Notes under the pieces: generated by a model
The model's input: the letters and a program-made list of their open reading frames with translations, nothing else
The model's database searches: none
What the model was told of the DNA's origin: nothing
DNA from: Thermoanaerobaculia bacterium
GTDB lineage: Bacteria > Acidobacteriota > Thermoanaerobaculia > Multivoradales > JAGPDF01
Reading direction: 5' to 3'
NCBI GenBank assembly: GCA_048500095.1
Contig: JASNYQ010000001.1
Span: 246,136 to 310,135, forward strand
Length of the DNA: 64,000 nucleotides
Shown here: piece after piece, positions 1 through 64,000 of the stretch
Layout of the letters: each line of letters starts with the position of its first letter
Position numbering within the stretch: position 1 is the first letter of the stretch
Made by a program: the position numbers and the translations under genes

Positions 1-1493
<1,493 letters not shown>

Positions 1494-1563
1494 CTACCAG
1501 CGGCTCGCGGAGGGCGGCCTCCCCCCGCGACGGCGATCCGCCGCGGGGGGAGGCGAGGCGCGC

Positions 1564-3078
1564 TCAGCGCGGGGCGGTCGGCGCGTCGTCCGGGTCGGAG
1601 TCCGGCTCCGGCGCGGCCTCGGCGGCAGGTCCCGGCGCGGCGTCTGCCGTCGGCGCGGGCGGCGGAGTCTCCGCGAGCGGCGCGGCTTCCCGCTCCGCGA
1701 CCGGTACGCCCACCAGCGGCTGCACCGCGGCGCGCCGCGCGCGGCTCCGGCTGGCGAGCAGGAGGAGCGCCGCGCCGAAGCCGACCGTCCAGGCGAGGTA
1801 GCGCGCGAAGAAGCCGAGGATCGCGATCAGGGTGCCGAACCCGCCGACCCAGCCTCCGGCCAGGTCCAGGACCTCGCCCAGGAGCGACAGCGACCCGATC
1901 GCCACGATCCCGACGAGCGCCTGGCCATAGGGCCCCGGCCCTCCCCAACCGAAGCGGCCGCGCAGCCAGCGCCCGACCGCCAGGGCCACCCCCGCGTACC
2001 CGACCAGGGCCGCCAGGAGCAGGGCGATGATCAGGAACGGCACCAGGAGCAGCAGCGGGATGCCGATCACCGAGATGACCAGCACGAGGACGACGAGCAG
2101 CAGGAGGGGCAGCACGAGGAGCTCGGCCAAGAGGCCGACGAGACCGGCCGACCACGCCTCGGACGCCGCCCGCGCCGCGACGCGCTCGCCCGCCGCACGC
2201 CCCACGAGGAGCACCAGGCAGACCAGCAGGGCGAGCAGCGCGAGGCCGAGGAGATGCCGGAGGAGGTCGGCGCCCTCGCGGGCGAAGCGGCTCTCGTCGC
2301 GGGCGGCCTCGACGTGGCGGCGGACCTTGCCGCCCCGCAGGTCGTGCCAGACCGAGTCGCCGAACGCGACCTCGGAGATCTTGCCGCCGACCTCCGCGCC
2401 CGGGGCGCGGCGGATGACGCCGCCGACCGAGACCACCTCCCCGAGGACCTTCGCCCCCTCCTCGAGCGTCACGCCGCCGCCCACCGCGACGACGTCGCCG
2501 GTCACCTCGCCCACGACGGTGACCGAACCGCCGATCGCGACCGCATCCCCCTCCACTCGGCCGCGCACCTCGAGCGAGCCGGCGAAGGAGACCACCTCGC
2601 TCGCCACCTCCCCCTCCTCGACCACGACCCGCCGTCCGAAGGCGACTCGCGAGTCGGACGCCTGCGACCGGCGGCCGCGGCCCGTCTCCACGGACTCCAC
2701 GACCGGCTCGTCCCCTTCGCGCGGGGGCAGCCCGAGGAGCTCCCTCCGCTCGGCGAGCGGCAGGGCCGCGAGCCCGGCGAGCTGCTCGGCCGCGTCGCCC
2801 AGCTCGGCCGCGAGCTCCTCGCCCGCGAGGGCGCGGCCGCGCACGAGGATCGCCTCCCCGTCGTCCGGGAGCTCGACCTGCGGCAACTTCTCGCCCCCAC
2901 GCGGCCGCAGGAGCAGGCGATCGCTGAGGTCGATGACCTCGAACCGCTCCTCGATCGCGGTCCGGTCCAGATCCTGGGCGAGCGCCGCTCCCGCGGCGGC
3001 GAGGAGGGCCAGCAGAGCGGCGGCGGCGAAGCGGCCCGCAGCACGGTAGCCGCGGGCTTCACGAGACGTAGAGCGCAT
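1564..3078 (-). CDS. Secreted/membrane protein with bactofilin-like beta-helical repeats, a polytopic TM region and an acidic Pro/Ala-rich tail
   Basis: ATG at 3078 preceded by GGAGAGGGAGAAAGGAG. Signal peptide (FAAAALLALLAAAGAALA). Repeats GDAVAIGGSVTVVGEVTGDVVAVGGGVTLEEGAKVLGEVVSVGG, then several hydrophobic helices. Overlaps the anti-sigma gene by 20 nt, so likely the same operon. Confidence 0.55.
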   Translation of the reverse strand: MRSTSREARGYRAAGRFAAAALLALLAAAGAALAQDLDRTAIEERFEVIDLSDRLLLRPRGGEKLPQVELPDDGEAILVRGRALAGEELAAELGDAAEQLAGLAALPLAERRELLGLPPREGDEPVVESVETGRGRRSQASDSRVAFGRRVVVEEGEVASEVVSFAGSLEVRGRVEGDAVAIGGSVTVVGEVTGDVVAVGGGVTLEEGAKVLGEVVSVGGVIRRAPGAEVGGKISEVAFGDSVWHDLRGGKVRRHVEAARDESRFAREGADLLRHLLGLALLALLVCLVLLVGRAAGERVAARAASEAWSAGLVGLLAELLVLPLLLLVVLVLVISVIGIPLLLLVPFLIIALLLAALVGYAGVALAVGRWLRGRFGWGGPGPYGQALVGIVAIGSLSLLGEVLDLAGGWVGGFGTLIAILGFFARYLAWTVGFGAALLLLASRSRARRAAVQPLVGVPVAEREAAPLAETPPPAPTADAAPGPAAEAAPEPDSDPDDAPTAPR

Positions 3079-3604
3079 AGACCACTCCTTTCTCCCTCTC
3101 CACCCAGCGTGCGAGAGAGACCAGCGCGAGGAACGAAACGAGAACGAGCGAGGCGGCCACCCCGACGAGCCAAGGTCCGGCGAGCGCTCGCGCCAGCGGA
3201 TCGAGGGTCGCGGCGAGGGCGGCCCAGGCCCGGAAGCTGCCGCCGGCCAGCTCGCCGGCAGCGGCGAAGGCGCGCGCCGCGACGGCCGCCGCGGCGCCGA
3301 CGCCACCGGCACCGGCACCGGCGAGGAGCCAGGGAAACCCCGCCGCCACGACCAGGGCCGCCGCAGCCAACAGCAGGCGCCGCCAGCGGCGGTGCCGCGA
3401 ACCCGAGACCGCTTCCTCCCCCTCGATGCGCGCGAGCACCCGGCCGGCGAAGCCCGCCGCCGGCGCCGGCTCGTCGAGAGCGGCGAAGAGGGCCGCGAGG
3501 CGGCGGTCGGCCTCCGGGACGTCCGCATCCGCCTCGGCGCGCAGCCAGGCGCTCAGCTCGTCGGGGGTGATCTCTCGGTGCTCGCGCATCTCCGTTCCGT
3601 CCAT
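3059..3604 (-). CDS. Putative membrane anti-sigma factor
   Basis: Immediately downstream of the ECF sigma gene. N-terminal cytoplasmic helix-rich segment (TPDELSAWLRAEAD..ADRRLAALFAAL) followed by a TM segment. Identified by position and topology only. Confidence 0.5.
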   Translation of the reverse strand: MDGTEMREHREITPDELSAWLRAEADADVPEADRRLAALFAALDEPAPAAGFAGRVLARIEGEEAVSGSRHRRWRRLLLAAAALVVAAGFPWLLAGAGAGGVGAAAAVAARAFAAAGELAGGSFRAWAALAATLDPLARALAGPWLVGVAASLVLVSFLALVSLARWVEREKGVVYALYVS

Positions 3605-3610
3605 CCCGCC

Positions 3611-4264
3611 CTACGCTCCCTTCCGGCCCCCGGTTTCACTCCCCGCGCCGGGGAGCCGGTACCCCTCGACCGCGAGCGCCCTCGCGAGCTCGGCCCGCCC
3701 GCGATGGAGGAAGGTCTTCACCGTTCCCAGCGGCAGGCCCAGGACCTCGGCGATCTCCTCGTACGCGAGCTGGCGCTGGAACCGCAGCAGCAGCGCCGAC
3801 CGGTACTCGGGGCGCAGGCGGGCGAGCGCCCGCTCGAGGGCGCGTGCGAGGTCGCGCCCCACCGCCCGCGCTTCGGGGTCGACCGCCGAGGGATCGGCGA
3901 TCTCCCGCTCGCGCCCCTCCTCGTCGCCGGGCGGCTCGAGCGGGAGGAGGAACGCCGCGCGGCGCCGCCGCAAGGCGTCGATCGCCCCGTTGTGGGCGAT
4001 GCGCAGCAGCCAGCTCGCGAACCGCCGCTCCGGGTCGAAGGTCGGGAGCGCCCGCCAGGCGCGCAGGAAGACCTCCTGTGCGAGGTCCTCGGCGAGCGCG
4101 GGGTCGCGCACCAAGCGCACCACCAGCCCGAAGACCGGCCGCTCGAAGCGGCGCACGAGCTCGGCGAACGCCTCCGTCGAGCCTCCGCAGGCGAGCAGCG
4201 CGAGCGCCTCGTCGGTGGGCGTGGGAAGGGGGCCCTCCGCCCCCCTGTTCGCGGTCTCTTGCAT
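3611..4264 (-). CDS. ECF-subfamily RNA polymerase sigma-70 factor
   Basis: Region 2 (LVRRFERPVFGLVVRLVRDPALAEDLAQEVFLRAWRAL) and region 4 (YEEIAEVLGLPLGTVKTFLHRGRAEL) motifs. Confidence 0.85.
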   Translation of the reverse strand: MQETANRGAEGPLPTPTDEALALLACGGSTEAFAELVRRFERPVFGLVVRLVRDPALAEDLAQEVFLRAWRALPTFDPERRFASWLLRIAHNGAIDALRRRRAAFLLPLEPPGDEEGREREIADPSAVDPEARAVGRDLARALERALARLRPEYRSALLLRFQRQLAYEEIAEVLGLPLGTVKTFLHRGRAELARALAVEGYRLPGAGSETGGRKGA

Positions 4265-4278
4265 CGCCGGGCGCTGTC

Positions 4279-4286
4279 GCTAGACT
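4279..4286 (+). promoter_or_regulatory. GCTAGACT -10-like element in the divergent sigma/CHI intergenic region (overlaps TAGTCT on the opposite strand)
   Basis: cgctagactaccg. The same core as at 13920, 20760, 24021 and 52748. Confidence 0.35.
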
Positions 4287-4337
4287 ACCGCAGCAGCTCG
4301 CGAGCCCACGCCGCCGCTTCCCAGGGAGGCCCCGTCC

Positions 4338-4907
4338 ATGCGATCGCGTTTCCTCGTCCCCACCCTCTTCCTCGCCGCGGCGGGTCTCCTCGCCGCGGAG
4401 GCTCGCGCCGGATCGCTCGCCGGGGTGACGCTGCCGGATCGCGCCACCGTCGGCGAACAGAGCCTGGCCCTCAACGGCCTCGGGCTCCGCTCCCGCTACG
4501 GCATCAAGGTCTACGTGGCCGGGCTCTACCTCGCGGCGAAGCAGTCGGATCCGGCCGCGATCCTCGCCGCCGACGCGCCGCGCCGGATGGTGATGCACTT
4601 CCTGCGCGAGGTGGACCGGACGCGGATCTGCGAGGGGTGGAGCGAAGGGCTGGCCGCGAACACGGCGAACCCCTCCGCGGCCCTCCGGCAGCAGTTCGGC
4701 GAGCTCTGCACGCAGATGGCCGACGCCGCCGAGGGGACGGAGGTCGTGCTCACCTACCTGCCCGGCGAGGGGACGTCGGTCCAGGTCGGCGGCGCCGTGC
4801 GCGCCCGGATCCCCGGCAAGGACTTCGCCGACGCCCTCCTCGCCTGCTGGATCGGACCGCGTCCGGGGCCGGGCGAGTCGTTCAAGCGGTCGCTCCTCGG
4901 CGGCTGA
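4338..4907 (+). CDS. Chalcone-isomerase-like (CHI-like) periplasmic protein
   Basis: Signal peptide. SLALNGLGLRSRYGIKVYVAGLYL matches the CHI-like family core. RBS GGGAGG upstream. GCTAGACT element at 4279-4286. Confidence 0.7.
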   Translation: MRSRFLVPTLFLAAAGLLAAEARAGSLAGVTLPDRATVGEQSLALNGLGLRSRYGIKVYVAGLYLAAKQSDPAAILAADAPRRMVMHFLREVDRTRICEGWSEGLAANTANPSAALRQQFGELCTQMADAAEGTEVVLTYLPGEGTSVQVGGAVRARIPGKDFADALLACWIGPRPGPGESFKRSLLGG

Positions 4908-4918
4908 GCCGGACCGCG

Positions 4919-5881
4919 TTGCGCCCACCGCTCGCGCTCCTCCTCGCCGCCCTCGCCCTCGCGCCGGGGCCGGCGGCTACCGCGGCGGACCCGGCGGTCC
5001 GCGAGCGGGTGGACGCCCCGCCGGGCGGCCCGCCGGTGCACCTCGGCCCGGCCCTCCCGCTCGCCACCCCCGGCGAGACCGGCGAAGCGCTCCTCGGCCA
5101 GGGCCTCGCCGCCTACACCGCCGCGCGCCGGGCCCAGGAGCGCGGCGGAGGCCTGCCGGCGGGAGTGCGCGTCGGCGGCCTCGCCCTCCCGCTGCCGCTG
5201 GCTCCCCTCGATCCGTTCGCCGCGATGCGCGCCCGACTCGCGGCGGCCGGCCCCGTCGGCCCCGTCGCCTGGGCCGCCGCGGAGCGGCACCCCGGCGCCG
5301 GCTCCGACCGGCTCGCCCGCGACGCGATCGCTCTCGCCCTGGCCGAGATCGAGGCGAGGATGGGCCGCGCCGAGTTCGACCGCGCTCTCGACCTGCTGGC
5401 GCAGCGACCTCGGCACGGCCCCGCCGGCACCGACGACCTCCTGCGTGCCCTCGGCAGCGTCACCGGGGAGGACCTCTCCGGCCTCTGGCAGGAGCTCGCG
5501 GGCGGCGCCGCCCTGGTCGATGTCGGCGTCGTGGTCGCCGCCAGCCAGCCCGACCCGACGCGGCCCGGCGTCGAGCTCGGGCGGACCACCATCGTCCACC
5601 GCGGCGGGCCGAGGCTGCCGCTCACGATCGAGCTCCGGTTCGCCGACGGCACCCGGCGCCACGTGCGCTGGGACGGCCGGGACGACTGGCTCCGGATCCA
5701 CAGCGAGGGCCCCCGGCTCGTCGCGGTCCGGCTCGAGCCCTCGCGCTCCTCGCCGCTGGCCGCGAGCCGGCTCGACGACGCCCGGCTCGTCGATCCCGAT
5801 CCCCGGCCGCGCCGCCGCGCGCTGCAGCGGCTGCGGTTCCTCGCCCAGCTCTTCCTCGAGGCTCTGGCGGACCTGGCATGA
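4919..5881 (+). CDS. Secreted hypothetical protein (TTG start assumed)
   Basis: Signal-peptide-like LRPPLALLLAALALAPGPAATAAD. Coherent non-repetitive translation ending with a TGA that overlaps the next ATG (ATGA at 5878-5881). Start codon uncertain. Confidence 0.45.
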   Translation: MRPPLALLLAALALAPGPAATAADPAVRERVDAPPGGPPVHLGPALPLATPGETGEALLGQGLAAYTAARRAQERGGGLPAGVRVGGLALPLPLAPLDPFAAMRARLAAAGPVGPVAWAAAERHPGAGSDRLARDAIALALAEIEARMGRAEFDRALDLLAQRPRHGPAGTDDLLRALGSVTGEDLSGLWQELAGGAALVDVGVVVAASQPDPTRPGVELGRTTIVHRGGPRLPLTIELRFADGTRRHVRWDGRDDWLRIHSEGPRLVAVRLEPSRSSPLAASRLDDARLVDPDPRPRRRALQRLRFLAQLFLEALADLA

Positions 5882-6828
5882 GGCCGCGCGACGCCGGCGG
5901 TGCGCTCTGGAGGGCGGTGGCGGAGACGGCGCGGCGCCCCGGCCTCGCGGCCGCCCTGGCCGCCCCGGGCCTGCTCTCCGCCTGGCTCGTCGTGGCCCCC
6001 GCACGCCGCCCACTGGCCCGTGCCCTCGACTTCGCTCCGGATGCCGGCGCCGCCGGGGCGGCCGACCTCGGACTCGCCGCCCCCGGCCTGCTCGCCCCGC
6101 CGGACCTCTCCCTGCTCCTGCACGGCGGCGAGCTCTCCGACCTCGTGCGCGCGCTCGCCGCGCACGCCCTGCCGGCGAGCGCGCTCGCCTGCGCGGCCCT
6201 CCTCGGGCTGCTCCACGGGCCGCTCCAGTGCGCCGGCCTGGATGCCCTGCGGAAGCGCTCGGTCGGCCCCGGGGCGCTGCTCGCCGCCGCCGCGCGCTTC
6301 GCCCTCCCCGCGAGCGCGCTCTCGCTGCTCGCGCTGGCGGGCTACGCCCTCTCCGCCGCCCTCGGCCTGCGCCTCCTCGGCGCGGCGCGCTCGCTGGCCG
6401 GAGACGAGGCACCGAACGCCCTCGGCGTCGCCGCCATCGGCTCGCTGGTCGTCGTGCTGCTCTTCGCGGTCCGCTCGTTGCTCGACATCTCGCGCGCCCG
6501 CCTGGTCGAGCGGGGCCCGGCCGACTGGCTGCGACCCGCGCTCGCGGCGCTCGCGCGTCTGCCGCGGCTCGCACCCGCGCTCGCCCTGCTCTACGTCGCC
6601 TACGGCACGGCGCGGGTCCTCCTGCTGGCAGGGGCCTGGTCGGCGGCCCTGATCGCCACCGGCAGCTGGCTGGGGCTCGCGCTCGCCTTCGCCGTCCAGC
6701 AGGCGCTGGCAGCCGCGGCGGCGGGGCTGCGTCTGGCGCGCCTCCAGGCGGTGCGGCGCCTCCTGCTCCTGGCCGAGGCGCGCTCCGCGCCGCCGGCCTA
6801 CAAGGTCGAGGTCACGGCCGGGCGCTGA
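5878..6828 (+). CDS. Hypothetical polytopic membrane protein
   Basis: Start overlaps the upstream stop (ATGA). Multiple hydrophobic segments. No recognisable family. Confidence 0.4.
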   Translation: MRPRDAGGALWRAVAETARRPGLAAALAAPGLLSAWLVVAPARRPLARALDFAPDAGAAGAADLGLAAPGLLAPPDLSLLLHGGELSDLVRALAAHALPASALACAALLGLLHGPLQCAGLDALRKRSVGPGALLAAAARFALPASALSLLALAGYALSAALGLRLLGAARSLAGDEAPNALGVAAIGSLVVVLLFAVRSLLDISRARLVERGPADWLRPALAALARLPRLAPALALLYVAYGTARVLLLAGAWSAALIATGSWLGLALAFAVQQALAAAAAGLRLARLQAVRRLLLLAEARSAPPAYKVEVTAGR

Positions 6829-7843
6829 GCGGGGGCGCCGCCGCGGCGCCGTCGAGGAAGCCGTGGCGGCGCATCCAGTCGTCGCAGTAGATCGAGCTCA
6901 GGTAGCGCGTGCCCGAATCGCAGAAGATCGTGGCGACGCGCGCCGGGCGGCCCAGCCCCGCGATCACCTGCCGCACTCCCCAGAGCGCGGCACCGCTCGA
7001 ACCGCCGGCGAGGATTCCCTCGCTGCGGGCGAGATCGCGGGCGGCGAGAAACGCCTCCCGGTCGGTGACCTGCAGCATCTCGTCGATGCGCTCGAACTCG
7101 GGGCAGGCGATGACCTCCTCGTCACCCAGACCCTCGAGGAGGTAGCGCCCGGGAGCGCCGTGCCGGCCGGTGCGGAAGTGGTCCGTGAAGACCGAGCCGG
7201 CCACGTCCACCGCCACCACCCGCACGCGCGGGTCCTGCTCCTTGAGGTAGCGCGAGACGCCGGAGACCGTGCCACCGGTGCCGATACCGCAGACGAAGAC
7301 GTCGATCCGGCCGTCCATCTGGCGCCAGATCTCGGGGCCGGTGGTCAGGTAGTGCGCGTCGTTGTTCTCCCGGTTGTTGTGCTGGTCGGGGAAGAAGGCA
7401 CCGGGGATCGACGCCGCGAGCTCCCGCGCCTTGCGGTTGTAGCTCTCCGGGTGCTCGGGCGGCAGGTCGCCGTCGACCAGCACCAGCTCGACCCCCATCG
7501 CCCGCAGGCAGTCGAGCTTCTCCCGGCTGGTCTGGCGGCGCACCACCATCACGCAGCGCAGGCCGTGCTCGACCGCGACCATCGCCAGGCCCATCGCGGT
7601 GTTGCCCGACGAGGCCTCCACGACGACGCCCCCCGGCCGCAGACGGCCGTCGGCCAGCGCCCTCTCGATCATGTGCCGGGCGATCCGGTCCTTCACGCTG
7701 CCCCCCGGGTTGAGGAACTCGAGCTTCGCGTAGACCTCGCCGGAGAAGCCGGGGACCGACCGCCGCAGGCGCACGAGAGGCGTGCCGCCGACGGCGTCCC
7801 CGAGACGCTCGCAGACTCTCTGGTCACTCATCGCCCGCAGCAT
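6812..7843 (-). CDS. cysK: PLP-dependent cysteine synthase / cystathionine beta-synthase family (CysK/CysM-like)
   Basis: LNPGGSVKDRIARHMIERALADG...VEASSGNTAMGLAMVA...GIGTGGTVSGV. Lys-PLP motif SVKDR and the GTGGT loop are present. Start may be 7843 or 7831. Confidence 0.85.
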   Translation of the reverse strand: MLRAMSDQRVCERLGDAVGGTPLVRLRRSVPGFSGEVYAKLEFLNPGGSVKDRIARHMIERALADGRLRPGGVVVEASSGNTAMGLAMVAVEHGLRCVMVVRRQTSREKLDCLRAMGVELVLVDGDLPPEHPESYNRKARELAASIPGAFFPDQHNNRENNDAHYLTTGPEIWRQMDGRIDVFVCGIGTGGTVSGVSRYLKEQDPRVRVVAVDVAGSVFTDHFRTGRHGAPGRYLLEGLGDEEVIACPEFERIDEMLQVTDREAFLAARDLARSEGILAGGSSGAALWGVRQVIAGLGRPARVATIFCDSGTRYLSSIYCDDWMRRHGFLDGAAAAPPLSARP

Positions 7844-7884
7844 AGCAACGGCGAGACCGGGAGCGCCCGGCGCAGACGAGAGAA

Positions 7885-7910
7885 GGGGACGGGCCGCGCG
7901 GCCCGTCCCC
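7885..7910 (-). terminator. Rho-independent terminator downstream of sdhB
   Basis: Perfect hairpin GGGGACGGGCCG-CG-CGGCCCGTCCCC, followed on the minus strand by TTCTCTCGTCT. Confidence 0.5.
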
Positions 7911-7938
7911 GCTCCCCGCCACGCGGCCGCCGGCCGCC

Positions 7939-8714
7939 TCAGGCCCCGCCGCCCCCACCCCTCGCCTTCGGGTCGCGCCAGAGGGAGGCCCGGAGGAAGT
8001 CGTGGTTCAGGCGCGCGATGAAGTCGATCGAGATCTCCTTCGGGCAGGCCGCCTCGCACTCGCCGTAGTTGGTGCAGGAACCGAACGCCTCCTGCTCCAT
8101 CTGCGCCACCATCGCCTCGGCCCGCGACCAGCGCTCGGGCTGCCCCTGCGGGAGCAGGCCGAGGTGCGAGATCTTGGCCGCGACGAAGAGCTGCGCCGCA
8201 CCGTTGGGGCACTGCGCCACGCAGGCACCGCAGCCGATGCAGGAGGCGGCGTCCATCGCCAGGTCGGCGGCCCCCTTGGGAACCGGGATCGCGTTGCCGT
8301 CCGGGGCCGACCCGGTGTTGACGGAGATGTAGCCGCCCACCTGGATGATGCGGTCGAGGGCGCCGCGGTCGACGACCAGATCCTTGATCACCGGGAACGC
8401 CTGGCTGCGCCACGGCTCGATGGTGATCTCGTCGCCGTCCTTGAACAGCCGCATGTGGAGCTGACAGGCGGTGGTGCCCTCGAGCGGACCGTGCGCCTCG
8501 CCGTTGATCATCATGCCGCAGGTGCCGCAGATCCCCTCGCGGCAGTCGTGGTCGAAGTGGATCGGGTCCTCGCCCTTCTCGATCAACCGCTCGTTGACCA
8601 CGTCGAGCATCTCGAGGAAGGACATGTGCTCGCTGATGTCGCGCGCCTCGTAGCTCACGAAGCGCCCCGGCGCGTGGGCGGACTTCTGGCGCCAGACGTG
8701 CAGGGTCAGGTTCA

Positions 8715-8715
<1 letters not shown>
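7939..8715 (-). CDS. sdhB: Succinate dehydrogenase/fumarate reductase iron-sulfur subunit
   Basis: [11 protein letters not shown]...[20 protein letters not shown]...[12 protein letters not shown]...[15 protein letters not shown]: 2Fe-2S, 4Fe-4S and 3Fe-4S cysteine clusters. ATG overlaps the sdhA stop by 1 nt. Confidence 0.9.
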
Positions 8716-10628
<1,913 letters not shown>

Positions 10629-10644
10629 GGCGTCCCTCCTCGGT

Positions 10645-11352
10645 TCAGCGGACGAGCCCGCCGAGCACGGCGAGCGGGAAGGAGACGTTGCCGGCGGTCA
10701 CGATCGCGGCGAACGCCACCGCGAAGCGCTTGCGCCAGGGGTTCAGGGTCGGGCCGTTCCATCCCAGGCTCTGGAACATGCTCCACAGCCCGTGGTAGAG
10801 GTGCAGCCCCAGCATCGCGTTCGCGACGATGTAGAAGCCGGCGATCCAGGGCACCTGGAAGCCGAGCACGATGTTCTCGTACGGCCTCAGGTGCTCGAAC
10901 CCGTCCGGCCCCACCGCCCCGAGGGTCAGGTGGGCGAGGTGGTAGAGGACGAAGAGGGCGATGATCACCCCGCCCCAGCGCACGGTGCGCGAGGCGTAGG
11001 TGGCTTGGATCACGTCGCGCCTCCGGTAGTCGACCGGCCGCGCCGCCCAGCTCAGCCGGGTCAGCACCCAGGCGCAGTGCATGTGCAGCAGCACCGCGGC
11101 GAGGAGCACGACCCTGAAGATCCAGAGCGCCGCGCCGTGGGGCAGCGCCGGCGAGCCCAGCTCGCGGAGCCACGCGCCGTAGACGTTGATCGCGTACTCG
11201 CCCGCGTGGACGCCCTCCTCGTACTTGCCCATGTAGAGCTTGAGGTTGCCGGCCATGTGCACGAGCACGAAGCCGAAGAGCAGGAGGCCGGTGACCGCCA
11301 TCACCGCCTTCTTGCCCAGCGTGGAGCGGTAGAACTGCCCGATCGATCCCAT
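10645..11352 (-). CDS. sdhC: Succinate dehydrogenase cytochrome b subunit (single-subunit b558 type, ~5 TM)
   Basis: [37 protein letters not shown]..., His-containing TM helices. RBS GGAGGAGAGAGG directly upstream. Confidence 0.8.
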
Positions 11353-11417
11353 CCTCTCTCCTCCGCTCGCGGCCGGCACCGGGGCGCCGCCGCGCTCTGT
11401 CGAGATGGCCTGCACTG

Positions 11418-12788
11418 CTACGGTCCGTTGCCCTCCCCGCTCATCGGCTGCCCCTGCGTCCCCCGCCGCCGGCGCCGCCGGGTCCGGCGGCGGCGCGGGG
11501 CCCCCTTGCCCTCCCCGGCCGCGCCTCCTCCCGCGGCCGGGCTTCCGGCGGGCGCCACGAGCTGGAGCCGCGGCGCGTGGGCCGCCTCCGCCTGCCAGAG
11601 CGCCAGCTCCTCGCGCCCCTCTCCCGTCGCCTCGACCAGGAGCTCGAAGAGCTCGAGCCCCTGGCGGAAGAACGGGTTCGCGGCGGCGCGCCGGCGCGCG
11701 CTCTCGCGCCGCGGCACCACACAGAGATCGGCGAAGGAGAGCAGCGTCTCGCGCAGCTCGTGCCCCTTCGCCTTCGGCAGCGAGAAGCGCTCCAGGAACC
11801 CTTCGGAGACCGTGCCCACCATCGCCGCGAGCTCGCTGCGCGGCAGGGTCCGGTGCGCCACCGCCTCGACGTCGTAGCGGCGGAGCAGGAAGCTCGGCAG
11901 CAGCAGCACGGCGAGGAGGACGGTGTCCTTGAAGACGCGGCCGGAGGAAACCAGGCGGTCCACGACCGGCAGCAGCCGCCCGAAGTCGCCGAGGCCCCGC
12001 TGGCCGGCGGCCAGCATCGCGTACGCCTCCGGCAGCTGCACCTCCAGCAGCCCGAGGTCGAGGGCCCACTGCAGCGCCGCCCCGGCGCGCCCGCACTGGA
12101 GCAGCTGCACCAGCTCCTCGGCCAGGCGCGCGGGGGCCGACCGCGAGATCTCGGTCCGCTGCCGGTGCAGCGCCTCCTGGGTCTCGCGCTCGATGCCGAA
12201 GCCGAGCCGTCCGGCCAGCTCGCAGGCGCGCATCATGCGCACCGGGTCCTCGCGGAAGCGCACGTCCGGGTCGCCGATGGCGCGGATCGAGCGCGCCTCG
12301 AGGTCCTCCAGCCCGCCGGTGAAGTCGAGCACGGAGAAGTCGGCGATGTCGTAGAAGAGGGCGTTGACCGTGAAGTCGCGGCGGAAGGCGTCCTGCCGCG
12401 GAGTGCCGAAGGCGTTGTCGCTCGTGATGAGGAGGTCGTCCGGCCCCCCTGCCTGCTCTCCCGGCTCCGGCTCGCGGCGGAACGTAGAGACCTCGATCAC
12501 GCCCTCCTTGAACAGCACGTGCGCCAGGCGGAAGCGCCGGCCGATGATCCGCGCGTTGCGGAAGAGCCGGCGGATCTCGTTGGGCCGGGCGTCGGTGGCG
12601 ACGTCGAAGTCCTTCGGCCGGCGCCCGAGCATGAGGTCGCGCACGCTGCCCCCGACGAGCAGGGCGCGAAAGCCCGCCTCGTGCAGGCGGTAGAGGACCT
12701 TGAGCGCGTTGCGATCGACGAGGCTGCGGGAGATCGGATGCTGCGGTCGTGGAAGGACTCTCGGCTCGATGACATCCACAGCTTCCAC
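11418..12788 (-). CDS. pcnB: Poly(A) polymerase I (tRNA nucleotidyltransferase family) with an Arg-rich C-terminal tail
   Basis: ALKVLYRLHEAGFRALLVGGSVRDLMLGRRPKDFDVATDARPNEIRRLFRNARIIGRRFRLAHV. GTG start at 12788, 8 nt downstream of a TATAAT box (leaderless arrangement). Confidence 0.8.
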   Translation of the reverse strand: MEAVDVIEPRVLPRPQHPISRSLVDRNALKVLYRLHEAGFRALLVGGSVRDLMLGRRPKDFDVATDARPNEIRRLFRNARIIGRRFRLAHVLFKEGVIEVSTFRREPEPGEQAGGPDDLLITSDNAFGTPRQDAFRRDFTVNALFYDIADFSVLDFTGGLEDLEARSIRAIGDPDVRFREDPVRMMRACELAGRLGFGIERETQEALHRQRTEISRSAPARLAEELVQLLQCGRAGAALQWALDLGLLEVQLPEAYAMLAAGQRGLGDFGRLLPVVDRLVSSGRVFKDTVLLAVLLLPSFLLRRYDVEAVAHRTLPRSELAAMVGTVSEGFLERFSLPKAKGHELRETLLSFADLCVVPRRESARRRAAANPFFRQGLELFELLVEATGEGREELALWQAEAAHAPRLQLVAPAGSPAAGGGAAGEGKGAPRRRRTRRRRRRGTQGQPMSGEGNGP

Positions 12789-12804
12789 GACGACCGATTA
12801 TAGC
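12789..12804 (-). promoter_or_regulatory. Putative leaderless promoter -10 (GGCTATAAT-CGGTCGTC-GTG) for pcnB
   Basis: Minus strand reads GGCTATAATCGGTCGTCGTG. No SD between the box and the start codon. Confidence 0.4.
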
Positions 12805-13913
12805 CCCTCGGACGCCAAACCCAGGTCTTCGTAGATCGCCGCGCAGAGGCGGCGGAATCGAAGTCGGTGCGCCTCCTCGCCGGGGGTGCCGTTCACCGCC
12901 AGCGCCACGACGAGCCGGTGCTCTGGGTCGCAGAACGCGGTGGTCGAACGGTAGCCGCTGTGGCCGAAGGTGCGCGGCGAAGCGTGCGGCCCGTAGCCGT
13001 AGGGGGCGCCGGGGTCCCGGTACCACCCGGAGTTCAGGATCACGCCCAGACCCCAGTCGAGCCGGGCGCGGAAGGTGTGGTCGAGGAGGCCCACCCGATG
13101 CCGGGCGATCATCGCCTCGACGGTCTGGGGCGCGAGGATCCGCGCCCCGTCGAGCTCGCCGCCCCGCCGCAGCATCTCGTAGAAGCGCGCGAGCTCCCGC
13201 AGCGGTCCCCAGCCGTTGCCTCCGGGGGAGGGGTTCGTCACCTGCCGCCGCTGGTGCCAGGGGTGGAGCACCGCGGGCGAGGCCTCGGTGTTCCAGACCG
13301 GGACGAGGCGGGCGGCGACGGCGTCGTACTCCTCTTCCGGCATCCCGATCCAGCAGCCGTGCATCCCGAGCGGCGCGAAGAGATCCCGGCGGACGACGTC
13401 GGAGAAGTCGCGTCCCTCGAGGCGACGAACCAGCTCTCCCAGCACGAACCAGCTGGAGGCGAGGTGGTAGCCCGCCTTCCTCCCGGGCGTCCAGCCGGGC
13501 TCGAGCTTCCGGGCCGCGATGCGGGCGAAGATCTCTCCCCGGGAGGCTGCTGGCCAGCCGACGTCGAGCATCCGCAGGCCGCCGGTGTGGGTGAGGAGGT
13601 GGCGCACCGTGACGATCTCTTTCCCACCGGCCGCGAACTCCGGCAGATGCTGGGCCACCGGGTCGTCGAGCCGGAGCAGCCCCCGCTCCCAGAGCCGGAC
13701 GACGAGCACCGCCGTGACCGGCTTCGTCGCCGAGAGCCAGAGCATGGGGTCGTCGCGCCGGAGCGGGCGGCCGGGAGCGGCCTCGCCCAGCGCGAGGTCG
13801 ACGACCGGCAGACCGTCGCGGAGGACCGCGAGCTGCCCCCCGAGGTGCAGCCCGTCGCGCCGTCCCTCCTCGAGCAGCGCGAGGGTGCGCTCCATCGCCG
13901 GCGTCTGCGTCAT
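12798..13913 (-). CDS. Serine hydrolase, beta-lactamase/esterase family (class C-like)
   Basis: SxxK motif (LWLSATKPVTAVLV), HTGGL, later YGYG...GHSGY. ATG at 13913 is 7 nt downstream of GGCTAGACT. Confidence 0.8.
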   Translation of the reverse strand: MTQTPAMERTLALLEEGRRDGLHLGGQLAVLRDGLPVVDLALGEAAPGRPLRRDDPMLWLSATKPVTAVLVVRLWERGLLRLDDPVAQHLPEFAAGGKEIVTVRHLLTHTGGLRMLDVGWPAASRGEIFARIAARKLEPGWTPGRKAGYHLASSWFVLGELVRRLEGRDFSDVVRRDLFAPLGMHGCWIGMPEEEYDAVAARLVPVWNTEASPAVLHPWHQRRQVTNPSPGGNGWGPLRELARFYEMLRRGGELDGARILAPQTVEAMIARHRVGLLDHTFRARLDWGLGVILNSGWYRDPGAPYGYGPHASPRTFGHSGYRSTTAFCDPEHRLVVALAVNGTPGEEAHRLRFRRLCAAIYEDLGLASEGL

Positions 13914-13929
13914 CGGCCGGAGTCTAGCC
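13914..13929 (-). promoter_or_regulatory. GGCTAGACTCCGGCCG element immediately upstream of the ATG (putative leaderless -10)
   Basis: The identical 16-mer recurs at 52745-52760 (+) upstream of another start codon. Confidence 0.45.
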
Positions 13930-13966
13930 CGCTCCCCTCTCGCGGTCGCGCTATTCTCGAACCTGC

Positions 13967-14642
13967 CATGTGCGGCCGCTACACCCTCTCCGCCCCCGGC
14001 GACGTCGTCGCCGAGAGCTTCGGCCTGCCGGAGGTGCCGGTGCTCGCGCCCCGCTTCAACATCGCGCCGTCGCAGCAGGTTCCGGTCGTGCGGGTGGCGC
14101 CCGGCGGGCCGGGGCGCGAGCTCGCCCTGGTGCGTTGGGGACTCGTCCCCTCGTGGGCGCGCGAGGCGGCGATCGGCAACCGGCTGATCAACGCCCGGGC
14201 CGAGACGGTGGCCGAGAAGCCCGCCTTCCGCGACTCCTTCCGGCGCCGCCGCTGCCTGGTGGTCGCCGACGGCTTCTACGAGTGGCGCCCCGAGGGGCGG
14301 CGCAAGCAGCCCTGGCACTTCCGGCGGTCCGACGGCGCGCCGTTCGGGCTCGCCGGGCTCTGGGCTCGCTGGCCCGACCCCGCCGGCGGCGACCTCGAGT
14401 CCTGCGCCATCGTCACCACGGACGCCAACGACGCGGTCCGCCCGGTCCACGCCCGGATGCCGGTGCTCCTGGACCGCGCCGGCGCCGAGCTCTGGCTCGC
14501 CGACGGCGCCGACCCCGGCCGGATCGCCAGCCTCCTCGCTCCCGCTCCCCCCGGAGTCCTCGTCGGGTATCCCGTCTCGCCGGCGGTCAACGACCCGCGG
14601 CACGACACTTCCGACTGCATCCTCCCGCTCGCCGGCCGCTAG
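13967..14642 (+). CDS. yedK: SOS-response-associated peptidase (SRAP / YedK / HMCES family abasic-site sensor)
   Basis: N-terminal MCGRY with catalytic Cys2. ...RFNIAPSQ...LVRWGLVPSWA...CLVVADGFYEW... Divergent from the hydrolase gene, 53 nt apart. Confidence 0.85.
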
Positions 14643-14673
14643 CCGGGCACCTCCGCTCCGGAAACACGAAAAA

Positions 14674-14699
14674 GGGGCGGGCCACCAGGGCCCGCCCCC
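14674..14699. terminator. Bidirectional rho-independent terminator between convergent genes
   Basis: aaaaGGGGCGGGCC-acca-GGGCCCGCCCC. A-run on plus and T-run on minus, so it can serve both the OMP gene (minus) and yedK (plus). Confidence 0.55.
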
Positions 14700-14724
14700 G
14701 TGTCCGCTCGCGCGGTCGCCGGTT

Positions 14725-16401
14725 CTAGAAGCTGTACCGCAGCCCGAAGGTCGCGAGCAGCGGGTTGGGGTCGACCTCGATCGGCTCGAAGGTGCGGAGC
14801 AGGTCCGGCTCGTAGTGGATGTAGCGCAGACCGGCGTGGAACCCCCACGGATGCATGACGCCGAAGGGAATCTCCAGGCCGAGCTGGGCCCCGAGGCCGA
14901 ACTCGTCGGTGGGCCGGCGGCTCGGCGTGCTGCCGGGCACCGTGAACTCCGACTCGTCCATCGTCGTCCAGGCGAGGAACGGCCCGAAGTAGAGGTTCAG
15001 GCGGTCCCGGCGGAAGAAGTGGAAGTTCGGCCCGACCGAGAGCGTGAGCGCCGTGATCGTGTCGTCCGAAGAGGCCAGCTGGTTGTCGAGACCGTAGCGA
15101 TAGCCGGTGTCGATCTTGCCCCAGTTGATGGCGCCCTCGAACCCGAAGAGCTCGTTGATGTGGTACTCCGTCGCGAGACCGAGCCCCCAGCCGTTCTCGA
15201 ACCGGAAGTGCTCGCGCTCCGAGGCGCCGTTGGCGCGGCGCTGCTGCGCGAAGTGCCAGTCGCTCTCCGGATCCCAGTGCGAGAGGAAGCCGCGCACCGT
15301 CCAGAGCGGATGGACGCGGACCTGCACGCTGTCGGTGGCCGCGGCCCCGACCGCGTTCTTCGCCGTGCCCTCGAAGTCGTAGATGCCCATGCGCGGCATG
15401 ACGACCTCGCCCGTCTCCTCGGTGAACCGGGCATCGAGCTTCGGTCCCTTGGCGGTGACCACCAGCGGGTCGACGATCCCGCACTCGCCCTCGCGGTCCC
15501 AGTAGCCCTTCGCCTCGTAGCGGGCGGTGTCGCCCCGCCGGATGTAGTCGGGACCGACGGTGACGTCGATGGCCGGCGCCGGCGGCTCGATGCGAGCCAG
15601 CTGAGCGGTCGCGGTACAGGGGTTCCCCTCGATCGTCTCCATCCGGTGGCTCTCACCGGCGAAGGCGAGGTTGCCGCACGCCTTCGGGATCACGAAGTCG
15701 TAGCGGCGCACCCGCCGCTCGACCCGTGGGGCGGGCGCCGCGACCACGAACTCGTAGTCGGCGCAGTAGCGCTTGACCCACGGGCCCTGCCACTCCGAGG
15801 CGCCGGCCGGCACCACGACCTGCTCGCCGTCCGGTCCCTTCATCGTGACCGTCGCCCCGGCCGAGCTCCCGGCCGAGCTCGCGCGGACCGTCTTCGCCTC
15901 CGGATCCCCGGTCACCTCGAGGGCGCAGACCGCGTCCGGGTTCTCCGGCGCCTCCTTCACCTCGACCGCCACCACGAAGGCGGGGTAGGCGCGCTTGCCG
16001 GCGTAGCAGGCGGGGGTGATCAGCTTCGCGGGCCCTCGCCGGTTGGGCCGGTAGACCATCCAGTTGAGCGCCTCGCCCCGCTCGAGCGTGCGCTCCTCGA
16101 CCTGGCCGGCGGCCACCGCCTCGGCCAGCGCGCCCGCGATCTCGCCGAGGCCGTTCGCCTCCAGGATGCCGCGGATCTCGTCGCCCTGCGCGACGAACAG
16201 CGCCTGCAGCCCGGCCACGTCCTGGACCGGCACCTTGAGCGCGAACGGCCGCTGCCCCAGGTTGTGAATCTGGTTCTTCGGCTTGTACTCGGCACAGACC
16301 GGCGCGTCTGCGGCAAAGCCGGCCACCGCCGTCGCGAGCGCCAGCACGCAGACGCATGCCAGGAACGCTCCGAACCTCCCCTTCCCGCGCACTGAACCCA
16401 T
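14725..16401 (-). CDS. Outer-membrane beta-barrel protein (OmpA-like/porin-like C-terminus ending in Phe)
   Basis: Signal peptide FLACVCVLALATAVAGFAA. C-terminal alternating amphipathic strands ending ...LLATFGLRYSF. RBS GGAGGAGAG upstream. Confidence 0.65.
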   Translation of the reverse strand: MGSVRGKGRFGAFLACVCVLALATAVAGFAADAPVCAEYKPKNQIHNLGQRPFALKVPVQDVAGLQALFVAQGDEIRGILEANGLGEIAGALAEAVAAGQVEERTLERGEALNWMVYRPNRRGPAKLITPACYAGKRAYPAFVVAVEVKEAPENPDAVCALEVTGDPEAKTVRASSAGSSAGATVTMKGPDGEQVVVPAGASEWQGPWVKRYCADYEFVVAAPAPRVERRVRRYDFVIPKACGNLAFAGESHRMETIEGNPCTATAQLARIEPPAPAIDVTVGPDYIRRGDTARYEAKGYWDREGECGIVDPLVVTAKGPKLDARFTEETGEVVMPRMGIYDFEGTAKNAVGAAATDSVQVRVHPLWTVRGFLSHWDPESDWHFAQQRRANGASEREHFRFENGWGLGLATEYHINELFGFEGAINWGKIDTGYRYGLDNQLASSDDTITALTLSVGPNFHFFRRDRLNLYFGPFLAWTTMDESEFTVPGSTPSRRPTDEFGLGAQLGLEIPFGVMHPWGFHAGLRYIHYEPDLLRTFEPIEVDPNPLLATFGLRYSF

Positions 16402-16480
16402 CTCTCCTCCCCTGCAGTCCTCGTCACCGCCGGGCGACTGGGATCCCGGCTTCTGGACCGCGCTGATCCGAGGAGAAATT

Positions 16481-17836
16481 CTACTTCATCCCGAGGGCCG
16501 TCGCGGGGGCCCCGACGCCGGTTCCGGAGTCGCTCGCGCCGGCGGTCAGGGCCCGGGCCGCGCCGACTCCCGCCACGTGGCCGCTCGCCCAGGCCCACTG
16601 GAAATTGAAGCCGCCGAGGCGCCCGTCGACGTCGCAGATCTCCCCGCAGAGATGGAGGCCGGCGGCGCGGCGCGAGGCCATCGTGCGCAGGTCGATCTCC
16701 CCGAGCGGCACGCCGCCGGCCGTGACCTCGGCGGCCGCGAACCCCCGATCCCCCACGATCGGCAGCGTCAGACCACTCAGGCAGCGCACGAGGGCGCGGC
16801 GGTCCTCGCGCCGCAGCCGGTGCCCGGGAGTCCCCGGCTCCACCCCGGCGAGCTGGCAGATCGCCTCGGCCAGGCGGGGCGGCAGGCTCTCGGCGAGCAG
16901 GGACCGGACCGGCCGCGGGCCGAGCGCGGCCAGCGCCCCCTCCCACTCCTCCGCACGGCGGCCCGGCTGGAAGGAGACGGCGAGGTGGGCTCCCGGATCC
17001 TCCCGGCGGACGGCGAGCAGGTGCCGGCTGACGTCGAGCACCGCCGGCCCGGAGATCCCGAAGTGGGTGCAGAGCATCGGCCCGGCGACCTCGGCGAGGC
17101 GCCGGCCGGAGGCCGTCCGGACCGCCAAGGCGACCGGCACCGAGAGGCCGGAGAGCGACCGGAACGGGTGATCCGCGGCGAGGACGAGGGGCACCAGCGC
17201 CGGAAAGGTCGCAGTGACCCGGTGGCCGAGGGCGGCGGCGAGGGGGTAGCCGCTCCCGTCCGAGCCGCTCTTCGGCAGGCTCCGGCCGCCGGTCGCGAGG
17301 ACCACCCGGGCCGCGGCGAGCGCCCCCCACCGCCCGGACACCACGAGGCCCGCGCCGCCGGGAGCCAGCGCCGTCACCCGGCGGGCGCTCCGGAGCTCCA
17401 CCCCTCGCCGCGCGGCCTCGCCGAGCAGGGCGTCGAGGACGGTGCGCGCCCGGCCGCTCGCCGGGAAGAGCTTTCCCCCCTCCTCGCGCCGCACCGCGAC
17501 GCCGAGGCCGGCGAAGAAGGCGAGCGCGGCCTCGACGTCGAACTGCCGGAGCACCTTGTCGACTGCGGGGGGCGAGGCGCCGTGGAAGTCCCGGCCGGAG
17601 ACCGTCTCGTTCGTCAGATTGCAGCGGCCGCCGCCGGAGACGAGGATCTTGGCGCCGGGCCGGGCCGCCCCGTCGAGCGCCACCACCCGGGCGCCCGGCG
17701 CCGTGCGGGCGGCCCAGATCGCCGCCGCGAGGCCGGCCGCCCCGGCCCCCACCACGGCCACGTCGCAGCGCTCCACGGCGCGCTCCGGCCGCTCCGCGGC
17801 GCGCTCAGCCGCCGCGGGCGATGCGGGCGAGGGCAT
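16481..17836 (-). CDS. FAD-dependent oxidoreductase, HI0933/BaiN-like flavoprotein family
   Basis: CDVAVVGAGAAGLAAA dinucleotide fold, ...ILVSGGGRCNLTN... The exact start is uncertain (overlaps the Crp stop by ~30 nt). Confidence 0.75.
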   Translation of the reverse strand: MPSPASPAAAERAAERPERAVERCDVAVVGAGAAGLAAAIWAARTAPGARVVALDGAARPGAKILVSGGGRCNLTNETVSGRDFHGASPPAVDKVLRQFDVEAALAFFAGLGVAVRREEGGKLFPASGRARTVLDALLGEAARRGVELRSARRVTALAPGGAGLVVSGRWGALAAARVVLATGGRSLPKSGSDGSGYPLAAALGHRVTATFPALVPLVLAADHPFRSLSGLSVPVALAVRTASGRRLAEVAGPMLCTHFGISGPAVLDVSRHLLAVRREDPGAHLAVSFQPGRRAEEWEGALAALGPRPVRSLLAESLPPRLAEAICQLAGVEPGTPGHRLRREDRRALVRCLSGLTLPIVGDRGFAAAEVTAGGVPLGEIDLRTMASRRAAGLHLCGEICDVDGRLGGFNFQWAWASGHVAGVGAARALTAGASDSGTGVGAPATALGMK

Positions 17837-18518
17837 CCGCGTCCGCGATGAGGAAGCCGCCGCCCCGCTCGGTGCGCACGATCCCCCGCTTCGCCCAGCG
17901 GCCGAGGATGCGGATCGCGGTCTCCGCCGTCGTGCCGACGAAGTCGGCGAGCTCCTGCCGGGTGAGGCGCAACGGGATGAGGCGGCCGCCGGGCACGCTC
18001 CGGCCGACCTCGTCGGAGAGCTTCCCGAGGAGGCGGGCGAGGCGGGCGTCGACGTGCCCGCCTGCGAGGTCGGCGAGCCGGCTCGTGAGCTGGATCAGGC
18101 GCATCGTCATGCCGGCGAGCAGGCCCCGCGCGATCGACGGATGCTCCTCGAGCAGCGCGAGAAAGGCGTCGCGCGGCAGGACGAGACAGGTCGCCGCTTC
18201 GGTCGCCACCGCGGTGGCGGGGAAGGGATGCCCCTCGTAGGCGGCGATCGCCCCGAGCGGATCGCCCGGGCCGAAGAGCTCGAGGATCACCTCCTTGCCG
18301 GCCGGGGTGATCTTGACCACCTTGACGCGACCGCTCACCACGGTGAAGAAGTGGCGCGAGGGGTCCCCCTCGCGGAAGACCGCCTTCCCCCGCCGGTAGG
18401 AGCGGAGCTCGGCGAGCTGCGCGATCCGCGCCCGGTCCCCCTCCGCGAGGCGGCGGAAGAGGACGCTCGCCGCGAGCCACGCCTCGACCTCCAAACGGCG
18501 GGCATCGGCGTCGGCCAT
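17805..18518 (-). CDS. Crp/Fnr family transcriptional regulator
   Basis: cNMP-binding fold (FREGDPSRHFFTVVSGRVKVV...GKEVILELFGPGDPLG) and C-terminal HTH (RQELADFVGTTAETAIRILGRW). Confidence 0.8.
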   Translation of the reverse strand: MADADARRLEVEAWLAASVLFRRLAEGDRARIAQLAELRSYRRGKAVFREGDPSRHFFTVVSGRVKVVKITPAGKEVILELFGPGDPLGAIAAYEGHPFPATAVATEAATCLVLPRDAFLALLEEHPSIARGLLAGMTMRLIQLTSRLADLAGGHVDARLARLLGKLSDEVGRSVPGGRLIPLRLTRQELADFVGTTAETAIRILGRWAKRGIVRTERGGGFLIADADALARIARGG

Positions 18519-18553
18519 GGCCGCGATGCTAGCGCAGCCGGGGCCCCGCCCCG

Positions 18554-19792
18554 TCAGGCGGCGCGGGCGGCGTCGAACGCCGCGAGACGGCGCTGGAAGC
18601 GCCGGCCGAAGACCTTCGCCATCGCCCGCAGCTTGAGCCGCTGGAAGGGATAGCTGCGGTCGGAGAACGCCCGGCACTCCTCCGGGAGCATGACGAGGCT
18701 CACGTGGATGTTCGGCGCCACGCCCACCGGCAGGCCGGCCTCCATGCAGGTCTCGTACAGGCGGCGGAAGACCGGGATCATCGACTCGGTGGTCGGCGGC
18801 TCGGCCGCCGCCATGTCGGTGCCGACCAGCGGGCGGAAGACGCAGACGGTCGGCACCGCGCCCACCGAGGTGATCCACTCGATCGCGCGGATCGACGACT
18901 CCGGCGGCTCGAGGCCGGCCACGATCTCGCCGTTGGTCACCCAGGGCTCGTCCTTCGGCCCCTTGTGCTTGAGGGTGGCGCAGTAGCGGATCGCCTCGAG
19001 GTAGTGGTCGAGGCCGTACTCGGCGTCCTTGCCGGGGCAGATCTCGCGGAAGATCTCGCGGTCGAAGATCTCGAAGCAGAAGGAGGCGCGGTTGACCCCG
19101 AGCTCGCGCAGCTCGTCGTACCGCTTGAGATCGCGGTGCGGCGGCGTCTGCACGCCGACCAGCAGGCCGGTCTCCTTCTTGATCCGCCGGATGTACGGCA
19201 ACAGGATGTCGAGGTAGGTGTCCCCCTCGTAGTGGCCGGTGTTGAAGTCGACGTAGGTGATCCCGGACTCGTCGCGTGCCGCGCGCACGACCTCCATCAC
19301 CTCGTCGACCGACTTCTCGTCGGCGTCGTCGACGCCGAGGTTGAGGCCGACCGAGCAGAACTTGCAGTTCACCTTCTGCGGCTTGGCGGTCCAGTACTCG
19401 CACACCTTCGCCGGATAGACGCCGAGGTAGGTCCCCTGCAGCGTGCCGATCCGCGTCATCGGCTTGCCGGTCGTGGTCGGGCGGTCGTACCAGCCGGGCC
19501 GCGGCGAGAGCTCCACCTTCGTCACCTCGGAGCCGTCGTGGTAGAGGTGATACTCGCCGCCGCTCTTGTGGAGCGTGTAGGGGGACCGGGCGGCGAACGG
19601 CTCGCTCACCGGGGCGTTGGTCCACAGCCCGCCGGGGAGGATGAGCTCCAGGCCGCTCCCGAGCCCGGCCCGGGTGCGCAGGATCTTGCGGCCCCCGTCC
19701 TCCTCGATGAAGCAGGAGTCGTCGAGCCGCAGCCCCTTGCAGTAGAGGTCGAGCTTCACCAGGGCGGGGGTGGTGCGCAGCGCTTCGAGCAT
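18554..19792 (-). CDS. Radical-SAM-like Fe-S enzyme with a non-canonical Cx12Cx2C cluster motif
   Basis: VYPAKVCEYWTAKPQKVNCKFCSVGLN core. Overall layout (TIM-barrel-like blocks LGVNRASFCFEI, NGEIVAGLEPPESS) resembles radical SAM proteins. ATG at 19792 preceded by GAGGAGGAGAG. Confidence 0.55.
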   Translation of the reverse strand: MLEALRTTPALVKLDLYCKGLRLDDSCFIEEDGGRKILRTRAGLGSGLELILPGGLWTNAPVSEPFAARSPYTLHKSGGEYHLYHDGSEVTKVELSPRPGWYDRPTTTGKPMTRIGTLQGTYLGVYPAKVCEYWTAKPQKVNCKFCSVGLNLGVDDADEKSVDEVMEVVRAARDESGITYVDFNTGHYEGDTYLDILLPYIRRIKKETGLLVGVQTPPHRDLKRYDELRELGVNRASFCFEIFDREIFREICPGKDAEYGLDHYLEAIRYCATLKHKGPKDEPWVTNGEIVAGLEPPESSIRAIEWITSVGAVPTVCVFRPLVGTDMAAAEPPTTESMIPVFRRLYETCMEAGLPVGVAPNIHVSLVMLPEECRAFSDRSYPFQRLKLRAMAKVFGRRFQRRLAAFDAARAA

Positions 19793-19812
19793 CTCTCCTC
19801 CTCGCAGCCAGT

Positions 19813-20277
19813 CTACCGTCCGGGCCGCGCCCGGGCGGCGGCGACCGCGGTCCGCGCCAGCGGCACCCGGCCGCGGGCCGCCTCGAAGGCGGCGATGTCG
19901 GCGAGGCTCGTCGCCTTGAGAAACGCCCACAGGGCCTCGCGCTGGACCTTCCAGACCTCGTGCGCCGGGCAGGCACCTTCGTCGCTGCAGCCGTCGAGCG
20001 CGAGCAGGCAGCGCGGCTGGGTCACGGGGTCGTCGAGGGCGGCGCAGAGATCCCAGACGGTGATCTCCGCCGCCGGCCGCGCGAGGTGCACCCCCCCGCC
20101 GATGCCGCGCTGGGTCGCCACCAGCCCGCGGCGGCCGAGGGAGTTGACGATCTTCGCCAGGTACGGCGGCGGCAGGGCGAGCGCTTCGGCGATCTCCCGC
20201 ACCAGGACCGGGCGCGAGCCGTTGGTGGCGAGAAAGGAGAGGGCGGAGACGGCGTAGCCGGTCGTCTGACTGAGCAT
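19813..20277 (-). CDS. Rrf2 family transcriptional regulator (three-Cys Fe-S/redox-sensing type)
   Basis: MLSQTTGYAVSALSFLA...VREIAEALALPPPYLAKIVNSL and CLLALDGCSDEGACP (C-x6-C-x5-C). Confidence 0.8.
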   Translation of the reverse strand: MLSQTTGYAVSALSFLATNGSRPVLVREIAEALALPPPYLAKIVNSLGRRGLVATQRGIGGGVHLARPAAEITVWDLCAALDDPVTQPRCLLALDGCSDEGACPAHEVWKVQREALWAFLKATSLADIAAFEAARGRVPLARTAVAAARARPGR

Positions 20278-20336
20278 CCCGGGGGATCGTAGGAGTTCAG
20301 GACCCGATTGTCGAGATTGACAGGGGGGAGACCCGC

Positions 20337-20753
20337 TCAGGAGGAGCGGTTGATGCGCCGGAGGTGCGAGACGAGCGCCGCGATCTCCGGATCGCCCACG
20401 TCGGGCAGGCCGGCAAGCCCCGGCATCTGGCGGCCGGTGCGGTTGCCCTCCTCGCCGGGAGCGCGGCCGCGCCGCAGGAAGCCCTGGAGCTCCGGGTCGC
20501 TCCGCTCGGCGACGAAGCGGCTCGCGGTGAGATCGACGCCGAGCGGCGCCAGGCCCCGGCCGTCGACCGAGTGGCAGGAGATGCAGTGGGCGCGGAAGAC
20601 CTGCTGGCCGTGGGACTGGTCCGCGGTGAGGGCCGGCGGCACGGCCGGCGGCGGCGCCGCCGGACGCGCGGCGCTCCCCTCCCCTGCCCCGTCGCCGCAG
20701 GCCGCGAGGAGGGCCGTCGTCCCGAGCCAGGCGAGCGACCGGTGCCACCGCAT
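20337..20753 (-). CDS. Lipoprotein c-type cytochrome (single CxxCH)
   Basis: Lipobox LLAACGDG, heme motif CISCHS. ATG at 20753 is 7 nt after GGCTAGACT. Confidence 0.6.
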   Translation of the reverse strand: MRWHRSLAWLGTTALLAACGDGAGEGSAARPAAPPPAVPPALTADQSHGQQVFRAHCISCHSVDGRGLAPLGVDLTASRFVAERSDPELQGFLRRGRAPGEEGNRTGRQMPGLAGLPDVGDPEIAALVSHLRRINRSS

Positions 20754-20769
20754 CGGGAGTAGTCTAGCC
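20754..20769 (-). promoter_or_regulatory. GGCTAGACTA element 7 nt upstream of the cytochrome c ATG
   Basis: Minus strand GGGAGCGGCTAGACTACTCCCG-ATG. The plus strand of the same site reads TAGTCTAGCC, facing the divergent CPA2 gene. Confidence 0.4.
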
Positions 20770-20817
20770 GCTCCCGCCCGCGGGCTTGCTCCCGCGCGGA
20801 GCTCCGCCGGAGGCGCG

Positions 20818-22104
20818 ATGGACAACCACGAGCTCACGATCGCCTTCTTCCTGGCGCTCGCGGCGATTCTCCTCGCCTGCCGGCTGGTGGGCTACCTCGC
20901 GCGCTTCCTCGGCCAGCCGCAGGTGGTCGGCGAGATGATCGCCGGGGTGCTGCTCGGCCCCTCCCTCTTCGGCTGGATCGCCCCCGGGCTGCAGGGCCGG
21001 CTCTTCCCCGGCGCCGTGATGCCCGTCCTCTACGCGGTGGCGCAGGTGGGCCTCGTGCTCTACATGTTCCTGGTCGGCCTCGACTTCGACCTCGGGCTGC
21101 TGCGGCGGCGGGCGCGGAGCGCGGTGGCCGTCTCCTGGGCCGGGATCCTCGCGCCGTTCGGGCTGGGGGCGGCGATCGCCTGGGCGTTCCACGGCGAGCA
21201 GCTGCTCTTCGCGGAGGGTGTCTCGACCGGCCAGGCGGCCCTCTTCATGGGGGCGGCAATGTCGATCACCGCCTTCCCGATGCTGGCGCGGATCATCTAC
21301 GAGCGCGGCCTCTCGGGGACCTCGATGGGGACGCTCGCGCTCGCCGCCGGGTCGGCCGACGATGCCGCCGCCTGGTGCATCCTGGCGGTCGTTCTCGCGA
21401 GCTTCAGCGGCGATCCGGCGATCGCCGTCTGGGCGATCGGCGGCGGCCTCGCCTTCGCGCTCGTGGCCTTCCTCGTGCTGCGGCCCGTGCTCGCCCGGGC
21501 GGGCGGCTGGATCACCCGGCGCGGCGCCTACGACAGCGTGGCGCTGCCCGGCGCCCTCACCCTGCTCATGTTCGCCGCCTGGTACACCGACCGGGTGGGG
21601 ATCTACGCGGTCTTCGGCGCCTTCGTGCTCGGCGCCGCAATGCCGGGCGGCGAGATCGCGCGTCAGATCGAGCGCCGGGTCCAGCCGCTCACCGTGAACC
21701 TCCTGCTGCCGCTCTTCTTCATCTACTCGGGCCTGAACACGCGCATCGGCCTCGTCGACTCCTCCTTCCTCTGGGGGATCGCGGGGCTGGTCCTGCTCGC
21801 CGCCTGTCTCGGGAAGGGCGCCGCCTGCTACGCGGCGGCGCGGCTCTCCGGCGAGCCGCCGCGCGAGGCCCTCGGGATCGGCGCGCTCATGAACGCCCGC
21901 GGCCTCATGGAGCTGATCATCCTGAACATCGGCCTGGAGCGCGGGGTGATCACGCCCACCCTCTTCTCGATCATGGTGCTGATGGCGATCGCCACCACCC
22001 TCATGGCGCTGCCCGTCTTCAACCTCGCCTTCGGCGGGAGGGTGGTGGGCGAGGCGGCGCTCGCGCCGCCGTCCCGCGCCCCCGGCCCGCTGCGCGACGA
22101 CTGA
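20818..22104 (+). CDS. Cation:proton antiporter, CPA2 family (Kef/NapA-like)
   Basis: ~12 TM. LARFLGQPQVVGEMIAGVLLGPS..., ...MFLVGLDFD... typical of Na+/H+-K+/H+ exchanger cores. Confidence 0.85.
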   Translation: MDNHELTIAFFLALAAILLACRLVGYLARFLGQPQVVGEMIAGVLLGPSLFGWIAPGLQGRLFPGAVMPVLYAVAQVGLVLYMFLVGLDFDLGLLRRRARSAVAVSWAGILAPFGLGAAIAWAFHGEQLLFAEGVSTGQAALFMGAAMSITAFPMLARIIYERGLSGTSMGTLALAAGSADDAAAWCILAVVLASFSGDPAIAVWAIGGGLAFALVAFLVLRPVLARAGGWITRRGAYDSVALPGALTLLMFAAWYTDRVGIYAVFGAFVLGAAMPGGEIARQIERRVQPLTVNLLLPLFFIYSGLNTRIGLVDSSFLWGIAGLVLLAACLGKGAACYAAARLSGEPPREALGIGALMNARGLMELIILNIGLERGVITPTLFSIMVLMAIATTLMALPVFNLAFGGRVVGEAALAPPSRAPGPLRDD

Positions 22105-22111
22105 GAGCCGG

Positions 22112-23938
22112 TCAGCTCCGGAGCGGCTGGGCGAAGAGAGCCGGGACCGCGTCGCCGAGCGCCGCGAGCAGCGCGTCGCGCCGCATCTTGAGGGTCGGCG
22201 TGAGGAGGCCCGGGTGCTCGTGGGGCGCGCCCGGGATCACCAGCAGCCGCTTCGGGATCTCGAACTCGCTGAACGCCGCGAGCGCCTCGCGGATCCGCGG
22301 CAGCAGCGCTGCCGCGGCGTCCTGCCCGCAGGCCGCGAGGCGGGCGATCTCCTCCCGCGCCACGAACACCGCGGCGGCGACGAACGGATGCCCCTCGCCG
22401 AGGAGGATCGCCCCCTCGAAGGGCGGCGTGGCGGCGATCACCTGCTCGATCGGCTCGGGCACCAGCTTCTTGCCGCTGGAGAGCACGAGGAGGTTCTTGC
22501 ACCGCCCCTCGACGTGGAGGAAGCCGTCGGCGTCGACGCGGGCGAGATCACCGGTGCGGAAGAAGCCGTCGGCCGTCCAGGCCTCCGCGTCGTCCTCGGC
22601 GTCGAGGTAGCCGGTGAGGAGGAGCGGGCCGCGGATCTGCAGCTCGCCCGCCCGGACGCGCACCTCGTGATCGGGCGAGATCCGCCCCACCGAGCCCGCG
22701 CGGCGCGGCCCCTCGTAGAGGTTCGAGGAGATCATCCCCGCGGTCTCGCTCATCCCGTACATCTCGACGAACGGCAGGCCGAGCGACTCGAAGAAGCGGA
22801 AGAGTCCGGGCGCGGCCGGGGCGCCGCCGGAGAAGAGCCCGCGCACCCGGCCTCCGAGGCGACGGCGCAGCGCGCGGCCGACGAGCCGGTCGGCCAGCGC
22901 GGCGAGCAGCCGGTCCCGGAGGGCCGCGGAGCTCTCGAGCCGGACCCGCTCCGCCGCGGCGAGCGCGGCGCGCGCGAGCCCCTCGAGCGGCCGCGGGAGC
23001 GCCGCCAGCCGCGCCTCCACCTGCCCGCGGATCCGCTCGTAGACGAGCGGCACCGAGAACAGGTAGGTCGGCCGCAGCGCCAGCGCGGCCTCGAGGTCCT
23101 CCCGGCGGGCGATCATCACGAGCTCGTGCGCCTGCGCGAGCGCGAGGCAGAACTGGTCGTGGCCGGCGACGTGGCCGAACGGGAGGAAGTGGACGCCGGC
23201 GTCGGCCTCGGTGGTGCCGACGGAGGCGATCCCGGCCTCGAGCGCGCACACGATCGAGCGCTGCGAGAGCCGCACCCCCTTCGGGCGCCCCGTCGTGCCG
23301 CTGGTGAAGAGGAGCAGGAACGGATCCTCCTCGGCCACCGCGGCGGCGAGGCGGGCCAGCTCTTCGCCGGAGAGCGCGGGCGCATCCGGCCCCACGACGT
23401 CGGAGAGCGCGAGGAGCGCCACGCCGTCGGGAATCCCGTTGCGCGGCAGCAGGTCGCGGGAGACCACCGCCGCGAGCCCCCGGCGCTTCAGCTCGCCGGC
23501 CACCGGCGCGAGCTTCTCCCACTGCTCCGGGCCCGAGACGAACACCACCGCCGGGGCCACGCGCAGCGCAATGGCCGCCGCCGGCTCGGCCGCGAGGCTG
23601 GCGAAGAGCGCCGCCGGCTCGGCGCGCAGCAGCTGGACGCCGAGCGCCAGCATCTGCCACTCCGGCGAGTTCTCCGCGAGCAGCAGCGCCCGGGTCCCGG
23701 CGCCGACACCCTGGGCGCGGAGGGCCGCGGCCGCCCGCCCGGCGCCGGCGGCGAAGGCGCCGTACGTCAGCTCCCGCACCTCCCCGGACGCGGGCTCCAC
23801 GAAGCGCAGGAAGCGCCGCCCGGCCGCGCGCGCCGCGCTCGCCTGCATCAGCAGCGGCAGCGTCCGCTCCGGGAATCGCCGGACCGGCAGGCGGGGGAAC
23901 TCGCGGGGGGCTTCCGGGCTCGACATCGGGCTCTCCAT
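22112..23938 (-). CDS. AMP-dependent synthetase/ligase (long-chain acyl-CoA synthetase-like)
   Basis: AMP-binding motif LLLFTSGTTGRPKGV, ...YGMSET..., GFFRTGDLARVDADGFLHVEGRCKN. Start set at MESPMSS (23938). An upstream alternative start at 24013 is possible. Confidence 0.8.
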   Translation of the reverse strand: MESPMSSPEAPREFPRLPVRRFPERTLPLLMQASAARAAGRRFLRFVEPASGEVRELTYGAFAAGAGRAAAALRAQGVGAGTRALLLAENSPEWQMLALGVQLLRAEPAALFASLAAEPAAAIALRVAPAVVFVSGPEQWEKLAPVAGELKRRGLAAVVSRDLLPRNGIPDGVALLALSDVVGPDAPALSGEELARLAAAVAEEDPFLLLFTSGTTGRPKGVRLSQRSIVCALEAGIASVGTTEADAGVHFLPFGHVAGHDQFCLALAQAHELVMIARREDLEAALALRPTYLFSVPLVYERIRGQVEARLAALPRPLEGLARAALAAAERVRLESSAALRDRLLAALADRLVGRALRRRLGGRVRGLFSGGAPAAPGLFRFFESLGLPFVEMYGMSETAGMISSNLYEGPRRAGSVGRISPDHEVRVRAGELQIRGPLLLTGYLDAEDDAEAWTADGFFRTGDLARVDADGFLHVEGRCKNLLVLSSGKKLVPEPIEQVIAATPPFEGAILLGEGHPFVAAAVFVAREEIARLAACGQDAAAALLPRIREALAAFSEFEIPKRLLVIPGAPHEHPGLLTPTLKMRRDALLAALGDAVPALFAQPLRS

Positions 23939-24064
23939 GGACCGCCGTCCGAGCCTGTCACAGGTCGCGCCATCGCGCCCCACCCCGCGGCGTCGTCTGG
24001 GGCTGGAAGCCACTCTCGACTAGACTCCGCGCCCGGGTTTCCCGCACGAATGGGGAGGAGATCG

Positions 24065-25105
24065 ATGGCGAAGGGCTGCCTCACGTTGACCGGACTCTTC
24101 TCGCTCGCGCTCTTCCTCGAGCGCCTGGCGCTCGGGGAGCGCGGCTTGCCGTTGCCCTGGCTCGCCGCCGCGCTGCTCGCCGCGAGCCTGACGCTGGCGC
24201 TCGGAAGTGCCCAGGGGGTCGCGCGGGCCCTGCGCCGCCGGAACGCGCCGGAGAGCGGACCCTCGCGGTGGAGGGACGGCGAGAGCGTGCGCACCGGCGG
24301 CCGGATCGAGCCGGCCGGCCCGCTGCTCCGCACACCTCTCGGGGGGCGCGACGCGGTGCTCGTCGAGTACTCGATCTACCGGGTGCCCAGCCGGGCCCAG
24401 ATCGGAGGCAACCCGCAGGCGCGGCCCACCGCACCGAGGGCCAACGGCCTCGAGATGGTGCCGTTCCGGGTGCGCAGCGCCGCCGGTGCGATCGCCATCG
24501 ACGGCTGGGCGAGCCTGGCGCAGTTCCCGGAGGCGGACTGCGACCACGCAGAGGGAAGGGAGGGAGCGGCCCGGGTTCTGGCCTCCGAGCCCTGGCGCGT
24601 CTCGACGCTGGACGAGGCCGCCGGCGCCGGGCGGGGACTGCTGGGTGGACCGGCGGGGACAGCCCTTCCCCTCCGGCTCGCGAACCCCGCGGCGGTCCGC
24701 GAGCTCCTGGCGCCGGAGGGAGAGCCGAACGCCGGCCGTTGGTCGGGCGGGCCGCCTCCCGACCTCGAGGGAGAGACCGCCGCAGCAGCGGTCCGCGCCC
24801 GCCTCGCGAGGCACAGGTGGCAGCTCAAGGAGCGCCGCCTCGCCCCCGGGGACGAGGTCACGGTGGAGGGGATCTACCGCGCGGACCCGCCGCGGATCGA
24901 GGTCGGCCGCGGGCCGTCTCTCGGCGCGCCCGAGCGCGGGATCCGGCCCGGTCTGCCCGACGTCACCGGCCGGCGGGACGCGCGCACGGCGTTGGCCTTC
25001 GCCCTCGCCCTCGCGGCGGTGGCGGCCGCGGCCCACTGGCTCGTCTTCTCCTCCGGCGGGCAGCTCTACCGCGGGCTCGTCGACTGGCTCCGCCGGGCCG
25101 CCTGA
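24065..25105 (+). CDS. Hypothetical membrane protein
   Basis: ATG preceded by GGGGAGGAG. N-terminal TM helices and a C-terminal TM. TAGACT at 24021-24026 upstream. Confidence 0.45.
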   Translation: MAKGCLTLTGLFSLALFLERLALGERGLPLPWLAAALLAASLTLALGSAQGVARALRRRNAPESGPSRWRDGESVRTGGRIEPAGPLLRTPLGGRDAVLVEYSIYRVPSRAQIGGNPQARPTAPRANGLEMVPFRVRSAAGAIAIDGWASLAQFPEADCDHAEGREGAARVLASEPWRVSTLDEAAGAGRGLLGGPAGTALPLRLANPAAVRELLAPEGEPNAGRWSGGPPPDLEGETAAAAVRARLARHRWQLKERRLAPGDEVTVEGIYRADPPRIEVGRGPSLGAPERGIRPGLPDVTGRRDARTALAFALALAAVAAAAHWLVFSSGGQLYRGLVDWLRRAA

Positions 25106-25202
25106 CCCGCCGGCCGCGAGCGGGGCGAGAAACAGGAGGCGGAGGGGACCGCGCGAGCGATCCGCCTCCGCCTCGGGAAACGGCGAGCCGCCGGAGCCGG
25201 CC

Positions 25203-26620
<1,418 letters not shown>

Positions 26621-26624
<4 letters not shown>

Positions 26625-28030
26625 GACACTACCTCCTCGGCGGCGAGAATCCGGTTCACGATCTCCGACTGGCCCGGCAGCACGCCCCCGTAGTGGCGGA
26701 CGTGCTCGATCAAGGGCGGCTTGAAGACCCCCGCCTGGCTCAAGGCGAGGCGCAGCTCGTCCTCGAGCTGGCCGTTCGAGGCCTCGACCACGACGATCCG
26801 CTCCACCCGCTTGAGCAGCGGCAGGAGGTGCTGGATGGGGAACGGCCAGAGCGTGACCGGCCGGAAGAGGCCGACCTTGACCCCCTTCTGCCGCAGCTGC
26901 TGCACCGCCCCCTTGGCCATCTGCGCCGGGGTGGTGGTGGCGACGATCAGGGTCTCGGCGTCGGCGCAGTGGAAGAGGTCGGCCCGCTGCTCGTTGGCCG
27001 TCATCTCCGCGTACTTGCCGAGCAGGTACTTGTTGTGGTCCTCGAGCTCCTGCTCGGAGAGGTAGATCGAGCAGATCAGGTTGCGCCGGTGGTCGTGGTC
27101 GCCCCACACCGCCCACTGCGGGCGACCCGGACGGACCATCTTGCGCGGCAGGGTGACGCGCCCGGTCATCTGGCCGAGGTAGCCGTCGCCGAGGATGACC
27201 ACCGGGTTCCGGTACTTGAACGAGAGCTGGAAGGCCAGCATCGTCAGGTCCAGCATCTCCTGCGGCGTGGAGGGCGCGAGCACGATGGCGTGGGTGTTGC
27301 CGTGCCCGAGGCCGCGGCAGGCGAGCTTGATGTCCGACTGCTCGGGGGCGATGTTCCCCAGGCCGGGGCCGCCGCGCATGATGTCGAGGAAGACCCCCGG
27401 CACCTCGGAGCCGATCATGTACGAGATCCCCTCCAGCATCAGGCTGAAGCCCGGCGAGGAGGTGAAGGTGAGGCAGGGCAGACCGGCGCCGCCGCAGCCG
27501 TACATGATGTTGACCGTGGCGACCTCGGAGACCGCCTGCAGGAAGACGCCGTCGAGCTTGGGCAGCAGCTTCGCCATCAGCTCCGCGCCCTCGGTGGAGG
27601 GGGTGATCGGATAGCCGTAGACGTGGCGGCAGCCGGCGAGCATGGCGCCGATCGCGGCGGCGTAGTTGCCCTTGATGACCAGCGGCGCGGTGGCCGGCAG
27701 GTCGACCAGCTCGTCCGGGATCGGCTCGGCGTGCGGCGCGGCGGTCTCCCGCGCGCCGAAGAGATGTGCCGGGTCCTGCAGCTCGTAGTCCTCACCCGGC
27801 TGGACCTGCGGCTGCAGCCCGAACGGCTCGGGGCAGGCGGTGATGCAGAGCCCGCAGCCGTTGCACGCCTCGAGGTCGAGGACGATCGGGATCAGACCGG
27901 TCTGGGGGTTGATTTCCGTTCCCAGAGAGATACAGTGCTTCGAGCAGACATCGATGCAGCGCCCGCAGCCCTTGCAGTACTCCGGGAAGACGAACGGCTT
28001 GGGCCGTTCGCTGACTTGGGGTTGACTCAT
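26621..28030 (-). CDS. korA: 2-oxoacid:ferredoxin oxidoreductase alpha subunit with an N-terminal 2x[4Fe-4S] ferredoxin (delta) domain
   Basis: CKGCGRCIDVC...CNGCGLCITACP, then the alpha core (YGYPITPSTE, GGAGLPCLTFTSSPGFSLM). RBS AAGGAGG. Confidence 0.85.
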
Positions 28031-28104
28031 CGGCTTGGCCTCCTTGCGGACAGGGCCAGGGACAACCGCGGTGGCACGCCGTGGCGCCCGGGTCGACTGC
28101 CTGA

Positions 28105-28193
28105 GAGAGGATAGCAGAAAAGCGATAAAAGGATTTTTAATTCTTTTTTTCTGAATTCATGATACTCTCCTCCTCCGGAAAGGAAGGTCGATC
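28105..28193. promoter_or_regulatory. Unusually AT-rich divergent control region between korA and the Rrf2 gene, containing a TGAATTCA palindrome
   Basis: atagcagaaaagcgataaaaggatttttaattctttttttctgaattcatgatactc, set in a >70% GC genome. GATACT -10-like box and SD GGAAAGGAAGG lie before the Rrf2 ATG. Confidence 0.45.
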
Positions 28194-28673
28194 ATGCTCA
28201 CTCGCAGCTCCGAATACGCGCTCCGCGCGTTGACCTATCTCTCCCTGAAGGAGGACCGCACCAGCTGGGTCCTCGCCCGGCACATCGCCACGGAGCTCGG
28301 GATCCCTTCGCCGTTCCTCGCGAAGATCCTGCAGACGCTGGCCGGGGCCTCGATCCTCGAGAGCCAGCGCGGCCGGCGCGGCGGCTTCCGGCTCAACCGG
28401 AACCCGGAGCGGCTCTCGCTGCTCGAGATCATCGAGCCGTTCGACCGGCTGGAGAGCGAGCGCCTCTGCGTGCTGGGGCAGAAGGTCTGCTCCGACGAGA
28501 CCGCCTGCCCGCTCCACCACACCTGGAAGCACTCGCTGAACTCGTTCCTGCACCGGCTGCGCACGACCACGCTCGCCGATCTGCGCGACCACCCGATGGC
28601 GATGGGCTTTCCGAGCCGGCTCGAGCCGCCGAGCTCGCCCAGCGGTCCTTCCAACCTCGCCTCGATGGTCTGA
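28194..28673 (+). CDS. Rrf2 family transcriptional regulator (second paralog, three-Cys type)
   Basis: MLTRSSEYALRALTYLS...winged HTH...CVLGQKVCSDETACP. Confidence 0.8.
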   Translation: MLTRSSEYALRALTYLSLKEDRTSWVLARHIATELGIPSPFLAKILQTLAGASILESQRGRRGGFRLNRNPERLSLLEIIEPFDRLESERLCVLGQKVCSDETACPLHHTWKHSLNSFLHRLRTTTLADLRDHPMAMGFPSRLEPPSSPSGPSNLASMV

Positions 28674-28710
28674 TCCCCCGCCGGGACGGGGGCCGGCACG
28701 GGGCCGGGAC

Positions 28711-29856
28711 TCAGGCCGCGCCGGGCGGGACCGGACGCAGCCGGCGGGAGACCTCGATCAGCTCGGTGAGGTTCTCCAGGGTGATCATCCCCGCCAGACG
28801 GCCCCCGTCGACCACGAGGAGCGGCATCGAGGGCCGCCCCTGCAGCAGGCGCAGCACCTCCTCGAGCGGCGCGTCCGGCGGCACGGCCGCCACCTCCCGC
28901 TCCATCACCTCCAGCACCGGCGTCTCGCGACCGGCCCGGGCCAGGGCCTCGAGCAGCACCCCCCGGTGCAGGAGGCCGGCCACCCGCCCCCAGGCGTCGA
29001 CCACCGGGAAATCGTGCTGGTGGGTCGTGAGCAGCAGCTCGGCCGCCTTGCCCAACGTGTCCTGCGGAGCGAGCGCGTCGAAGCGGGTGATCATCGCCGC
29101 CCGCGCGTCGAGACCCTGGACGGCGGCGCGGCTGCGGTGGAACGCCGCCTCCTGGCCGGCGCCGAGGAAGACGAAGAAGGCGATGAAGACGAGGATGAAG
29201 TTGCCGGTGATCAGCCCGAGCCCGCCGAACACGATCGCCGCCCCCTGACCCACGCCGGCGGCGACGGCGGTCGCCCGCTCCTCGCTCATGAAGAAGGTGA
29301 GCGTGGCGCGCAGCACGCGCCCGCCGTCCATCGGGAACGCCGGCAGCAGGTTGAAGAAGAAGAGGGAGGCGTTGACGAGCAGCAGCTGCAGCAGCACCGA
29401 GTTGCCGGAGGCGAGCTCGGAGGCGCTGCCGGGCATCCGGACCTGCAGGACCAGCATCACGGCGAAGAGCATGCCGGCGAGCACGAGGTTCACCGCCGGC
29501 CCGGCGAGCGCGATCAGCAGCTCGGCCTTGCCGGACGGCATCCGCTCCAGGCGGGCGACGCCGCCGATCGGGTAGAGCACGATCTCGCGCGTCCTCACCT
29601 GGTAGACCTTGGCCATCGCGGCGTGCCCCAGCTCGTGGAGCAGGACGCAGCCGAAGAGCAGCAGGATGAAGCCGACGCCCGAGAGGAAGGTCTCCCCCAT
29701 CCGGGTCGAGCGCACCCCGAACCAGACCAGCAGCAGCAGGAAGGTGAAGTGGATCCGGATCGGGATGCCCAGGGCGGTCCCGATCCGGAAGGCCCACGGC
29801 GAACCGGCCTCCTCGGCCTCCGCCCGCCGCCCGGACTGCTCGCGCTCAGCGGCCAT
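28711..29856 (-). CDS. Site-2 protease (M50 family) with tandem CBS domains
   Basis: HELGHAAMA zinc motif in a TM helix, LPAFPMDGG second motif, C-terminal CBS pair. Confidence 0.8.
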   Translation of the reverse strand: MAAEREQSGRRAEAEEAGSPWAFRIGTALGIPIRIHFTFLLLLVWFGVRSTRMGETFLSGVGFILLLFGCVLLHELGHAAMAKVYQVRTREIVLYPIGGVARLERMPSGKAELLIALAGPAVNLVLAGMLFAVMLVLQVRMPGSASELASGNSVLLQLLLVNASLFFFNLLPAFPMDGGRVLRATLTFFMSEERATAVAAGVGQGAAIVFGGLGLITGNFILVFIAFFVFLGAGQEAAFHRSRAAVQGLDARAAMITRFDALAPQDTLGKAAELLLTTHQHDFPVVDAWGRVAGLLHRGVLLEALARAGRETPVLEVMEREVAAVPPDAPLEEVLRLLQGRPSMPLLVVDGGRLAGMITLENLTELIEVSRRLRPVPPGAA

Positions 29857-29865
29857 CCGCGCCGC

Positions 29866-31695
<1,830 letters not shown>

Positions 31696-31873
31696 CGGGA
31701 GAACCTCCGGGGGTGGGTTCACGGCCGGCGAGCGGACCGATCCGGTGGCAGCGGCGCGACGGACGGGACAGGCCTGGCTCGCCGGAGGGCGAGCCGCTCG
31801 CGGGGCCGGACCCGAGGTCGCATGCTATCATCGCGCCCCGCCGCGGCGGCCTGCACCGCCCCCGATCCCCCGC

Positions 31874-32734
31874 ATGAAGAGACTCCTGCCGTCGCTGCTC
31901 GCCACCTGTATCGCGTTGCTGGCCGGGCCCGCGCTCGCGAGCGACTGGTCCACCGATCCGGACGCCGCCTTCGCCCGCGCCGCGCGGGAGGACCGTCTCG
32001 TGATCGTCGCCTTGTACGCCGACTGGTGCGGCTGGTGCCGGAAGCTCGAGCGCGAGGTCTTTCCCTCGGAGCGCTTCCTCTCCTTCGCCCGCCCGTTCGT
32101 GCTCCTGCGGGCGAACGTGGAGGACGGCGGCGCCGGCAGCGCGCTGCGCGACCGCCACCGCGCCGGCTCGCTGCCGACCCTCCTCGTCCTCGACGCCCGC
32201 CAGGTCCGGATCGCCGAGGTGGAGGGCTACCTGCCGGCCGGCGACCTGGTGGCCGAGATCGAGCGCGGTCTCGCCGCGTGGCGCTCGCTGGTCGCCGCCT
32301 CCGAGCAGGCGCTCGCCGAGCCGCCCGCGCCGGCGCGGCTCCGGAGCCTCGCCGAGCAGTTCCACCGGCGCGACGACGGACGGCGGGCGGCGACCCTCTA
32401 CCGGCGTTGGCTCGCCCTCGACCCGCCCGAGCCGGCCCGCCGCTGGGGGCGGTACCTGCTCGCCGATGCCCACCAGATCGCCGGCGACCGGAGCGAGGCT
32501 CTCGCCGAGCTGGCGCGGGCCCGCGCCGCGGCCGCCGCGGCCGGGGACGGGGAGCTCGGCGAGCTCGCCGCCCTGCTCGCCTCGCGCATCCACGAGGCGG
32601 ACGGCCGCTGCGCCGAGGCGCGCGCCGCCCTCGAGGCCTTCCTGGCCGAGAGCCCGGCGAACCGCCGCTCGGCCCGCGTGCGCGGCGAGATCGCCCGCCT
32701 CGCGCCGGGAGGCCCGGCCTCCCGCTGCGGCTGA
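31874..32734 (+). CDS. Thioredoxin-fold periplasmic protein (WCGWC) with helical/TPR-like C-terminal region
   Basis: Signal peptide. LVIVALYADWCGWCRKLEREVFPS. Confidence 0.7.
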   Translation: MKRLLPSLLATCIALLAGPALASDWSTDPDAAFARAAREDRLVIVALYADWCGWCRKLEREVFPSERFLSFARPFVLLRANVEDGGAGSALRDRHRAGSLPTLLVLDARQVRIAEVEGYLPAGDLVAEIERGLAAWRSLVAASEQALAEPPAPARLRSLAEQFHRRDDGRRAATLYRRWLALDPPEPARRWGRYLLADAHQIAGDRSEALAELARARAAAAAAGDGELGELAALLASRIHEADGRCAEARAALEAFLAESPANRRSARVRGEIARLAPGGPASRCG

Positions 32735-32748
32735 ACGTGGAGGCCCCG

Positions 32749-34554
32749 ATGCGCCCTCGTGCCCGAGCTTCGTTCGCCCTCCTCTCTCTCGCGCTGCTCC
32801 TTCCCGGCCTCGCCGTACCCCCCGCGGGCGCCCAGCTCGCCCGCCCGGAACGGGCGCGCCTGGAGCTCCTGGCCGGCCGCACCGCCCACCTGCCGGGCGA
32901 GGAGGCCCGCGTCGTGGCGCGCGTCACCGTCGACGAGGGCTGGCACATCCAGGCCCACCGACCGACCTTCGACTACCTGATCCCGACCCGGCTCGCCCTC
33001 GACCTGCCCTCCGGCTGGGTGGAGCGGGAGCTGCGCTACCCGGAGCCGAAGCTCTGGCGCTTCGCCTTCGAGGAGACCCCGCTCGCGGTCTACGAAGGCG
33101 AGGTCCGGATCGAAGCCCTGGTCGCCCTCCCCTCCGAGCTCCCGCTCGGGGCCGCGCGCCTCGCGGCCCGGCTCGAGTACCAGGCGTGCGACGATCGCCA
33201 GTGCCTGCCGCCCACCGAGGCGACCGCGACCCTCGAGCTGGTGATCGGCCCCGGAGGGACCGAGGTCGACCTCGGCCAGGTCGCCCCCGCCCAGGGCCGC
33301 GCGCGGAGCGGCCCCGGGTCGATCTGGGGCGCTCTCGGCATGCTCCTCGCCGGCCTGGCGGGGGGCCTGATCCTCAACGCCATGCCGTGCGTCCTCCCGA
33401 TCCTCTCGCTCAAGGCGTTCGGGCTGGTGAAGGCCGCCGGCCGCTCGCGCCGGAGCGTGACGCTCGCCGGGCTCGCCACCAGCGCCGGCATCCTGGTCTC
33501 TTTCTGGGCCCTCGCCGCGGCCGCCGTCGCGGCCCGGGCGGCAGGGGCCGCGGTCGGCTGGGGGGTCCAGTTCCAGGAGCCCGGCTTCGTGGCCTTCCTG
33601 CTCGCCGTCGTCGCCCTCTTCTCGCTCAACCTCTGGGGGCTCTTCGAAGTGCCGCTGCCCCGCCGCCTCGCCGCGGTCGCCGACTCGGGCGGGGAAGGAG
33701 TCGCCGGCCACTTCGTCTCCGGCCTCTTCGCGACCCTGATGGCGACCCCCTGCTCGGCGCCGTTCCTCGGCACCGCCATCTCGTTCGCGCTCGGCCAGCC
33801 GGCCCTCTGGGTGATGGCGATCTTCACCGCCGTGGGCACCGGCATGGCGCTCCCCTACCTGCTGCTCGCCGTCGCGCCCGGCGCGGCTCGATTCCTGCCC
33901 CGGCCCGGCGCCTGGATGGACACGCTCAAGGGCCTCATGGGCTTCCTCCTCGCCGGCGCCGCCGTCTGGCTGCTCTACGTGCTCACCGCGCAGATCAGCG
34001 CCGAGCGCCTCCTCGCCGTCGAGCTGGTCCTCCTCGCCCTCGGCCTCGCCGCCTGGCTCCACCACCGGGCGCGCCCCGAAGGTAGGGGGCGCCGCCTCGC
34101 CGCGGTCGGGATGCTCGCGACCACCCTCGGCCTGATCGTGCTGGCGGCCACCGCCGCCCCCGCCTCGTCGCGCGGCGGCGGCCCGGCCGCCCCGGCCCCG
34201 GGGCGCATCGCCTGGCAGCCGTTCGACCGCGCCGCCGCCGAGGGGCTCGCCGCCGAGGGGCGCCTGGTCTTCGTCGACGTCACCGCCGACTGGTGCCTGA
34301 CCTGCAAGGTCAACGAGCGGCTGGTGCTGAACACGGCCGAGGTGGCGGCCGCCTTCGAGCGGCACGGCGTGGTGCCGATGAAGGCGGACTGGACGAACCG
34401 CAACGCCGAGATCGGCGCCTTCCTGGCCGAGCACGGCAGGCACGGCATCCCGTTCTACCTGCTCTACCGGCCGGGGCGGCCGCCCCACGTCTTCGGCGAG
34501 CTGCTCACCCGCGACGGCGTCGTCGCGGTCCTCGCCGAGTCGGCGCCGCGCTGA
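32749..34554 (+). CDS. dsbD: Thiol:disulfide interchange protein DsbD (alpha, beta-TM and gamma-thioredoxin domains)
   Basis: N-terminal domain with YQACDDRQC, central TM domain with paired Cys (NAMPCVLP, ATPCSAPF), C-terminal WCLTC thioredoxin. Confidence 0.85.
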   Translation: MRPRARASFALLSLALLLPGLAVPPAGAQLARPERARLELLAGRTAHLPGEEARVVARVTVDEGWHIQAHRPTFDYLIPTRLALDLPSGWVERELRYPEPKLWRFAFEETPLAVYEGEVRIEALVALPSELPLGAARLAARLEYQACDDRQCLPPTEATATLELVIGPGGTEVDLGQVAPAQGRARSGPGSIWGALGMLLAGLAGGLILNAMPCVLPILSLKAFGLVKAAGRSRRSVTLAGLATSAGILVSFWALAAAAVAARAAGAAVGWGVQFQEPGFVAFLLAVVALFSLNLWGLFEVPLPRRLAAVADSGGEGVAGHFVSGLFATLMATPCSAPFLGTAISFALGQPALWVMAIFTAVGTGMALPYLLLAVAPGAARFLPRPGAWMDTLKGLMGFLLAGAAVWLLYVLTAQISAERLLAVELVLLALGLAAWLHHRARPEGRGRRLAAVGMLATTLGLIVLAATAAPASSRGGGPAAPAPGRIAWQPFDRAAAEGLAAEGRLVFVDVTADWCLTCKVNERLVLNTAEVAAAFERHGVVPMKADWTNRNAEIGAFLAEHGRHGIPFYLLYRPGRPPHVFGELLTRDGVVAVLAESAPR

Positions 34555-34703
34555 GCGCCGCGACCGGGAGGAGGCCGCCGGCCCACTCCCGCGCGGGGGC
34601 TCCACCCACCCGAACGCGCGGTGCAGCCCTCCGGGGGGGCTGGTAGCCTCCGGACAACGCGACGGGCGGTGCCGTGTCACCGGCCGCGCCCGTGAGAGGT
34701 CCC

Positions 34704-36254
34704 ATGGACAGCACCAAGATCCTCCAGCTCCGCGAGGAGCGAGCCCGCCTCTATCTCGGCGGCGGGCGTGAGCGTCTCGAGCGGCAGCACGCCGCCGGCA
34801 AGCTCACGGCCCGCGAGCGGCTCGCCCTCCTCTTCGACCCGAGCACCTTCCAGGAATGGAACCTGTTCGTCCACCACCGCTCGACCCACCCCGACCTCGC
34901 GGGGCGCGAGCTCCCCGGGGAGGGGGTGGTCACCGGCCTCGGGCTGGCCGACGGCCGGCCGCTCTACGCCGCGAGCCAGGACTTCACGGTCGCCGGCGGG
35001 TCGGTCGGCGAGGCGGGGGCGAAGAAGATCTGCGACATCATGGACGCCGCCCTGAAGACCGGCGACCCGTTCGTCTTCATCAACGACGGCGCCGGGGCCC
35101 GCATCCAGGAGGGGGTCGACGCCCTCGACGGCTACGGCCACATCTTCTACCGCAACGTCCTGCTCTCGGGCGTGGTGCCGCAGATCGCCATCGTGGCCGG
35201 CCCCTGTGCCGGCGGCGCCGCCTATTCGCCGGCGCTGACCGACTTCATCATCCAGGTGCGGGGGCGCGGCCAGCTCTACATCACCGGCCCCTCGGTGATC
35301 AAGGAGGTCACCGGCGAGGAGGTCACCGCCGAGTACCTGGGCGGCGTCGACAGCCACTCGCGCGTCTCGGGCGTGGTCCACTTCGTGGCCGAGGACGACG
35401 CCTCGGCGATCGCGCTCACCCGCCGGCTGCTCTCGTTCCTGCCCAGCAACAACACCGACGACCCGCCGTTCGTCCGCGAGCTGCACGACGAGGTCGTGGT
35501 GGCCGACGAGGGGTTCGACGCCGCGGTCCCGGACGACCCGCGCGAGCCGTACGACATCCGCCAGGTCATCCTGCGCGCCGTCGACCGCGCCGATTTCCTG
35601 GAGATCCAGCGCGACTGGGCGGCCAACCTGGTGATCGGCCTCGGCCGCCTGAGCGGGCGGACGGTCGGCGTGGTCGCCAACCAGCCGATGGTGCGCGCCG
35701 GCGTGCTCGACATCGACGCCTCCGACAAGGCGGCGCGCTTCATCCGCTTCTGCAACGCCTTCAACATCCCGCTGCTCACCTTCGTGGACGTCCCGGGCTT
35801 CCTGCCCGGCGTCAAGCAGGAGCTCGGCGGCATCATCCGCCACGGCGCCAAGATGCTCTTCGCCTACGCCGCGGCCACCGTGCCGAAGCTCACGGTGGTG
35901 ATCCGCAAGGCCTACGGCGGCGCCTTCCTCGCGATGTGCGCCAAGGCGATGGGCGCCGACCGCGCCTGCGCCTGGCCCACCGCCGAGATCGCGGTGATGG
36001 GGGCCGAAGGCGCCGTCCGGGTCCTCAACCGCAAGGAGATCGAGAGCGCCGAGGACCCGGAGGCCGAGGTCCGCCACCGCGTCGCCGAGTACCAGCGGAC
36101 CTTCTCCAACCCGCGCGTGGCGGCCGGCCGGGGGATGATCGACGACATCATCGAGCCCTCCGAGACCCGCCTCTATCTCGCCAGCGCGCTCGAGGTCCTG
36201 AAGGCGAAGCGCGAGCTGCGGCCACAGAAGAAGCACGGCCTCATCCCCATGTGA
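34704..36254 (+). CDS. mmdA: Acyl-CoA carboxyltransferase (methylmalonyl-CoA decarboxylase alpha / propionyl-CoA carboxylase beta family)
   Basis: 516 aa. ...AASQDFTVAGGSVGEAGAKKI..., ...NQPMVRAGVLDIDASDKAARFIRFCNAFNIPLLTFVDVPGFLPG... Confidence 0.9.
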   Translation: MDSTKILQLREERARLYLGGGRERLERQHAAGKLTARERLALLFDPSTFQEWNLFVHHRSTHPDLAGRELPGEGVVTGLGLADGRPLYAASQDFTVAGGSVGEAGAKKICDIMDAALKTGDPFVFINDGAGARIQEGVDALDGYGHIFYRNVLLSGVVPQIAIVAGPCAGGAAYSPALTDFIIQVRGRGQLYITGPSVIKEVTGEEVTAEYLGGVDSHSRVSGVVHFVAEDDASAIALTRRLLSFLPSNNTDDPPFVRELHDEVVVADEGFDAAVPDDPREPYDIRQVILRAVDRADFLEIQRDWAANLVIGLGRLSGRTVGVVANQPMVRAGVLDIDASDKAARFIRFCNAFNIPLLTFVDVPGFLPGVKQELGGIIRHGAKMLFAYAAATVPKLTVVIRKAYGGAFLAMCAKAMGADRACAWPTAEIAVMGAEGAVRVLNRKEIESAEDPEAEVRHRVAEYQRTFSNPRVAAGRGMIDDIIEPSETRLYLASALEVLKAKRELRPQKKHGLIPM

Positions 36255-36273
36255 GGCCGGTGAGGCGCGCGCC

Positions 36274-36621
36274 GTGGACCACAACTTCGGGCTCGAGATC
36301 ACCCTCGTCGGACTCACTGTCGTCTTCGTCGCCCTGCTCGTCATCGTCGGCGCCGTCGCGCTCATGCGCCGTCTCGACGAGCGCTGGCAGAAGAGCGAGG
36401 AGGCCGCCGACGAGGCCGCCTTCGGCAAGTCGCCGAACATCGACTACACCACCGTCGTGCTCCTCTCGGCGGCCGTGGCCACGATCTTCCTCGGCCGCGC
36501 CCGCATCCGCAGCGTCCGCCGGCTCCTGCCCACCGACTTCGTCGCCAGCCCCTGGTCGGTGACGGGGCGCTCGGTGCTGCAGGGCTCGCACGTCATCTCG
36601 AAGCACACGCCGAGGTCCTGA
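36274..36621 (+). CDS. Small membrane subunit of Na+-translocating decarboxylase (OadG/MmdD-like)
   Basis: GTG start. Single N-terminal TM (ITLVGLTVVFVALLVIVGAVALM). Position between the carboxyltransferase and biotin carrier genes. Confidence 0.5.
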   Translation: MDHNFGLEITLVGLTVVFVALLVIVGAVALMRRLDERWQKSEEAADEAAFGKSPNIDYTTVVLLSAAVATIFLGRARIRSVRRLLPTDFVASPWSVTGRSVLQGSHVISKHTPRS

Positions 36622-36644
36622 GGCCCGGCACCGGAGAACCGGCC

Positions 36645-37049
36645 ATGAAGCTCAGAATCACCGTGCACGGCGTCGCCTACGAGGTCGACGTCGAGGTCCT
36701 GGAGGCGGCCGAGGGCTTCCCCGGCGCCGCCCCGCTGCCCCTCCCGCTGCCCGTCGCGCCTCCCGCCGCCGCGTATCCCGCGGCGGCCGCCCCCGCCGGA
36801 CCGGCCGCGGCACCGCCCCCCGCCGGCCCGGCCGGCAGCCGCTCGATCGCCTCTCCGGTCGCCGGCACCGTCCTCGAGGTCAGGGTCAAGGTCGGCGACG
36901 TGCTCCAGGAGAACCAGGTCGTCCTCGTCCTCGAGACGATGAAGATGAAGACCTCCATCGCCGCCCCGGCGCGCGGCAAGGTGGCGGAGATCCTGGTCGG
37001 GGTCGGCGACGCGGTCAAGGAGGGGCAGGCGCTGCTCGCCTACCAGTAG
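36645..37049 (+). CDS. mmdC: Biotin carboxyl carrier protein subunit of the decarboxylase
   Basis: Pro/Ala-rich linker then biotinyl domain SPVAGTVLEVRVKVGDVLQENQVVLVLETMKMKTSIAAPARGKVAEILV. Confidence 0.8.
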   Translation: MKLRITVHGVAYEVDVEVLEAAEGFPGAAPLPLPLPVAPPAAAYPAAAAPAGPAAAPPPAGPAGSRSIASPVAGTVLEVRVKVGDVLQENQVVLVLETMKMKTSIAAPARGKVAEILVGVGDAVKEGQALLAYQ

Positions 37050-37053
37050 CGCG

Positions 37054-38178
37054 ATGGAGACACTCCTCGACTTCCTCCAGGCGGGGGTCATCGGCAACTT
37101 CAGCTGGGGCAACCTCGGCATGCTCGCCGTGGGTTGCTTCTTCCTCTACCTGGCGATCAAGAAGGACTACGAGCCGCTGCTGCTGGTGCCGATCGGCTTC
37201 GGGATCCTGGTCGGGAACATCCCGTTCGCGCGCGGTATGGGGATCGGCATCTACGAGACCGGCAGCGTCCTCAGCATCCTCTACCAGGGCGTCACCTCCG
37301 GCTGGTACCCGCCGCTCATCTTCCTCGGCATCGGGGCGATGACCGACTTCTCCTGCATGCTCTCCAACCCGCGGCTGATCCTCCTGGGTGCCGCTGCCCA
37401 GACCGGTATCTTCGCGGCGCTCTGGAGCGCGCTGCTGCTCGGCTTCGACCCACCCCACGCCGCCGCCATCGGCATCATCGGCGGCGCCGACGGTCCGACC
37501 GCGATCTTCCTCTCCTCGCGCCTCGCCCCCGACTACCTCGGCGCGATCGCGATCGCCGCCTACTCGTACATGGCGCTGGTGCCGGTGATCCAGCCGCCGA
37601 TCATCCGCCTGCTCACCAGCCACAAGGAGCGGCGGATCCGCATGAAGCCGAACAAGCCGGTCTCGAAGCGGATGCGGATCCTCTTCCCGATCGTCGCCTT
37701 CCTGCTCTGCGCCATGATCGCGCCGGGCTCGATCAGCCTCATCGGCATGCTCTGCTTCGGCAACCTGCTCAAGGAGTCGGGGGTCACCGAGCGGCTGGCG
37801 CAGACGGCGCGCACCGCCTTCCTCGACGCGATCACGATTCTCCTGGGTCTCACCGTGGGCTGCTCGACCGACGCCTCCCGCTTCCTCACCCCGGCCTCGA
37901 TCAAGATCTTCGCCCTCGGCGCCTTCTCCTTCGGCATCGCCACCGCCGCCGGCGTCCTCTTCGCCAAGCTGATGAACGTCTTCAGCCGCGAGAAGATCAA
38001 CCCGATCATCGGCTGCGCCGGCGTCTCGGCGGTGCCCGACTCGGCGCGCGTGGCGCAGCTGGTCGCCGCCGAGGAGGACCCGCAGAACTTCGTGATCATG
38101 CACGCCATGGCTCCCAACGTGGCCGGGGTGATCGGCTCCGCGGTGGCGGCCGGCGTGCTGCTCGCCGCCCTGCAGTGA
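37054..38178 (+). CDS. mmdB: Na+-translocating decarboxylase beta subunit (OadB/MmdB family)
   Basis: METLLDFLQAGVIGNFSWGNLGMLAVG..., conserved PLLLVPIGFG and AIGIIGGADGPTAIF blocks of the OadB family. Confidence 0.9.
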   Translation: METLLDFLQAGVIGNFSWGNLGMLAVGCFFLYLAIKKDYEPLLLVPIGFGILVGNIPFARGMGIGIYETGSVLSILYQGVTSGWYPPLIFLGIGAMTDFSCMLSNPRLILLGAAAQTGIFAALWSALLLGFDPPHAAAIGIIGGADGPTAIFLSSRLAPDYLGAIAIAAYSYMALVPVIQPPIIRLLTSHKERRIRMKPNKPVSKRMRILFPIVAFLLCAMIAPGSISLIGMLCFGNLLKESGVTERLAQTARTAFLDAITILLGLTVGCSTDASRFLTPASIKIFALGAFSFGIATAAGVLFAKLMNVFSREKINPIIGCAGVSAVPDSARVAQLVAAEEDPQNFVIMHAMAPNVAGVIGSAVAAGVLLAALQ

Positions 38179-39056
38179 CCCGAACCACCGCCCTCGCCCG
38201 GCTCGCCCTGCCGCTCGCCGCTCTCCTGGCCGGCCCGGCGCTCCGGGCCGGGGAGGAGAGCGCGGCGGCGCTCGCCCGCGGCGACGCGGCGTGGGCGGGT
38301 CGCGCCGCTGGCCACCGCGGCGGCCGCGCGGCTCCGGAGCCGATCGCCGCCGCGGTCGCCGCCTGCGAGGAGGCGCTCCGTCACGATCCCCAGAGCCTCG
38401 AGGCGCACTGGAAGCTGATGCGCGCCCTCTGGTTCCAGGGCGACTACGCCACCGCCGACGCGGCGGCCCGCCGCGACCTCTTCGCCCGCGGCCGCGAGCT
38501 GGGCGAGCGCGCCAAGCAGCTGCTCGCCGCGCGCGCCGGGGCCGGGAAGGAGCTCGCGAAGCTGCCCCCCGCCGAGCGCGCCCGCCGCCTCGCGGCCGAG
38601 CCCGACGCCGCCCCGGTCCACTTCTGGGCCGCCGTCCACTGGGGGCTCTGGGGGGAGGCGTTCGGCAAGCTGGCGGCGGCGCGGCAGGGGGTGGCGGGGC
38701 GGATCCGCGACGACGCCGAGACCGTCGTGGCCCTCGACGAGCGGTTCGAGCACGCCGGAGGGCTGCGGGTGCTCGGCCGCCTCCACGACCAGGCGCCGCG
38801 GGTGCCGCTGGTGACCGGCTGGATCGACCGGGAGCGGGCCGTCGCGTCGCTGCGGCGCGCCGTGCAGCTCGCGCCGGAGAGCCTCTACAACCGGCTCTAC
38901 CTCGCCGAGGCCCTCCTCGCCCACCGCCCCGCGGCACGCGCCGAGGCCGAGGCGCTGCTCGCGGAAATCCTCGCCCGCCCGCCCGCGCCGGCGGAGCTCG
39001 TCGAGGAGAGCCGGCACCAGGAGCGGGCCCGCGAGCTCCTCGCCGGCCGCGGCTGA
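38175..39056 (+). CDS. Secreted helical/TPR-like hypothetical protein translationally coupled to mmdB
   Basis: GTG overlaps the mmdB stop (GTGA). Signal peptide ALARLALPLAALLAGPALRAG. Helical repeats. Confidence 0.45.
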   Translation: MTRTTALARLALPLAALLAGPALRAGEESAAALARGDAAWAGRAAGHRGGRAAPEPIAAAVAACEEALRHDPQSLEAHWKLMRALWFQGDYATADAAARRDLFARGRELGERAKQLLAARAGAGKELAKLPPAERARRLAAEPDAAPVHFWAAVHWGLWGEAFGKLAAARQGVAGRIRDDAETVVALDERFEHAGGLRVLGRLHDQAPRVPLVTGWIDRERAVASLRRAVQLAPESLYNRLYLAEALLAHRPAARAEAEALLAEILARPPAPAELVEESRHQERARELLAGRG

Positions 39057-39061
39057 CCGCT

Positions 39062-39979
39062 TCAGGCCGGCCGCTGCGCCGCCCGCACGGCGGCCCGCAT
39101 CGCCACCACCAGGCCGAGCACGATGAGCAGGAAGCCCACCCCCTGCACGGGGCGCGGGCGCTCGGCGAGCCAGATCGCGGCGAGGCCGGCGGTGAGGAGC
39201 GGCTGCAGCGTCGTGAAGGCGGCGGCGGTCGAGGGCGAGCTGCGCCGCACGGCCCAGGTGTTGAGGGCGAAGCTCGCCGTGGTGGGGCCGAGGCCGATGT
39301 AGGCGATCCCGGCCACCGCCTCCCGCGAGAGCGCCGTCCACTCGGTTGCCACCAGCCAGGGGAGCGAGATCGCCACCAGGCCGACGCCGCCGAAGAGGAA
39401 CGTCCAGGCGACGACGGTGCGCCAGGGGAGCCGCGCCAGCAGCGGCCGCAGGAGGACCAGGAAGAAGGCGTAGCAGAGGCAGTTGGCGAGGATCAACAGG
39501 TTGCCGATGCTCGCCCGCCAGCCGGTCCCGAGCTGCGTCGGATCGAGGAGCACGAGCGCCCCGGCCGCCGCCAGCGCCACGCCGAGAACCCGCCGGGGGC
39601 CGATCTTCTCCACCCCGAGGAGCGCCCCCGCGGCGAGGGTGAAGACCGGGATCGAGGGCATGAGGATCGAGGCGCTGGTGGCGCTGGTGAAGGAGAGCCC
39701 GAGCAGGAAGAGCCCCTGGTTCGCGGCGATGCCGAGCAGGCCGAGGAGCGCCAGCCGCGGCCAGTCGCGGCGCGCCGGCAGCAGGCGGTCGGTCCAGGCC
39801 GCGTAGGCGAGCAGCAGCGGCGTGGCGATGAGCACCCGGAGGCCGCCCAGGGCGAGCGGCGAGATCTCGCGCAGCACCACCTTCCCCGCCACCGGCAGGG
39901 TCGCGAAGAGGAGCTGCACCAGGAGCAGGACGGCGATCGCGGGGCCGTCGGGCCCGTGGCGGGGAGGGGTGGCCGGCAT
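39062..39979 (-). CDS. DMT-superfamily (EamA-like) transporter
   Basis: 10 TM. Two EamA-like halves. Start chosen at MPATPP (39979). Confidence 0.65.
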   Translation of the reverse strand: MPATPPRHGPDGPAIAVLLLVQLLFATLPVAGKVVLREISPLALGGLRVLIATPLLLAYAAWTDRLLPARRDWPRLALLGLLGIAANQGLFLLGLSFTSATSASILMPSIPVFTLAAGALLGVEKIGPRRVLGVALAAAGALVLLDPTQLGTGWRASIGNLLILANCLCYAFFLVLLRPLLARLPWRTVVAWTFLFGGVGLVAISLPWLVATEWTALSREAVAGIAYIGLGPTTASFALNTWAVRRSSPSTAAAFTTLQPLLTAGLAAIWLAERPRPVQGVGFLLIVLGLVVAMRAAVRAAQRPA

Positions 39980-40061
39980 GGGTCGCGGGCGGCGCAGGGC
40001 TCGCCCCCGGTATGCTCTCACGCCTCGGGCCCCGCGGGGCCCCGGCGGGGAGGACTCGGGG

Positions 40062-40271
40062 ATGCAAGAGAAGAGCGTTCAGGTTCCGGCGATCTCCTGC
40101 GGACACTGCGTGCGCACGATCGAGCGGGAGCTCGGCGAGGTCGAAGGGGTGCGGTCGGTCCGCGCCGACGCGGAGACGAAGCGGGTCGAGGTGGCCTGGG
40201 AGGCGCCGGCCGACTGGCCCGCGATCGCGGCCCTGCTGGCCGAGATCGGCTTCCCGCCGGCCGAGGGCTGA
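40062..40271 (+). CDS. copZ: Heavy-metal-associated copper chaperone CopZ
   Basis: 69 aa. VPAISCGHCVRTIE metal-binding motif. RBS GGGGAGG. Confidence 0.8.
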   Translation: MQEKSVQVPAISCGHCVRTIERELGEVEGVRSVRADAETKRVEVAWEAPADWPAIAALLAEIGFPPAEG

Positions 40272-40277
40272 GGCCGG

Positions 40278-42629
40278 ATGGGCGAGCCGGCGACGAGCCC
40301 ACCCCGCGCGGCCGGCGGCGAAGACGTCCGGACCGAGCTCGCGGTCACCGGGATGACCTGCGCGAACTGCGCGCTCGCGGTGGAGCGCACGCTCCTGCGG
40401 CGCGTGCCGGGGGTGCGGTCGGCGCAGGTGAACCTGGCCACCGAGCGGGCGACGGTGGAGCACGATCCGGCCCTCGCCGGTCGCGGCGATCTGGTCGCCG
40501 CCATCCGCCGGGCCGGCTACGACGTCCTCGACGAGGCGGAGCCGGAGGAGGCCGCCAACCCGGACCGGGAGCGGGAGGCGCGGGCGGCCGAGGCCCGCCG
40601 GGCGCGGCGCAAGCTGGCCGCCGGGCTCGTCTTCACCGCTCCCCTGTTCACGCTGAGCATGGGCCGGGACTTCGGGCTCCTCGGCGCCTGGGCCGCGGCC
40701 GGCTGGGTCCCCTGGCTCTTCTTCGCCCTCGCCACCCCGGTCCAGATCTACCTCGGCGGCGACTTCCTGCTCGGGGGCTGGCGCTCGCTGCGCAACGGCG
40801 TGGCCAACATGGACCTCCTGGTCGCGCTCGGCTCCTTCACCGCCTTCCTCTACAGCGTCGCGGTTGCGGTGGCGCTCTCGCTCGGCCGCCACGAGCTCGG
40901 CCACCACGTCTACTTCGAGACGGCGGCGGTGATCCTCACCCTGATCAAGGCCGGCAAGTACCTGGAGGCCCGGGCGAAGGGGCGCACCAGCGCGGCGCTC
41001 AGGGCGCTGGCCGACCTGCGCCCCCGCACCGCCCGGCTGCTGGAGGGGGACGGCGAGCGCGAGGTCGCGCTGGCCGCCGTACGTCCCGGCGACCGCCTGC
41101 GCGTGCGGCCGGGCGACCAGATCCCCACCGACGGGGTGGTGGTCACCGGGCGCTCGGCGGTCGACGAGAGCCTCCTCACCGGCGAGAGCGTGCCCGTGGA
41201 CAAGGGCCCGGGCGACCGCGTAGTCGGCGGCACCGTGAACCGGGAGGGCCTGCTCACGATGGAGGCGCGGGCGGTCGGCCGGGCGACGGTGCTGGCCCAG
41301 ATCGTCCGGCTGGTCGAGGCGGCCCAGGCCAGCCGGGCCCCGATCCAGAAGCTGGCCGACCGCGTCTCGGCCCTCTTCGTCCCCGCCGTGGTGCTGATCG
41401 CCCTCGGCGCCTTCCTCTTCTGGTGGCTGGTGGCCGGCGCCGGCCTGACGGCGGCGCTGCTGCGGCTGGTGGCGGTGCTCGTCATCGCCTGCCCCTGCGC
41501 CCTCGGGCTCGCCACCCCGACCGCGGTGATGGTCGGGACCGGGCGGGGAGCGGAGGCCGGGATCCTCTTCCGGAGCGCCGAGGCGCTGGAGCTCGCCGGC
41601 GGCCTCCGCACGGTGGTCCTCGACAAGACCGGGACGGTCACCTCCGGCGTGCCGGAGGTCGCAGAGGTCGTCCCCGGGCCCGGGGTTCCGGCCGAGCGGC
41701 TGCTCTCTCTCGCCGCGGCCGCCGAGCGCGGGAGCGAGCACCCGCTGGCCGCGGCGGTGGTGCGCGAGGCGGCCCGGCGCGGCCTCCCCCTCGGCGAGCC
41801 CGAGGCGCTCCGGGCCCACCCGGGCGAGGGGATCGCCGCCAGCGTCGCCGGGGCCGGCGTGGCGGTCGGGAGCGCCCGCTTCCTCGCCGGCCGCGGGATC
41901 GACCTCGCACCGCTCGCCGCGGCGGCCGAGAGACTCGAGAGCGCCGCCCACACCCTCCTCTGGGTCGAGCTGGACGGAGCGCTCGGGGGGCTCCTCGCGG
42001 TCCGCGACGCCGTCCGCCCCGGCGCGGCCGAGGCGGTCGGCGCGCTGCGCGCCCTCGGGCTCGACCTGCTCCTCCTCTCGGGCGACCGCGCTCCGGTGGC
42101 GGAGGCGGTGGCGCGCGAGGTCGGCATTCCGGGCGCGCTGGCCGAGGTCCTCCCCGGCGGCAAGGTGGCCGAGATCGAGCGCCTGCAGCGCGCGGGGCGC
42201 GGCCCGGTGGCGATGGTCGGCGACGGCGTCAACGACGCCCCGGCGCTGGCGCGCGCCGAGGTCGGAATCGCCTTGGCCAGCGGCGCCGACATCGCCCGCG
42301 AGGCGGCCGACGTGACCCTCCTCCACGCCGACCTGCGGGACGTCCCACGCGCCGTCGCCCTCTCGCGCGCGACGCTCCGCACCATCCGGCAGAACCTCTT
42401 CTGGGCCTTCTTCTACAACGTGCTGCTGCTGCCGGTGGCGGCCGGCGCGCTCCACCCGGTCACCGCGCTGCCCGCCGTGCTGCGCGACCTCCACCCCGCG
42501 CTCGCGGCCCTCGCGATGGCCGCGAGCAGCCTCACCGTGGTCGGCAACAGCCTCCGCCTGCGGCGCGCGGAGATCGGCGGGCGGCGGGGAGGCGGAAGGG
42601 GTTACGATCGCCGGGGCACGCGACGATGA
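40278..42629 (+). CDS. copA: Copper-translocating P1B-type ATPase
   Basis: N-terminal HMA ([12 protein letters not shown]), CPC in TM6, DKTGTVT phosphorylation site, [10 protein letters not shown]. Confidence 0.9.
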
Positions 42630-43582
42630 GACCTCTGCGGCTGTCGGAGCACGGCCTCGAGCCGGTAGCGGTGGAGGACCTCCCCCGCCTGCTGGCCGAC
42701 GGCTCGTCCCGGCTCTGGGTCGACATCACGGGCCCGGAGGCCTCCCACCTCGAGGTCATGGAGCGGCTCTTCCGCTTCCACCCCCTCGCCATCGAGGACA
42801 CGCGCAACCAGCGGCAGCGCCCGAAGGCCGAGGAGTACGACGACCACCTCTTCCTCATCCTGAACCCGGCGACTGCGGGGCTCGAGGCCGACGAGACCTT
42901 CCGCGAGCTCGACGTCTTCGTCGCCGCGCGGCTCCTCGTCACCGTCCACCCGGGCGACGAGCCGGTGATCGCCGACGCCGAGCGGCGGCTCTCGCGGTGG
43001 GGTAACGGCGCGGAGCCGAGCGTCGGCCACCTGCTCTACGTCCTCCTCGACAGCGTCGTCGACACCTACTTCCCGCTCCTCGACGCGATCGATGCCGACC
43101 TCTCGGAGGTCGAGGACGAGGTGCTCGCCGAGCCGCAACCGGACCTCCTGGCGCGCCTCGTCGCCCTCAAGCGCAAGCTGGTCGACATCCGCCGCGTCGT
43201 CGCCCCGCAGCGGGAGATGCTCCACGTGCTCCTCCGGCAGGACCAGCCGCTGCTCGACGCCGCGGCCCTCCGCTACCAGTTCCGCGACGTCTACGACCAC
43301 CTGCTGCGGGTCACCGACGCCGCCGACACCTTCCGCGACCTGCTCACCAGCCTCGTGGACCTCTACATGTCGTCGGTCTCGAACCGCCTGAACCGCGTCG
43401 TGAACCGCCTGACGCGCGTCACCGTGGTGATCGGCGCGCTGGCCGTCGTCACCGGCTTCTACGGCATGAACTTCGAGCGCACCTGGCCGCCGTTCGGGAC
43501 GCCGTGGGGCACGGGGTTCGCGCTGCTGGCGATGGCGGGGGTGGCCGGGCTCCTGCTCCGGATCTTCCGCCGGGACCGCTGA
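42626..43582 (+). CDS. corA: CorA-family divalent metal ion transporter
   Basis: ATGA overlap with the copA stop. C-terminal two TM with YGMNFE signature. Confidence 0.8.
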
Positions 43583-43585
43583 GCG

Positions 43586-44122
43586 ATGCCCGCGAGACTC
43601 CGCGCCGCCGCCGTCCGGAGCCCGCGCCGCGCCCGCACCGCCCTTCTCCTCTCCCTCCTGGGCCTCCTCGGCCCGCTCGGATTCGGCGGCGGCTGCGCCG
43701 CGCCGCCGCCCGCGGGACCGCCGGCGGCGGCTTCCGCGCGCCACGACCTCTCGCGCGACGAGGCGCTCGGCGGGCACACCCTCGCCCGCCACGTCGGGCT
43801 CTCCGAACAGGAGCTGCGCCGGCGCCTGGCGCGGGAGCGCGGTCTCGCCGCCGCCTCCACCTTTCCCGACCGGGAGACCGCCGAGCGGGCCGTGGCGCAG
43901 GCGCTCGCCGCCCACGCGGAGCGGATCGAGCGCTGGCAGCGCCGGGGCCCGCAGCGGGCGAACCTCGCGCTCGACCTCCCCGCGCGGCCCGGAGCGAGTT
44001 GGGGCGAGACGCTCCGCCGGGGAGACCGCCGGCCGCGCCCGGCGACCCGCGCGCGCGTCGTGCTGCGGGCGCGGGGCGACGCCTTCTTCGTGCTCACCGC
44101 CTATCCGACGGAGGGCCCATGA
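43586..44122 (+). CDS. Lipoprotein carrying an RNase A-superfamily (CdiA-CT-like) nuclease domain
   Basis: Lipobox LGFGGGCAAP. GGHTLARHVGLSEQELRRRLARE...ASTFPDRETAERAVAQAL...FFVLTAYP. The His...Arg...Thr-x-Tyr arrangement resembles bacterial RNase A-like toxin domains. Family assignment is from memory of motifs and needs an HMM check. Confidence 0.5.
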   Translation: MPARLRAAAVRSPRRARTALLLSLLGLLGPLGFGGGCAAPPPAGPPAAASARHDLSRDEALGGHTLARHVGLSEQELRRRLARERGLAAASTFPDRETAERAVAQALAAHAERIERWQRRGPQRANLALDLPARPGASWGETLRRGDRRPRPATRARVVLRARGDAFFVLTAYPTEGP

Positions 44123-44496
44123 ACAGACAGCCACCCCTGCCAGCCGAAGATCGGGACGCCTCCGCGCTCGACCGCATCGAGCAGGAGTTGACCGCCGAGA
44201 CGTTCCCCGGCCTCGCCGCCTTCGCAGCCGGCTATCTCCACGAGGACCTCGAGCCCGAGCACGGCTCGGCCGCCGGCGCCGCCTGGGCGTTCTGCGAGGA
44301 GGCCGACCTGGAGGAGGTCGCCCAGGCCGCGCGCGGCTGGGAGCTGCTCGAGCTCGTCGGGCGCGAGCGCGGGACCGCCGCCGCGGCGCTGCTCCTGGTC
44401 GGCCGCTTCGGCTCCGCCTGGCAGCCCGCGGAGCCGGGCGACCTCGAGCGGGTCGGCGTCGAGCTGCGCCGGGGGCTCGAAGGCTGGGACGAGTAG
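44119..44496 (+). CDS. Acidic small protein, putative immunity/inhibitor partner of the upstream RNase
   Basis: ATGA overlap with the upstream stop. Highly acidic (D/E-rich) 125 aa, as typical for nuclease inhibitors. No family assigned. Confidence 0.4.
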   Translation: MNRQPPLPAEDRDASALDRIEQELTAETFPGLAAFAAGYLHEDLEPEHGSAAGAAWAFCEEADLEEVAQAARGWELLELVGRERGTAAAALLLVGRFGSAWQPAEPGDLERVGVELRRGLEGWDE

Positions 44497-44505
44497 ACCG
44501 CCTCT

Positions 44506-45657
44506 TCAGGCCGGACGGCGCTCGAGGACGACCAGCGTGAGGTCGTCGGCGAGCCCCTCCTCGGCCCGCCGCCGCCCGTCGAACGCCGCGAGGATGCGCC
44601 GGTGCAGCTCGGCGGCGCCGCCGCCCTGTCGGGCCAGCACGCGCAGGCGCTCGAAGCCGAACGCCTCGCCGTCGCTGCCGAGCCCCTCGGGCAGCCCGTC
44701 GCTGTAGAGCACCAGGAGGTCCCCGGGAGCGATCCGCACCGACTCGGTGGCGAGGTCGAGGTCGGTGCGCACGCCGAGTGGCAGGCCACCCCGGCCCAAC
44801 TCCTCGAGGTCTCCCGATGCCCGTCGCAGGAGCGGGAACGGGTGCCCGGCGCCCACGTACTCGAGCTCGCCGGTCGCCGGGTCGAGGAGGCCGAAGAAGA
44901 GGCTCATGAAGGCCCGCGCGCCACCGGTGCGCAGCACCACGCGGTGCACCGCCCGCGCCACCGACGGCGGGGCGGGATCGAGCTCGATGGCGGTGTGGAT
45001 GGCGGCGCTGGCGAGCGCCATGACGAGGCCGGCCGCCATCCCGTGGCCGCTCGCGTCGCCGGCCACGACGGCGATCCGGCCGCCGGCCACGGGCAGGAAG
45101 GCGTAGTAGTCGCCGCCGACCTCGTTCGCCGTGCGGTAGCCGTGCGCCACCGACCAGCCCGGGATCTCCACCTCCCCCGCCGGCAGGAGCTGGCGCTGCA
45201 CGCCGCGCGCGACCTCCAGCTCGTCGCGCACCAGCACGCGGTCCACCAGCTCCATCGCCAGCAGGTAGACGAGGGCGAGGAGGCTCACGAAGTACCAGAA
45301 CCCCGAGGCGTTGGCCTCCAGGTGGACGCCTCCCGCCCCCGCGACCGTGAAACGGCTGCCCGTCACGCCGAGGATCCCGGCCAGCAGCGCGAACGCGAAG
45401 AGCAGCCGTCGCGGTGGGGAGAGCTTGTAGGAGAGGCCGAGGAAGACGGTCCGCGCGCGGTGCAGGAAGCGGCGGATCCGCCCGCGCGGCTCCGGCCGGT
45501 CCGCCTGGTCGCGCGCCAGCACGGCGTAGGTCTGCGCCGCGTCCCGGGCGAAGAGGCGCCGGACGTCCTCCTGCCGGAGGCCCGCGGTGTAGTCGCGGAC
45601 GAACTGCTCGATCTGCCGGAAGCGGCCCGGCCCGGTGCGTGGCTTCGCTCTCCCCAC
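44506..45657 (-). CDS. Membrane-anchored PP2C-family (SpoIIE/RsbU-like) serine phosphatase
   Basis: Two N-terminal TM helices, then RQLLPAGEVEIPGWSVAHGYRTANEVGGDYY...VVAGDASGHGMAAGLVMA...VLYSDGL. GTG start after GAGGAGGAG. Confidence 0.75.
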   Translation of the reverse strand: MGRAKPRTGPGRFRQIEQFVRDYTAGLRQEDVRRLFARDAAQTYAVLARDQADRPEPRGRIRRFLHRARTVFLGLSYKLSPPRRLLFAFALLAGILGVTGSRFTVAGAGGVHLEANASGFWYFVSLLALVYLLAMELVDRVLVRDELEVARGVQRQLLPAGEVEIPGWSVAHGYRTANEVGGDYYAFLPVAGGRIAVVAGDASGHGMAAGLVMALASAAIHTAIELDPAPPSVARAVHRVVLRTGGARAFMSLFFGLLDPATGELEYVGAGHPFPLLRRASGDLEELGRGGLPLGVRTDLDLATESVRIAPGDLLVLYSDGLPEGLGSDGEAFGFERLRVLARQGGGAAELHRRILAAFDGRRRAEEGLADDLTLVVLERRPA

Positions 45658-45717
45658 GGCTCCTCCTCGCTTACGATACGCTGACTCGGGGCGAAGGTTC
45701 GCCGGAGAGGAGAGCCC

Positions 45718-47328
45718 ATGGGGAGCGGATTCCAGGCGGAGGTCGCACGGCTGCTGGAGGAGAGCGGAGACCGCCGGATCGTGGAGCGGCTCTGGGGGCG
45801 CGACCACACGCTCTGGAGCGAGAGCCCGGCGGAGATCTCGAACCGGCTCGGCTGGCTCGACGCCCCCCTGGCGATGCGCGAGCTGCTCCCCGCCCTCGCC
45901 GATCTCTCCCGCGAGACCCGCGAGGAAGGGGTGCACGACCTCGTGCTCCTCGGCATGGGCGGCTCGAGCCTCGGCGCCGAGGTCCTGGCGCGAATCTGCG
46001 GCCAGGCCCCCGGCCACCCGCGCCTCCACGCGCTCGACAGCACGGTGCCCGCCTGGGTACGGCGCGTCACGGAGGCGATCGATCCGCGGCGGACCCTCTA
46101 CCTCGTCTCCTCGAAGTCGGGCTCCACGGCCGAGGTGGCGGCGCTCTTCGCGCACTTCTGGGAGCGCGCCACTGCGGCCGAGGGGCCGGAGGAGGCCGGG
46201 CTGCGCTTCCTCGCCATCACCGACCCGGGGACCTCGCTCGCCGCGCTCGCGGCCGAGAAGCGGTTCCGCCGCCTCTTCGAGAACCCGCCGGAGATCGGCG
46301 GGCGGTTCAGCGTCCTCTCCCTCTTCGGCCTCGTCCCGGCCGCGCTGCTCGGGCTCGACGTGCGGGCGCTCCTGGGCGGCGCGGCGGCGATGGCCCAGGC
46401 CTGCGGCCCCGGCACCCCGGACGCCGAGAACCCGGGCCTGCATTTGGGTATCGCCATGGCGGCCGCGGTCCGCACCGGGCGGCCGTTCCTCGGCCTGCTC
46501 GCCGGCCGCCGCCTCGCTCCGTTCGGCCTCTGGGCCGAGCAGCTGGTGGCCGAGAGCCTCGGCAAGGGCGGCCAGGGGATCGTCCCGGTCACCGAGGAGC
46601 CGCTCCCGCCCGCCGGCGCCCTGCCGCCGGGCGAGCGGCTCCACGTCCGGCTGCGCTTCGCGGGCGAGAGCGAGCCGGAGCTCGACCGCCTGGCGGCGGA
46701 CCTGGCCGCCGGCGGAGAGCCGCTGCTCGACCTCGAGCTCGCCGCGCCGGAGAGCCTCGGCGCGGAGTTCCTGCGCTGGGAGGTCGCCACGGCGATCGCC
46801 GGCGCGCTCGTCGGCGTCCACCCGTTCGACCAGCCGGACGTCGAGTCGACGAAGCGCGAGACCCGGCGCCTCCTCGCCGCCTGCCGGGAGACCGGCGCCC
46901 TCCCCGCCATCGAGGCGGCCGAGAGCCTGGAGCAGGCCCTGGCGGCCGGGGCACCGCCGTCCTACCTGGCGCTGCTGGCCTACACCGACGACCGGCCCGG
47001 GATCGCCGCCGCCGCGGCCATGCTGCGCGCCCGCCTCGGAAGACGCCTCGGCGTCCCGACCACCTTCGGCTTCGGACCCCGGTACCTGCACTCGACCGGG
47101 CAGCTGCACAAGGGAGGGCCCGCCGGCGGCCTCTTCGTCCAGCTCCTCGGCCTCGGCGACGACCTGCCGATCCCGGGCGAGCCGTTCGGCTTCGCGACGC
47201 TGGCCCGCGCGCAGGCGGACGGCGATCTGCTCGCGCTCGGCGCGAGCGGGCGGCGGGTGGTGCGGATCGAGCTCGCGGGCGACCCGATGGACGCGACCGC
47301 GGCGCTCACCGGCCTGGCCGGCGCCTGA
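45718..47328 (+). CDS. pgi: Glucose-6-phosphate isomerase (SIS-domain PGI)
   Basis: LVLLGMGGSSLGAEVL, YLVSSKSGSTAEV, GGRFSVLSLFGLVPAALLG. RBS GGAGAGGAGAG. Confidence 0.8.
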   Translation: MGSGFQAEVARLLEESGDRRIVERLWGRDHTLWSESPAEISNRLGWLDAPLAMRELLPALADLSRETREEGVHDLVLLGMGGSSLGAEVLARICGQAPGHPRLHALDSTVPAWVRRVTEAIDPRRTLYLVSSKSGSTAEVAALFAHFWERATAAEGPEEAGLRFLAITDPGTSLAALAAEKRFRRLFENPPEIGGRFSVLSLFGLVPAALLGLDVRALLGGAAAMAQACGPGTPDAENPGLHLGIAMAAAVRTGRPFLGLLAGRRLAPFGLWAEQLVAESLGKGGQGIVPVTEEPLPPAGALPPGERLHVRLRFAGESEPELDRLAADLAAGGEPLLDLELAAPESLGAEFLRWEVATAIAGALVGVHPFDQPDVESTKRETRRLLAACRETGALPAIEAAESLEQALAAGAPPSYLALLAYTDDRPGIAAAAAMLRARLGRRLGVPTTFGFGPRYLHSTGQLHKGGPAGGLFVQLLGLGDDLPIPGEPFGFATLARAQADGDLLALGASGRRVVRIELAGDPMDATAALTGLAGA

Positions 47329-47329
47329 C

Positions 47330-47587
47330 TCAGCCCGCCGCGGGGGCCGGCGCCGGGAGGATCTCCACCGCCTCCTCCCACCAGCCGGCGCCGGGCACGA
47401 ACGCCTCCCCCTCGTGTGGACAGGGGGCCGACACGTGGTCCTTGCCGAGCACCGGCTTGCCGTGGTGCCGCGCCGCGAGCGGCGAGAAGAAGCTCTCGCA
47501 GCCGAGGCAGAAGCGCGCCGTCACCTGCCCCTGGCGCTCCGGCACCAGCCGGCTGCGCGGGGCCGCGTTCAGGGTGCGATAGGCCAT
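47330..47587 (-). CDS. Small Cys-containing hypothetical protein (possible zinc ribbon)
   Basis: 85 aa. CLGCE...APCPH. ATG is preceded by GGCTACGCTCCGGCC (the GCTAnnnT-CCGGCC-ATG pattern seen at other starts). 38 nt downstream of ndk on the same strand. Confidence 0.35.
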   Translation of the reverse strand: MAYRTLNAAPRSRLVPERQGQVTARFCLGCESFFSPLAARHHGKPVLGKDHVSAPCPHEGEAFVPGAGWWEEAVEILPAPAPAAG

Positions 47588-47625
47588 GGCCGGAGCGTAG
47601 CCGATCGGCGGCGGCGGGCCAAGCC

Positions 47626-48048
47626 TCAGCGCGCCGCGATGCGCTCGGTCTGCGGGAAGAAGAAGGCGAGCTCGAGGGCGGCGTTCTCGAGCGAGTCGCT
47701 GCCGTGGATCGCGTTGCGCTCGATCGAGGTGCCGTAGAGGTTCCGGATCGTGCCGGGCGCCGCCTTGGCGACGTCGGTCGCGCCCATCACGTCGCGGAGG
47801 TGAGCCTGGGCGTTCTCGCGCTCCAGGGCCACGGGAAGGCAGGGGCCGCTGGTCATGAACTCTACGAGGCTCGTGAAGAACGGGCGCTCGCGGTGCACGG
47901 CGTAGAAGCCCTCGGCCTGCGCCCGCGTGAGCCGTACGAGGCGCAGCGCGCGGAGGGTGAAGCCCTCCTGCTCGAGGTGGGCGAGGATCTTGCCGGCGTT
48001 CCCGGCGGCGACGGCGTCCGGCTTGACGATGGCGAGGGTCGTTTCCAT
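47626..48048 (-). CDS. ndk: Nucleoside diphosphate kinase
   Basis: METTLAIVKPDAV...NAIHGSDS (active-site His). Confidence 0.9.
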   Translation of the reverse strand: METTLAIVKPDAVAAGNAGKILAHLEQEGFTLRALRLVRLTRAQAEGFYAVHRERPFFTSLVEFMTSGPCLPVALERENAQAHLRDVMGATDVAKAAPGTIRNLYGTSIERNAIHGSDSLENAALELAFFFPQTERIAAR

Positions 48049-48222
48049 GGCTCGGTTCTCCTGCCGCGGGCGCGAGCCCGGGGCGTGACGTTCGGTCTGG
48101 TCGGGAGCGCGACGGCGGACGCAGGCGTTTGCCGCAGGCGCGAGACGAAGCCTAGCGCATCACCTCCGGCGCCGCCAAGCGGAGACCGGCCCTCCGGGCG
48201 GGGGAACACCCCGCCGCAGTCC

Positions 48223-48759
48223 TCAGGAGCCCTTCGACAGCTCCTCGATTGCCGCCAGCACGTCGGCCGCCTGCTGCTCGGTCGAGGCCGAGAGATCGCG
48301 CCAGACGAGCTTGCCGTCGCGAAAGAGGAACGCCTGACGGCTGGCGAAGCCGAGGCGGGTCGGCACCCCGAACGCCTCGATCACCTTCTTGTCGGAGTCC
48401 GCGAGGAGCGTGAACGGCAGCTTGTACTTCTCCTGGAACGCCTTCTGCGCGGCGACGCCGTCGCTCGAGACGCCGAAGACCCGCATCCCCTTCTCCCCCA
48501 GCGTCGCGTAGGCGTCGCGCAGGCTGCACGCCTGCTTGGTGCAGCCCGCCGTGTCGGCCTTCGGGTAGAAGTAGACGAGCGCGAAGCCCTCGCCGGCGGC
48601 CTGGGCGAGGGAAACCTCCCGCCCGTCCTGGTCGAGGACGGTGACGTCGGGCAGTGCCGCCCCGAGGTCGAGCTCCGCGGCGCGCGCCGAGCCGCCGAAG
48701 AGGAGCGCCGCGGCGACGGTCGCCCCGAGCGCGAGATAGCCGATGCTGGTCGTGATCAT
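48223..48759 (-). CDS. bcp: Peroxiredoxin (Bcp-type thiol peroxidase), secreted
   Basis: Signal peptide. FYPKADTAGCTKQACSLRD peroxidatic Cys context. RBS GGAGGAG. Confidence 0.8.
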   Translation of the reverse strand: MITTSIGYLALGATVAAALLFGGSARAAELDLGAALPDVTVLDQDGREVSLAQAAGEGFALVYFYPKADTAGCTKQACSLRDAYATLGEKGMRVFGVSSDGVAAQKAFQEKYKLPFTLLADSDKKVIEAFGVPTRLGFASRQAFLFRDGKLVWRDLSASTEQQAADVLAAIEELSKGS

Positions 48760-48811
48760 GGTTCTGTCTCCTCCGCTCTCTCTACGGTGGCCGCGGGCCA
48801 CGGGATGAGTC

Positions 48812-49504
48812 TCACTCGCTCTCGATCTCCTCGAGCTCGGCTTCCGCTCCCGAGAGCCGGAAGACCGGGCCGACCGTCAGGAACTCTCCCCCGGGTCCGA
48901 GCAGGAGCGCCCCGCCCTCCGGGATACCGAGGCCCACCCGCGCTCCGCCGGGGCCGACGAGCTGCCGGAGGCGCCGGTCGCGGTCCGGGTCGAAGTTCGC
49001 CTCTACGGCGGTGTCGGCGAGCCAGCCGAGGCCGGCCTCCCCCGGCGCTCCCGGCCGCAGGCCGCGGAAGTGCGAGCCGCAGGCCTGCGCCGCGGCGGCG
49101 ATCGCCACCACCACGCCGCCGTCGGCGAGCTTCCGCTCCAGCGCCGCGAGCGCGGGCGTCCCCCGCAGGGTGTCGACGAGGTGCTCCGCGACGCCGCCCC
49201 CGAGGTAGGCGGCCGCGACCGCCGCGATCCGCTCGGCGTTCTTCTCCCGCCGCGCGTCGCGCGGGCGGTAGACCGGGATCGTCTCGACCGCGCGCCCGCA
49301 GAAGTCAGCAAGGTAGGCCGCGAAGTGGCGCGGGTACTCCTCCGAGCCGCTGGCCGTGGGCAGGAAACCCACCGGGCCCTCCGGCACGCGGGCGAGCCAG
49401 GCCTCGTCGGCCTCCTCGGTCTCGCCGAAGGTGAACTCCCCCCCGCCGAGCAGGGCGAGCCAGCCTCCCAGCGGGATCGCGAGCTCGACGGGGGGAGCGG
49501 ACAC
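48812..49504 (-). CDS. Peptidase E / cyanophycinase-like S51 family protein (class I glutamine-amidotransferase-like fold)
   Basis: ...ALLGGGEF...VGFLPTASG... blocks typical of S51. GTG start. Family assignment is tentative. Confidence 0.5.
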   Translation of the reverse strand: MSAPPVELAIPLGGWLALLGGGEFTFGETEEADEAWLARVPEGPVGFLPTASGSEEYPRHFAAYLADFCGRAVETIPVYRPRDARREKNAERIAAVAAAYLGGGVAEHLVDTLRGTPALAALERKLADGGVVVAIAAAAQACGSHFRGLRPGAPGEAGLGWLADTAVEANFDPDRDRRLRQLVGPGGARVGLGIPEGGALLLGPGGEFLTVGPVFRLSGAEAELEEIESE

Positions 49505-49534
49505 GGCGGCGCCTCGGAGTCTCGGTGAATGGAC

Positions 49535-50410
49535 CTAGCGGCCGAGCGCCTTCGCGACGGTGGAGCCGAGGTCGGCCGGCGACTCGCAGACGTGGATGCC
49601 CGCCGCGGCGAGCGCCTCCATCTTCTCCTTCGCCGTCCCCTTGCCGCCGGCGATGATCGCCCCGGCGTGGCCCATCCGGCGTCCCGGCGGCGCGGTGCGC
49701 CCGGCGATGAAGCCGACCACCGGCCGGTCGAAGTGCGCCTCGACCCAGGCCGCGGCCTCCTCCTCGGCGGTGCCGCCGATCTCGCCGATCATCACCACCG
49801 CCTCGGTCTCCGGGTCGCCCCGGAAGGCGGAGAGGACGTCGATGAAGTTCGTGCCGTTGATCGGGTCGCCGCCGATCCCCACGCAGGTCGACTGCCCGAG
49901 GCCGAGGTTGGTGAGCTGCCAGACCGCCTCGTAGGTGAGCGTGCCCGAGCGGGAGACGACACCCACGCGGCCCGGGCGGTGGATGTGGCCGGGCATGATC
50001 CCGATCTTCCCCTTGCCCGGCGAGATGATGCCGGGGCAGTTGGGGCCGATCAGGCGCGTCGGGTGGTCGCGCAGGAACGCCTTCACCTTCAGCATGTCGG
50101 CCACCGGGATCCCCTCGGTGATCGCCACCGTGAGCTCGATGCCGGCCCCGGCCGCCTCCATGATCGCGTCGGCTGCGAAAGGCGGCGGCACGAAGACCAT
50201 GCTGGCGTTGGCGCCGGTGGCGGCGCGCGCCTCGGCCACCGAGTCGAAGACCGGGATCCCCTCCACCACCTCGCCCCCCTTGCCCGGGGTGACGCCGGCC
50301 ACCACCTGGGTGCCGTAGTCGCGGCAGCCGAGGGCGTGGAACTTCCCCTCCTTGCCGGTGATCCCCTGCACCACGAGGCGGGTCTGCTCGTTGAGCCAGA
50401 TGGCCATCAC
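49535..50410 (-). CDS. sucD: Succinyl-CoA synthetase alpha subunit
   Basis: [25 protein letters not shown]..., active-site SRSGTLTYE, ...MGHAGAII... ATGA overlap with the sucC stop. Confidence 0.9.
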
Positions 50411-51576
50411 GCACCTCCCCGAACCGCCGCGACGACCTTCTGCGCCGCGTCGGCCATCGTCTCGGCGACGATGAAGTGGAACTCGCTCTCGCGCAGGATC
50501 GCGCGGCCCTGCTCGACGTTGGTGCCCTCGAGGCGGACGACGACCGGCATCGCGACGCCGCCGAGGCTGCGCAGCGCCTCGACCACGCCGTTGGCGATCC
50601 GGTCGGTGCGGGCGATGCCGCCGAAGATGTTGATCAGCACCGCCTTGACGCTCGCGTCGGAGACCAGGATGCGGAAGGCGTTCGCCACCGCCTCCTGCGA
50701 AGCCGAGCCGCCGACGTCGAGGAAGTTGGCCGGCTCGGAGCCGTAGAGCTTGATGATGTCCATGGTGGCCATCGCCAGGCCCGCGCCGTTGACCATGCAG
50801 CCGATCTCGCCGTCGAGCTTGATGTAGTTGAGGTCGAATTTCGACGCCTCGACCTCCAGCGGGTTCTCCTCGGCGACGTCGCGCATCGCGACCACGTCGC
50901 GGTGGCGGAAGAGGGCGTTGTCGTCGAAGTTCATCTTCGCGTCGAGGGCGAGCACGTCGCCCTGCGCGGTGATCATGAGCGGGTTGATCTCGGCCAGCGA
51001 GGCGTCGGTCTCGAGGTAGGCCTTGACCAGCGCCGCCACCAGCTTGCCGGCCTTGTTGGCGGTGTCGCCCTCGAGGCCCAGCCGCTTGGCGACGAGGCGC
51101 CCCTGGAACGGCAGCAGGCCGAGGTGCGGGTCGACGTGGACGCGGGTGATGGCGTCGGGGTCGCGCTCGGCGACCACCTCGATCTCCATCCCGCCGGCGG
51201 CCGAGGCGATGATCACCGGCTTGGCCGCGGCGCGGTCGAGGGTGACCGCGAGGTAGAGCTCGCGGGCGATCTCGAGCGCCTCTTCGATCAGCACCTTCTG
51301 GACCTTCTGCCCCTCCGGGCCCGTCTGGTGGGTGACGAGCTGCATGCCGAGGATCTGGCCGGCCAGCGCCTCGGCCTCCGCCGGGTCCTTGGCGAGCTTC
51401 ACGCCCCCGCCCTTGCCGCGCCCGCCGGCGTGGATCTGGGCCTTGACGACGACGCGCCCGCCCAGCTCCTCGGCGATGGCGCGCGCCTCGCCCGCGTCGG
51501 CGGTCACCCGCCCGCGCGGCGTGGCGACACCGTAGCGGCGCAGGATCTCCTTCGCCTGGTACTCGTGAATCTTCAA
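50407..51576 (-). CDS. sucC: Succinyl-CoA synthetase beta subunit
   Basis: TTG start ([17 protein letters not shown]) after AAGGAGGG. ATP-grasp and CoA-ligase domains ([15 protein letters not shown]). TTAGACT -10-like element ~80 nt upstream. Confidence 0.9.
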
Positions 51577-51697
51577 GATTCCCTCCTTCCGGGATCCGCA
51601 GGTGGGCCGGGGCCGAAAGCCGCGCCCCCGGCGCGGCGCCCCACGAACGAGGAGTCTAACGGACCGCCGCGGGCCGCGAAAAGGGCCCCAGGGCAGA

Positions 51698-52048
51698 TCA
51701 GCTCCCCGGAGGTCCAGAGGGGAGAAGAGAGGCGAGCATCGGCCGGAGCCTCGGGATCTCGACCGAGCACACGTCCCAGACGAGGTCGAAGTCGACATCG
51801 AGGTAGTCGTGCACGATCTTGTGGCGCATCCCTACGATCTCCGCCCAGGGGACCTCCGGGTGACCTGCCCGGTACCCGGAGGAGACCCGTCGCGCCGCCT
51901 CCCCGAGAGTCTGGACCAGGTGGGTCAGGGCGAGGCGGAGGTCCTCGTCGGCGTCGAAATCCTCCCGCTCGAGGCGCACGGCCCGCGCGAGGATCCGGTC
52001 GCAGAGATCGAGCATCTGCGCGACGTAGACGAGGTCGTCATGCCGCAT
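51698..52048 (-). CDS. hepT: HepT-like RNase toxin (DUF86; type VII TA system)
   Basis: Rx4HxY motif (GMRHKIVHDY). Confidence 0.75.
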   Translation of the reverse strand: MRHDDLVYVAQMLDLCDRILARAVRLEREDFDADEDLRLALTHLVQTLGEAARRVSSGYRAGHPEVPWAEIVGMRHKIVHDYLDVDFDLVWDVCSVEIPRLRPMLASLLPSGPPGS

Positions 52049-52337
52049 ACTGGATCACCGCCTCGGAGAGGACCCGGTCGCGCAGGTGCCGGTTGAGGTA
52101 CTTGCGCGAGACCAGGTCGACCCGCCTCCCCCCGAAGAGCGCGGAGAGCTCGCGCTCCAGCGCGAAGACCCGGAACCCCAGGACCGTGCCCGGCTCGAAC
52201 TCGACGAGCAGGTCCACATCGCTCTCCGGCCCGAAGTCGTCGCGCACGGCGGAGCCGAACAGCGCGAGACTGCGAATCCCCCACCGCACACACAGGTCGC
52301 GGAGCGCATCTCGGTCGATTGGAATCTGCACGGACAT
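52038..52337 (-). CDS. mntA: MntA-like minimal nucleotidyltransferase antitoxin
   Basis: LFGSAVRDDFGPESDVDLLVEF (GS...DxD NTase motif). 11-nt overlap with hepT. Confidence 0.8.
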   Translation of the reverse strand: MSVQIPIDRDALRDLCVRWGIRSLALFGSAVRDDFGPESDVDLLVEFEPGTVLGFRVFALERELSALFGGRRVDLVSRKYLNRHLRDRVLSEAVIQYAA

Positions 52338-52653
52338 CGCGGCTCCCGCCGGCGAAACCGGCTCGCCGGCATGCTACCGCGCCTCACGCTCCCCGCGCCG
52401 GTCCGGGCGGGGGCGAACCGGCCACCTTCGCTCGCCTCGTCCATTTCCCGGATGGGTTGCAGCCGCCCTCGCCGTCGCAACGAGCTCCGTCAGGGCACCC
52501 GGAGCGGACGGTCCCGGTGCCCACCGGCCGCCGCCCCCGTGAGGGGAAGGCCCACCTCGGCCCTCTCCCCGGATCCGATGCGGCTACCCCGCGGAGATCA
52601 CCCAAGCCGCCCCGGCCGGTGGCTCGGCACGAAGGAACCGATAGCGAGAGCGT

Positions 52654-52688
52654 GCGCGGCGACTGTGACCTCGCAAGGCAGAACCCGA
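52654..52688. repeat. Imperfect direct repeat copy 1 (GCGCGGCGACTGTGACCTCGCAAGGCAGAACCCGA)
   Basis: 29/35 identical to 53496-53530. Together the two copies flank the 52760-53463 two-gene cassette. Confidence 0.5.
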
Positions 52689-52744
52689 GACCAGCTCGGC
52701 CTCCTTTGCGGGACCACCATGGCCTCGACTCGCCCAACGGCGCT

Positions 52745-52759
52745 GGCTAGACTCCGGCC
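52745..52759 (+). promoter_or_regulatory. GGCTAGACTCCGGCC element immediately before the GTG at 52760
   Basis: Identical 16-mer to the one upstream of the beta-lactamase-family gene (13914-13929, minus strand). Confidence 0.45.
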
Positions 52760-53248
52760 GTGAACGGCCCCCGCGCCCTCGTCTTCCGGGCCCTCGCCAC
52801 GGCGGGCGTGCGCTATCTCGTCGTCGGCGGCGTGGCCGTCGTGCTGCACGGCCACCTGCGGGCCACGGTCGACCTCGACCTCGTCCTCGACCTCGCGCCG
52901 GAGAACACCGCGCGGGCGCTCGACGCCCTCGTCGCGGCCGGCTTCCGGCCGGTGGCGCCGGTGCCCGTCGGCGAGTTCGCCGACCCGGCGGCGCGCGAGC
53001 GCTGGGCGCGCGAGAGGCAGATGGTCGTCTTCTCGCTCTGGACCGACGCCGACCCCACCTTCAAGGTCGACCTGTTCGTCGAGGAGCCGTTCGACTTCGC
53101 GGTCGCCTGGCAGCGCGCCGCGGCCGTCGAGCTCGCCGGCGTCGAGGTGCGCGTCGTCTCCCTCTCCGACCTGCTCGCGATGAAGCGGCGCGCCGGCCGG
53201 CCGCAGGACCTCGCCGACGTGGCCGCGCTCGGGGAGATCGCGCGGTGA
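52760..53248 (+). CDS. Minimal nucleotidyltransferase-fold protein (Pol-beta superfamily)
   Basis: GTG start. YLVVGGVAVVLHGHLRATVDLDLVLD (hG[GS]...DxD). Confidence 0.5.
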   Translation: MNGPRALVFRALATAGVRYLVVGGVAVVLHGHLRATVDLDLVLDLAPENTARALDALVAAGFRPVAPVPVGEFADPAARERWARERQMVVFSLWTDADPTFKVDLFVEEPFDFAVAWQRAAAVELAGVEVRVVSLSDLLAMKRRAGRPQDLADVAALGEIAR

Positions 53249-53463
53249 AGCCCGACCTCGCCCGGCACGTCGCGGCCCTGCCGCCGCGGGCTCTGACCGC
53301 CGACGAGAACCGCGCCCTCGAGCGCGCGATCGGCCTTTCGCTCTCGCCGCAGGAGCGGCTCGACTGGCTGGAACGGACCCTCGCCGAGCTCGCGGCGCTC
53401 CGCGGCCTCGCGGCCGCGAGCAACAGCGTCGGGCGCGAGACGAGCCCCCACACCCGCCCGTAG
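53245..53463 (+). CDS. Small helical hypothetical protein translationally coupled to the NTase
   Basis: GTGA overlap with the upstream stop. 72 aa. No family. Confidence 0.3.
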   Translation: MKPDLARHVAALPPRALTADENRALERAIGLSLSPQERLDWLERTLAELAALRGLAAASNSVGRETSPHTRP

Positions 53464-53495
53464 CGACCGGGATCGTCCTCAGACCGCGTGAGACA

Positions 53496-53530
53496 GCGCG
53501 GTCACTGTGATCTGGCGAGGCGGAACCCGA
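53496..53530. repeat. Imperfect direct repeat copy 2 (GCGCGGTCACTGTGATCTGGCGAGGCGGAACCCGA), overlapping the 3' end of the FGE gene
   Basis: Encodes ...GFRLARSQ* of the FGE protein on the minus strand. Copy 1 would encode GFCLARSQ in a non-genic context. Confidence 0.5.
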
Positions 53531-54821
53531 TGTAGTTGTCCCGGGAGGTCGGGGTGCCGTCGTAGCGATACGCCGAGCGGCAGAAGCGCGCGTAGCGGTA
53601 CCAGTAGCCGCCCCGCAGGACGCGGTACGGGCCGCTGGCCGGTCCCGTCGGGTCCACCGCCGGTCCCGCCGGGTAGTCATCTTCGTACCAGTCCTGCACC
53701 CACTCGAGCAGGTTCCCGTGCATGTCGTACAGCCCGAACGGGTTCGCCCCCTTCGACCCCACCGGGTGGCTGTTCGCGTTGTAATTGCCGCACCACCACA
53801 TGTAGAGGTCGTGCGCTCCGCACGCCACGCAGTCGTCGTTACACTCCAGCACGTCCCCGTGCGAGAAGCGCGTCTGCGTCCCTCCCCGCGCCGCCCGCTC
53901 CCACTCCGCCTCCGTCGGCAACCGGAAGAGGGTCGTTCCGAGGTGGGTGTTCAAGAGATCGAGGAAGCCGCCCGGGCCCGCAACGTCGTCCCACGAAACG
54001 CAGTAGGCCGGGTAGTCCGGCCCAATGCCCCAGGGGACGCCACTGGTGCAGGTGTACGACCACGGCCCCATCAGGGCCTCCCACTGCGCCTGCGTCACCT
54101 CCGTCTTCCCCATCCAGTACGGCTGCGTGAGCATCACGTCGTGCAGGGTCTCGTTCGAGTTTCTCCCCCTCTCGCTCTCCGGCGAGCCCATCTGGAAGGT
54201 CCCGGCGGGGATGAGGACCAGGGTGAGCGGCACATCGCCCGGGAGGAGGATGGTCATCTCCTCGGCCGGCCCGGTGGACCAGCGACACCCGGAGCCCTGC
54301 TCGAAACCGTCGGCGAAGTAGCCCGGTGGGCCTGCATAGACGCCGTCGAGCCAGATCGAGGTCGAGTTGGAGGTGACTGCGGGCCCGATGCTGCACGACG
54401 CCATTCCCGCCGGGATCGCGTACTCCAGGCGGTGCCGGTTCCAGCTCTTCCGGCCGCCCAGCGCCTCGGCGAGCGGCACCAAGGGTGTCGGCGCTCCCGA
54501 ACAGTCGGGTACCGCGTAGCAGGCGACCGCCGAGGCTTCGGACCAGTCGCCCGGATTCGGGAAGCTCTTCGACGAGTACTCCACGAAGAACGGCTCGCCG
54601 GCCTGCACCGGCACGCACGGCGACTGGCTCAGGGAGCTTCCGGCCGCCTCCCCCGAACCCGACCGCGAGCACCCGTCGCGGTCGAAGGGACTCCAGCTGA
54701 GGGCCTGCGTCCACCCTGACGTGTCCACGTCGAACTCCGGGTTCACGATCCGGTTCTGGGCCTCCGCCCCGGCCAGCGGCAGCGAGGCGACGACGAGGCC
54801 GATCCTCAGCGCTTTGCGCAT
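53502..54821 (-). CDS. Formylglycine-generating-enzyme (FGE/SUMF1) family protein with a secreted Cys-rich N-terminal domain
   Basis: Signal peptide. C-terminal FGE-sulfatase domain blocks (RLPTEAEWERAARGG, HGNLLEWVQDWY, RVLRGGYW, YIGFRLAR). Confidence 0.8.
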   Translation of the reverse strand: MRKALRIGLVVASLPLAGAEAQNRIVNPEFDVDTSGWTQALSWSPFDRDGCSRSGSGEAAGSSLSQSPCVPVQAGEPFFVEYSSKSFPNPGDWSEASAVACYAVPDCSGAPTPLVPLAEALGGRKSWNRHRLEYAIPAGMASCSIGPAVTSNSTSIWLDGVYAGPPGYFADGFEQGSGCRWSTGPAEEMTILLPGDVPLTLVLIPAGTFQMGSPESERGRNSNETLHDVMLTQPYWMGKTEVTQAQWEALMGPWSYTCTSGVPWGIGPDYPAYCVSWDDVAGPGGFLDLLNTHLGTTLFRLPTEAEWERAARGGTQTRFSHGDVLECNDDCVACGAHDLYMWWCGNYNANSHPVGSKGANPFGLYDMHGNLLEWVQDWYEDDYPAGPAVDPTGPASGPYRVLRGGYWYRYARFCRSAYRYDGTPTSRDNYIGFRLARSQ

Positions 54822-55099
54822 CGTTCCCCTCCCGAGACCCCCTCGGAGGCGTCAGTCCGACAATTCGGATTGTACGACTCCTATCCACTCCGAGCGAGAC
54901 CACCCGGTCCCCGGTGCATCAGGAACCGCGGCGGTCTCTCCATGGCTTCCGTTCGAGGCCGGGAGCGGCAGCGCCCCGCGCAGCGCGGAACCCGGCGCCG
55001 CACCCCGCTGAGACCGGCAGCGCTCGCCGGATCGCCCTCGGGAGGTGCGGGCCCGGGACCCGCGAGGCCGGCGGCAGCCCCGGGAGAGACGCCGACCCC

Positions 55100-57523
55100 T
55101 TACGGCAGCCGCAGGACGAGGAGGGTGAGGTCGTCCTCGCGGGGGGCGTCGCCGATGTGGGCGGCGAGGTCGGCGAGGAGGCCGTCGCGGGCGGCGGGGG
55201 CGGAGCGGCCGGCCTGGCGCGCGAGGCTCTGCTCGAAACGCTCGAAGCCGTAGAGGTCGTCGCTGCCGTCGGGGCGGGCCTCGACCACGCCGTCGCTGAA
55301 GAGCACGACGAGGTCGCCGCGCTCGAGGCGAGCCAGGCGCGAACGGACCTCGATCTCGGCGCGCACGCCGAGCGGGTAGGAGATCGACTCGAACGCCTCC
55401 ACCCGGCCGTCGCCGCCCACGCGGTACGGGAAGAGATGGCCGGCGCTGGCGAACTGGAGCTCGCGGCGGACGGGGTCGAGCAACGCGTAACAGAGGGTCG
55501 CGAGCAGCCGCTTGCGGGCGCTCTGGAAGACCATCCGGTTCAGCGTGAGGAAGACTGCCTCGACCCGCGGGTCGAAGGTGACCTGGACGGCGAGCGCCGA
55601 CTTCGCCATCGACATCACGAGGCCGCTCGAGACGCCGTGGCCGGCGACGTCCCCCACCGCCACCGCGAGCCGCCCGTCCTCGAGCGCCAGCGCGTCGTAG
55701 AAGTCGCCGCCCACCTCGGTCGCCGGGCGGTAGGCGTGGGCGATCTCCACGCCGCAGAGGGCCGGCGGCAGCTCGGGGAGGATCGAGGACTGGATGTTCC
55801 GGGCCGTCTCGAGCTCGACCCGCTGCCGCTCGCGCTCCGCGATCCGCCGCACGTGTGGCGGCACGTCGTCCCAGCGGTAGACGTACTCCTCGTTCGAGAG
55901 CAGGTGGCGCAGGCCCAGCAGCAGGGGGAGGCCGCAGGTCAGCAGCGCGAGCGCCCCCTGCAGCTCCAGGGCCGGGTGCCCGGAGCGCACCAGCGGCAGA
56001 GCGGCGAGCGCGACGCGCGCCGTGTAGCTCGCCACCAGCGTCGAGAGCAGGTCGGTGCGCAGGAAGACCGCCACCAGCACGCCCGACCAGAGGAGCCAGA
56101 AAGGCACCGACCAGGCGAACGGCAGCAGCGCCACCGGCGGGAAGAAGATCACGGCCGTGACGGCGACGGTCACCGCCGCCGCGCCGAGCCGGCCCAGGCG
56201 AGGGGTGAGCGTCGAGAGCAGGAAGAGCCGCCCGAAGAGCTCGAAGAAGAGGGTGAACGGGATCGCGAAGAGGATCAGAGCCACCCCGGCCCAGCGCGCG
56301 TCGTCCCACCAGGGGCCGACCTGGAACGCCCCCGGGGCGGTGATGCCGTGGCGCTGCAGCGGGAACTGGAGCAGCAGCGTGGCGGCCGCGAGGAGCAGGC
56401 CGATGGCGAGGCCGCGCAGGCCCGCGCGCGGCACCGTGGCGTTCTCCCACCGGCGCTGCCAGAGAGCGTCGAAGGCGGCGAGCTTCGCCCCCCAGCGCTC
56501 GCGGCAGAACGACTCCCCCACCGCCCAGCTCACCGCGGTGGTGAGCGCCAGCGGCAGGAAGAAGACGAGGACCAGCTGCACCCCCCAGAACCAGGTCACC
56601 TGCTCGCGGCTCAGCGCCCCGAACATGAAGCCCTGGGTCGACGGCCGCGCCGTCGCGAGCACCAGCAGCAGGCTCGCCGCCAGCGATGCGACGAAGATCT
56701 GGAGCGCCCGTCCCACCCCCACCTCGCCGGCGTGGTAGCGGCGCACGAAGATGGCGCCGGCGAGCGGCACGATGAGGAAGATCGCGAAGACGTTCAGGTT
56801 GCCGAGCAGGGTCGGGAGGCGCATCTCCTCTTCCCGCACGGCGCGCTGTGGGTCCTCGATCCAGGGGGAGAAGCCGGCGAGCCGGTCGCCCGCGAACGCC
56901 ACCTCGACGCCGTAGCGGACCCCCTCGCCGAGCAGCCGCTCGCGCAGGGGGAGGCGCACCGCGGTGTCGGTGCGGGAGGCGAGCTGCTCGACCCGCACCT
57001 CCGGCTCGTCGAAGAGCGCGAGGTCGAAGCCCTGTGCACCGAGGAACTCGGCGGCCCGGCGCCGGGCCTCGTCGCGCTCGAGGCCGGTCCCCGGGTCCTC
57101 GCGCGCCAGCCGGAGCCGCAGCTCGTAGACCTCGCCGTCCCCTCCCACCCGCGCGCGGTACGACCACTGGTCCGGCGCCCGGCCGGGGGCGTAGACGACC
57201 ACCTCCCAGGAGAGGACCTGGCGGCCGAGCCAGCCGCGCCCCCCGCGCGCCGCCCCGCTCGCCTCGCCGGCGAGGGCGAGGCGCCGCTCCATCATCGGGT
57301 CGTCGTCGAGGCGGCTCACCACGTACGGGTCGGAAGGGAGGGTGCCGAGATCGCGAAGCCGCTCGAGGGCGATCTCGGTGGCCTCCTCCCGGCTCACCTC
57401 CCAGCGCTCGGGCAGGAACGGGTAGGCGCGCGGGAACGCCCACGGCAGCAGGAGCGCACCGGCCGCGGCGGCGGTCAGCCAGAAGAGGGTCCAGGCCGCA
57501 CGGCGGCGCTCGGGCAGATTCAT
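55100..57523 (-). CDS. Large polytopic-membrane PP2C-family (SpoIIE-like) serine phosphatase
   Basis: Periplasmic N-domain, ~8-10 TM, C-terminal PP2C (ARNIQSSILP...ATEVGGDFYD...VGDVAGHGVSSGLVMS...VLFSDGV). Confidence 0.75.
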   Translation of the reverse strand: MNLPERRRAAWTLFWLTAAAAGALLLPWAFPRAYPFLPERWEVSREEATEIALERLRDLGTLPSDPYVVSRLDDDPMMERRLALAGEASGAARGGRGWLGRQVLSWEVVVYAPGRAPDQWSYRARVGGDGEVYELRLRLAREDPGTGLERDEARRRAAEFLGAQGFDLALFDEPEVRVEQLASRTDTAVRLPLRERLLGEGVRYGVEVAFAGDRLAGFSPWIEDPQRAVREEEMRLPTLLGNLNVFAIFLIVPLAGAIFVRRYHAGEVGVGRALQIFVASLAASLLLVLATARPSTQGFMFGALSREQVTWFWGVQLVLVFFLPLALTTAVSWAVGESFCRERWGAKLAAFDALWQRRWENATVPRAGLRGLAIGLLLAAATLLLQFPLQRHGITAPGAFQVGPWWDDARWAGVALILFAIPFTLFFELFGRLFLLSTLTPRLGRLGAAAVTVAVTAVIFFPPVALLPFAWSVPFWLLWSGVLVAVFLRTDLLSTLVASYTARVALAALPLVRSGHPALELQGALALLTCGLPLLLGLRHLLSNEEYVYRWDDVPPHVRRIAERERQRVELETARNIQSSILPELPPALCGVEIAHAYRPATEVGGDFYDALALEDGRLAVAVGDVAGHGVSSGLVMSMAKSALAVQVTFDPRVEAVFLTLNRMVFQSARKRLLATLCYALLDPVRRELQFASAGHLFPYRVGGDGRVEAFESISYPLGVRAEIEVRSRLARLERGDLVVLFSDGVVEARPDGSDDLYGFERFEQSLARQAGRSAPAARDGLLADLAAHIGDAPREDDLTLLVLRLP

Positions 57524-57626
57524 GTCTCTTCCTACGCAGCGCCCGGTCCCGGGGTTCTCGGGAGCGCTCACGAGGGGCTCGGGAAACGGGCGGACCGAAA
57601 GCTAGCACGCCGCCCGCCGGGGGCGT

Positions 57627-57642
57627 GCTACATTCGCCGGCC
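57627..57642 (+). promoter_or_regulatory. GCTACATT-CGCCGGCC element directly upstream of the cdd ATG (leaderless arrangement)
   Basis: No SD. -10-like hexamer 8 nt before the ATG. Confidence 0.4.
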
Positions 57643-58035
57643 ATGGACTGGGAGCCTCTCGTCGCCGCCGCTCTCGCCGTGCGCGAGCGGGCGTACGCGC
57701 CGTTCAGCCGCTTCGCGGTGGGCGCCGCCCTCGCGACGTCCGGAGGCGGCATCGTCGCCGGCTGCAACGTCGAGAACCGCAGCTACGGGCTCTCGATCTG
57801 CGCCGAGCGCAACGCGCTCGCCGCCGCCGTGGCCCAGGGCGAGCGCCGGTTCGTCGCACTGGCGGTCGCGACCGCGAGCTCGCCCCCGGCCCCGCCCTGC
57901 GGCCCCTGCCGCGAGGCGCTCGCCGAGTTCTGCGACGACCTGCCGATCCTGCTCGTCAACACCGCGGGTGAGCGCCGCCTGACCTCGCTCGCGGCCCTCT
58001 TCCCGGACCGCTTCGCCTTCGCGCCGCCCGGCTGA
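57643..58035 (+). CDS. cdd: Cytidine deaminase
   Basis: CAERNA...PCGPCRE zinc-binding motifs. 130 aa. Confidence 0.8.
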   Translation: MDWEPLVAAALAVRERAYAPFSRFAVGAALATSGGGIVAGCNVENRSYGLSICAERNALAAAVAQGERRFVALAVATASSPPAPPCGPCREALAEFCDDLPILLVNTAGERRLTSLAALFPDRFAFAPPG

Positions 58036-58048
58036 CGGGGCGGGCCCC

Positions 58049-60094
58049 TCAGCCGCCGGCCGCCGGTCCGGAGGCGGGCTCCAGGCGGCGGAAGAAGAAG
58101 CCCACCCGCCCCGTCGCCTCGTCGGGGCAGGTGCGCACGCCGAGCTCGGTCTCGCCGGCCGGCAGCTCGACCACCGCTCCCTGCCCGAGCACGGCGCCCA
58201 GCCCCTGGCCGAGGGCGATCAGCGGCCGTCCGTCCACCTCGAGTCGCGTCGGACCATACGGCGCGATCTCGCCTCGCCAGGGAGACGCGGAACGCTCCCG
58301 GCGCGAGAAGTGGAGGCAGCCCCCTCCGAGCCGAGCCCCGTCGACGAAGGCCTCGAGGCGCCGCGCCTCCTCCTCGTCCGACCGCGGGTACGGACGCGGC
58401 GCGACGCCGGCCCCGGCCGGGCCGTCGGGCCGGACGGTCCAGTCGACCAGGAACATGCCGGCCGGCGGCGGCTCGACGCGGTAGAGGAGGTTGTAGCCGG
58501 CGTAGACCTCGACGAGCCGCGGATCCCCCGCCGCCCGCGCCCGCAGCCGCGCGGGGGCTGCGAAGCGGGAGAACGCGAGGTGGTCGCTGTCGAGGCCGGC
58601 TCCGACCGCGAGCGCGAGATCCGGCTCGTCGCCCCGGAAGAGCGCCCGCTCGAGGGCGGCCTCGCGCGGATGCGGGAACGCCATCAGCACCGGATCGAGG
58701 AAATTGAGGTAGCTCGCCTGGGGGGCGAAGAAGAAGTAGGCCTGCGCCTGCCCCCACGGCGCCGCCACCCGCGCTGCCGCGGGAACGGCGTCGCCGAACG
58801 CCCGCCACTCCGCCTCGCGCGACGGTCCCGGAGCGGAGCGGTCGAGGTAGAAGCGGCCCATGCCGATCGCCCCCGGCAGGGCCACGAGCCCGCAGAGACC
58901 GAGAGCCGCGCCGACCGGGAGACGGCGTCCGCGCAGCGGCAGCAAGCGGGCGGCGAGGCCGCGCGGTCCGAGCGCGGCGAGCGCCGCCAGTCCCGCCAGG
59001 GGGAAGAAGTAGAGGCCGAAGCGCCACATCTCGACGTAGAGCGCGCCGAAGGCGATGGCTCCCACGAGGAGCGTGTCGCGCGCCAGGGCCCGGTCGGGCG
59101 CGGCCGGACCGCCGCCGCGGCGCGCGAGGAGAGCGAGGAGCGCGACCGCCAGCGCCAGCCAGAAGCCGAGGTTCCGCTCGGCGACCGCCGCCAGCGTGGC
59201 GGGGCGCAGCTCCGCGCCGCCGGCCCCGATGGACTCCACGAAGTCGAACAGGTAGACGTTCTGGACCGCCCAGACTTCGAGATTTCGCGGGAACGCCGGG
59301 TGCACCAGCAGGCCCACTGCCGTCCCGAGCACGGCGTAGAGGCCGAGCGCCCACGGGAAGCGCCGCCGGTGGAGCCAGCGCACCGCGCACCAGGCGCAGG
59401 CGAGCCCCAGGAACGCCTGGAAGGCGGTGTAGCTCGCGGCGAAGAGCGCCGCCCAGAGGCCGACCCGACGGTCCTCGCCGCGCCAGACCGAGCGCGCCGC
59501 GAGGAGGATCCAGAGCAGGGCGAGCAGCTCCGGCCGCAGGCGGAGGAGCCGGTCGGAGAGGTCGAGGGCCGCGACCGCCAGGAAGGCCGGGAAGAGCAGG
59601 GCCCAGGGGCCCGCCAGCTCGGCGGCCGAGAGGGCGGTCACGCCGGCGAGGGCCGCGACCAGGAGCGCCAGCGCCAGGCGCCCCCCCGCGGTCGAGCGGT
59701 CCTCCCCCGCGAACGGGGCGAGCAGCAGGTGGAAGAGCGGCTCCTTGTCCGGGAAGCCGTCGCGGAGCAGGCTGAAGCGCGCCGCGGCGAGCTCCCCGGG
59801 GAAGCCCTCGTCCGCCACCAGCCGCGCCACCGCCAGGTGGTAGTAGGAGTCGGTGTCGACCAGCACCGGCACCGCGCGCGCGAAGAGCCAGCCGAGCAGC
59901 AGCGCGAGCGCGAACGCGGCGGCCGCGCCGAGGAGGGCCCGGCGCGCGCCGACCGCCGGGAAGGGACCGGCGGCATCGGGCCGCTCCTCCGGGCCCGCTG
60001 TCGCCGGTCCTCCACCGGTCAAGGCTGCCCTTCGCCCGGCATCGGCACGACGCGCAGCTGTTCGCCCCGCTCGCGCGCGATGCGGCGGTACCAC
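58049..60094 (-). CDS. Hypothetical large polytopic membrane protein (possibly glycosyltransferase-like). The 5' end overlaps the C69 gene, so the true start is probably internal.
   Basis: Many TM helices, then a soluble C-terminal domain. No confident family. Confidence 0.4.
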   Translation of the reverse strand: MVPPHRARAGRTAARRADAGRRAALTGGGPATAGPEERPDAAGPFPAVGARRALLGAAAAFALALLLGWLFARAVPVLVDTDSYYHLAVARLVADEGFPGELAAARFSLLRDGFPDKEPLFHLLLAPFAGEDRSTAGGRLALALLVAALAGVTALSAAELAGPWALLFPAFLAVAALDLSDRLLRLRPELLALLWILLAARSVWRGEDRRVGLWAALFAASYTAFQAFLGLACAWCAVRWLHRRRFPWALGLYAVLGTAVGLLVHPAFPRNLEVWAVQNVYLFDFVESIGAGGAELRPATLAAVAERNLGFWLALAVALLALLARRGGGPAAPDRALARDTLLVGAIAFGALYVEMWRFGLYFFPLAGLAALAALGPRGLAARLLPLRGRRLPVGAALGLCGLVALPGAIGMGRFYLDRSAPGPSREAEWRAFGDAVPAAARVAAPWGQAQAYFFFAPQASYLNFLDPVLMAFPHPREAALERALFRGDEPDLALAVGAGLDSDHLAFSRFAAPARLRARAAGDPRLVEVYAGYNLLYRVEPPPAGMFLVDWTVRPDGPAGAGVAPRPYPRSDEEEARRLEAFVDGARLGGGCLHFSRRERSASPWRGEIAPYGPTRLEVDGRPLIALGQGLGAVLGQGAVVELPAGETELGVRTCPDEATGRVGFFFRRLEPASGPAAGG

Positions 60095-61659
60095 TCGTCC
60101 GGATACCGCGGGTGCTTCGGCCGGCCGTACTCGTCCTTCACGTTGCCGTCCATGTACTTGACGAGGAGCTGCTCGCCGAGCCGCCGCCAGCGGGCGGTGA
60201 CCCGGTCGCCCGCCTCCACCGAGTACGAAGTGAGGTAGTCACGCGCCAGCTCCGGGGCCTGGCGGTGGAGCGCCATCGCCTTCTCCTCCACGGCGGGCTG
60301 GTCGGCGAAGAACTGCCCCTCGAGCTCCCGCTGCAGAGAGCGGATCTCGACGATCATGTCCGAGTAGCGCGAGTAGGCGTAGTTGGCGACCCAGTTGAAG
60401 ACCCAGAACGCGGAATCCCAGGAGAACTCGCTCATCGACGCCACGCCCTCGGCGAAGGTCTTCGGCACCGAGCGGATGCCGGCGTACATCGGCACGTAGA
60501 CCGTCGAGTAGGTGTCGTCGAGGCCGAACCAGAGGATGCCGCCGATCGGATCGGGGAGCCAGTCGCGCGACTGCGAGACGAGCGAGAAGCCGGTCTGCTG
60601 GGTCGAGATCGCCCGCTCGTGGAGGTAGGTCTCGCCGTCCACCTCCCAGGTCATCGGCCGCCAGCGGTAGGGGCAGGCGTACGGGCCGGCGCCGACGTCC
60701 TGCGTCATGTCGAGCGGCGTCCCCTCGTAGTGGTCGCGCATCAGCTCCATGACGTCGGCCACCGCGAGCTTCCGGTCGGGCTTCACCCAGAGCGGCAGGC
60801 GCGCCTCCGGATGGCGGCCGTCGGCCATCTCGAGCGGCAGGTCGAGCGACGGCGCGGCGCGGCGGAAGACGCTCCAGACGCGCGCCTCGCAGAAGCGGAC
60901 GCCGCCGAAGTCGAGCGGCGCGTAGACGTCGGCGAAGGAGAACTCCGCGTCGGGTCCGTCGAACCAGCCCATCTCGCGGGCGAAGGAGACGACGTCGGGC
61001 GAGTAGAGAGTGTCCGGGTCCTTCAGCGGGAAGGTGCGGATCCGCGGATGGTTGGCGTGCGCGGAGATCGTGCCGTCGGGCAGGCGCCGCGCCACCCAGA
61101 CCGCCCCCTTGCGCTCCTTGCCCTTGCCGATCATCTCGAGGATCCACGCCTCCTTCGCGTCGGCGATCGAGAAGCTCTCGCCGCTGGAGGCGTAGCCGAA
61201 CTCCTCCACCAGGCCCGTCATGACCTGGATCGCCTCGCGCGCGGTCTTCGCGCGCTCCAGCGCGATGTAGATGAGCGAGCCGTAGTCGAGGATCCCGGCC
61301 GGCCCCTCGAGCTCCTCGCGGCCGCCGAAGGTGGTCTCGGAGATCGCCACCTGGTGCTCGTTCATGTTGCCGATCCGGGTGTAGGTCACGGCCGGCTGCG
61401 GAATGCGGCCCAGGTGCTTGCCGGTGTCCCACTCGACGATCTCGCGCATCGCGCCGGGTCCGAATCGCTTTCCGGAGAGGAAGTAGAGCTCGCCGTAGAG
61501 GTCGTGCGAGTCGGCGGCGTAGGTGATCATCGTCGAGCCGTCGGCGCTCGCCCCCTTGGCCACCAGGATGCTGGTGCAGGCGTCGGCGGGCGCGGCCGGC
61601 AGGAGGAGGGCGGCGAGGAGAGCGGCGGCGAGGGCGGTTCGGGTCCAGGTCGTCGGCAT
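60019..61659 (-). CDS. C69-family dipeptidase (N-terminal nucleophile Cys), secreted
   Basis: Signal peptide followed by ADACTSILVAKGAS (Cys1 Ntn motif of C69). Confidence 0.75.
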   Translation of the reverse strand: MPTTWTRTALAAALLAALLLPAAPADACTSILVAKGASADGSTMITYAADSHDLYGELYFLSGKRFGPGAMREIVEWDTGKHLGRIPQPAVTYTRIGNMNEHQVAISETTFGGREELEGPAGILDYGSLIYIALERAKTAREAIQVMTGLVEEFGYASSGESFSIADAKEAWILEMIGKGKERKGAVWVARRLPDGTISAHANHPRIRTFPLKDPDTLYSPDVVSFAREMGWFDGPDAEFSFADVYAPLDFGGVRFCEARVWSVFRRAAPSLDLPLEMADGRHPEARLPLWVKPDRKLAVADVMELMRDHYEGTPLDMTQDVGAGPYACPYRWRPMTWEVDGETYLHERAISTQQTGFSLVSQSRDWLPDPIGGILWFGLDDTYSTVYVPMYAGIRSVPKTFAEGVASMSEFSWDSAFWVFNWVANYAYSRYSDMIVEIRSLQRELEGQFFADQPAVEEKAMALHRQAPELARDYLTSYSVEAGDRVTARWRRLGEQLLVKYMDGNVKDEYGRPKHPRYPDEWYRRIARERGEQLRVVPMPGEGQP

Positions 61660-61706
61660 GATCTGCTCCAGGGTCGAGGGGAGAGGCATCGGCATCGCGG
61701 CGGATG

Positions 61707-62405
61707 CTACCAGCCGCGCGGGATCCGCCCGCCACCCGGGGAGGCAGGCAGGGCGAGGAGAGCGGCCAACTCGCCGACCGACCCCGCCACCGCGTCGGCC
61801 GAGGCCAGCTCCTCCTCCGTGAGCCGCCCGTAGCCCCAGGTCACGGCCACCGCCGGGGCCCCGGCGCCCCGGGCCGTGGCGAGGTCGACCCGGCTGTCGC
61901 CGACCAGGGGGAGCGCGGCCGCCGGCACGCGCAGCCGGCCGGCAAGGAGCAGCAGCGCCGCCGGATCGGGCTTGCGGACCGGCAGGCTGTCGCCGCCGAC
62001 GAGGGCGCGGAAACGGCCGGCGAGGCCGAGGCCCGCCAGCACCTTGGCGGCCAGGCGCTCGGGCTTGTTCGTGAGGACCGCGAGCGGCCAGCGACCGGCG
62101 GCCGCCGCCAGGAGATCCTCGACGCCCGGGTAGGGTCGGGTCGTCTCGAGGCAGCGGCGGTCGTACTCGACGAGGAAGGCGGCGAGCGCCTCGGCGGTCT
62201 CTCGCTCGCCGAGCTCCGGGAAGGCGCGCTGCACCAGCGCCGCGACCCCGTCGCCCACCATCCCCTCCACCGCCTCCAAATCGTGCGGCGCGAGCCCCCG
62301 CCCGGTGCGCACTTCGTTGATCGCGCGGGCGAGGTCGCGCCGCGAGTCGACCAGCGTGCCGTCGAGGTCGAAGGCGAGGGCGGCGAACGGCGCGAGGGGG
62401 CGCAT
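61707..62405 (-). CDS. HAD-superfamily hydrolase (phosphoglycolate-phosphatase-like)
   Basis: AFDLDGTLVDS motif I, LAVLTNKP, VGDSRVDLATARGAG motif IV. Confidence 0.75.
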   Translation of the reverse strand: MRPLAPFAALAFDLDGTLVDSRRDLARAINEVRTGRGLAPHDLEAVEGMVGDGVAALVQRAFPELGERETAEALAAFLVEYDRRCLETTRPYPGVEDLLAAAAGRWPLAVLTNKPERLAAKVLAGLGLAGRFRALVGGDSLPVRKPDPAALLLLAGRLRVPAAALPLVGDSRVDLATARGAGAPAVAVTWGYGRLTEEELASADAVAGSVGELAALLALPASPGGGRIPRGW

Positions 62406-62445
62406 CACCGTCCCGCCGCGACCGCGGGCACCGCCACGGTCCGCC

Positions 62446-63288
62446 TCACCGCTGGTCCACGAACTCCGCCGCGACCGCACGCGGGATGATCCCCGCCGCG
62501 TGACCCCGGTCGAGGAGCTCCTGCACGGCGCGCCGTCCGGCGTCGCCGTAGCTCCGGGTCCAGTCGTTGACGTACATGCCCACGAAGCGGTCGGAGCGCT
62601 CGGGGTCGGCCGCGATCTCGCGCGCGAAGCGCACCGCGTAGGCGAGCGCCTCCTCGCGGTGGGCGAGCGCGTACTCGATGCTCGCGGACAGCAGCCGGCA
62701 GAGCCGGAGCTTCAGCGCCTCGTCGAGGTCACGGCGGATCCCGTTGCCGCCGAGCGGCAGCGGCCCCCCGGTCTCCCGCCGCCACCAGGCGCCGAGGTCG
62801 AAGCCGTGGAGGCCGAGGTCGCCGAAGGTGAGCTGCCCCTCGTGGATCACCACCCCGGCCGCGAGCTCGCCGGAAGCGACCGCGTCGAGGATGGCGTCGA
62901 ACGGCCGCACGACCGTCTCCACGCCGGGCTGCCAGAGCCGCAGGGCGAGCGCCGCGGTGGTGAGCGCGCCCGGGATCGCCACGCGGACGCCCGCCAGCCC
63001 CTCCCGCTCCGGCGGCGTGCGCGCCACCACCACCGGTCCGTAGCCGTCTCCGAAGCTCGCACCCGAGGGCATCAGCTGATAGCGGTCGGCGAGGTGCGCG
63101 TAGGCGTGGAAGGAGAGCGCGGTCACCTCGTAGGTGCCGGCGAACGCCGCCTGGTTCAGCGTCTCGATGTCGGTGAGGCGGTGCTCGATCTCGAGCCCCG
63201 AGGTGTCGAGGCGCCCCTGGGTGAGGGCGTAGAACATGAAGGCGTCGTCGGAGTCGGGGCTGTGGGCGATGCGGACGAGGTGGCTCAT
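62446..63288 (-). CDS. MqnA/MqnD-family protein (futalosine-pathway menaquinone biosynthesis; MqnD-like)
   Basis: VRIAHSPDSDDAFMFYAL N-terminal block resembles the MqnD/MqnA periplasmic-binding-like fold. -10-like TAGCCT 9 nt upstream of the ATG. Confidence 0.6.
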   Translation of the reverse strand: MSHLVRIAHSPDSDDAFMFYALTQGRLDTSGLEIEHRLTDIETLNQAAFAGTYEVTALSFHAYAHLADRYQLMPSGASFGDGYGPVVVARTPPEREGLAGVRVAIPGALTTAALALRLWQPGVETVVRPFDAILDAVASGELAAGVVIHEGQLTFGDLGLHGFDLGAWWRRETGGPLPLGGNGIRRDLDEALKLRLCRLLSASIEYALAHREEALAYAVRFAREIAADPERSDRFVGMYVNDWTRSYGDAGRRAVQELLDRGHAAGIIPRAVAAEFVDQR

Positions 63289-63414
63289 GGCCCCGGGAGG
63301 CTATCAGAGGGCCTCCGCTGTGACCTCCCAACTTGCGGCCCGGGGCCGTTTTCTCTACGCTTCGCGAAACCGGCGGGCATCGGCCCCCCGGGTGCCGACA
63401 GGAGGATCTCCACC

Positions 63415-64000
63415 ATGTCCAAGCTCCCTATCGCGCTCTTGCTCTCCGCTTCGATCGCGGTGCCCGTCCACGCGCAGTACGCCGCCGTCGAGGGGGACCT
63501 CGTGAGCGAACCCGCCGGGGTCGTCGCCGGCAGCCAGCCGGACCACTCCGCGGGCGACTGGGAGAAGCGGATCATCCTCTTCCCCGACGAGATCGACGAC
63601 AAGGCCGGCAGCCCCTCGTTCGTGTTCCAGCTGCCCGGCGAGTTCCTCGTCGGCAGCTGGAGCAACATGAACTGGCAGTACGACATGTACTTCGGCGGCC
63701 AGCATTCGTTCAAGAAGATCGTGATCGACCTCGACGTCGTGCGCGGGCGTTGGGCGGGGCGCGTCAACGACGATCCGACGAACTACGGCCGGGACTACTA
63801 CTGCGTCTTCTGGCTCAACAACGGACGCTCGTGGGACAACATGCTCGGCTACCTGAACTTCCTCTACCCCGGCACCCAGCTCGAGAGCCAGGTGAACTGG
63901 GGTGGCTACTGGTCTCCCCCGCGGTACGGCCTCAAGCTCGTCACCTCCTGCCCGACCAACGAGGGCCAGCAGTACCACATCCAATGGGTCCTGGACGCCG
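63415..64000 (+). CDS. Secreted hypothetical protein, 3' partial (runs off the window end)
   Basis: ATG after AGGAGG. Signal peptide MSKLPIALLLSASIAVPVHA. Somewhat lower GC than the surroundings. Confidence 0.5.
   Translation, partial: MSKLPIALLLSASIAVPVHAQYAAVEGDLVSEPAGVVAGSQPDHSAGDWEKRIILFPDEIDDKAGSPSFVFQLPGEFLVGSWSNMNWQYDMYFGGQHSFKKIVIDLDVVRGRWAGRVNDDPTNYGRDYYCVFWLNNGRSWDNMLGYLNFLYPGTQLESQVNWGGYWSPPRYGLKLVTSCPTNEGQQYHIQWVLDA

Follow-up and report, generated by a model that had tools for sequence, protein, structure and literature searches.

Extended -10-like TAnnnT elements close to start codons suggest leaderless mRNAs in an uncultured Thermoanaerobaculia bacterium

In a survey by computer, Zheng et al. 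(2011; PMC3160421) read TANNNT about 12 bp before starts as a mark of leaderless genes, and found it in all three Acidobacteria genomes included, at 13.3% of genes (range 9.7–19.4%). SigA promoters of Mycobacterium tuberculosis have TANNNT, lack a -35 and often carry C-G-N before the hexamer (Cortes et al., 2013; PMC3898074); starts were mapped there experimentally, and about a quarter of the genes are leaderless. In Deinococcus, both mutagenesis and RNA-seq have confirmed a -10 motif 6–7 bp before ORFs (PMC12340547, PMC4007540), and the share of genes with this "-10 region adjacent to ORFs" in Deinococcus-Thermus (de Groot et al., 2014, PMC4007540; PMC12340547, 2025) is much higher than here, at 30–60%. 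The phenomenon that we report is therefore ordinary and already well described: previously predicted for Acidobacteria, it has been shown experimentally in Mycobacterium and Deinococcus.

The DNA analysed here, a stretch of 64,000 nt called the window below, comes from an uncultured member of the Acidobacteriota (class Thermoanaerobaculia; GC 74%), a class different from those of the 2011 set and absent from it. With that survey it has in common the TAnnnT pattern with the uninformative middle positions of high-GC genomes, the position relative to the start codon and the coexistence of SD-led genes, and our share agrees with the earlier 13.3%, at 13% of genes across the lineage and 20% of those in the window; here, the extended -10 G and a bias towards TAGAAT/TAGACT can be made out as well. 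As in M. tuberculosis, a TANNNT -10 without a conserved -35 is accompanied by a G that often stands two positions ahead of the hexamer (in C-G-N or TGN), by a purine start nucleotide and by ATG/GTG at the predicted 5' end, although the host is a diderm acidobacterium and not a Gram-positive actinobacterium, and starts are here inferred from sequence. The likeness to Deinococcus-Thermus lies in the -10 near the ORF, in AUG/GUG starts, in conservation of the motif across orthologues and in the essential hexamer positions 1, 2 and 6, which resemble the pattern here; our spacing is slightly broader (6–9 nt against 6–7 bp).

Start calling in high-GC DNA is hard. The 61 starts in the window were called without use of the motif, and calls were backed by Pfam domain boundaries and by the obligatory N-terminal Met-Cys of SRAP. 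An earlier note on this DNA had described GCTAnnnT shortly upstream of at least eight gene starts; all eight sites that it listed are present at the positions and on the strands that it gave (Table 1), the 16-mer GGCTAGACTCCGGCCG is indeed identical at bla and NTase, and four further sites were found at ligA, crp, rrf2 and the C69 peptidase gene. Taken as a raw count, its claim of an 8-mer far more frequent than chance fails: with 20.8 copies of GCTANNNT expected, 19 are present, which is chance level. The placement of the element, by contrast, is far from random. Intergenic DNA, 3.3 kb in all, holds 31 of the 58 TANNNT copies, at a density about 21 times that of coding DNA, and G stands two positions before TA in 21 of these 31. 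TANNNT ends 6–9 nt before 10 of the 61 blind-called starts, against an expectation of 0.11 (global rate) or 1.1 (intergenic rate; P about 4e-7). Start correction adds two more genes, and with a limit of 6–10 nt before ATG/GTG the hexamer is found in 11–12 of the 61 genes, about a fifth. The window holds 12 leaderless-type genes, which lack SD, 34 SD-led genes and 15 of neither type.

Table 1. TAnnnT elements of the window discussed in the text. Distances run from the hexamer to the start codon.
Gene	Element	Position	Strand	Preceding bases	Distance (spacer)	Start	Remark
ligA	TAGGCT	1491-1496	-	TGG	6 nt	ATG 1484	absent from earlier list
pcnB	TATAAT	12797-12802	-	GC	8 nt	GTG 12788	
bla (beta-lactamase-family)	TAGACT	13921-13926	-	GGC	7 nt (CCGGCCG)	ATG 13913	
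SRAP/yedK	TATTCT	13952-13957	+	CGC	10 nt	ATG 13968	
crp (Crp/Fnr regulator)	TAGCAT	18526-18531	-	CGC	7 nt	ATG 18518	absent from earlier list
rrf2	TCGACA-17-TACGAT	20286-20314 (-10: 20286-20291)	-		8 nt	ATG 20277	absent from earlier list
cytochrome c	TAGACT	20761-20766	-		7 nt	ATG 20753	
conserved 85-aa ORF	TACGCT	47594-47599	-	GGC	6 nt (CCGGCC)	ATG 47587	
NTase (AbiEii/DUF6036-like nucleotidyltransferase)	TAGACT	52748-52753	+	TGGC	6 nt (CCGGCC)	GTG 52760	
cdd	TACATT	57629-57634	+	TGC	8 nt	ATG 57643	full TGn extended -10
C69 peptidase	TAGCAT	61704-61709	-	TGG	8 nt	ATG 61695	absent from earlier list
mqnD	TAGCCT	63298-63303	-	TGA	9 nt	ATG 63288	
gene at 24065	TAGACT	24021-24026	+		38 nt	24065	SD-led; candidate ordinary leadered promoter
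thioredoxin-like	TATCAT	31826-31831	+	TGC	42 nt	31874	
sucC	TAGACT	51653-51658	-		76 nt	TTG 51576	SD-led; candidate ordinary leadered promoter
chalcone-isomerase-like	TAGACTA core	4281-4287	both		51 nt (+ TAGACT)	4338	SD-led
cytochrome c	TAGTCTA core	20760-20766	both		7 nt (- TAGACT)	ATG 20753	

We extended the survey to 78 related Thermoanaerobaculia/Acidobacteriota loci (1060 genes with starts predicted by a home-made codon-score caller; 380 protein families). Because these loci are syntenic around pcnB, the genes are not fully independent, and this was mitigated by counting protein families. The hexamer stands 6–9 nt before the start in 137 of the 1060 genes (13%), in 66 of the 380 families, with 44, 33, 39 and 21 genes at spacers of 6, 7, 8 and 9 nt against a background of about 4 per position; this is the same peak as in the window. 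Lineage-wide, G (two bases before the hexamer in 88 of the 137) and TAnnnT are conserved and the C of the original GCTAnnnT is not, so that the motif is better written G-n-TAnnnT. Position 4 of the hexamer favours A and position 5 A or C, TAGAAT and TAGACT are preferred, and the position weights of the 137 genes contain no -35 signal. Controls on sdhA and sdhB in the related loci showed the arrangement in 0 of 25.

The element sits at the usual SD position (-7 to -13) of genes without SD, and might accordingly be a non-SD ribosome-binding or unstructuring signal, such as an A/U-rich translational enhancer in GC-rich RNA, on a longer mRNA. We consider this very unlikely, because the enrichment is specific to T-A-n-n-n-T: when all 64 XYNNNZ patterns were tested 6–9 nt before lineage starts, TANNNT was enriched 8.2-fold and the remaining patterns at most 2.2-fold, those being SD-like, and other A/T-rich patterns stood at 1.7-fold (ATNNNA), 1.8-fold (AANNNA) and 0.35-fold (TTNNNT). 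A G at the extended -10 position likewise speaks against a ribosome signal, as does the finding in Deinococcus that a ribosome-binding site could not substitute for the motif (PMC12340547). In SD-led window genes heading a unit, moreover, TANNNT is often found 25–100 nt upstream, where no role as a ribosome site is possible. The start codons point the same way: TTG is depleted in leaderless-type genes of the lineage (4/137 against 100/923 other genes; P=0.002) and C is found at -1 in 58% of them against 37% of the others, and this depletion, together with C(-1)/purine(+1), is in keeping with a start site chosen by RNA polymerase. SD-like tetramers precede 7% of the leaderless-type genes and 48% of the others.

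Three copies of GGCTAGACT against 0.18 expected, three of TANNNTCCGGCC against 0.31, an identical 16-mer at two unrelated genes and the rarity of CCGGCC spacers in the lineage (2/137) would suit another explanation, namely that a specific regulator binds GGCTAGACT(CCGGCC) as its operator, or that an alternative sigma factor reads it as a promoter, in a small regulon comprising bla, NTase, cytochrome c and the 85-aa ORF. To this we likewise give very little weight. TAGACT is merely the second commonest -10 hexamer of the lineage (17/137), and the member genes are unrelated in function. At least 120 unrelated contigs from metagenomes carry the exact 15-mer between flanks that are likewise unrelated, and about 29% of its usable copies stand directly before ATG/GTG and a long ORF, which points to a convergent promoter sequence. 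ECF-type promoters are not known to resemble TAnnnT.

The pattern might also arise by chance or from annotation, through miscalled starts or through TAA/TAG stops that bound ORFs and mimic a TANNNT peak; in four window genes, the TAG/TAA of the hexamer is in fact an in-frame stop upstream of the start, and the difficulty of high-GC start calling mentioned above adds to the concern. This is the least probable of the explanations considered. Calling was blind to the motif, several starts are fixed by Pfam boundaries and SRAP Cys2, and a separate lineage test without any gene calls recovered the same spacing peak; hexamer positions 4 and 5 hold -10-like information, and P in the window does not exceed about 4e-7. 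An artefact of stop codons is ruled out, since out-of-frame spacers of 7 and 8 nt are as frequent as those of 6 and 9 nt, with no 3-periodicity, and the share of hexamers beginning with TAA/TAG is equal for all spacers.

A -10 box 6–10 nt before the start is a known signature of leaderless genes, and the reading of the earlier note was therefore right: the element is very probably a sigma-70/SigA-type extended -10 promoter placed for leaderless mRNAs, as supported by the specificity of the pattern, the extended -10 G, the SD contrast, the start-codon bias and the conservation, from which we infer where transcription starts, which sigma factor acts and that translation is leaderless. All tests that the sequence allows agree with this reading. 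The consensus, G-n-T-A-(G)-A-(A/C)-T, has the form of an extended -10 with no recognisable -35 and would be read as a -10 box by the housekeeping (sigma-70/SigA-type) RNA polymerase. Transcription would begin at, or a few bases from, the purine of the start codon; the spacer ahead of it is rich in C and has C at -1. The resulting mRNA would have neither a 5' leader nor an SD sequence, and ribosomes would initiate straight on its 5'-terminal AUG/GUG; SD-led genes would be served by the same type of -10 located 25–100 nt upstream.

Individual genes differ in how far the arrangement is conserved. It recurs in 3/3 ligA-like genes of related loci (the product of ligA contains LigA Pfam domains) and in the homologue of the 85-aa ORF in locus L010, but not in the seven bla homologues checked. 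Within the pcnB hexamer lies the TAA that ends the beta-lactamase-family gene upstream, and TATAAT/TACAAT followed by 6–9 nt and GTG is found in 30 of 77 pcnB relatives, nearly all from the closer loci L008–L042. The SRAP/YedK protein begins with Met-Cys-Gly-Arg, position 1 of the SRAP profile matching residue 1, and its spacer of 10 nt points to a leader a few bases long, likely 0–4 nt. The crp hexamer is a predicted internal promoter inside a 35-nt gap, and the two-hexamer promoter of rrf2 is the only canonical -35/-10 match in 11–29 kb. The C69 peptidase site is ambiguous: an upstream gene, ending 11 nt away, has the TAG of this hexamer as its stop codon, and the hexamer may be coincidental.

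The earlier note had further placed copies of the element at a distance before SD-containing genes. This stood for the chalcone-isomerase-like gene, the gene at 24065 and sucC, but inspection revealed no evident SD at the thioredoxin-like gene, whose TATCAT overlaps a minus-strand TAGCAT at 31822–31827. Palindromic cores, it had suggested, could serve both strands. According to PMC10268837, which summarises Warman et al. (2021), symmetry of the -10 gives bidirectional bacterial promoters, and where the -11A of one strand faces the -7T of the other, transcription diverges from starts separated by 18 bp; the TAnnnTA cores at 4281, 20760 and 45672 have this layout. The configuration is thus a known one, but such cores are no commoner in divergent intergenic regions of the lineage than base composition predicts (A after the hexamer, 20% against 18%), and their bidirectional use is possible, with statistics not supporting it. 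At 4281–4287, the minus strand carries TAGTCT 17 nt before the ATG (4264) of an ECF sigma gene, with a short leader and no SD. At 20760–20766, the plus strand carries TAGTCT 52 nt before an SD-led Na+/H+ exchanger gene at 20818, and this core is a possible bidirectional promoter of the configuration described in PMC10268837.

Six-frame ORF lists were useless at the GC content of the window (72–77%), and we called genes with a codon log-odds score trained on long ORFs that are GC-rich at third positions, taking for each ORF the start with the maximal coding score, blind to the upstream sequence. The resulting model has 60 genes plus the SRAP (yedK) gene, whose frame was set by Pfam, 61 in all, and the independent JGI gene calls on the same DNA concur with it. 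Pfam alignments start at, or a few residues from, the proposed N termini (residue 2 in Rrf2, residue 6 in both MqnD and cytidine deaminase), the cytochrome c N-terminus is a lipoprotein-type signal peptide, and no in-frame start lies further upstream for ligA, pcnB, the nucleotidyltransferase (NTase) gene or mqnD. For SRAP, the Pfam profile begins with its position 1 at residue 1 and places the start at ATG 13968, replacing a wrong frame at 13970. The catalytic residue of this family is the N-terminal cysteine, and the N-terminus Met-Cys-Gly-Arg (13968–13979) thus fixes the start codon and shows that the gene is intact. A JGI metagenome contig of 113 kb (3300009868, Ga0130016_10000738) encodes a residue-identical SRAP protein, and so do several Logan assemblies, the gene order being the same; the contig is also carried by the samples SRR254359xx and SRR25580096. 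Judged by coordinates, the JGI contig would stop at about window position 51525, so the window has to derive from another, longer record of the same or a near-identical organism.

The earlier note had described a GCTAnnnT element 6–9 nt before the start codons of at least eight genes and had read it as a sign of leaderless transcription. All eight listed sites were found at the positions given, and the 16-mer GGCTAGACTCCGGCCG is indeed identical before the beta-lactamase-family gene (bla) and the NTase gene. Its argument that the 8-mer is over-represented did not survive: GCTANNNT has 19 copies against 20.8 expected from dinucleotide-preserving shuffles, and because this raw count is at chance we abandoned over-representation and used positional tests. 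The TANNNT core occurs 58 times on both strands of the window, with 31 copies within 3.3 kb of intergenic DNA, a density about 21 times that of coding DNA. When the spacer is counted as the nucleotides between the end of the hexamer and the start codon, 10 of the 61 blind-called starts have a distance of 6–9 nt, against 0.11 expected from the global rate or 1.1 from the intergenic rate (P ~4e-7). Two corrected starts, those of pcnB (GTG, spacer 8) and SRAP (ATG, spacer 10), bring the genes with a hexamer 6–10 nt upstream, hereafter leaderless-type genes, to 12, including four that had not been listed before (ligA, crp, rrf2 and C69 peptidase). The reported lack of a Shine-Dalgarno (SD) sequence was borne out, as an SD-like tetramer precedes 0/12 of these genes; 34 other genes have one and 15 have neither signal. 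As to the motif itself, the G two positions before TA holds (21/31 intergenic copies), but the intervening C, common in the window, is not common in relatives. The full TGn precedes the hexamer at ligA, cdd, C69 peptidase and mqnD. Two hexamers, those upstream of pcnB and of C69 peptidase, enclose the stop codon of the gene before, so that promoter and coding region overlap there. The divergent SRAP gene and bla carry two leaderless-type promoters back to back within 54 bp.

We examined the same arrangement in 78 related loci, each 4 kb or longer (~1.2 Mb in total), in which the same blind calling gave 1060 complete starts. Spacers of 6, 7, 8 and 9 nt were found at 44, 33, 39 and 21 genes, respectively, over a background of ~4 per position, and these 137 leaderless-type genes make up 13% of the set. 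Since they are spread over 66 of 380 protein families, the peak is not a recounting of a few syntenic genes. Among all 64 XYNNNZ patterns at spacers 6–9, TANNNT alone is strongly enriched (8.2-fold); the next ones, at ~2-fold, are purine patterns reflecting the SD sequence, and other A/T-rich patterns show no comparable enrichment. A test independent of gene calls gave the same positions, with ATG or GTG opening at least 80 codons peaking at 6–9 nt downstream of all 2685 TANNNT copies. An artefact of in-frame stop codons can be rejected, because the frequency of spacers 6 and 9 is matched by that of 7 and 8, which are out of frame, and hexamers starting with TAA or TAG have an equal share in every spacer class. 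The hexamer-aligned consensus of the 137 sites is G-n-T-A-g-A-A/C-T-C, with the first G in 88/137, A preferred at the fourth and A/C at the fifth hexamer position, and a C-rich spacer before the start codon. The commonest hexamers are TAGAAT (21), TAGACT (17), TACAAT (12) and TATAAT (11), a ranking by which GCTAGACT of the earlier note is merely one favourite −10 box of the lineage. A conserved TTGACA-like −35 element at a distance of 16–18 bp was ruled out by flat position weights, the information content around −35 being zero in the aligned lineage sites, and a canonical two-hexamer scan over 18 kb of the window matched only the rrf2 promoter. In extended −10 promoters the −35 element is dispensable.

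Leaderless-type genes of the lineage differ from the others in further traits. SD-like tetramers precede 10/137 (7%) of them, compared with 48% of the others, and their start codons are ATG 86, GTG 47 and TTG 4, TTG being rarer than elsewhere (4/137 vs 100/923, P=0.002). A C immediately precedes the start codon in 58% of them and in 37% of the others, yielding the pyrimidine(−1)/purine(+1) combination at which transcription preferably begins. Among genes heading transcription units, 16% are leaderless-type. A structured RNA or tRNA is out as an explanation of the element, because no tRNA genes and no Rfam families were found across the window. Judged from these sequence patterns, the element is very probably a sigma-70-type extended −10 promoter placed for leaderless mRNAs; as far as sequence analysis reaches, the leaderless reading is supported, and we infer that transcription starts at the start codons of these genes and that translation is leaderless.

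Such placement of the −10 box is textbook-level knowledge in several high-GC lineages and was predicted earlier for this phylum. In 207 bacterial genomes, TANNNT located ~12 bp (from its first T) before starts was taken to be the −10 box belonging to leaderless genes, and all three Acidobacteria genomes had it, at a mean of 13.3% of genes (Zheng et al., 2011; PMC3160421), which equals the 13% share found here. Mapped starts of M. tuberculosis have TANNNT without −35, and the hexamer is often preceded by C-G-N or TGN (PMC3898074). Deinococcus ORFs have the motif 6–7 bp upstream; positions 1, 2 and 6 of the hexamer are indispensable, a ribosome-binding site cannot substitute for the motif, and leaderless mRNAs led by AUG and GUG are translated (PMC12340547, PMC4007540). 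In our literature search on leaderless mRNAs in Acidobacteriota, the 2011 survey was the only relevant work that turned up, and no mapping of transcription starts in the phylum came to light. The promoters of the window are fresh instances, in an unstudied class, of a known kind of element; they carry the computational prediction of 2011, which covered three Acidobacteria in culture, over to a further class of this phylum, and they open no new mechanism and resolve no open question. For expression work, such promoters are legible from sequence, and expression constructs for these organisms would need no ribosome-binding site at such genes.

The conservation among relatives depends on the gene. 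A PcnB scan with one genome per species returned only Acidobacteriota metagenome-assembled genomes, nearly all labelled Thermoanaerobaculia, with the best match 90% identical and the next ones 60–69%; the organism is accordingly an acidobacterium that is uncultured, diderm and of very high GC. In 30 of 77 relatives, TATAAT or TACAAT is located 6–9 nt before an in-frame pcnB start, almost always GTG; nearly all pcnB genes of the closer loci (L008–L042) keep the arrangement, while distant relatives do not have it and several have TAGAAT ~30 nt upstream instead. The length of pcnB differs between callers (456 aa by JGI, 453 aa by Logan; window 12780–12788, related loci L001–L006), and we favour the longer form because the −10 box and GTG are kept together in those 30 relatives. 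As in this example, an adjacent −10 box can fix the start codon of about one in seven genes in Thermoanaerobaculia. The arrangement was also found in homologues of ligA (3/3), mqnD (1/1) and the 85-aa protein (1/5) and in 0/7 homologues of bla; SD-led controls had it in 0/25 (sdhA), 0/25 (sdhB) and 2/27 (sdhC). These counts indicate that it is gene-specific, maintained during evolution for some genes and labile for others, the same behaviour described by Zheng et al. (PMC3160421).

Several longer strings recur in the window, GGCTAGACT with 3 copies vs 0.18 expected and TANNNTCCGGCC with three vs 0.31. The exact 15-mer GGCTAGACTCCGGCC was found on at least 120 unrelated metagenome contigs (loci L087–L206), many of them high-GC and environmental. 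A repeat or mobile element was rejected, because the flanks of the 15-mer are unrelated everywhere, including on these contigs. ATG or GTG follows within 0–3 nt and opens a long frame in 32 of 112 usable copies (~29%), and an SD and then a start codon follow several further copies. This recurrence argues for a putative convergent promoter sequence of high-GC bacteria, rather than for a repeat or an operator confined to the lineage, and suggests convergent leaderless promoters across lineages. A candidate class among the leaderless-type promoters of this organism could have as its unit GGCTAGACT or GGCTACGCT plus CCGGCC directly before the start codon, with 16 nt identical at two unrelated genes; its GC-rich discriminator could, for instance, make the class respond to growth rate or to a stringent signal, or a dedicated factor could recognise it. 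The CCGGCC spacer was rejected as a lineage feature, being present at only 2/137 sites. More modestly, GUG leaderless initiation, as in the pcnB arrangement of the 30 relatives, nearly all closer ones, could be an ancestral selected trait. We regard it as highly improbable that either holds, a distinct co-regulated class or this ancestral initiation in Thermoanaerobaculia.

Positions of putative promoter cores and neighbouring features in the window
Feature	Coordinates	Strand	Remarks
Start codon of pcnB (GTG)	12788		longer form
Hexamer TA-TAA-T	12797–12802		encloses bla stop codon; upstream of pcnB
SRAP gene	13968–14642	+	
Terminator-like hairpin	14673–14699	−	11 pairs (10 G-C), then TTTTT
TAGACTA core	4281–4287	both	TANNNT on each strand, one-base offset
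TAGTCTA core	20760–20766	both	TANNNT on each strand, one-base offset
TACGATA core	45672–45678	both	TANNNT on each strand, one-base offset
Gene left of 163-bp divergent region	26621–28030	−	
AT-rich island	28110–28168		contains gataaaaggatttttaattctttttttctgaattcatgaTACTCT
Rrf2-family regulator gene, start	28194	+	
MNT/HepT-type toxin-antitoxin pair	51698–52337	−	
Stretch without convincing gene	52338–52759		422 bp
Hexamer TAG-CAT	61704–61709		encloses stop of gene preceding C69 peptidase

The earlier note had also suggested that a palindromic core in divergent regions could serve both strands. TAnnnTA is a bidirectional-promoter configuration with starts 18 bp apart, as far as it is described in PMC10268837, a text on Warman et al. 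(2021), and on that description the three cores of the table match it, with −11A and −7T paired reciprocally. The suggestion stands to the extent that the cores at 4281 and 20760 have a known configuration, but such cores show no excess over base composition: in 160 divergent lineage regions the frequency of A after the hexamer, which makes a TAnnnTA core, is 20%, compared with 18% predicted by A content. Palindromic enrichment was rejected accordingly, as base composition accounts for the peaks seen at offsets of +1 and −4 between the strands; for the other overlapping strand arrangement the figures are 24% vs 18% (P ~0.01). Bidirectional use of such cores is plausible, and the core at 20760 would serve the leaderless-type cytochrome c gene on one strand, its other strand lying 52 nt before an SD-led gene.

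Three further features may be mentioned. The AT-rich island lies inside the 163-bp region between the divergent gene and the Rrf2-family regulator gene and has at its end the extended −10 box TGA-TACTCT, located 25 nt upstream of an SD-led start; the island may be a UP element or operator. The 422-bp stretch, which had no match in the Rfam search, is flanked by the toxin-antitoxin pair and the leaderless-type NTase gene. The strong terminator-like hairpin is located between the convergent SRAP gene and an outer-membrane beta-barrel gene.

Follow-up and report, generated by a model that had tools for sequence, protein, structure and literature searches.

A conserved variant radical-SAM enzyme of Acidobacteriota and the redox-type regulators that adjoin its gene

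The radical-SAM gene of the Nit1C nitrilase cluster is reported to have its closest relatives among COG2516 genes, termed 'biotin synthase-related' (PMC1199592). RadicalSAM.org lists clusters with variant cysteine motifs ranging from CX4 to CX11CX2C, among them a CX11CX2C cluster as well as CX8CX2C and CX9CX2C clusters within the biotin/thiazole-synthase megacluster (PMC9477430). Among regulators of the Crp/Fnr type, the motif given for HcpR is wyTTGACnnnnGTCAArw (PMC1274295). Here we consider a 64,000-nucleotide stretch of a Thermoanaerobaculia (Acidobacteriota) genome, referred to as the window, in which genes for an Rrf2 regulator, a radical-SAM enzyme, a Crp/Fnr regulator and a TIGR00275/HI0933 flavoprotein follow one another in the same orientation on the minus strand (Table 1). 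The notable part of this locus is the radical-SAM enzyme, which is highly conserved in Acidobacteriota and uncharacterised.

The four genes and their surroundings

Domain profile matches agree with the original prediction on the identities of all four genes, and the coordinates bear out its co-directional arrangement, with 20 nt between the Rrf2 and radical-SAM genes (19793-19812) and 35 nt between the latter and the Crp/Fnr gene (18519-18553). Codon-position GC is of the coding type in all four (GC3 0.95-0.98). The overlap of about 30 nt proposed for the Crp/Fnr and flavoprotein genes holds only from the flavoprotein's ATG at 17836 (451 aa, 32-nt overlap); from the GTG at 17776, which has GGAG 6 nt upstream and gives a family-typical N-terminus directly ahead of DVAVVGAGAAG, the product is 431 aa and a 28-nt gap takes the place of the overlap. 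The cytochrome c and the divergent antiporter had also been read correctly. The cytochrome c gene runs in the same direction as the Rrf2 gene, upstream of its promoter, and both neighbours keep their positions in two 83%-identical relatives (L085 and L086). On the other side, a co-directional gene for a secreted protein begins 88 nt downstream of the flavoprotein gene, and is also found in a 94%-identical relative (L084).

Table 1. Features of the locus, in positions of the window
Feature	Position	Strand	Evidence
555-aa secreted protein, weak outer-membrane beta-barrel C-terminus (context only)	14725..16392	-	PF13505 27.6 bits, slightly under the 28.7 cut-off
HI0933/TIGR00275-family FAD protein	16481..17836	-	PF03486 227, PF22780 81, TIGR00275 359.9 bits (cut-off 183.8)
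Crp/Fnr-family regulator, 237 aa	17805..18518	-	PF00027 (cNMP_binding) 90.6, PF13545 (HTH_Crp_2) 62.3, PF00325 34.8 bits
Variant radical-SAM enzyme, 412 aa	18554..19792	-	PF04055 (Radical_SAM) 41.9 bits (cut-off 29.5); NF045502 214.6 bits over residues 11-350 (cut-off 125)
Cluster-motif codons, C131-x11-C143-x2-C146, CEYWTAKPQKVNCKFC	19355..19402	-	Three Cys kept in 63-65 of 69 family representatives
N-terminal 120-residue alpha/beta domain of the enzyme	19433..19792	-	Conserved RTRAGLGSG, SPY and P-x-WY motifs
Rrf2-family regulator, 154 aa	19813..20277	-	PF02082 103 bits; TIGR00738 109 bits
Sigma-70-like promoter, TCGACA-17 nt-TACGAT	20286..20314	-	Sole promoter-like site in 16000-21200
Lipoprotein cytochrome c, 138 aa	20337..20753	-	PF00034 33.9 bits; lipobox LAAC, heme site CISCH
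CPA2-type Na+/H+ exchanger, divergent (context only)	20818..22104	+	PF00999 181.6 bits

The Rrf2 protein carries an IscR-like ligand pattern, C90-x6-C97-x5-C103 with H106. Its description as a three-cysteine regulator is accurate for this motif, and a fourth cysteine lies outside it at position 78. It scores below every equivalog cut-off (SUF regulator 69 against 110 bits, IscR 67 against 207, RirA 62 against 193, NsrR 42 against 182). From the stop of the cytochrome c gene to the start of Rrf2 there are 59 nt (20278-20336), which contain the only promoter-like site in 16000-21200, where 0.1 would be expected, and both of its hexamers and the spacer are kept in L084 and L085. It is likely that this promoter starts an rrf2-rSAM-crp transcript with a very short leader; no operator was recognised in it. 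The Crp/Fnr protein has just one cysteine and thus no FNR-type Fe-S motif, its recognition helix reads A-E-T-A-I-R, and it reaches no NCBIfam equivalog cut-off.

The radical-SAM enzyme

The enzyme, whose ATG is preceded by a strong Shine-Dalgarno sequence (GGAGGAG), is 412 aa long rather than the 413 aa first given. A family-specific N-terminal domain (residues 1-120) is followed by a radical-SAM barrel (about 120-355), the best folds being LipA, HydG, HydE and BioB. No solved structural relative of the N-terminal domain was found, and a profile search detected neither a SPASM nor an RRE domain. As proposed, the enzyme departs from the canonical radical-SAM motif, although not with the Cx12Cx2C spacing: CEYWTAKPQKVNCKFC reads C131-x11-C143-x2-C146, and the motif is therefore CX11CX2C. 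Across the family the first spacing varies from CX7 to CX14, with 8 the commonest and 10-11 found in the near clade. The original prediction had proposed checking conservation of the cysteines and of the SAM-binding motifs, and both are conserved: C131, C143 and C146 in 63-65 of 69 family representatives, among which no further family-wide cysteine was found, and G186 (N-T-G, GGE-like) and G293/E295 (GEIVAGLE, GxIxGxxE-like) in 58-62 of 64. The acidobacterial clade is unusually tight, at 73-83% identity over 294 species genomes.

Classification by profile places the enzyme outside every characterised family, as had been anticipated. Its sole NCBIfam match is NF045502 'variant_rSAM', the Nit1C model TIGR04043 being failed (98.5 bits over residues 35-354), and a sequence search of the PDB returned zero matches. 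As no function has been assigned to NF045502, belonging to it gives the protein a name but no explanation. Judging by family and fold, C131, C143 and C146 most likely coordinate a [4Fe-4S] cluster, and the enzyme would reductively cleave SAM to a 5'-deoxyadenosyl radical, like other radical-SAM enzymes, with substrate recognition probably provided by the N-terminal domain.

Regulators and neighbours in related loci

Around the radical-SAM gene in relatives, 1.10 Mb of sequence contains 26 perfect copies of the palindrome ATGAC-N4-GTCAT where 0.24 would be expected (about 100-fold enrichment), and 320 palindromes matched to it in composition average 0.42. At one mismatch or fewer, the box lies 42-140 nt upstream of the radical-SAM start in 17 of 73 loci, and is not found directly upstream in the other 56; the 64-kb window contains none. 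In one locus (L047) it precedes divergent genes for the Fe-S repair protein RIC and a Crp regulator, and elsewhere it stands upstream of a TIGR04053 gene and of NarK-like and hemerythrin-like genes. Its presence tracks an adjacent orthologous Crp gene (6/8 against 12/63 loci, Fisher p = 0.0026).

Within 8 kb of the radical-SAM gene, the range to which the sampling of regulon content is confined and by which it is biased, RIC is found in 11 loci (TIGR03652 220.7 bits, above cut-off), hemerythrin in 7, CBS proteins in 11 and NarK in 8. Other neighbours also occur, including patatin (9 loci), an amidohydrolase, an FkbO-like protein and a tryptophanase-family lyase. The set is heterogeneous, and a 'stress regulon' is therefore a theme and not proof.

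Heme genes are also represented. Fnr-type control of hemN is common. The enzyme might be an oxygen-independent late heme or tetrapyrrole enzyme that is co-expressed with further heme enzymes of anaerobic metabolism; it could, for example, stand in under anaerobic conditions for a step of the coproporphyrin-dependent pathway that otherwise requires O2 or H2O2. HemN (TIGR00538 560 bits; L001 and L057) or protoporphyrinogen oxidase (TIGR00562 260 bits; L060 and L082) is encoded immediately upstream on the same strand, within 150 nt, in two loci each; an AhbD-like TIGR04053 gene (450 bits) with box sites ahead of it is present in five, and a 61%-identical relative follows a UbiA-family prenyltransferase beside SCO1 and cytochrome b genes. 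We consider this role unlikely.

The original prediction read the four genes as one redox-regulated modification or detoxification module, in which flavoprotein and radical-SAM enzyme would serve one pathway. Their tight spacing and common strand fit such a module, as does the flavoprotein that accompanies the distantly related Nit1C enzyme (PMC1199592), although that protein belongs to another family (PF00070/COG2072). Against it stands the synteny. All four genes recur only in L084, which carries little independent weight because, at 94% identity, it has even the flanking genes in common with the window. At 83% identity, L085 and L086 have cytochrome c, Rrf2 and radical-SAM genes followed by an opposite-strand glycosyltransferase, the Crp/Fnr and flavoprotein genes both being absent. 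In the 72 other species-level loci compared, a flavoprotein homologue is never found near the radical-SAM gene and an adjacent Rrf2 gene never occurs, the single Rrf2 gene seen lying five genes away on the opposite strand; a Crp/Fnr orthologue (50-56% identity) is present in 9, on the same strand and no more than three genes away, each with the ETAIR helix. A dedicated four-gene module is thus very unlikely. As far as the compared sequences go, the four-gene set is a lineage-specific arrangement and not a conserved pathway, with the flavoprotein gene probably a passenger in the transcript, though its product could act together with the enzyme in the window's lineage.

We see even less reason to suppose a ThiH-, HydG- or NosL-like reaction, with an aromatic amino acid or a product of one as substrate, in partnership with an enzyme of the tryptophanase/tyrosine phenol-lyase family. 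We give almost no credence to a RiPP maturase or Nit1C-like secondary-metabolite enzyme, which the non-canonical motif and weak TIGR04043 match might suggest, as the score is far under the cut-off of 303.7, SPASM and RRE domains are absent, 75-83% conservation without a co-varying partner is unlike RiPP systems, and nitrilase, GNAT or AIR-synthase neighbours occur in no locus. As originally noted, the window shows no Nit1C-type partners and no precursor peptide, the 20- and 35-nt gaps being too short and the flanking gaps containing no operon-strand short ORF.

Since the four-gene synteny fails, the two regulators are best seen as alternatives for the control of a single enzyme gene that stands on its own, and different Acidobacteriota lineages would place this gene under different redox or nitric-oxide-type regulators. 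We regard as moderately probable that the window encodes a stand-alone NF045502 enzyme whose gene belongs to a regulon for low oxygen or nitrosative stress and has had its regulator swapped in this lineage. The gene has no fixed enzymatic partners and would belong, across Acidobacteriota, to a regulon of this type; it adjoins genes for RIC, for hemerythrin, for CBS or Usp proteins, for nitrate transport and reduction, or for anaerobic heme enzymes. In many lineages a Crp/Fnr-type palindrome lies ahead of it, and the cognate Crp/Fnr gene often comes after it. In the window's lineage the Rrf2 gene, with its own conserved promoter, would replace the Crp-box promoter, so that rrf2-rSAM-crp is probably controlled by a repressor that senses Fe-S or redox state; the flavoprotein gene would be co-transcribed, and the Crp/Fnr protein would have its target boxes at other places in the genome.

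Comparison with known systems

The window protein shares its barrel with NF045502 'variant_rSAM', with the first cysteine spacing lengthened. Its nearest named relative is the MSMEG_0568 family (TIGR04043) of the Nit1C cluster, the six other genes of which are found neither in the window nor in the 73 related loci. The CX7-14CX2C range of its family resembles the variant motifs of RadicalSAM.org, whose CX11CX2C cluster, however, lies in the ELP3/YhcC subgroup, in contrast to the LipA, HydG, HydE and BioB folds seen here.

In contrast to HcpR and DNR systems, the sampled loci contain no hcp, nor or hmp genes, the Crp/Fnr protein reaches no NCBIfam equivalog and the window itself lacks the box. 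The likeness lies in the TGAC-N4-GTCA core that the relatives' box shares with HcpR TTGAC-N4-GTCAA, the outermost position being A/T-swapped, and in a regulator without FNR cysteines that has a residue other than Arg at CRP position 180, Glu at 181 and Arg at 185 (A/I-E-T-A-I-R), which fits that class (PMC1274295). RIC (dnrN) is a regulon neighbour here, as in HcpR, DNR and NsrR regulons (PMC1274295).

The window's Rrf2 protein, unlike IscR, NsrR and RirA, falls under all equivalog cut-offs, has no isc, suf, hmp or hcp genes adjoining and no recognised operator. It is IscR-like in its Rrf2 fold, its Cx6Cx5C motif and the histidine three residues past the last cysteine, and its gene, as with IscR, NsrR and RirA, heads an operon that is presumably autoregulated.

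Gene content and conservation of the arrangement

The window has a G+C content of ~74%, at which raw six-frame ORFs were unusable for neighbour clustering, because long spurious ORFs arise and merge into giant clusters. Genes were called with a purpose-written caller based on codon-position GC, which was checked on the window and also used on related loci. The four minus-strand genes of the original prediction (Rrf2, radical SAM, Crp/Fnr and HI0933-type flavoprotein) were all recovered, with every identity backed by Pfam and NCBIfam, as were the intergenic gaps of 20 and 35 nt and, upstream, the lipoprotein cytochrome c and the divergent exchanger. Two details needed correction, the radical SAM enzyme being 412 aa rather than 413 aa in length, and its cysteine motif being CX11CX2C rather than Cx12Cx2C (CEYWTAKPQKVNCKFC). 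The ~30-nt overlap claimed between the Crp/Fnr and flavoprotein genes holds if the latter starts at ATG 17836 (32 nt), and gives way to a 28-nt gap if it starts at GTG 17776, which has GGAG 6 nt upstream and yields the N-terminus usual for the family; this start is ambiguous. Elsewhere in the window, the GC-based caller overlooked an opposite-strand ORF whose product starts MCGRYTLS, and whose counterpart in a 94%-identical relative (L084) is annotated PF02586 SRAP (SOS-response-associated peptidase).

Features of the window and of related radical SAM loci (L numbers), with coordinates
Feature	Sequence	Position	Strand	Basis
SRAP-like ORF	window	~13970-14642	+	
555-aa secreted protein, weak OMP beta-barrel	window	14725-16392	-	gene call; Pfam/NCBIfam
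HI0933-type flavoprotein (FAD)	window	16481-17836, or from GTG 17776	-	gene call; Pfam/NCBIfam
Crp/Fnr	window	17805-18518	-	codon-position-GC gene call; Pfam/NCBIfam
Radical SAM protein	window	18554-19792	-	codon-position-GC gene call; Pfam/NCBIfam
Rrf2	window	19813-20277	-	codon-position-GC gene call; Pfam/NCBIfam
Sigma-70-like promoter, TCGACA-17-TACGAT	window	20314-20286		
Cytochrome c lipoprotein	window	20337-20753	-	codon-position-GC gene call; Pfam/NCBIfam
Na+/H+ exchanger, divergent	window	20818-22104	+	Pfam/NCBIfam
Two 2-oxoacid:ferredoxin oxidoreductase genes	window	25203-28030	-	
Second Rrf2-family regulator	window	28194-28673	+	PF02082, 103 bits
ATGAC-N4-GTCAT box, example	L021	6629-6642		
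ATGAC-N4-GTCAT box, example	L023	2031-2044		
ATGAC-N4-GTCAT box, examples	L047	7855-7868; 5832-5845		
ATGAC-N4-GTCAT box, example	L016	~897-910		
GATAC-N4-GTATC array	L039	15940-16142		
Tryptophanase/tyrosine phenol-lyase-family gene	L087	5963-7369		

In a survey of one genome per species, 294 genomes encode a relative of the radical SAM enzyme, and nearly all of them bear an Acidobacteriota label (Thermoanaerobaculia, including Multivoradales, Vicinamibacteria and Holophagales). The loci analysed number 73 (window included). The whole four-gene set recurs only in L084, where the OMP-like, SRAP and beta-lactamase genes on the flanks are the same too, so that the match reflects simple shared ancestry. 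At 83% identity the set is already broken: L085 and L086 carry exchanger, cytochrome c, Rrf2 and radical SAM genes followed by an opposite-strand glycosyltransferase, and the Crp/Fnr and flavoprotein genes are absent from these loci. The flavoprotein is found near the radical SAM gene in 0/72 other loci; Rrf2 is adjacent in 0/72 and occurs in one, five genes off and on the other strand. Orthologous Crp/Fnr genes lie on the same strand and at most three genes away in 9/72, seven of them immediately downstream, and their products share 50–56% identity and the same ETAIR recognition helix. The enzyme itself is 73–83% identical across the analysed genomes, far above its neighbours, including this adjacent regulator. 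The original prediction had named missing synteny as the result that would speak against it, and therefore the reading of the four genes as one conserved module is not supported, while its view of the enzyme family as uncharacterised stands. The functionally unassigned operon of the original prediction is a local arrangement of genes, and not one to be taken for a new pathway. In five species (L016, L028, L034, L068, L070) the radical SAM gene is tandemly duplicated, with two adjacent copies each.

The radical SAM enzyme and its family

Classification by HMM bears out the radical SAM-like identity, the enzyme passing both PF04055 Radical_SAM (41.9 bits, threshold 29.5) and NCBIfam NF045502 'variant_rSAM' (214.6 bits, cut-off 125). 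The latter is a model without an assigned function, its product name being merely 'radical SAM protein', and the enzyme belongs to no well-characterised family, as had been proposed. The family is small, with 140 clusters at E ≤1e-30 (HMMER, 1.84 billion representatives). Its cluster motif, C131-x11-C143-x2-C146, is a variant of the canonical CX3CX2C; in an alignment of 69 full-length family representatives the three cysteines are kept in 63–65, with 7 to 14 residues between the first two (CX7-14CX2C). The window enzyme's other eight cysteines are not conserved family-wide in this alignment, and therefore nothing points to an auxiliary cluster common to the family. Candidates for the SAM-binding motifs, assigned by position and not from a SAM-bound structure, are F-N-T-G186 (GGE-like; G in 58/64) and G-E-I-V-A-G293-L-E295 (GxIxGxxE-like; G in 62/64, E in 60/64). 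The enzyme has the (beta/alpha) barrel fold of the radical SAM superfamily, partial or full, with HydG, ThiH and NosL among its structural matches; a sequence search of the PDB with the family profile returned nothing under E = 0.1.

Non-canonical spacing of this sort is a known kind of variation rather than a new one, because RadicalSAM.org includes clusters whose motifs range from CX4 to CX11CX2C (PMC9477430) and the Nit1C radical SAM protein has been placed beside 'biotin synthase-related' COG2516 genes (PMC1199592). In our literature search, no paper was found pairing MSMEG_0568 with radical SAM. The enzyme adds a member to a family that is catalogued but uncharacterised, and its gene stands in an arrangement specific to the lineage. 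Distant members are fused to ATP-grasp (P0239, P0245) or Prok-JAB (P0225) domains, and an unannotated domain of ~110 aa sits at the C-terminus of P0132 and the N-terminus of P0134; such fusions could hint at the substrates of those subfamilies. The extra domain of P0132 and P0134 was compared with a small gene upstream of another relative, P0133, and the two are unrelated.

A candidate Crp/Fnr-type box and possible roles of the enzyme

The palindrome ATGAC-N4-GTCAT was first seen upstream of the radical SAM gene in loci with a downstream Crp gene. Perfect copies number 26 in related loci totalling 1.10 Mb, where base composition predicts 0.24 (~100-fold enriched), and almost all are intergenic; for 320 palindromes of equal composition the mean is 0.42 copies, and the runner-up has 8, seven of which lie in one tandem array of one locus. 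At L039, seven GATAC-N4-GTATC palindromes start alternately 21 and 42 bp apart, with no nearby gene start found by the gene caller, and might represent an operator in several copies or a repeat array of another kind. With up to one mismatch, the ATGAC-N4-GTCAT box lies 42–140 nt upstream of the radical SAM start codon in 17/73 loci, and its presence is associated with that of an adjacent Crp orthologue (6/8 assessable loci versus 12/63, p = 0.0026). It also precedes divergent genes for the Fe-S repair protein RIC and Crp (L047), a TIGR04053 gene, and NarK-like, hemerythrin-like and heme A synthase-like genes, these last three being identified by inspection of N-terminal sequence. In L028 it stands between the two radical SAM copies.

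The box shares the TGAC-N4-GTCA core of the HcpR motif, wyTTGACnnnnGTCAArw, which has been described for nitrosative-stress regulons (PMC1274295). In that work, a residue other than Arg at CRP position 180, together with Glu181 and Arg185, goes with T rather than G at the third motif position, and HcpR, DNR and NnrR all lack the FNR cysteines (PMC1274295). The acidobacterial Crp/Fnr regulators read A/I-E-T-A-I-R, and the window protein has a single Cys. A paper on CRP/FNR regulons of anammox microbiomes contains neither Acidobacteria nor this box. We propose ATGAC-N4-GTCAT as a candidate Crp/Fnr (HcpR-like) box for Acidobacteriota. The sequences provide good evidence that a putative Crp/Fnr-type activator often targets the radical SAM gene, within a predicted regulon that takes in RIC, hemerythrin, nitrate and heme genes as well; this points to a low-oxygen or nitrosative-stress response.

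The wider neighbourhood is varied. Over the 73 loci (window counted), the neighbours are RIC (TIGR03652, above cut-off) and CBS-pair proteins (11 loci each), patatin (9), Usp, a NarK-type transporter and a NasC-like molybdoenzyme (8 each), hemerythrin (7), a tryptophanase-family lyase (6), TIGR04053 (AhbD-like radical SAM) and an FkbO-like protein (5 each), a SufR-like regulator (4), and HemN and protoporphyrinogen oxidase (2 each). The 40–61%-identical relatives P0122, P0129, P0130, P0133 and P0142 have contexts that all differ, with no pathway in common.

The enzyme is predicted to be a [4Fe-4S]/SAM radical enzyme acting alone, and we propose that it would be expressed when oxygen is low or during NO/Fe-S stress and would recognise its substrate through its novel N-terminal domain. 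An anaerobic heme or tetrapyrrole step might be its reaction, as HemN, protoporphyrinogen oxidase or AhbD-like neighbours in 9/73 loci faintly suggest, although this association could reflect shared regulation only. A fuller version, which we consider improbable, is that the acidobacterial NF045502 clade is a new O2-independent radical SAM enzyme whose N-terminal substrate domain has not been seen before; low O2 or NO would induce it via HcpR-like or Rrf2 regulators, and it would catalyse an as yet unassigned step in maintaining heme or Fe-S cofactors. A candidate would be an anaerobic stand-in for a step at which the coproporphyrin-dependent heme pathway otherwise depends on O2/H2O2. An aromatic-amino-acid-related reaction is as faintly hinted at by HydG, ThiH and NosL among the structural matches and by the tryptophanase/tyrosine phenol-lyase-family gene, which lies next to the radical SAM gene at L076, L080 and L058 (gene -1) and near it at L054 (gene -2) and L087; in a relative of 61% identity the radical SAM stop and the start of this gene overlap by 4 nt, with a UbiA-family gene upstream. 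Here, too, the association could stem from co-regulation. The remaining roles are excluded as far as the tools used reach: a Nit1C role by the score for TIGR04043, the MSMEG_0568/Nit1C radical SAM model (98.5 bits, cut-off 303.7), and by the genes of the seven-gene Nit1C set (nitrilase, GNAT, AIR-synthase-like and others), none of which is in the window, where the original prediction had seen no nitrilase/GNAT, or among the recurrent neighbours of the 73 loci; RiPP maturation by an enzyme lacking SPASM and RRE domains and, as had also been anticipated, by the want of a precursor ORF, the 20- and 35-nt gaps being too short and the 59- and 88-nt gaps holding no short ORF on the operon strand; and anti-phage defence by PADLOC, in which the radical SAM, Rrf2 and FAD proteins match no model, and the one match to Pycsar or TIR effector models is through the generic cNMP-binding domain of Crp.

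A probable regulator exchange in the window's lineage

The box, at up to one mismatch, is absent throughout the 64-kb window, where two-mismatch matches occur only within coding sequence. The classical FNR/CRP box TTGA-N6-TCAA has 0 matches there, the four intergenic gaps contain no inverted repeats, no operator was found, and an Rfam scan of the whole window for riboswitches or leaders gave no match. The only sigma-70-like promoter of the region lies in the 59-nt gap upstream of Rrf2, and is conserved in L084 and L085. The Rrf2 protein (PF02082, 103 bits; TIGR00738, 109 bits, cut-off 73.3) is the three-Cys regulator originally described, with an IscR-like motif, C90-x6-C97-x5-C103 followed by H106; it scores under all equivalog cut-offs tested (SUF regulator 69/110.65, IscR 67/207.55, RirA 62/193, NsrR 42/182). 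The second Rrf2-family regulator of the window, divergent from the two 2-oxoacid:ferredoxin oxidoreductase genes, scores under the RirA, SUF-regulator and NsrR equivalog cut-offs. The Crp/Fnr protein (237 aa) is not FNR proper, having a single Cys, C111, and no N-terminal cysteine cluster. The flavoprotein matches TIGR00275 (359.9 bits versus 183.8), PF03486 (227 bits) and PF22780 (81 bits), giving a Rossmann domain and an HI0933 barrel. In the simplest reading, the gene of a Fe-S-containing Rrf2 regulator would have replaced the Crp-box promoter in this lineage; Rrf2 would now head an rrf2-rSAM-crp(-FAD) transcript, and the Crp/Fnr protein of the window would act elsewhere.

What remains of value is the conserved enzyme with its orphan N-terminal domain, the candidate box and the apparent regulator swap. 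The enzyme is a reasonable target for radical SAM enzymology, given its extreme conservation, its CX11CX2C motif and an N-terminal domain without a solved relative. To our knowledge, almost no transcription-factor sites have been described in Acidobacteriota, for which the candidate box is valuable and could serve to map a low-oxygen/nitrosative-stress regulon. The window's lineage would be an example of regulator turnover before one target gene, from a Crp-box promoter to an Rrf2 gene. Such alternation of Rrf2 and Crp/Fnr regulators before the same gene is reminiscent of the way in which NsrR, HcpR and DNR are described as interchanging at NO-response genes of Proteobacteria (PMC1274295).

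Follow-up and report, generated by a model that had tools for sequence, protein, structure and literature searches.

The window analysed here, that is, the whole 64,000-nucleotide stretch of DNA from a Thermoanaerobaculia bacterium, contains an RNase gene directly followed by a gene for an acidic protein. Profile matches and structural models identify the first product as an RNase A-like ribonuclease and the second as its CdiI_2-type immunity partner, which would inhibit the enzyme by binding. The two genes are an autonomous unit, common in Acidobacteriota. Their position behind the metal genes copZ, copA and corA is specific to one lineage, and the link between the RNase and metal homeostasis is most likely incidental. 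We lean, though not strongly, towards a self-contained, translationally coupled unit in which a tethered, exported RNase and its cytoplasmic inhibitor serve RNA scavenging and merely happen to adjoin corA. Both partners are homologous to those of the CdiA-CT/CdiI pair of Yersinia kristensenii ATCC 33638 (PDB 5E3E; Batot et al. 2017, PMC5435912), whose toxin is called CdiA-CT Ykris below.

Organization of the locus

The five genes copZ, copA, corA, the RNase gene and the immunity gene lie head to tail, joined by overlaps or tiny gaps only, as follows.

40062..40271, + strand: copZ, 69-residue heavy-metal-associated copper chaperone with a C-G-H-C motif; a neighbour, not a conserved partner
40278..42629, + strand: copA, 783-residue P1B-type copper-exporting ATPase with an N-terminal HMA domain and a CPC motif; neighbour only
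42626..43582, + strand: corA, 318-residue CorA Mg2+/Co2+ channel with a YGMNF motif; neighbour only
43586..44122, + strand: RNase gene, 178-residue RNase A-like ribonuclease, predicted to be exported and probably lipid-anchored; the enzyme half of the pair
43586..43696, + strand: predicted N-terminal export signal, residues 1–37 (Arg-rich n-region, h-region and lipobox-like G-F-G-G-G-C)
43772..44107, + strand: RNase A-fold catalytic domain, residues 63–174, the span of the Pfam match
43790–43792, + strand: predicted catalytic H69, equivalent of His175 in CdiA-CT Ykris
43823–43825, + strand: predicted catalytic R80, equivalent of Arg186
44096–44098, + strand: predicted catalytic T171, equivalent of Thr276
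44102–44104, + strand: predicted catalytic Y173, equivalent of Tyr278
44119..44496, + strand: immunity gene, 125-residue acidic inhibitor of the CdiI_2 family, predicted to be cytoplasmic

A preliminary description had reported these five open reading frames, with ATGA overlaps joining copA to corA (42626–42629) and the RNase stop to the immunity ATG (44119–44122), and all of them are present. The gap between copZ and copA is 6 nt. The same description put 4 nt between the corA stop and the RNase ATG. Since the stop occupies 43580–43582 and the ATG begins at 43586, the ATG starts 4 nt past the stop and 3 nt intervene. The GC content by codon position (0.84/0.66/0.92 for the RNase gene and 0.83/0.51/0.94 for the immunity gene) agrees with coding in the frames listed.

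The metal genes are readily assigned. CopZ matches PF00403 (HMA domain; E 1.4e-12) and scores 54.6 bits against TIGR00003, under the cut-off of 62. CopA matches E1-E2_ATPase (E 2e-58) together with the Hydrolase (HAD) and HMA domains, and scores 567 bits against TIGR01511 (copper P-type ATPase; cut-off 397); its CPC motif is seen directly in the translation. CorA matches PF01544 (E 6.3e-68) and passes the TIGR00383 cut-off of 200.75 with 209.9 bits, and a protein identical to it is named "magnesium/cobalt transporter CorA" at NCBI. Judging from the sequence, the RNase–immunity unit is probably co-transcribed with copZ-copA-corA in this lineage.

The RNase and its immunity partner

The preliminary description took the fourth gene to encode an RNase A-like nuclease of the CdiA-CT type with a His/Arg...Thr-x-Tyr catalytic arrangement, and this assignment is borne out. 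The motifs that it quoted are present in the translation, and the HMM search that it suggested for 43586–44122 gives a match over the full length of PF18431 (RNAse_A_bac; profile positions 1–113 of 113, 98.2 bits, E 6.9e-28), far above chance. The family profile matches PDB 5e3e_B (E 3.5e-22). The suggested structure prediction of the RNase alone yields an RNase A-like fold (AF2, pLDDT 86), with a TM score of 0.87, an rmsd of 2.3 Å and 30% identity to 5e3e_B. Residues H69, R80, T171 and Y173 were mapped using the mutagenesis primers in PMC5435912 and the profile alignment to 5e3e_B; mutagenesis of their four equivalents in CdiA-CT Ykris shows that these matter for activity (PMC5435912). All four are invariant in 22 sequences, and also in a larger set (n=77). 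The protein is very basic, with a pI of 11.6–11.8. The best 150 relatives from a library of 1.84 billion proteins are all short (102–285 residues), with the domain at the C-terminus. As described earlier, a delivery domain of the CdiA, Rhs or T6SS type is absent from the RNase protein.

The h-region of the RNase is ALLLSLLGLLGPLGF, with a hydrophobicity of 2.27 over 12 residues. It leads to Cys37 (codon tgc, 43694–43696), and a Pro/Ala-rich tether extends from there to about residue 50. The preliminary description called the product a lipobox protein. A signal-like N-terminus ending in Cys is indeed found, but the lipobox itself is borderline: G-F-G-G-G-C37 departs from the usual pattern in that Leu is missing at position -3 and the Cys lies 2 residues past the PROSITE position limit, as that rule is read here. 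At the same column, the three closest homologues whose sequence includes the N-terminus (P0002, P0003 and P0004) have a canonical L-G-G-C or L-G-A-C. Of 121 RNase homologues, 113 have a hydrophobic segment at the N-terminus and roughly half carry a lipobox Cys; in many members of the family, a helix without a lipobox serves as the anchor. We conclude that the RNase is probably exported and lipidated. With Acidobacteriota taken as diderm, its anchor would therefore face the periplasm or sit in the outer membrane.

The 125-residue protein is acidic (pI 4.32; 26 D+E against 10 K+R). Alone it scores 18.8 bits against PF18593 (CdiI_2), under the cut-off of 26.7, and all 43 of its homologues match that family, the best with E 1.6e-13. 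The profile of the immunity family matches the CdiI chain 5e3e_A (E 4.9e-6), and the AF2 model (pLDDT 91) has 5e3e_A/C as its best PDB fold match (probability 0.99, TM 0.63–0.65). The N-termini of the homologues are hydrophilic. The earlier suggestion of an inhibitor-type partner is thus upheld by family, fold and position beside the RNase.

Inheritance of the pair and comparison with known systems

We surveyed 80 species-level genomes, mostly Acidobacteriota, with one RNase locus recovered from each. An immunity homologue lies 3′ of the RNase gene in 70 of the 80 loci at E<=1e-3. When weak matches in the expected position are counted, the figure is 76 of the 78 loci with downstream room, so the conservation of the acidic reading frame on which the preliminary description had made its pairing depend is found. 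A 4-nt ATGA or GTGA overlap joins 79 of the 85 pairs with a callable downstream ORF. Pairwise identities of the RNases and immunity proteins are strongly correlated (Mantel r 0.845, a value reached in 0 of 999 permutations). In one syntenic relative, RNase/immunity identities are 87/82%, against 89/92/82/91% for copA/corA/PGI/SpoIIE; in another they are 61/54% against 70/64/66/66%. That the pair tracks its flanking genes in this way suggests vertical inheritance. No plasmid match for the locus was found.

Like the Ykris pair, the window pair has the immunity gene directly 3′ of the nuclease gene and conserves the four catalytic residues. Unlike CdiA-CT Ykris, the window RNase lacks a CdiA filament, a VENN motif, a cytoplasm-entry domain and CdiB; it is a protein of 178 residues that stands alone and carries its own signal or lipobox. 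CDI toxins are exchanged between strains, whereas the window pair appears to be vertically inherited and is little diversified.

The stand-alone lipoprotein RNase with an inhibitor that the preliminary description proposed is not new. Bacillus cereus and B. anthracis carry lipoprotein RNase A-like nucleases that are clade-specific and accompanied by probable immunity genes, and for which RNA scavenging has been proposed (Batot et al. 2017, PMC5435912), and NCBIfam includes a model, NF041883, named "RNase A-like domain-containing lipoprotein", which possibly represents them. Against this model, the window RNase scores 46.8 bits (cut-off 200) over residues 62–121 only. The Bacillus proteins and the window RNase are alike in being short, in combining a signal or lipobox with PF18431, in having an immunity gene and little variation, and in lacking a delivery domain. 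They differ in clade and in host, and part of the clade of the window RNase uses a non-lipobox anchor.

In barnase/barstar of Bacillus amyloliquefaciens, and in RNase Sa-type RNases with barstar-like inhibitors, a secreted RNase is paired with a small acidic inhibitor in the cytoplasm, which protects the producing cell by blocking the active site. The proposed logic is alike, but folds and families are unrelated to those of the window pair, and barnase is released from the cell whereas the window RNase is predicted to be membrane-tethered. Ribocin (RbcN, PA14_21120) of Pseudomonas aeruginosa, which cleaves helix 69 of eukaryotic rRNA as a virulence factor (PMC13189344, 2026), is likewise a stand-alone RNase A fold, with a signal peptide for the periplasm and an active site of the His...Thr-x-Tyr type. 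Unlike the window RNase, it has no Pfam domain and only ~15% identity to CdiA-CT Ykris; in the parts of PMC13189344 consulted, "immunity" means host immunity only, with no mention of an immunity partner.

Alternative readings and the proposed role

A Sec-exported enzyme does not strictly require a cytoplasmic inhibitor, and near-universal retention of the immunity gene is equally expected of an antagonistic toxin. The pair might thus be an interbacterial toxin–immunity system without a fused delivery domain, the RNase being passed on by outer-membrane vesicles or outer-membrane exchange and the immunity protein protecting recipient kin. Both partners derive from a genuine CDI toxin–immunity pair, cytoplasmic immunity is encoded at nearly every locus, as expected if the RNase can enter the cytoplasm from outside, and the immunity protein has the higher rate of evolution (its mean pairwise identity is 39%, against 60% for the RNase). 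Lipoprotein toxins with co-encoded cytoplasmic immunity proteins are known from SitA/SitI of Myxococcus xanthus (PMC5562445, PMC8546572). SitA toxins are polymorphic and multi-copy, have a modular build that includes entry domains, and depend on outer-membrane exchange through TraAB; none of this is seen for the window pair. Only a tether of ~12–25 residues separates Cys from nuclease in the RNase family, leaving no translocation or entry domain, and the non-lipobox anchor helix of many members also argues against the proposal. So do the single locus recovered per genome and the lack of extra or orphan immunity copies in the window. Divergence follows that of flanking housekeeping genes and shows none of the hypervariability between strains that competition toxins typically have, and no secretion-system or mobile-element Pfam families occur among neighbouring genes in the annotated neighbourhoods. 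We consider this reading rather unlikely.

The preliminary description had the pair extend a metal-homeostasis operon. As a functional part of copZ-copA-corA, it would come under the control of copper or magnesium status along with these genes and aid metal-stress physiology. The tight junctions fit this, as does a scan that found no terminator-like site between the genes (a scan of low power at 75% GC). The neighbourhood survey that had been suggested gives a different picture: a copZ, copA or corA homologue lies within 8 kb of the RNase in only 1 of the 80 species-level loci (copA by tblastn). A few close metagenomic relatives also have copZ-copA-corA upstream; in all of them the RNase is at least 61% identical and SpoIIE and PGI flank the locus as well, and because flanks on both sides are shared, the arrangement is ordinary synteny. 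Five other annotated contexts have no link to metals, and elsewhere an intergenic gap or a gene in divergent orientation usually precedes the pair. In L093, a related Thermoanaerobaculia locus, NDK and AhpC are retained downstream, yet neither copA nor corA is present. In addition, the CdiA-CT Ykris RNase is active without added divalent cation (PMC5435912). A functional metal link is therefore very improbable. Still, the five-gene order and the 3-nt corA–RNase spacing persist in relatives down to 61% RNase identity, so co-expression may have some selective value in this lineage.

Least probable of all is an intracellular toxin–antitoxin or abortive-infection module, with the RNase held at the cytoplasmic membrane face and freed when a labile inhibitor is lost: the toxin-then-inhibitor order with its 4-nt overlap and the small, acidic inhibitor suit it, but the signal-peptide architecture (positive n-region, h-region, lipobox Cys in about half, Pro/Ala-rich tether) predicts an extracytoplasmic domain, and no defence-island or phage-related Pfam family occurs in the annotated neighbourhoods.

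For the scavenging unit that we favour, we propose the following. The first gene would encode a metal-independent RNase A-fold endoribonuclease that is exported through its N-terminal signal and remains membrane-tethered, probably by a lipoprotein anchor here and, in some relatives, by an anchor helix that is not cleaved off. The second would supply an acidic inhibitor of the CdiI_2 type that is cytoplasmic, is produced in concert with the RNase and covers its active site, to shield the producer's RNA from enzyme that has folded prior to export or ended up in the wrong place. Recurrent nucleoside- or phosphate-uptake genes, which would have favoured scavenging, were not found beside the pair. 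Outside the cytoplasm, the RNase would most likely degrade environmental or periplasmic RNA for nutrient scavenging, and its place 3 nt past corA would be a lineage-specific accident of gene order rather than functional coupling to metals. The window pair belongs to an already described kind, of which the Acidobacteriota members form a large clade.

An RNase A-like enzyme and its immunity-type partner

Five genes in the window, whose G+C content is about 74%, follow one another in reading frames that fit the G+C by codon position, as follows.

40062–40271, + strand: copZ, an HMA chaperone (HMA domain)
40278–42629, + strand: copA, a P1B ATPase above the TIGR01511 cut-off, with a CPC motif in the translation
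42626–43582, + strand: corA, barely above the TIGR00383 cut-off, with the motif YGMNF
43586–44122, + strand: RNase gene, 178 aa, PF18431
44119–44496, + strand: immunity gene, 125 aa, CdiI_2 family

ATGA overlaps are found at the copA/corA and RNase/immunity junctions; copZ and copA are 6 nt apart, and 3 nt lie between the corA stop and the RNase ATG. Proteins identical to those encoded in the window have been deposited from Thermoanaerobaculia (Acidobacteriota) MAGs.

The RNase matches PF18431 (RNAse_A_bac) from end to end (profile positions 1–113 of 113), with 98.2 bits (cut-off 27) and an E-value of 6.9e-28. When a profile of the window protein and 21 homologues was searched against PDB sequences, the sole real match was 5E3E chain B, the CdiA-CT nuclease of Yersinia kristensenii (CdiA-CT Ykris; E 3.5e-22). 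The AlphaFold2 model of the RNase alone averages a pLDDT of 86 (most of the domain exceeds 92), and Foldseek matches it to the same chain with E 1e-9, a TM(target) of 0.87, an rmsd of 2.3 Å and 30% identity. No other PDB entry came comparably close in the fold search with this model. Mutagenesis has shown that His175, Arg186, Thr276 and Tyr278 of CdiA-CT Ykris matter for activity (Batot et al. 2017, PMC5435912). With residue identities fixed from the mutagenesis primers in PMC5435912 and an alignment to CdiA-CT Ykris, the equivalents in the RNase are H69, R80, T171 and Y173, which are invariant in 22 of 22 sequences and in all 77 sequences of a second alignment. Since all four equivalents are invariant, the window RNase is predicted to be an active enzyme.

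Residues 1–37 of the RNase consist of an Arg-rich stretch, a 15-residue hydrophobic core and G-F-G-G-G-C37, after which comes a Pro/Ala-rich tether; the RNase domain begins at residue 63, behind signal and tether. GFGGG-C37 does not fit the strict lipobox [LVI][ASTVI][GAS]C. Under a permissive PROSITE-type rule the residue classes fit and, in our reading, the Cys lies 2 residues beyond the position limit. The closest homologues that cover the N-terminus (P0002, P0003 and P0004) have LGGC or LGAC in the C37 alignment column. An N-terminal hydrophobic segment is present in 113 of 121 family members; about half of the 121 have a lipobox-like Cys, and many others show a longer, Cys-free helix that resembles an anchor. 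Judging from these N-termini, the theme common to the family would be an extracytoplasmic, membrane-tethered nuclease. Tat export was considered and rejected: the n-region, SPRRARTALL, departs from S/T-R-R-x-F-L-K, and the relatives, judged by eye, have no consistent twin-arginine motif. In the translation there is neither a VENN motif nor a filament, nor is there an Rhs, PAAR, LXG or other module for delivery, and the best 150 relatives in a library of 1.84 billion proteins are all 102–285 aa long with the domain C-terminal.

The evidence for the immunity protein comes mostly from its family. Alone, the 125-aa protein scores 18.8 bits against PF18593 (CdiI_2; cut-off 26.7), and as a single query it recovers only 5 word-based homologues. 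Because this single-query evidence is weak, the family was assigned with a profile made from the genes adjacent to homologues of the RNase. All 43 aligned immunity homologues match PF18593 (best E 1.6e-13), and the family profile matches the CdiI chain 5e3e_A with E 4.9e-6. The AlphaFold2 model (pLDDT 91) is all-helical, with seven helices, as is the fold of CdiI Ykris, the immunity protein of the Yersinia complex; its top PDB matches are 5e3e_A and 5e3e_C, with a probability of 0.99, a TM(target) of 0.63–0.65 and an E-value no better than 0.23. The protein has a pI of 4.3 (family median 4.8) against about 11.6 for the window RNase. The immunity N-termini are hydrophilic, which argues for a cytoplasmic location. 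NCBI already names many family members “contact-dependent growth inhibition system immunity protein”; its name for the window RNase and for the window immunity protein is “hypothetical protein”. Two CdiI_2-family proteins, P0138 and P0160, carry evidently wrong JGI names, “RNA-splicing ligase RtcB” and “predicted ArsR family transcriptional regulator”.

The preliminary description had taken the fourth gene for an RNase A-like enzyme of the CdiA-CT type, stand-alone and with no delivery domain, and the acidic gene behind it for its immunity-type partner. Family, fold and domain content bear out the first part; the pI, the CdiI_2 profile match and the retention of the gene beside RNase homologues bear out the second.

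Conservation of the pair and its genomic neighbours

When each GTDB species was scanned through a single genome, 171 genomes were positive; 80 loci, mostly Acidobacteriota, were kept (L001–L080). An immunity homologue lies directly 3′ of the RNase in 70 of the 80 (E≤1e-3, tblastn with the window 125-aa query). The other ten comprise six with weak matches in the right place, two without downstream room and two without a match. With the weak matches counted, the position is occupied in 76 of the 78 loci that have room downstream. Among 85 pairs with a callable ORF, 79 show a 4-nt overlap between the immunity start and the RNase stop. Pairwise identities of the two proteins co-vary strongly (77 sequences; Mantel r 0.845, with 0 of 999 permutations as high). 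Their means are 39% for the immunity protein and 60% for the RNase; the immunity protein evolves faster. The profile and fold matches together with the co-variation indicate that the two components of the Y. kristensenii toxin/immunity complex have their counterparts here in a conserved cognate pair.

The pair is a conserved trait of many Acidobacteriota, mostly at a single locus, and is spread over at least 171 species-level genomes. Clustered at 50% identity, the RNase matches form 177 clusters at E≤1e-30 and 2818 at E≤1e-3. One locus was recovered per genome, with no further copies within the window, and a tblastn search of plasmids with the RNase domain gave no match. On a related Thermoanaerobaculia contig, the gene behind the RNase (L093:6603–7232) is called as 209 aa without a Pfam match, and tblastn gives a 97-aa immunity-like stretch from 6597 with 42% identity; either the start or frame is miscalled, or this is an extended or fused immunity protein. 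Six loci (L012, L016, L027, L028, L048 and L057) have Acidoferrum-like pairs, several with the same divergent activator gene, and are labelled Limnocylindrales, Verrucomicrobiia, Baltobacteraceae, Dormiibacterota, Chloroflexia or Dongiaceae. These odd labels suggest horizontal transfer or wrong binning of MAG contigs.

The three metal genes are those named in the preliminary description: an HMA chaperone is followed by a P1B-1 ATPase with a CPC motif, as in copZ-copA copper efflux, and the third gene has the TIGR00383 match and GMN motif of CorA. To our knowledge, a CorA channel inside a copZ-copA operon is not classical. The GMN-motif CorA directly behind a copper P1B ATPase is conserved within the window’s lineage (window 42626–43582, L081:3752–4708, L087:7044–7997); in both the window and L081 the two genes share an ATGA, and in L087 they are separated by 45 nt. 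An EamA-family transporter gene (39062–40021, − strand), divergently oriented, separates copZ from the OadB/unknown genes. It has the same position in L001 and L081 and is missing there in L087, whose upstream genes run codirectionally into copZ; this difference is a small rearrangement at the 5′ end of the operon.

The same description had this operon extended by the RNase pair; the survey speaks against a meaningful extension. Homologues of copZ, copA or corA occur near the RNase in just one of the 80 species-level loci, L001, the closest relative (69% RNase identity). Metagenomic contigs repeat the window arrangement, including the 3-nt corA–RNase gap, with RNase identities of 86% (P0002), 71% (P0004) and 61% (P0018), and share flanks with EamA or OadB upstream and SpoIIE, PGI, NDK, AhpC and SucD downstream. 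Among these syntenic relatives, the RNase and immunity identities track those of the flanking genes; it follows that the shared five-gene order is ordinary vertical synteny, and divergence in step with the flanks is consistent with vertical inheritance. In distant genomes the pair is found with SUI1 and an ABC ATPase, with a sigma-54 activator, with aldehyde dehydrogenase and CN-hydrolase, or with a PAS kinase and MgtC; a further context has NDK and AhpC without copA or corA. There the pair usually sits behind an intergenic gap or a divergent gene. Given these unrelated contexts, the conserved unit is the bicistron, and the metal operon is probably not part of it. In the window’s lineage the bicistron came to sit at the 3′ end of copZ-copA-corA, with which it is probably co-transcribed.

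Scans of 39000–45000 for promoters and terminators, uninformative at 75% GC, gave no sigma-70-like site and one terminator-like site, inside copA and at or below the shuffled level. The Rfam scan of the whole window had no match and thus offers no riboswitch or leader as an explanation of regulation. An ORF of about 720 aa lies divergently just upstream of the pair in 34 of the 80 loci, which are of Acidoferrales type and all within L002–L080 (L013:5647–7911 and L060:5541–7703 among them), and is annotated only in the metagenomic locus L090 (L090:3711–6017, GAF-GAF-Sigma54_activat). A search for TGGCAC-N5-TTGCA in the stretch of at most 700 nt that precedes the RNase match found at best 7 of 11 bases, at inconsistent positions. 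With no convincing −24/−12 promoter, the divergent gene was not taken as a sign of sigma-54 regulation of the pair, and the arrangement is probably synteny within the Acidoferrales rather than regulation.

Relation to known systems

The pair is homologous to CdiA-CT/CdiI Ykris, yet it is no CDI system. In CdiB/CdiA/CdiI systems the toxin follows a VENN-type motif and forms the C-terminal part of the large CdiA filament, whereas the window RNase is a 178-aa protein without VENN; CdiB is adjacent there, whereas corA lies upstream of the window pair and SpoIIE and PGI downstream. Among the called neighbours, at syntenic and other loci, no secretion-system family was matched. Polymorphic toxin systems (Zhang et al. 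2012) are said to have a toxin–immunity module that diversifies between strains or is exchanged as a cassette, and orphan copies are often present. In contrast, the window pair diverges along with its flanking genes across syntenic relatives.

Proteins of the same kind are found among lipoproteins. Against NCBIfam NF041883 (RNase_A_lipo, RNase A-like domain-containing lipoprotein) the RNase scores 46.8 bits, in a partial match over residues 62–121 and with a cut-off of 200; it is the same kind of protein, outside the named family. Ribocin is likewise a stand-alone, signal-bearing RNase A-fold enzyme. The pair would follow the working logic of barnase/barstar, whose folds are unrelated. The pair is also of the same kind as the Bacillus lipoprotein RNases (Batot et al. 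2017). What is new here is modest: a large, Acidobacteriota-centred RNase clade with a CdiI_2 partner, the near-universal 4-nt overlap of the two genes, and one lineage with the pair attached to the end of a copper/CorA operon.

Possible roles of the pair

Family, fold, catalytic residues, pairing with overlap, and the lack of a delivery domain or machinery were computed here; the following steps are proposed from them. The RNase would be exported and then tethered by a lipid or by a helix. CdiI Ykris blocks the active site of CdiA-CT Ykris (PMC5435912), and by analogy the cytoplasmic immunity protein may block that of the RNase. Tight translational coupling would ensure that the inhibitor is made whenever the RNase is made.

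For the Bacillus lipoprotein homologues, scavenging has been argued from an anchor that should preclude transfer and from little diversification (Batot et al. 2017, PMC5435912). On the same two arguments, we favor RNA scavenging or turnover outside the cytoplasm as the probable role of the pair. The main competing reading makes the RNase an antagonistic lipoprotein toxin that spreads via vesicles or membrane exchange. It stays alive because a cytoplasmic immunity protein has been retained almost universally. A real metal link is unlikely: it is suggested by the operon position in one lineage, and the neighbourhood survey removes the proposed connection between an RNase toxin and metal homeostasis. 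Nor is a cytoplasmic toxin–antitoxin role likely, a reading rejected in view of the signal-peptide architecture of the RNase N-terminus.

The boldest reading combines two of these ideas. In it, tethered RNases act throughout the Acidobacteriota in antagonism free of delivery domains, through vesicles or outer-membrane contact, with immunity defining kin, and in the window’s lineage the copper/magnesium operon controls the pair, so that metal stress leads to RNase. We consider this combination improbable; if it were true, a major soil phylum would have a new way of passing on nuclease toxins, and there would be a new regulatory link.

The pair introduces no new principle. The practical gain is in annotation, as two “hypothetical protein” genes of a Thermoanaerobaculia MAG can now be named with confidence, and the RNase is a bacterial RNase A-fold enzyme that is tractable and has a protein as its natural inhibitor. 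Acidobacteriota are abundant soil oligotrophs. If the RNase scavenges extracellular RNA, it would be one means by which they recycle nucleic-acid phosphorus and nitrogen.

Follow-up and report, generated by a model that had tools for sequence, protein, structure and literature searches.

In the 64,000-nucleotide stretch of Thermoanaerobaculia DNA analysed here (the window), a two-gene nucleotidyltransferase (NTase) cassette sits between two direct copies of sequence from a gene of the FGE-sulfatase family, the first of which is a non-functional stub. The cassette is a self-contained module of about 0.75-0.8 kb with its own promoter and a member of a large family, and its function is probably that of a toxin-antitoxin type addiction module. 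The arrangement as a whole is best explained by a duplication-linked insertion of this addiction cassette between FGE copies, followed by erosion of the second copy, a history that we credit with a little better than even confidence. The features that had drawn attention to the locus, namely the repeat, the 420 bp free of open reading frames (ORFs) and the FGE codons out of their context, are all explained as rearrangement scars around an addiction-type cassette, so that no new RNA or regulatory element is needed. Accordingly, the locus looks like an instructive example of the settlement of a selfish gene pair and not like a new kind of system.

Duplicated FGE sequence around the cassette

The intact FGE-sulfatase family gene (53502..54821, minus strand) encodes a product of 439 aa with a signal peptide, an N-terminal domain and an FGE domain, and the Pfam FGE-sulfatase match extends to residue 437 of 439. 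The motif GFR[LC]AR, which closes the FGE domain, is conserved. The functional 3' end of this gene forms copy 2 of the repeat (53486..53530, minus strand; 35-nt core 53496-53530), and copy 1 (52644..52688, minus strand; 35-nt core 52654-52688) is a dead 3'-terminal stub of an FGE gene copy. Both 35-nt copies had been reported in the preliminary description with correct coordinates and sequences, and the claim that copy 2 encodes the end of the FGE gene was likewise confirmed: nucleotides 53505-53530 encode GFRLARSQ, the stop codon TGA follows at 53502-53504, and copy 2 also holds 16 nt of the FGE 3' flank. Copy 1 is made up of 26 former coding nucleotides (52663-52688, GFCLARSQ) and about 16 nt of former 3' flank. 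Its former stop position (52660-52662) now reads TCG, leaving GFCLARSQ in the FGE frame without a stop. As had been surmised, these residues are out of context, a relic in non-coding DNA; in L014, a locus with the same gene order, the orthologue of copy 1 still reads GFCLARSQ followed by an in-frame TAG.

The cores of the two copies are identical at 29 of 35 positions, with 0 such matches expected in 100 shuffles, and the ungapped similarity reaches 45 nt at 78% (52644-52688 against 53486-53530). In an all-against-all scan of the window, they formed the sole direct pair that was at least 29/35 identical at a spacing of 36-1500 nt, and of 171 pseudo-cassettes set at other positions of the window, not one was bracketed by such a pair. 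Because the blastn E-value of the pair is modest (0.004, with one unrelated 38-nt match scoring higher), the case for the repeat rests mostly on this uniqueness test and on the conservation of copy 1 in relatives. The cassette-side edge is sharp in both copies. Of the four differences within the coding part, three fall on third codon positions of the FGE frame and are synonymous. Overall, the copies differ at 6-8 of 35 positions (17-23%), implying that the duplication is old or that the copies were never identical. A possible third, partial copy, which had been placed at 63313-63326, actually lies at 63318-63331, matches at 13 of 14 positions without extension and is at chance level (0.29 expected randomly). 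No further copies besides copies 1 and 2 were found in the 64-kb window, and the suggestion of a family of short repeat elements was therefore abandoned, given that there are two copies only and that the third is a chance match.

Comparison with related loci indicates what copy 1 once was. Where copy 1 lies in the window, L013 has a second FGE gene of full length (479-1762), complete with an upstream region of its own; this gene lies between cassette remnants and the MntA upstream region, and its 3' end aligns with copy 1. In L011, the 5' end of an FGE gene (MRRALWIGLVAAVLPLAGAEA) abuts the NTase promoter and is divergent from an intact NTase gene. The core homology block of the mobile module (52710..53448, plus strand, 739 nt) is about 90% identical and gap-free in L011, and both L011 flanks differ from the window; the right flank showed no match to the window, and the L011 allele is incomplete. 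In the window, the junction of stub and cassette falls no more than about 20 nt from the FGE-upstream junction of L011, a near-identity of junctions that would be a coincidence under a pure deletion model. Because of the full FGE gene in L013 and the FGE 5' end in L011, the 35-nt copy is best read as the rest of a much longer duplication, most of the second FGE copy having presumably been deleted in the lineage of the window. Copy 1 is thus probably not a simple 35-nt duplication of an attachment or target site. Accordingly, one part of the idea of a duplicated target or attachment sequence stood, in that the cassette is bracketed by copies of the FGE 3' end and seven other loci are alike, and the part that posited a simple 35-nt attachment site probably does not hold. 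The preliminary description had itself named a simple local duplication as the explanation of the FGE remnant that would tell against its proposal, and the FGE copies of L013 and L011 indeed weaken the attachment-site version.

The stub is identical across 23 same-species contigs. At two synonymous sites (GCA, TCA), it groups with the end of the second copy in L013 and not with the FGE ends that precede the cassette; its flank resembles that of L013 weakly (19/34 in a count made by eye, where copy 2 gives 16/34). The relatives compared yielded no clean empty site, and at least 23 same-species contigs all carry the insert. L012 shows a single visible FGE 3' end followed directly by sucC, and because this contig begins at the FGE start codon, a cassette could still lie upstream of its FGE gene. 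Searches for further alleles via the FGE cluster P0121, MntA homologues and the MntA cluster P0241 returned same-species contigs that all share one arrangement, and the next MntA relative is only 78% identical. A scan of genome contigs anchored on the SpoIIE neighbour gave distant matches in other phyla only and no orthologous locus.

Beyond copy 1 lies a non-coding spacer (52338..52643, assigned to neither strand) that consists of DNA which once followed the lost FGE copy and of the region upstream of MntA, and that evolves neutrally. The earlier statement that 52338-52759 holds no convincing ORF proved sound. The 34 substitutions that separate this stretch from syntenic L014 are split 12/11/11 over the codon phases, whereas the same comparison gives 4/4/13 for the NTase gene and 1/0/6 for MntA. 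The spacer is 92.5% identical to L014, and its divergence equals that at third positions of the NTase gene (about 8%). The longest ORF within 52338-52759, at 52384-52737 on the minus strand, was rejected as a gene: it has no Pfam match and is interrupted by stops in L014. A structured RNA was likewise rejected, given that the Rfam search of 52338-52759 returned no match at E<=1, folding is ordinary (z-scores of 0.05 and -0.95) and the substitution pattern is neutral. The 420-bp stretch is neutral leftover DNA plus promoters.

The nucleotidyltransferase and its small partner

The gene pair of the cassette was confirmed as first described. The NTase gene (52760..53248, plus strand, GTG start) encodes a DUF6036/AbiEii-like minimal nucleotidyltransferase of 162 aa, a MenT1-like putative toxin, and is coupled by a GTGA overlap to the gene of a small helical partner (53245..53463, plus strand, 72 aa), the putative antitoxin. 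Classification by profile, which the preliminary description had proposed as a check, placed the NTase above the cut-off in both PF08843 (AbiEii; 33.1 bits against a cut-off of 22.5, E=7.3e-8, profile positions 10-168 of 238 covered) and PF19502 (DUF6036; 32.3 bits, cut-off 23.6, E=1e-7). The latter domain is carried by most of the best 120 of at least 1990 NTase homologues. The nearest PDB match by sequence profile is MenT1 (8an4, E=1.4e-5), and MenT1 also provides the top Foldseek matches (TM 0.70) of the AF2 model (pLDDT 88.8), followed by LnuA, ANT(2'')-Ia and TM1012. A match to the Pfam family Aminoglyc_resit is weak and below the cut-off.

The core residues of MenT1, T39, D41, K137 and D152, and their roles have been described (PMC11375011). 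The residues of the cassette NTase that align to them, T36, D38, K142 and D153, are invariant or nearly so in 37 homologues, and the same holds for D40, which aligns to MenT1 D43. The motif I/II core (G[GS]...R-x-[ST]-x-D-h-D) is present as VGGVAVVLHGHLRATVDLDLV and includes the phospho-acceptor Thr; motif III is present as LLAMK142RRAGRPQDLAD153, compared with LIAMK...RPQDRSD in MenT1. As regards the C-terminal motif IV peculiar to DUF1814 (PF08843), the protein ends a few residues past motif III, and the PF08843 match stops at profile position 168 of 238; MenT1, at 196 aa, is a short protein too.

The putative cassette promoter (52725..52753, plus strand) consists of TCGACT (52725-52730), a 17-nt spacer and TAGACT (52748-52753). 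Because 6 nt separate the end of the -10 box from the GTG start, the cassette mRNA is putatively leaderless. A consensus promoter scan did not call this element (8 of 12 matches). Among 80 sequences (the window and 79 family loci), 57 have a TANNNT hexamer in the 20 nt that precede the start codon, and in most of these the hexamer ends 5-7 nt ahead of the codon. Directly downstream of the NTase gene, on the same strand, the HMM of the partner family matches in 71 of 72 metagenome loci, and the partner varies between 60 and 90 aa across the family. Its prediction comprises three helices, and the confidence of the single-sequence AF2 model (pLDDT 69) is too low for a fold search; no relatives were found in Pfam or PDB, and there is no similarity to known antitoxins. 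The 80 module loci fall into 59 flank groups, that is, many unrelated genomic contexts, and the module also occurs in arrays with VapBC and HigBA. The PADLOC defence libraries and NCBIfam gave no match for either protein, and a literature search on DUF6036 found nothing specific. The earlier suggestion of a toxin-antitoxin-like module thus agrees with a self-contained, horizontally mobile unit of two genes, the toxicity of which is predicted.

The closest known system is MenAT1 of Mycobacterium tuberculosis (MenT1/MenA1, Rv0078A/Rv0078B). Toxins of the MenT group add nucleotides to tRNA 3' ends and thereby block translation. The cassette NTase shares with MenT1 a minimal Pol-beta-type fold and the T39/D41/K137/D152 core (T36/D38/K142/D153 in the cassette), and MenT1 is its best solved-structure match by sequence profile as well as by Foldseek. 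However, the identity is only 22-24%, the lengths differ (196 against 162 aa), and Pfam places the cassette NTase equally well in DUF6036. Much like the cassette partner, MenA1 is a short protein of about 70 aa and not a kinase (PMC10435456), but there is no detectable similarity between the two. The MenA1 gene lies upstream of MenT1 (PMC10435456), whereas the cassette partner is encoded downstream and is translationally coupled. More generally, the antitoxin of MenT and AbiEii systems (AbiEi/COG5340, MenA) is expected immediately upstream, where the cassette has non-coding DNA. Under the proposed mechanism, the NTase would extend the 3' ends of tRNAs with added nucleotides and so stop translation in the manner of MenT toxins. 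The partner would bind the NTase and thereby neutralise it, possibly by inducing the self-phosphorylation of Thr36, the conserved counterpart of the threonine on which MenT1 phosphorylates itself under the action of its antitoxin.

An alternative on this functional axis, which is separate from the three structural alternatives weighed below, is that the NTase is not a toxin: it could be a nucleotidyltransferase that acts on small molecules (antibiotic-type) or on proteins, or else an MntA-like antitoxin, with the partner as a regulator or chaperone. The appearance of LnuA, ANT(2'')-Ia and TM1012 next in the fold search, the Aminoglyc_resit match below the cut-off, a gene order opposite to that of MenA1-MenT1 and the lack of a PADLOC match are all compatible with such a role. 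We nevertheless regard it as unlikely, given that MenT1 is the best match both by sequence profile and by fold, that the Thr/Asp/Lys/Asp core is conserved together with the phospho-acceptor Thr, that the coupling of the NTase to its tiny partner is strict and the pair has the patchy, context-free distribution usual for addiction modules, and that some arrays combine the module with VapBC and HigBA. Among NTase-containing two-gene modules, the HepT/MntA (type VII) pair is adjacent in the window (51698..52337, minus strand; HepT 51698-52048, MntA 52038-52337) and is a separate indel, absent from L012. In that system, however, an NTase of the PF01909 family is the antitoxin and the HEPN RNase is the toxin, whereas the cassette partner is not a HEPN protein.

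Whichever function applies, the DUF6036 NTase and its partner represent a large unstudied protein pair (at least 1990 NTase homologues; partner in 71 of 72 loci). Because the NTase combines the MenT1 core with another partner and a reversed gene order, it offers a direct test of the generality of MenT control. Tentatively, and with less confidence than doubt, we raise the possibility that the pair forms a widespread toxin-first branch of the MenT type with a new antitoxin family, sometimes in tandem arrays bounded by tmRNA-3'-like repeats. If so, the toxin-first DUF6036 branch would bring to toxin-antitoxin systems the kind of mobility, by 'long target duplication', that is known so far from restriction-modification units.

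Duplications at other loci and known mobile elements

Locus-specific direct duplications bracket the module at seven other unrelated loci, out of about 55 other module loci, compared with 0 of 194 control positions. They measure 261 nt in L019, 84 nt in L027, at least 185 nt in L031 (inside a methylmalonyl-CoA mutase gene, as the 3' part of the mutase), 175-200 nt in L032 (three copies), 59-73 nt in L049, 70-80 nt in L080 and 45 nt in L088, with sharp edges throughout and a different sequence in each. These recurrent, locus-specific duplications without a mobility gene provide a data set on the autonomous movement of toxin-antitoxin and restriction-modification units, and the module appears to behave like a mobile addiction cassette that is inserted with target duplication. 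In L032 and L040, the repeats start with tmRNA-3'-like sequence, and three tandem copies have NTase cassettes between them; the match in L040 scores a weak 18.7 bits, where the threshold is 47. These starts suggest att sites of the integrase type and, with them, more than one common mechanism. Full tRNA genes were sought at the repeat-bracketed loci and rejected as an explanation, with none at the repeats and the weak tmRNA-3' match confined to L040. A downstream ORF of L019 that appeared FGE-like by eye has no Pfam match.

The genes called over about 5 kb to the left and right of the cassette include no tyrosine or serine recombinase, integrase or transposase, although a recombinase could act in trans, and no integrase was seen on the retrieved module loci. 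Integron cassettes resemble the module in being small, in carrying one or two genes, often toxin-antitoxin pairs, and in being arrayed between similar repeats. However, the repeats of the module are locus-specific and some are coding, and the cassette has its own promoter, which most integron cassettes do not. The integron reading was rejected: attC core pairs (RYYYAAC-N35-130-GTTRRRY), that is, pairs of R''/R' core sites, were absent from both strands of 51001-55000 and of the seven repeat-bracketed loci. CIMEs are integrase-less elements flanked by att sites, and tandem accretion at tRNA or tmRNA genes is known for them. Like a CIME, the cassette is bounded by direct repeats that hold the 3' end of the target gene, but in the window this target gene encodes a protein.

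A closer parallel is provided by restriction-modification units, which are selfish two-gene addiction units, as the cassette probably is, and which like it have no mobility gene of their own. Their insertion with long target duplication is said to have been described also by Nobusato in 2000. The target duplications that flank these units measure 46-420 bp and may overlap the 3' end of a gene (PMC2853133; also PMC3874152), and their lengths differ between insertion events (Furuta, Abe and Kobayashi 2010, PMC2853133). Among the features by which Furuta et al. 2010 recognised such insertions, an insert shorter than 20 kb that holds a complete unit, a duplication longer than 30 bp and the absence of a mobility gene are found here: the insert of 797 nt (52689-53485) contains both genes and the promoter, and the repeat measures 35-45 nt. 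Another is a related genome in which the site is empty and the target single; for this, L012 offers one visible FGE 3' end, with the contig limit noted above. The differences are that the cassette is a putative toxin-antitoxin pair and that its duplication, now 35-45 nt at 78-83% identity, may have spanned a gene of 1.4 kb. A literature search on toxin-antitoxin pairs with target duplication found nothing specific.

Proposed history and alternatives

We propose that the cassette arrived by an insertion that duplicated its target sequence, either when a circle that bore FGE homology underwent Campbell-type recombination or through 'insertion with long target duplication' as in restriction-modification units. 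Loss of the module would kill cells, and the repeat-cassette-repeat structure would in this way be protected from collapse. The second FGE copy, still whole in L013, would have been mostly deleted in the lineage of the window. The strongest competitor, although rather unlikely in our judgement, disconnects the cassette from the duplication: the cassette would have landed between pre-existing tandem FGE paralogues, and a later deletion of about 1.45 kb would have left the 26 coding nucleotides, in which case nothing about the movement of the cassette can be learned from the repeat. L013 and L011 have a full second FGE gene with its own upstream region, the stub shares the second-copy states at two synonymous sites, and gene-to-stub deletion is a single step. 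Moreover, FGE-domain genes are numerous and fast-evolving in these bacteria (7944 matches in the FGE-domain search; 81% identity of the FGE gene between the window and L014, where the flanks are 92-96% identical). However, such a history leaves the seven other bracketed loci (against 0 of 194 controls) unexplained and requires both that the cassette arrived exactly at the boundary of two duplicated units and that the deletion ended within about 20 nt of its edge.

Less probable still is a history in which the 35-45-nt repeat would have been an attachment or target duplication from the outset, made as the cassette entered the FGE 3' end through a trans-acting site-specific recombinase (as for a CIME-like integrase-less element) or by illegitimate insertion. 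A complete gene, a cassette and a 3' fragment of the same gene, in this order, form the classical att topology, which is seen in the window and recurs in L031, L032 and L040, and the cassette-side edge is sharp in both copies. Precedents exist among restriction-modification units with 46-bp duplications over gene 3' ends (PMC2853133). Against this stand the lack of an integrase or transposase gene in the roughly 5 kb to each side, the 17-23% difference between the copies and the second-copy-type synonymous states of the stub. The two-FGE arrangement of relatives would, moreover, have to result from later unequal recombination between alleles, and deriving L013 from a stub allele costs an extra allele and an extra recombination step. 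Such a secondary origin, for example by unequal crossover of the stub allele with an L011-type allele, could nonetheless have occurred. Finally, chance similarity or a dispersed short repeat family of the REP or MITE kind appears very improbable. The blastn E-value of only 0.004, which an unrelated 38-nt match surpasses, would suit it, and because GFR[LC]AR is conserved at the end of the FGE domain, any FGE relic would look like copy 2. However, the pair is the sole one of its kind in 64 kb, the supposed third copy is at chance level with no other copy in the window, and copy 1 is conserved with its in-frame stop in L014. We therefore retain duplication-linked insertion with later erosion of the second FGE copy as the best account of the locus. 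Gene conversion between copies 1 and 2 had come into question because L095, although 99.5% identical to the window, differs from it at four of 35 nt; polarised by other relatives, these differences proved to be ordinary substitutions in both lineages.

A second FGE copy beside the cassette

The cassette consists of the NTase gene (52760-53248) and a small ORF (53245-53463), both on the plus strand and overlapping by GTGA, and lies in a window with a G+C content of 73.9%. It is preceded, on the minus strand, by sucC (50407-51576, with the start as called on the identical contig; the longest ORF reaches 51798), HepT (51698-52048) and MntA (52038-52337), then by a 422-nt spacer (52338-52759), and followed, again on the minus strand, by an FGE-sulfatase family gene (53502-54821) and a SpoIIE phosphatase gene (55100-57571). 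The window sequence is also present in a MAG labelled Thermoanaerobaculia by NCBI (contig JAHDVN010000093, GCA_023384635.1), and a 99.5%-identical copy is found in a 4.09-Mb contig of GCA_027493395.1 (L095). The MntA-like protein has a PADLOC match to the candidate-system models PDC-S09 (E=1e-29); because both it and HepT score below their NCBIfam cut-offs, this pair represents a divergent member of its family.

Both 35-mers reported in the preliminary description, copy 1 (52654-52688) and copy 2 (53496-53530), are indeed present, with 29/35 identical positions. Aligned without gaps, they remain similar over 45 nt (78%), with an unimpressive blastn E-value of 0.004. They are the sole direct pair with at least 29/35 matches within 1.5 kb in the whole window, and such a pair brackets none of the 171 pseudo-cassettes set at other window positions. 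The proposed third copy (63318-63331) matches at 13/14 positions, does not extend and is at chance level; given this and the uniqueness of the pair, the repeat does not represent a family of repeat elements. The suggestion of a duplicated target or attachment sequence around an inserted module holds with respect to the bracketing itself, but not to a 35-nt attachment site: the repeat is most likely the eroded remainder of a longer FGE duplication. A separate 38-nt match (84%) joins the spacer at 52387-52423 to a site within a long coding region on the opposite strand (33274-33310). Blastn ranks it above the repeat pair (E-value 3e-4), and it probably reflects chance similarity of GC-rich sequence.

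On the minus strand, copy 2 reads GGG TTC CGC CTC GCC AGA TCA CAG TGA, the end of the FGE gene (GFRLARSQ*), and copy 1 reads GGG TTC TGC CTT GCG AGG TCA CAG TCG. In the coding part the two copies differ at four sites, three of them synonymous third positions, which argues that both were once protein-coding. In L014 (GCA_035464435.1), a related contig with the gene order of the window and 88% overall nucleotide identity, copy 1 encodes GFCLARSQ followed by an in-frame TAG. In L013, where the FGE protein is 76% identical, the order in the FGE orientation is the FGE 3' end, the same spacer, remnants of the small ORF and of the 3' end of the NTase, the FGE upstream region, an FGE gene of full length (479-1762) and a 126-nt spacer, after which the sequence is 88% identical to window positions 52427-52219 (the MntA upstream region and MntA start). 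Thus, a full second FGE sits where copy 1 lies in the window, and its last codons align with copy 1. L011 carries an intact, 88% identical NTase with an FGE 5' end divergent from it (MRRALWIGLVAAVLPLAGAEA in L011 vs MRKALRIGLVVASLPLAGAEA in the window), and its homology to the window starts only at 52710. At the synonymous sites GCA and TCA, copy 1 groups with the end of the second FGE of L013, not with the FGE ends preceding the cassette. Together, L014, L013, L011 and these synonymous sites identify copy 1 as a dead stub from the 3' end of a second FGE copy, and the cassette sits between direct copies of FGE sequence.

The 420-bp stretch described as gene-free shows flat codon phases. The spacer is ~92% identical to that of L014, and its 34 substitutions are split 12/11/11 over the phases, compared to 4/4/13 in the NTase, 1/0/6 in MntA and 41/38/65 in FGE; its divergence equals that of NTase third positions (~8%). 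The longest spacer ORF (52384-52737, minus strand) was considered as a gene and rejected, with no Pfam match and an interruption in L014. An Rfam search of the spacer yielded no match at E<=1, and its folding is ordinary (z = 0.05 and -0.95). The spacer is neutral DNA, made up of what used to follow the lost FGE copy, the region upstream of MntA and the cassette promoter.

Alleles and recombination at the locus

Three arrangements were found. Allele A (the window, L014, L008 and all same-species contigs) has the order FGE, spacer, small ORF, NTase, stub, MntA; allele B (L013) has the FGE 3' end, the same spacer, cassette remnants, FGE upstream region, full FGE and MntA; and allele C (L011) has a flank of other sequence, the cassette, FGE upstream region and FGE. 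Allele A would follow from a B-like ancestor by one deletion of ~1.45 kb, and the reverse direction would take extra steps. Two points temper this reading: the stub-cassette joint lies within ~20 nt of the FGE-upstream/cassette joint in L011, and allele B may alternatively stem from unequal crossing-over between alleles of the A and C types. In L013 (254-330 and 1979-2173), the NTase is cut to its last ~56 nt, apparently through loss of the sequence between GGCCGGCCGG-like microhomologies, 89 nt are deleted from the small ORF, and MntA is truncated after GPESD; both modules are decaying next to an intact second FGE.

In L012, FGE is directly followed by sucC, and window positions 51670-53499 are replaced by 140 nt. 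The contig begins at the start codon of FGE and is therefore a clean empty site for HepT/MntA only. Beyond these 140 nt (L012 1336-1475, compared with window 51670-52430), the sucC upstream region matches the window at 97% identity from 51669 downwards. HepT/MntA, which L012 lacks, is an indel separate from the cassette.

FGE is 81% identical between the window and L014, compared to 92-96% in the flanks, and the window and L095 show 43 differences, 24 of them within 52885-53643. This contrast and this clustering indicate a recombinationally active locus. The 760-nt segment at 52885-53643 spans the NTase, small ORF and FGE 3' end, with four differences inside copy 2 and none in the 1.2 kb to its left, and looks like an imported recombination tract. 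Against L014, L012 and L013, FGE (53502-54821) has substitutions in every codon position and a nucleotide identity of ~80-81% (flanks 92-97%), and the N-terminal part of the L014 FGE cannot be aligned with the window, which suggests either diversifying selection on FGE or recurrent recombination between its paralogues.

The NTase and its small partner

Classified by HMM, the NTase exceeds the Pfam cut-offs for AbiEii (PF08843), DUF6036 (PF19502) and DUF2204. It has 1990 homologues at E<=1e-3; where a source is named, the label is Acidobacteriota, Thermoanaerobaculales or Gemmatimonas. A profile built from 37 homologues detected one solved relative, the Mycobacterium tuberculosis tRNA-modifying toxin MenT1 (8an4; E=1.4e-5), and the five best Foldseek matches of the AlphaFold model (pLDDT 88.8) are MenT1 structures (TM 0.58-0.70, 22-24% identity), followed by TM1012, LnuA and ANT(2'')-Ia. 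The conserved NTase-fold residues of MenT1 are T39, D41, K137 and D152, with T39 as the phospho-acceptor (PMC11375011). They align with T36, D38, K142 and D153, all invariant or nearly so across the family.

The small ORF is a real gene. Among 80 metagenome loci with NTase homologues of 48-63% identity, 72 could be judged downstream, and in 71 of these small-protein HMM matches lie directly downstream of the NTase on the same strand, frequently overlapping its stop by 4 nt. The partners share the core GLxLTPAERLxWLEE, have no Pfam or PDB relative that we could find, and are predicted, with low confidence, to form three helices and a disordered tail. This C-terminal tail is variable across the family. 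Owing to a 1-nt indel at 53443, close to the end of the ORF, the partner has 72 aa in the window vs 81 aa in the other same-species contigs (L095-L108), where the ORF stops 10 nt from the FGE stop.

A -10-like hexamer, TAGACT (52748-52753), ends 6 nt ahead of the GTG start of the NTase, with TCGACT 17 nt upstream (region 52725-52762), a position that leaves no Shine-Dalgarno spacing. Of 80 sequences (the window and 79 family loci), 57 have a TANNNT hexamer within the 20 nt that precede the NTase start, mostly ending 5-7 nt from the start codon. Given this placement, the cassette operon is probably transcribed as a leaderless mRNA, and the whole family appears to be expressed in this way.

By flanking proteins, the 80 family loci form 59 groups, some adjoining VapBC or HigBA pairs. 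The tight pairing, own promoter and patchy, context-free distribution match the profile of a putative toxin-antitoxin addiction module; of the earlier proposal of such a module, the conserved pairing stands (71/72 loci), and the function is putative. Fold, catalytic and phospho-acceptor residues and a short non-kinase partner are shared with MenAT1, but the putative antitoxin gene does not lie upstream, and its product is unrelated to antitoxins already known; on this one tested feature, the cassette falls outside MenAT1. It is best filed as a putative DUF6036-type, toxin-first variant of the MenT kind.

Bracketing duplications at other loci

Our first reading of the stub, as a simple deletion remnant, was changed by a bracketing test at other loci, in which 400 nt upstream of the module were compared with 400 nt downstream at 55 loci with at least 250 nt on either side. 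A direct match of at least 31/35 across the module was found in 5/55 loci, over a background of 20-26/35, and with wider flanks seven loci proved to be bracketed by direct repeats. The repeat of L031 (at least 185 nt) consists of sequence from the 3' region of a methylmalonyl-CoA mutase gene, in the topology [complete gene]-[cassette]-[3' fragment], like the window. The others are L032 (175-200 nt, three copies, beginning with tmRNA-3'-like sequence), L027 (84 nt, adjoining HigBA genes), L049 (59-73 nt, with a second pair around a neighbouring VapBC), L080 (70-80 nt, intergenic), and L019 (261 nt) and L088 (45 nt). The second L032 cassette carries a gene for a distant homologue of the NTase (hhalign probability 96.5%). 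All these repeats differ in sequence and are locus-specific and sharp-edged; controls gave 0/171 in the window and 0/23 in metagenome loci. The scanned loci contain no attC-type core sites, and no integrase gene was noticed among the ORFs inspected at five repeat-bracketed loci.

The closest described phenomenon is the 'insertion with long target duplication' of restriction-modification units, with repeats of 46-420 bp that sometimes overlap a gene 3' end (PMC2853133; PMC3874152). Direct repeats flanking ordinary DNA would collapse by recombination; collapse around an addiction module would kill the cell, so that the repeat-cassette-repeat structure would persist. Such survivorship may be the general reason for the recurrent bracketing. 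The window locus itself is a scar; in the wider module family, bracketing duplications recur without a recombinase and merit a systematic survey.

In L032 (1-2284), L040 (817-2625), L042 and L043, ~200-nt repeats start with the tmRNA-3'-like TGGAGGCGGTGGGAATCGAACCC (a weak Rfam tmRNA match, 18.7 bits) and occur in two to three copies spaced by ~1-1.6 kb. The small cassettes in between include two NTase and small-ORF pairs, and none contains an integrase. These arrays look like tandem accretion of miniature integrative cassettes. In L049 (2839-4561), two repeat pairs are interleaved: the 59-73-nt pair brackets the NTase module, and the other, of 103 nt, begins inside the partner-gene 3' end and brackets an adjacent VapC(PIN)/MazE-type pair, which suggests that adjoining toxin-antitoxin cassettes were added one by one.
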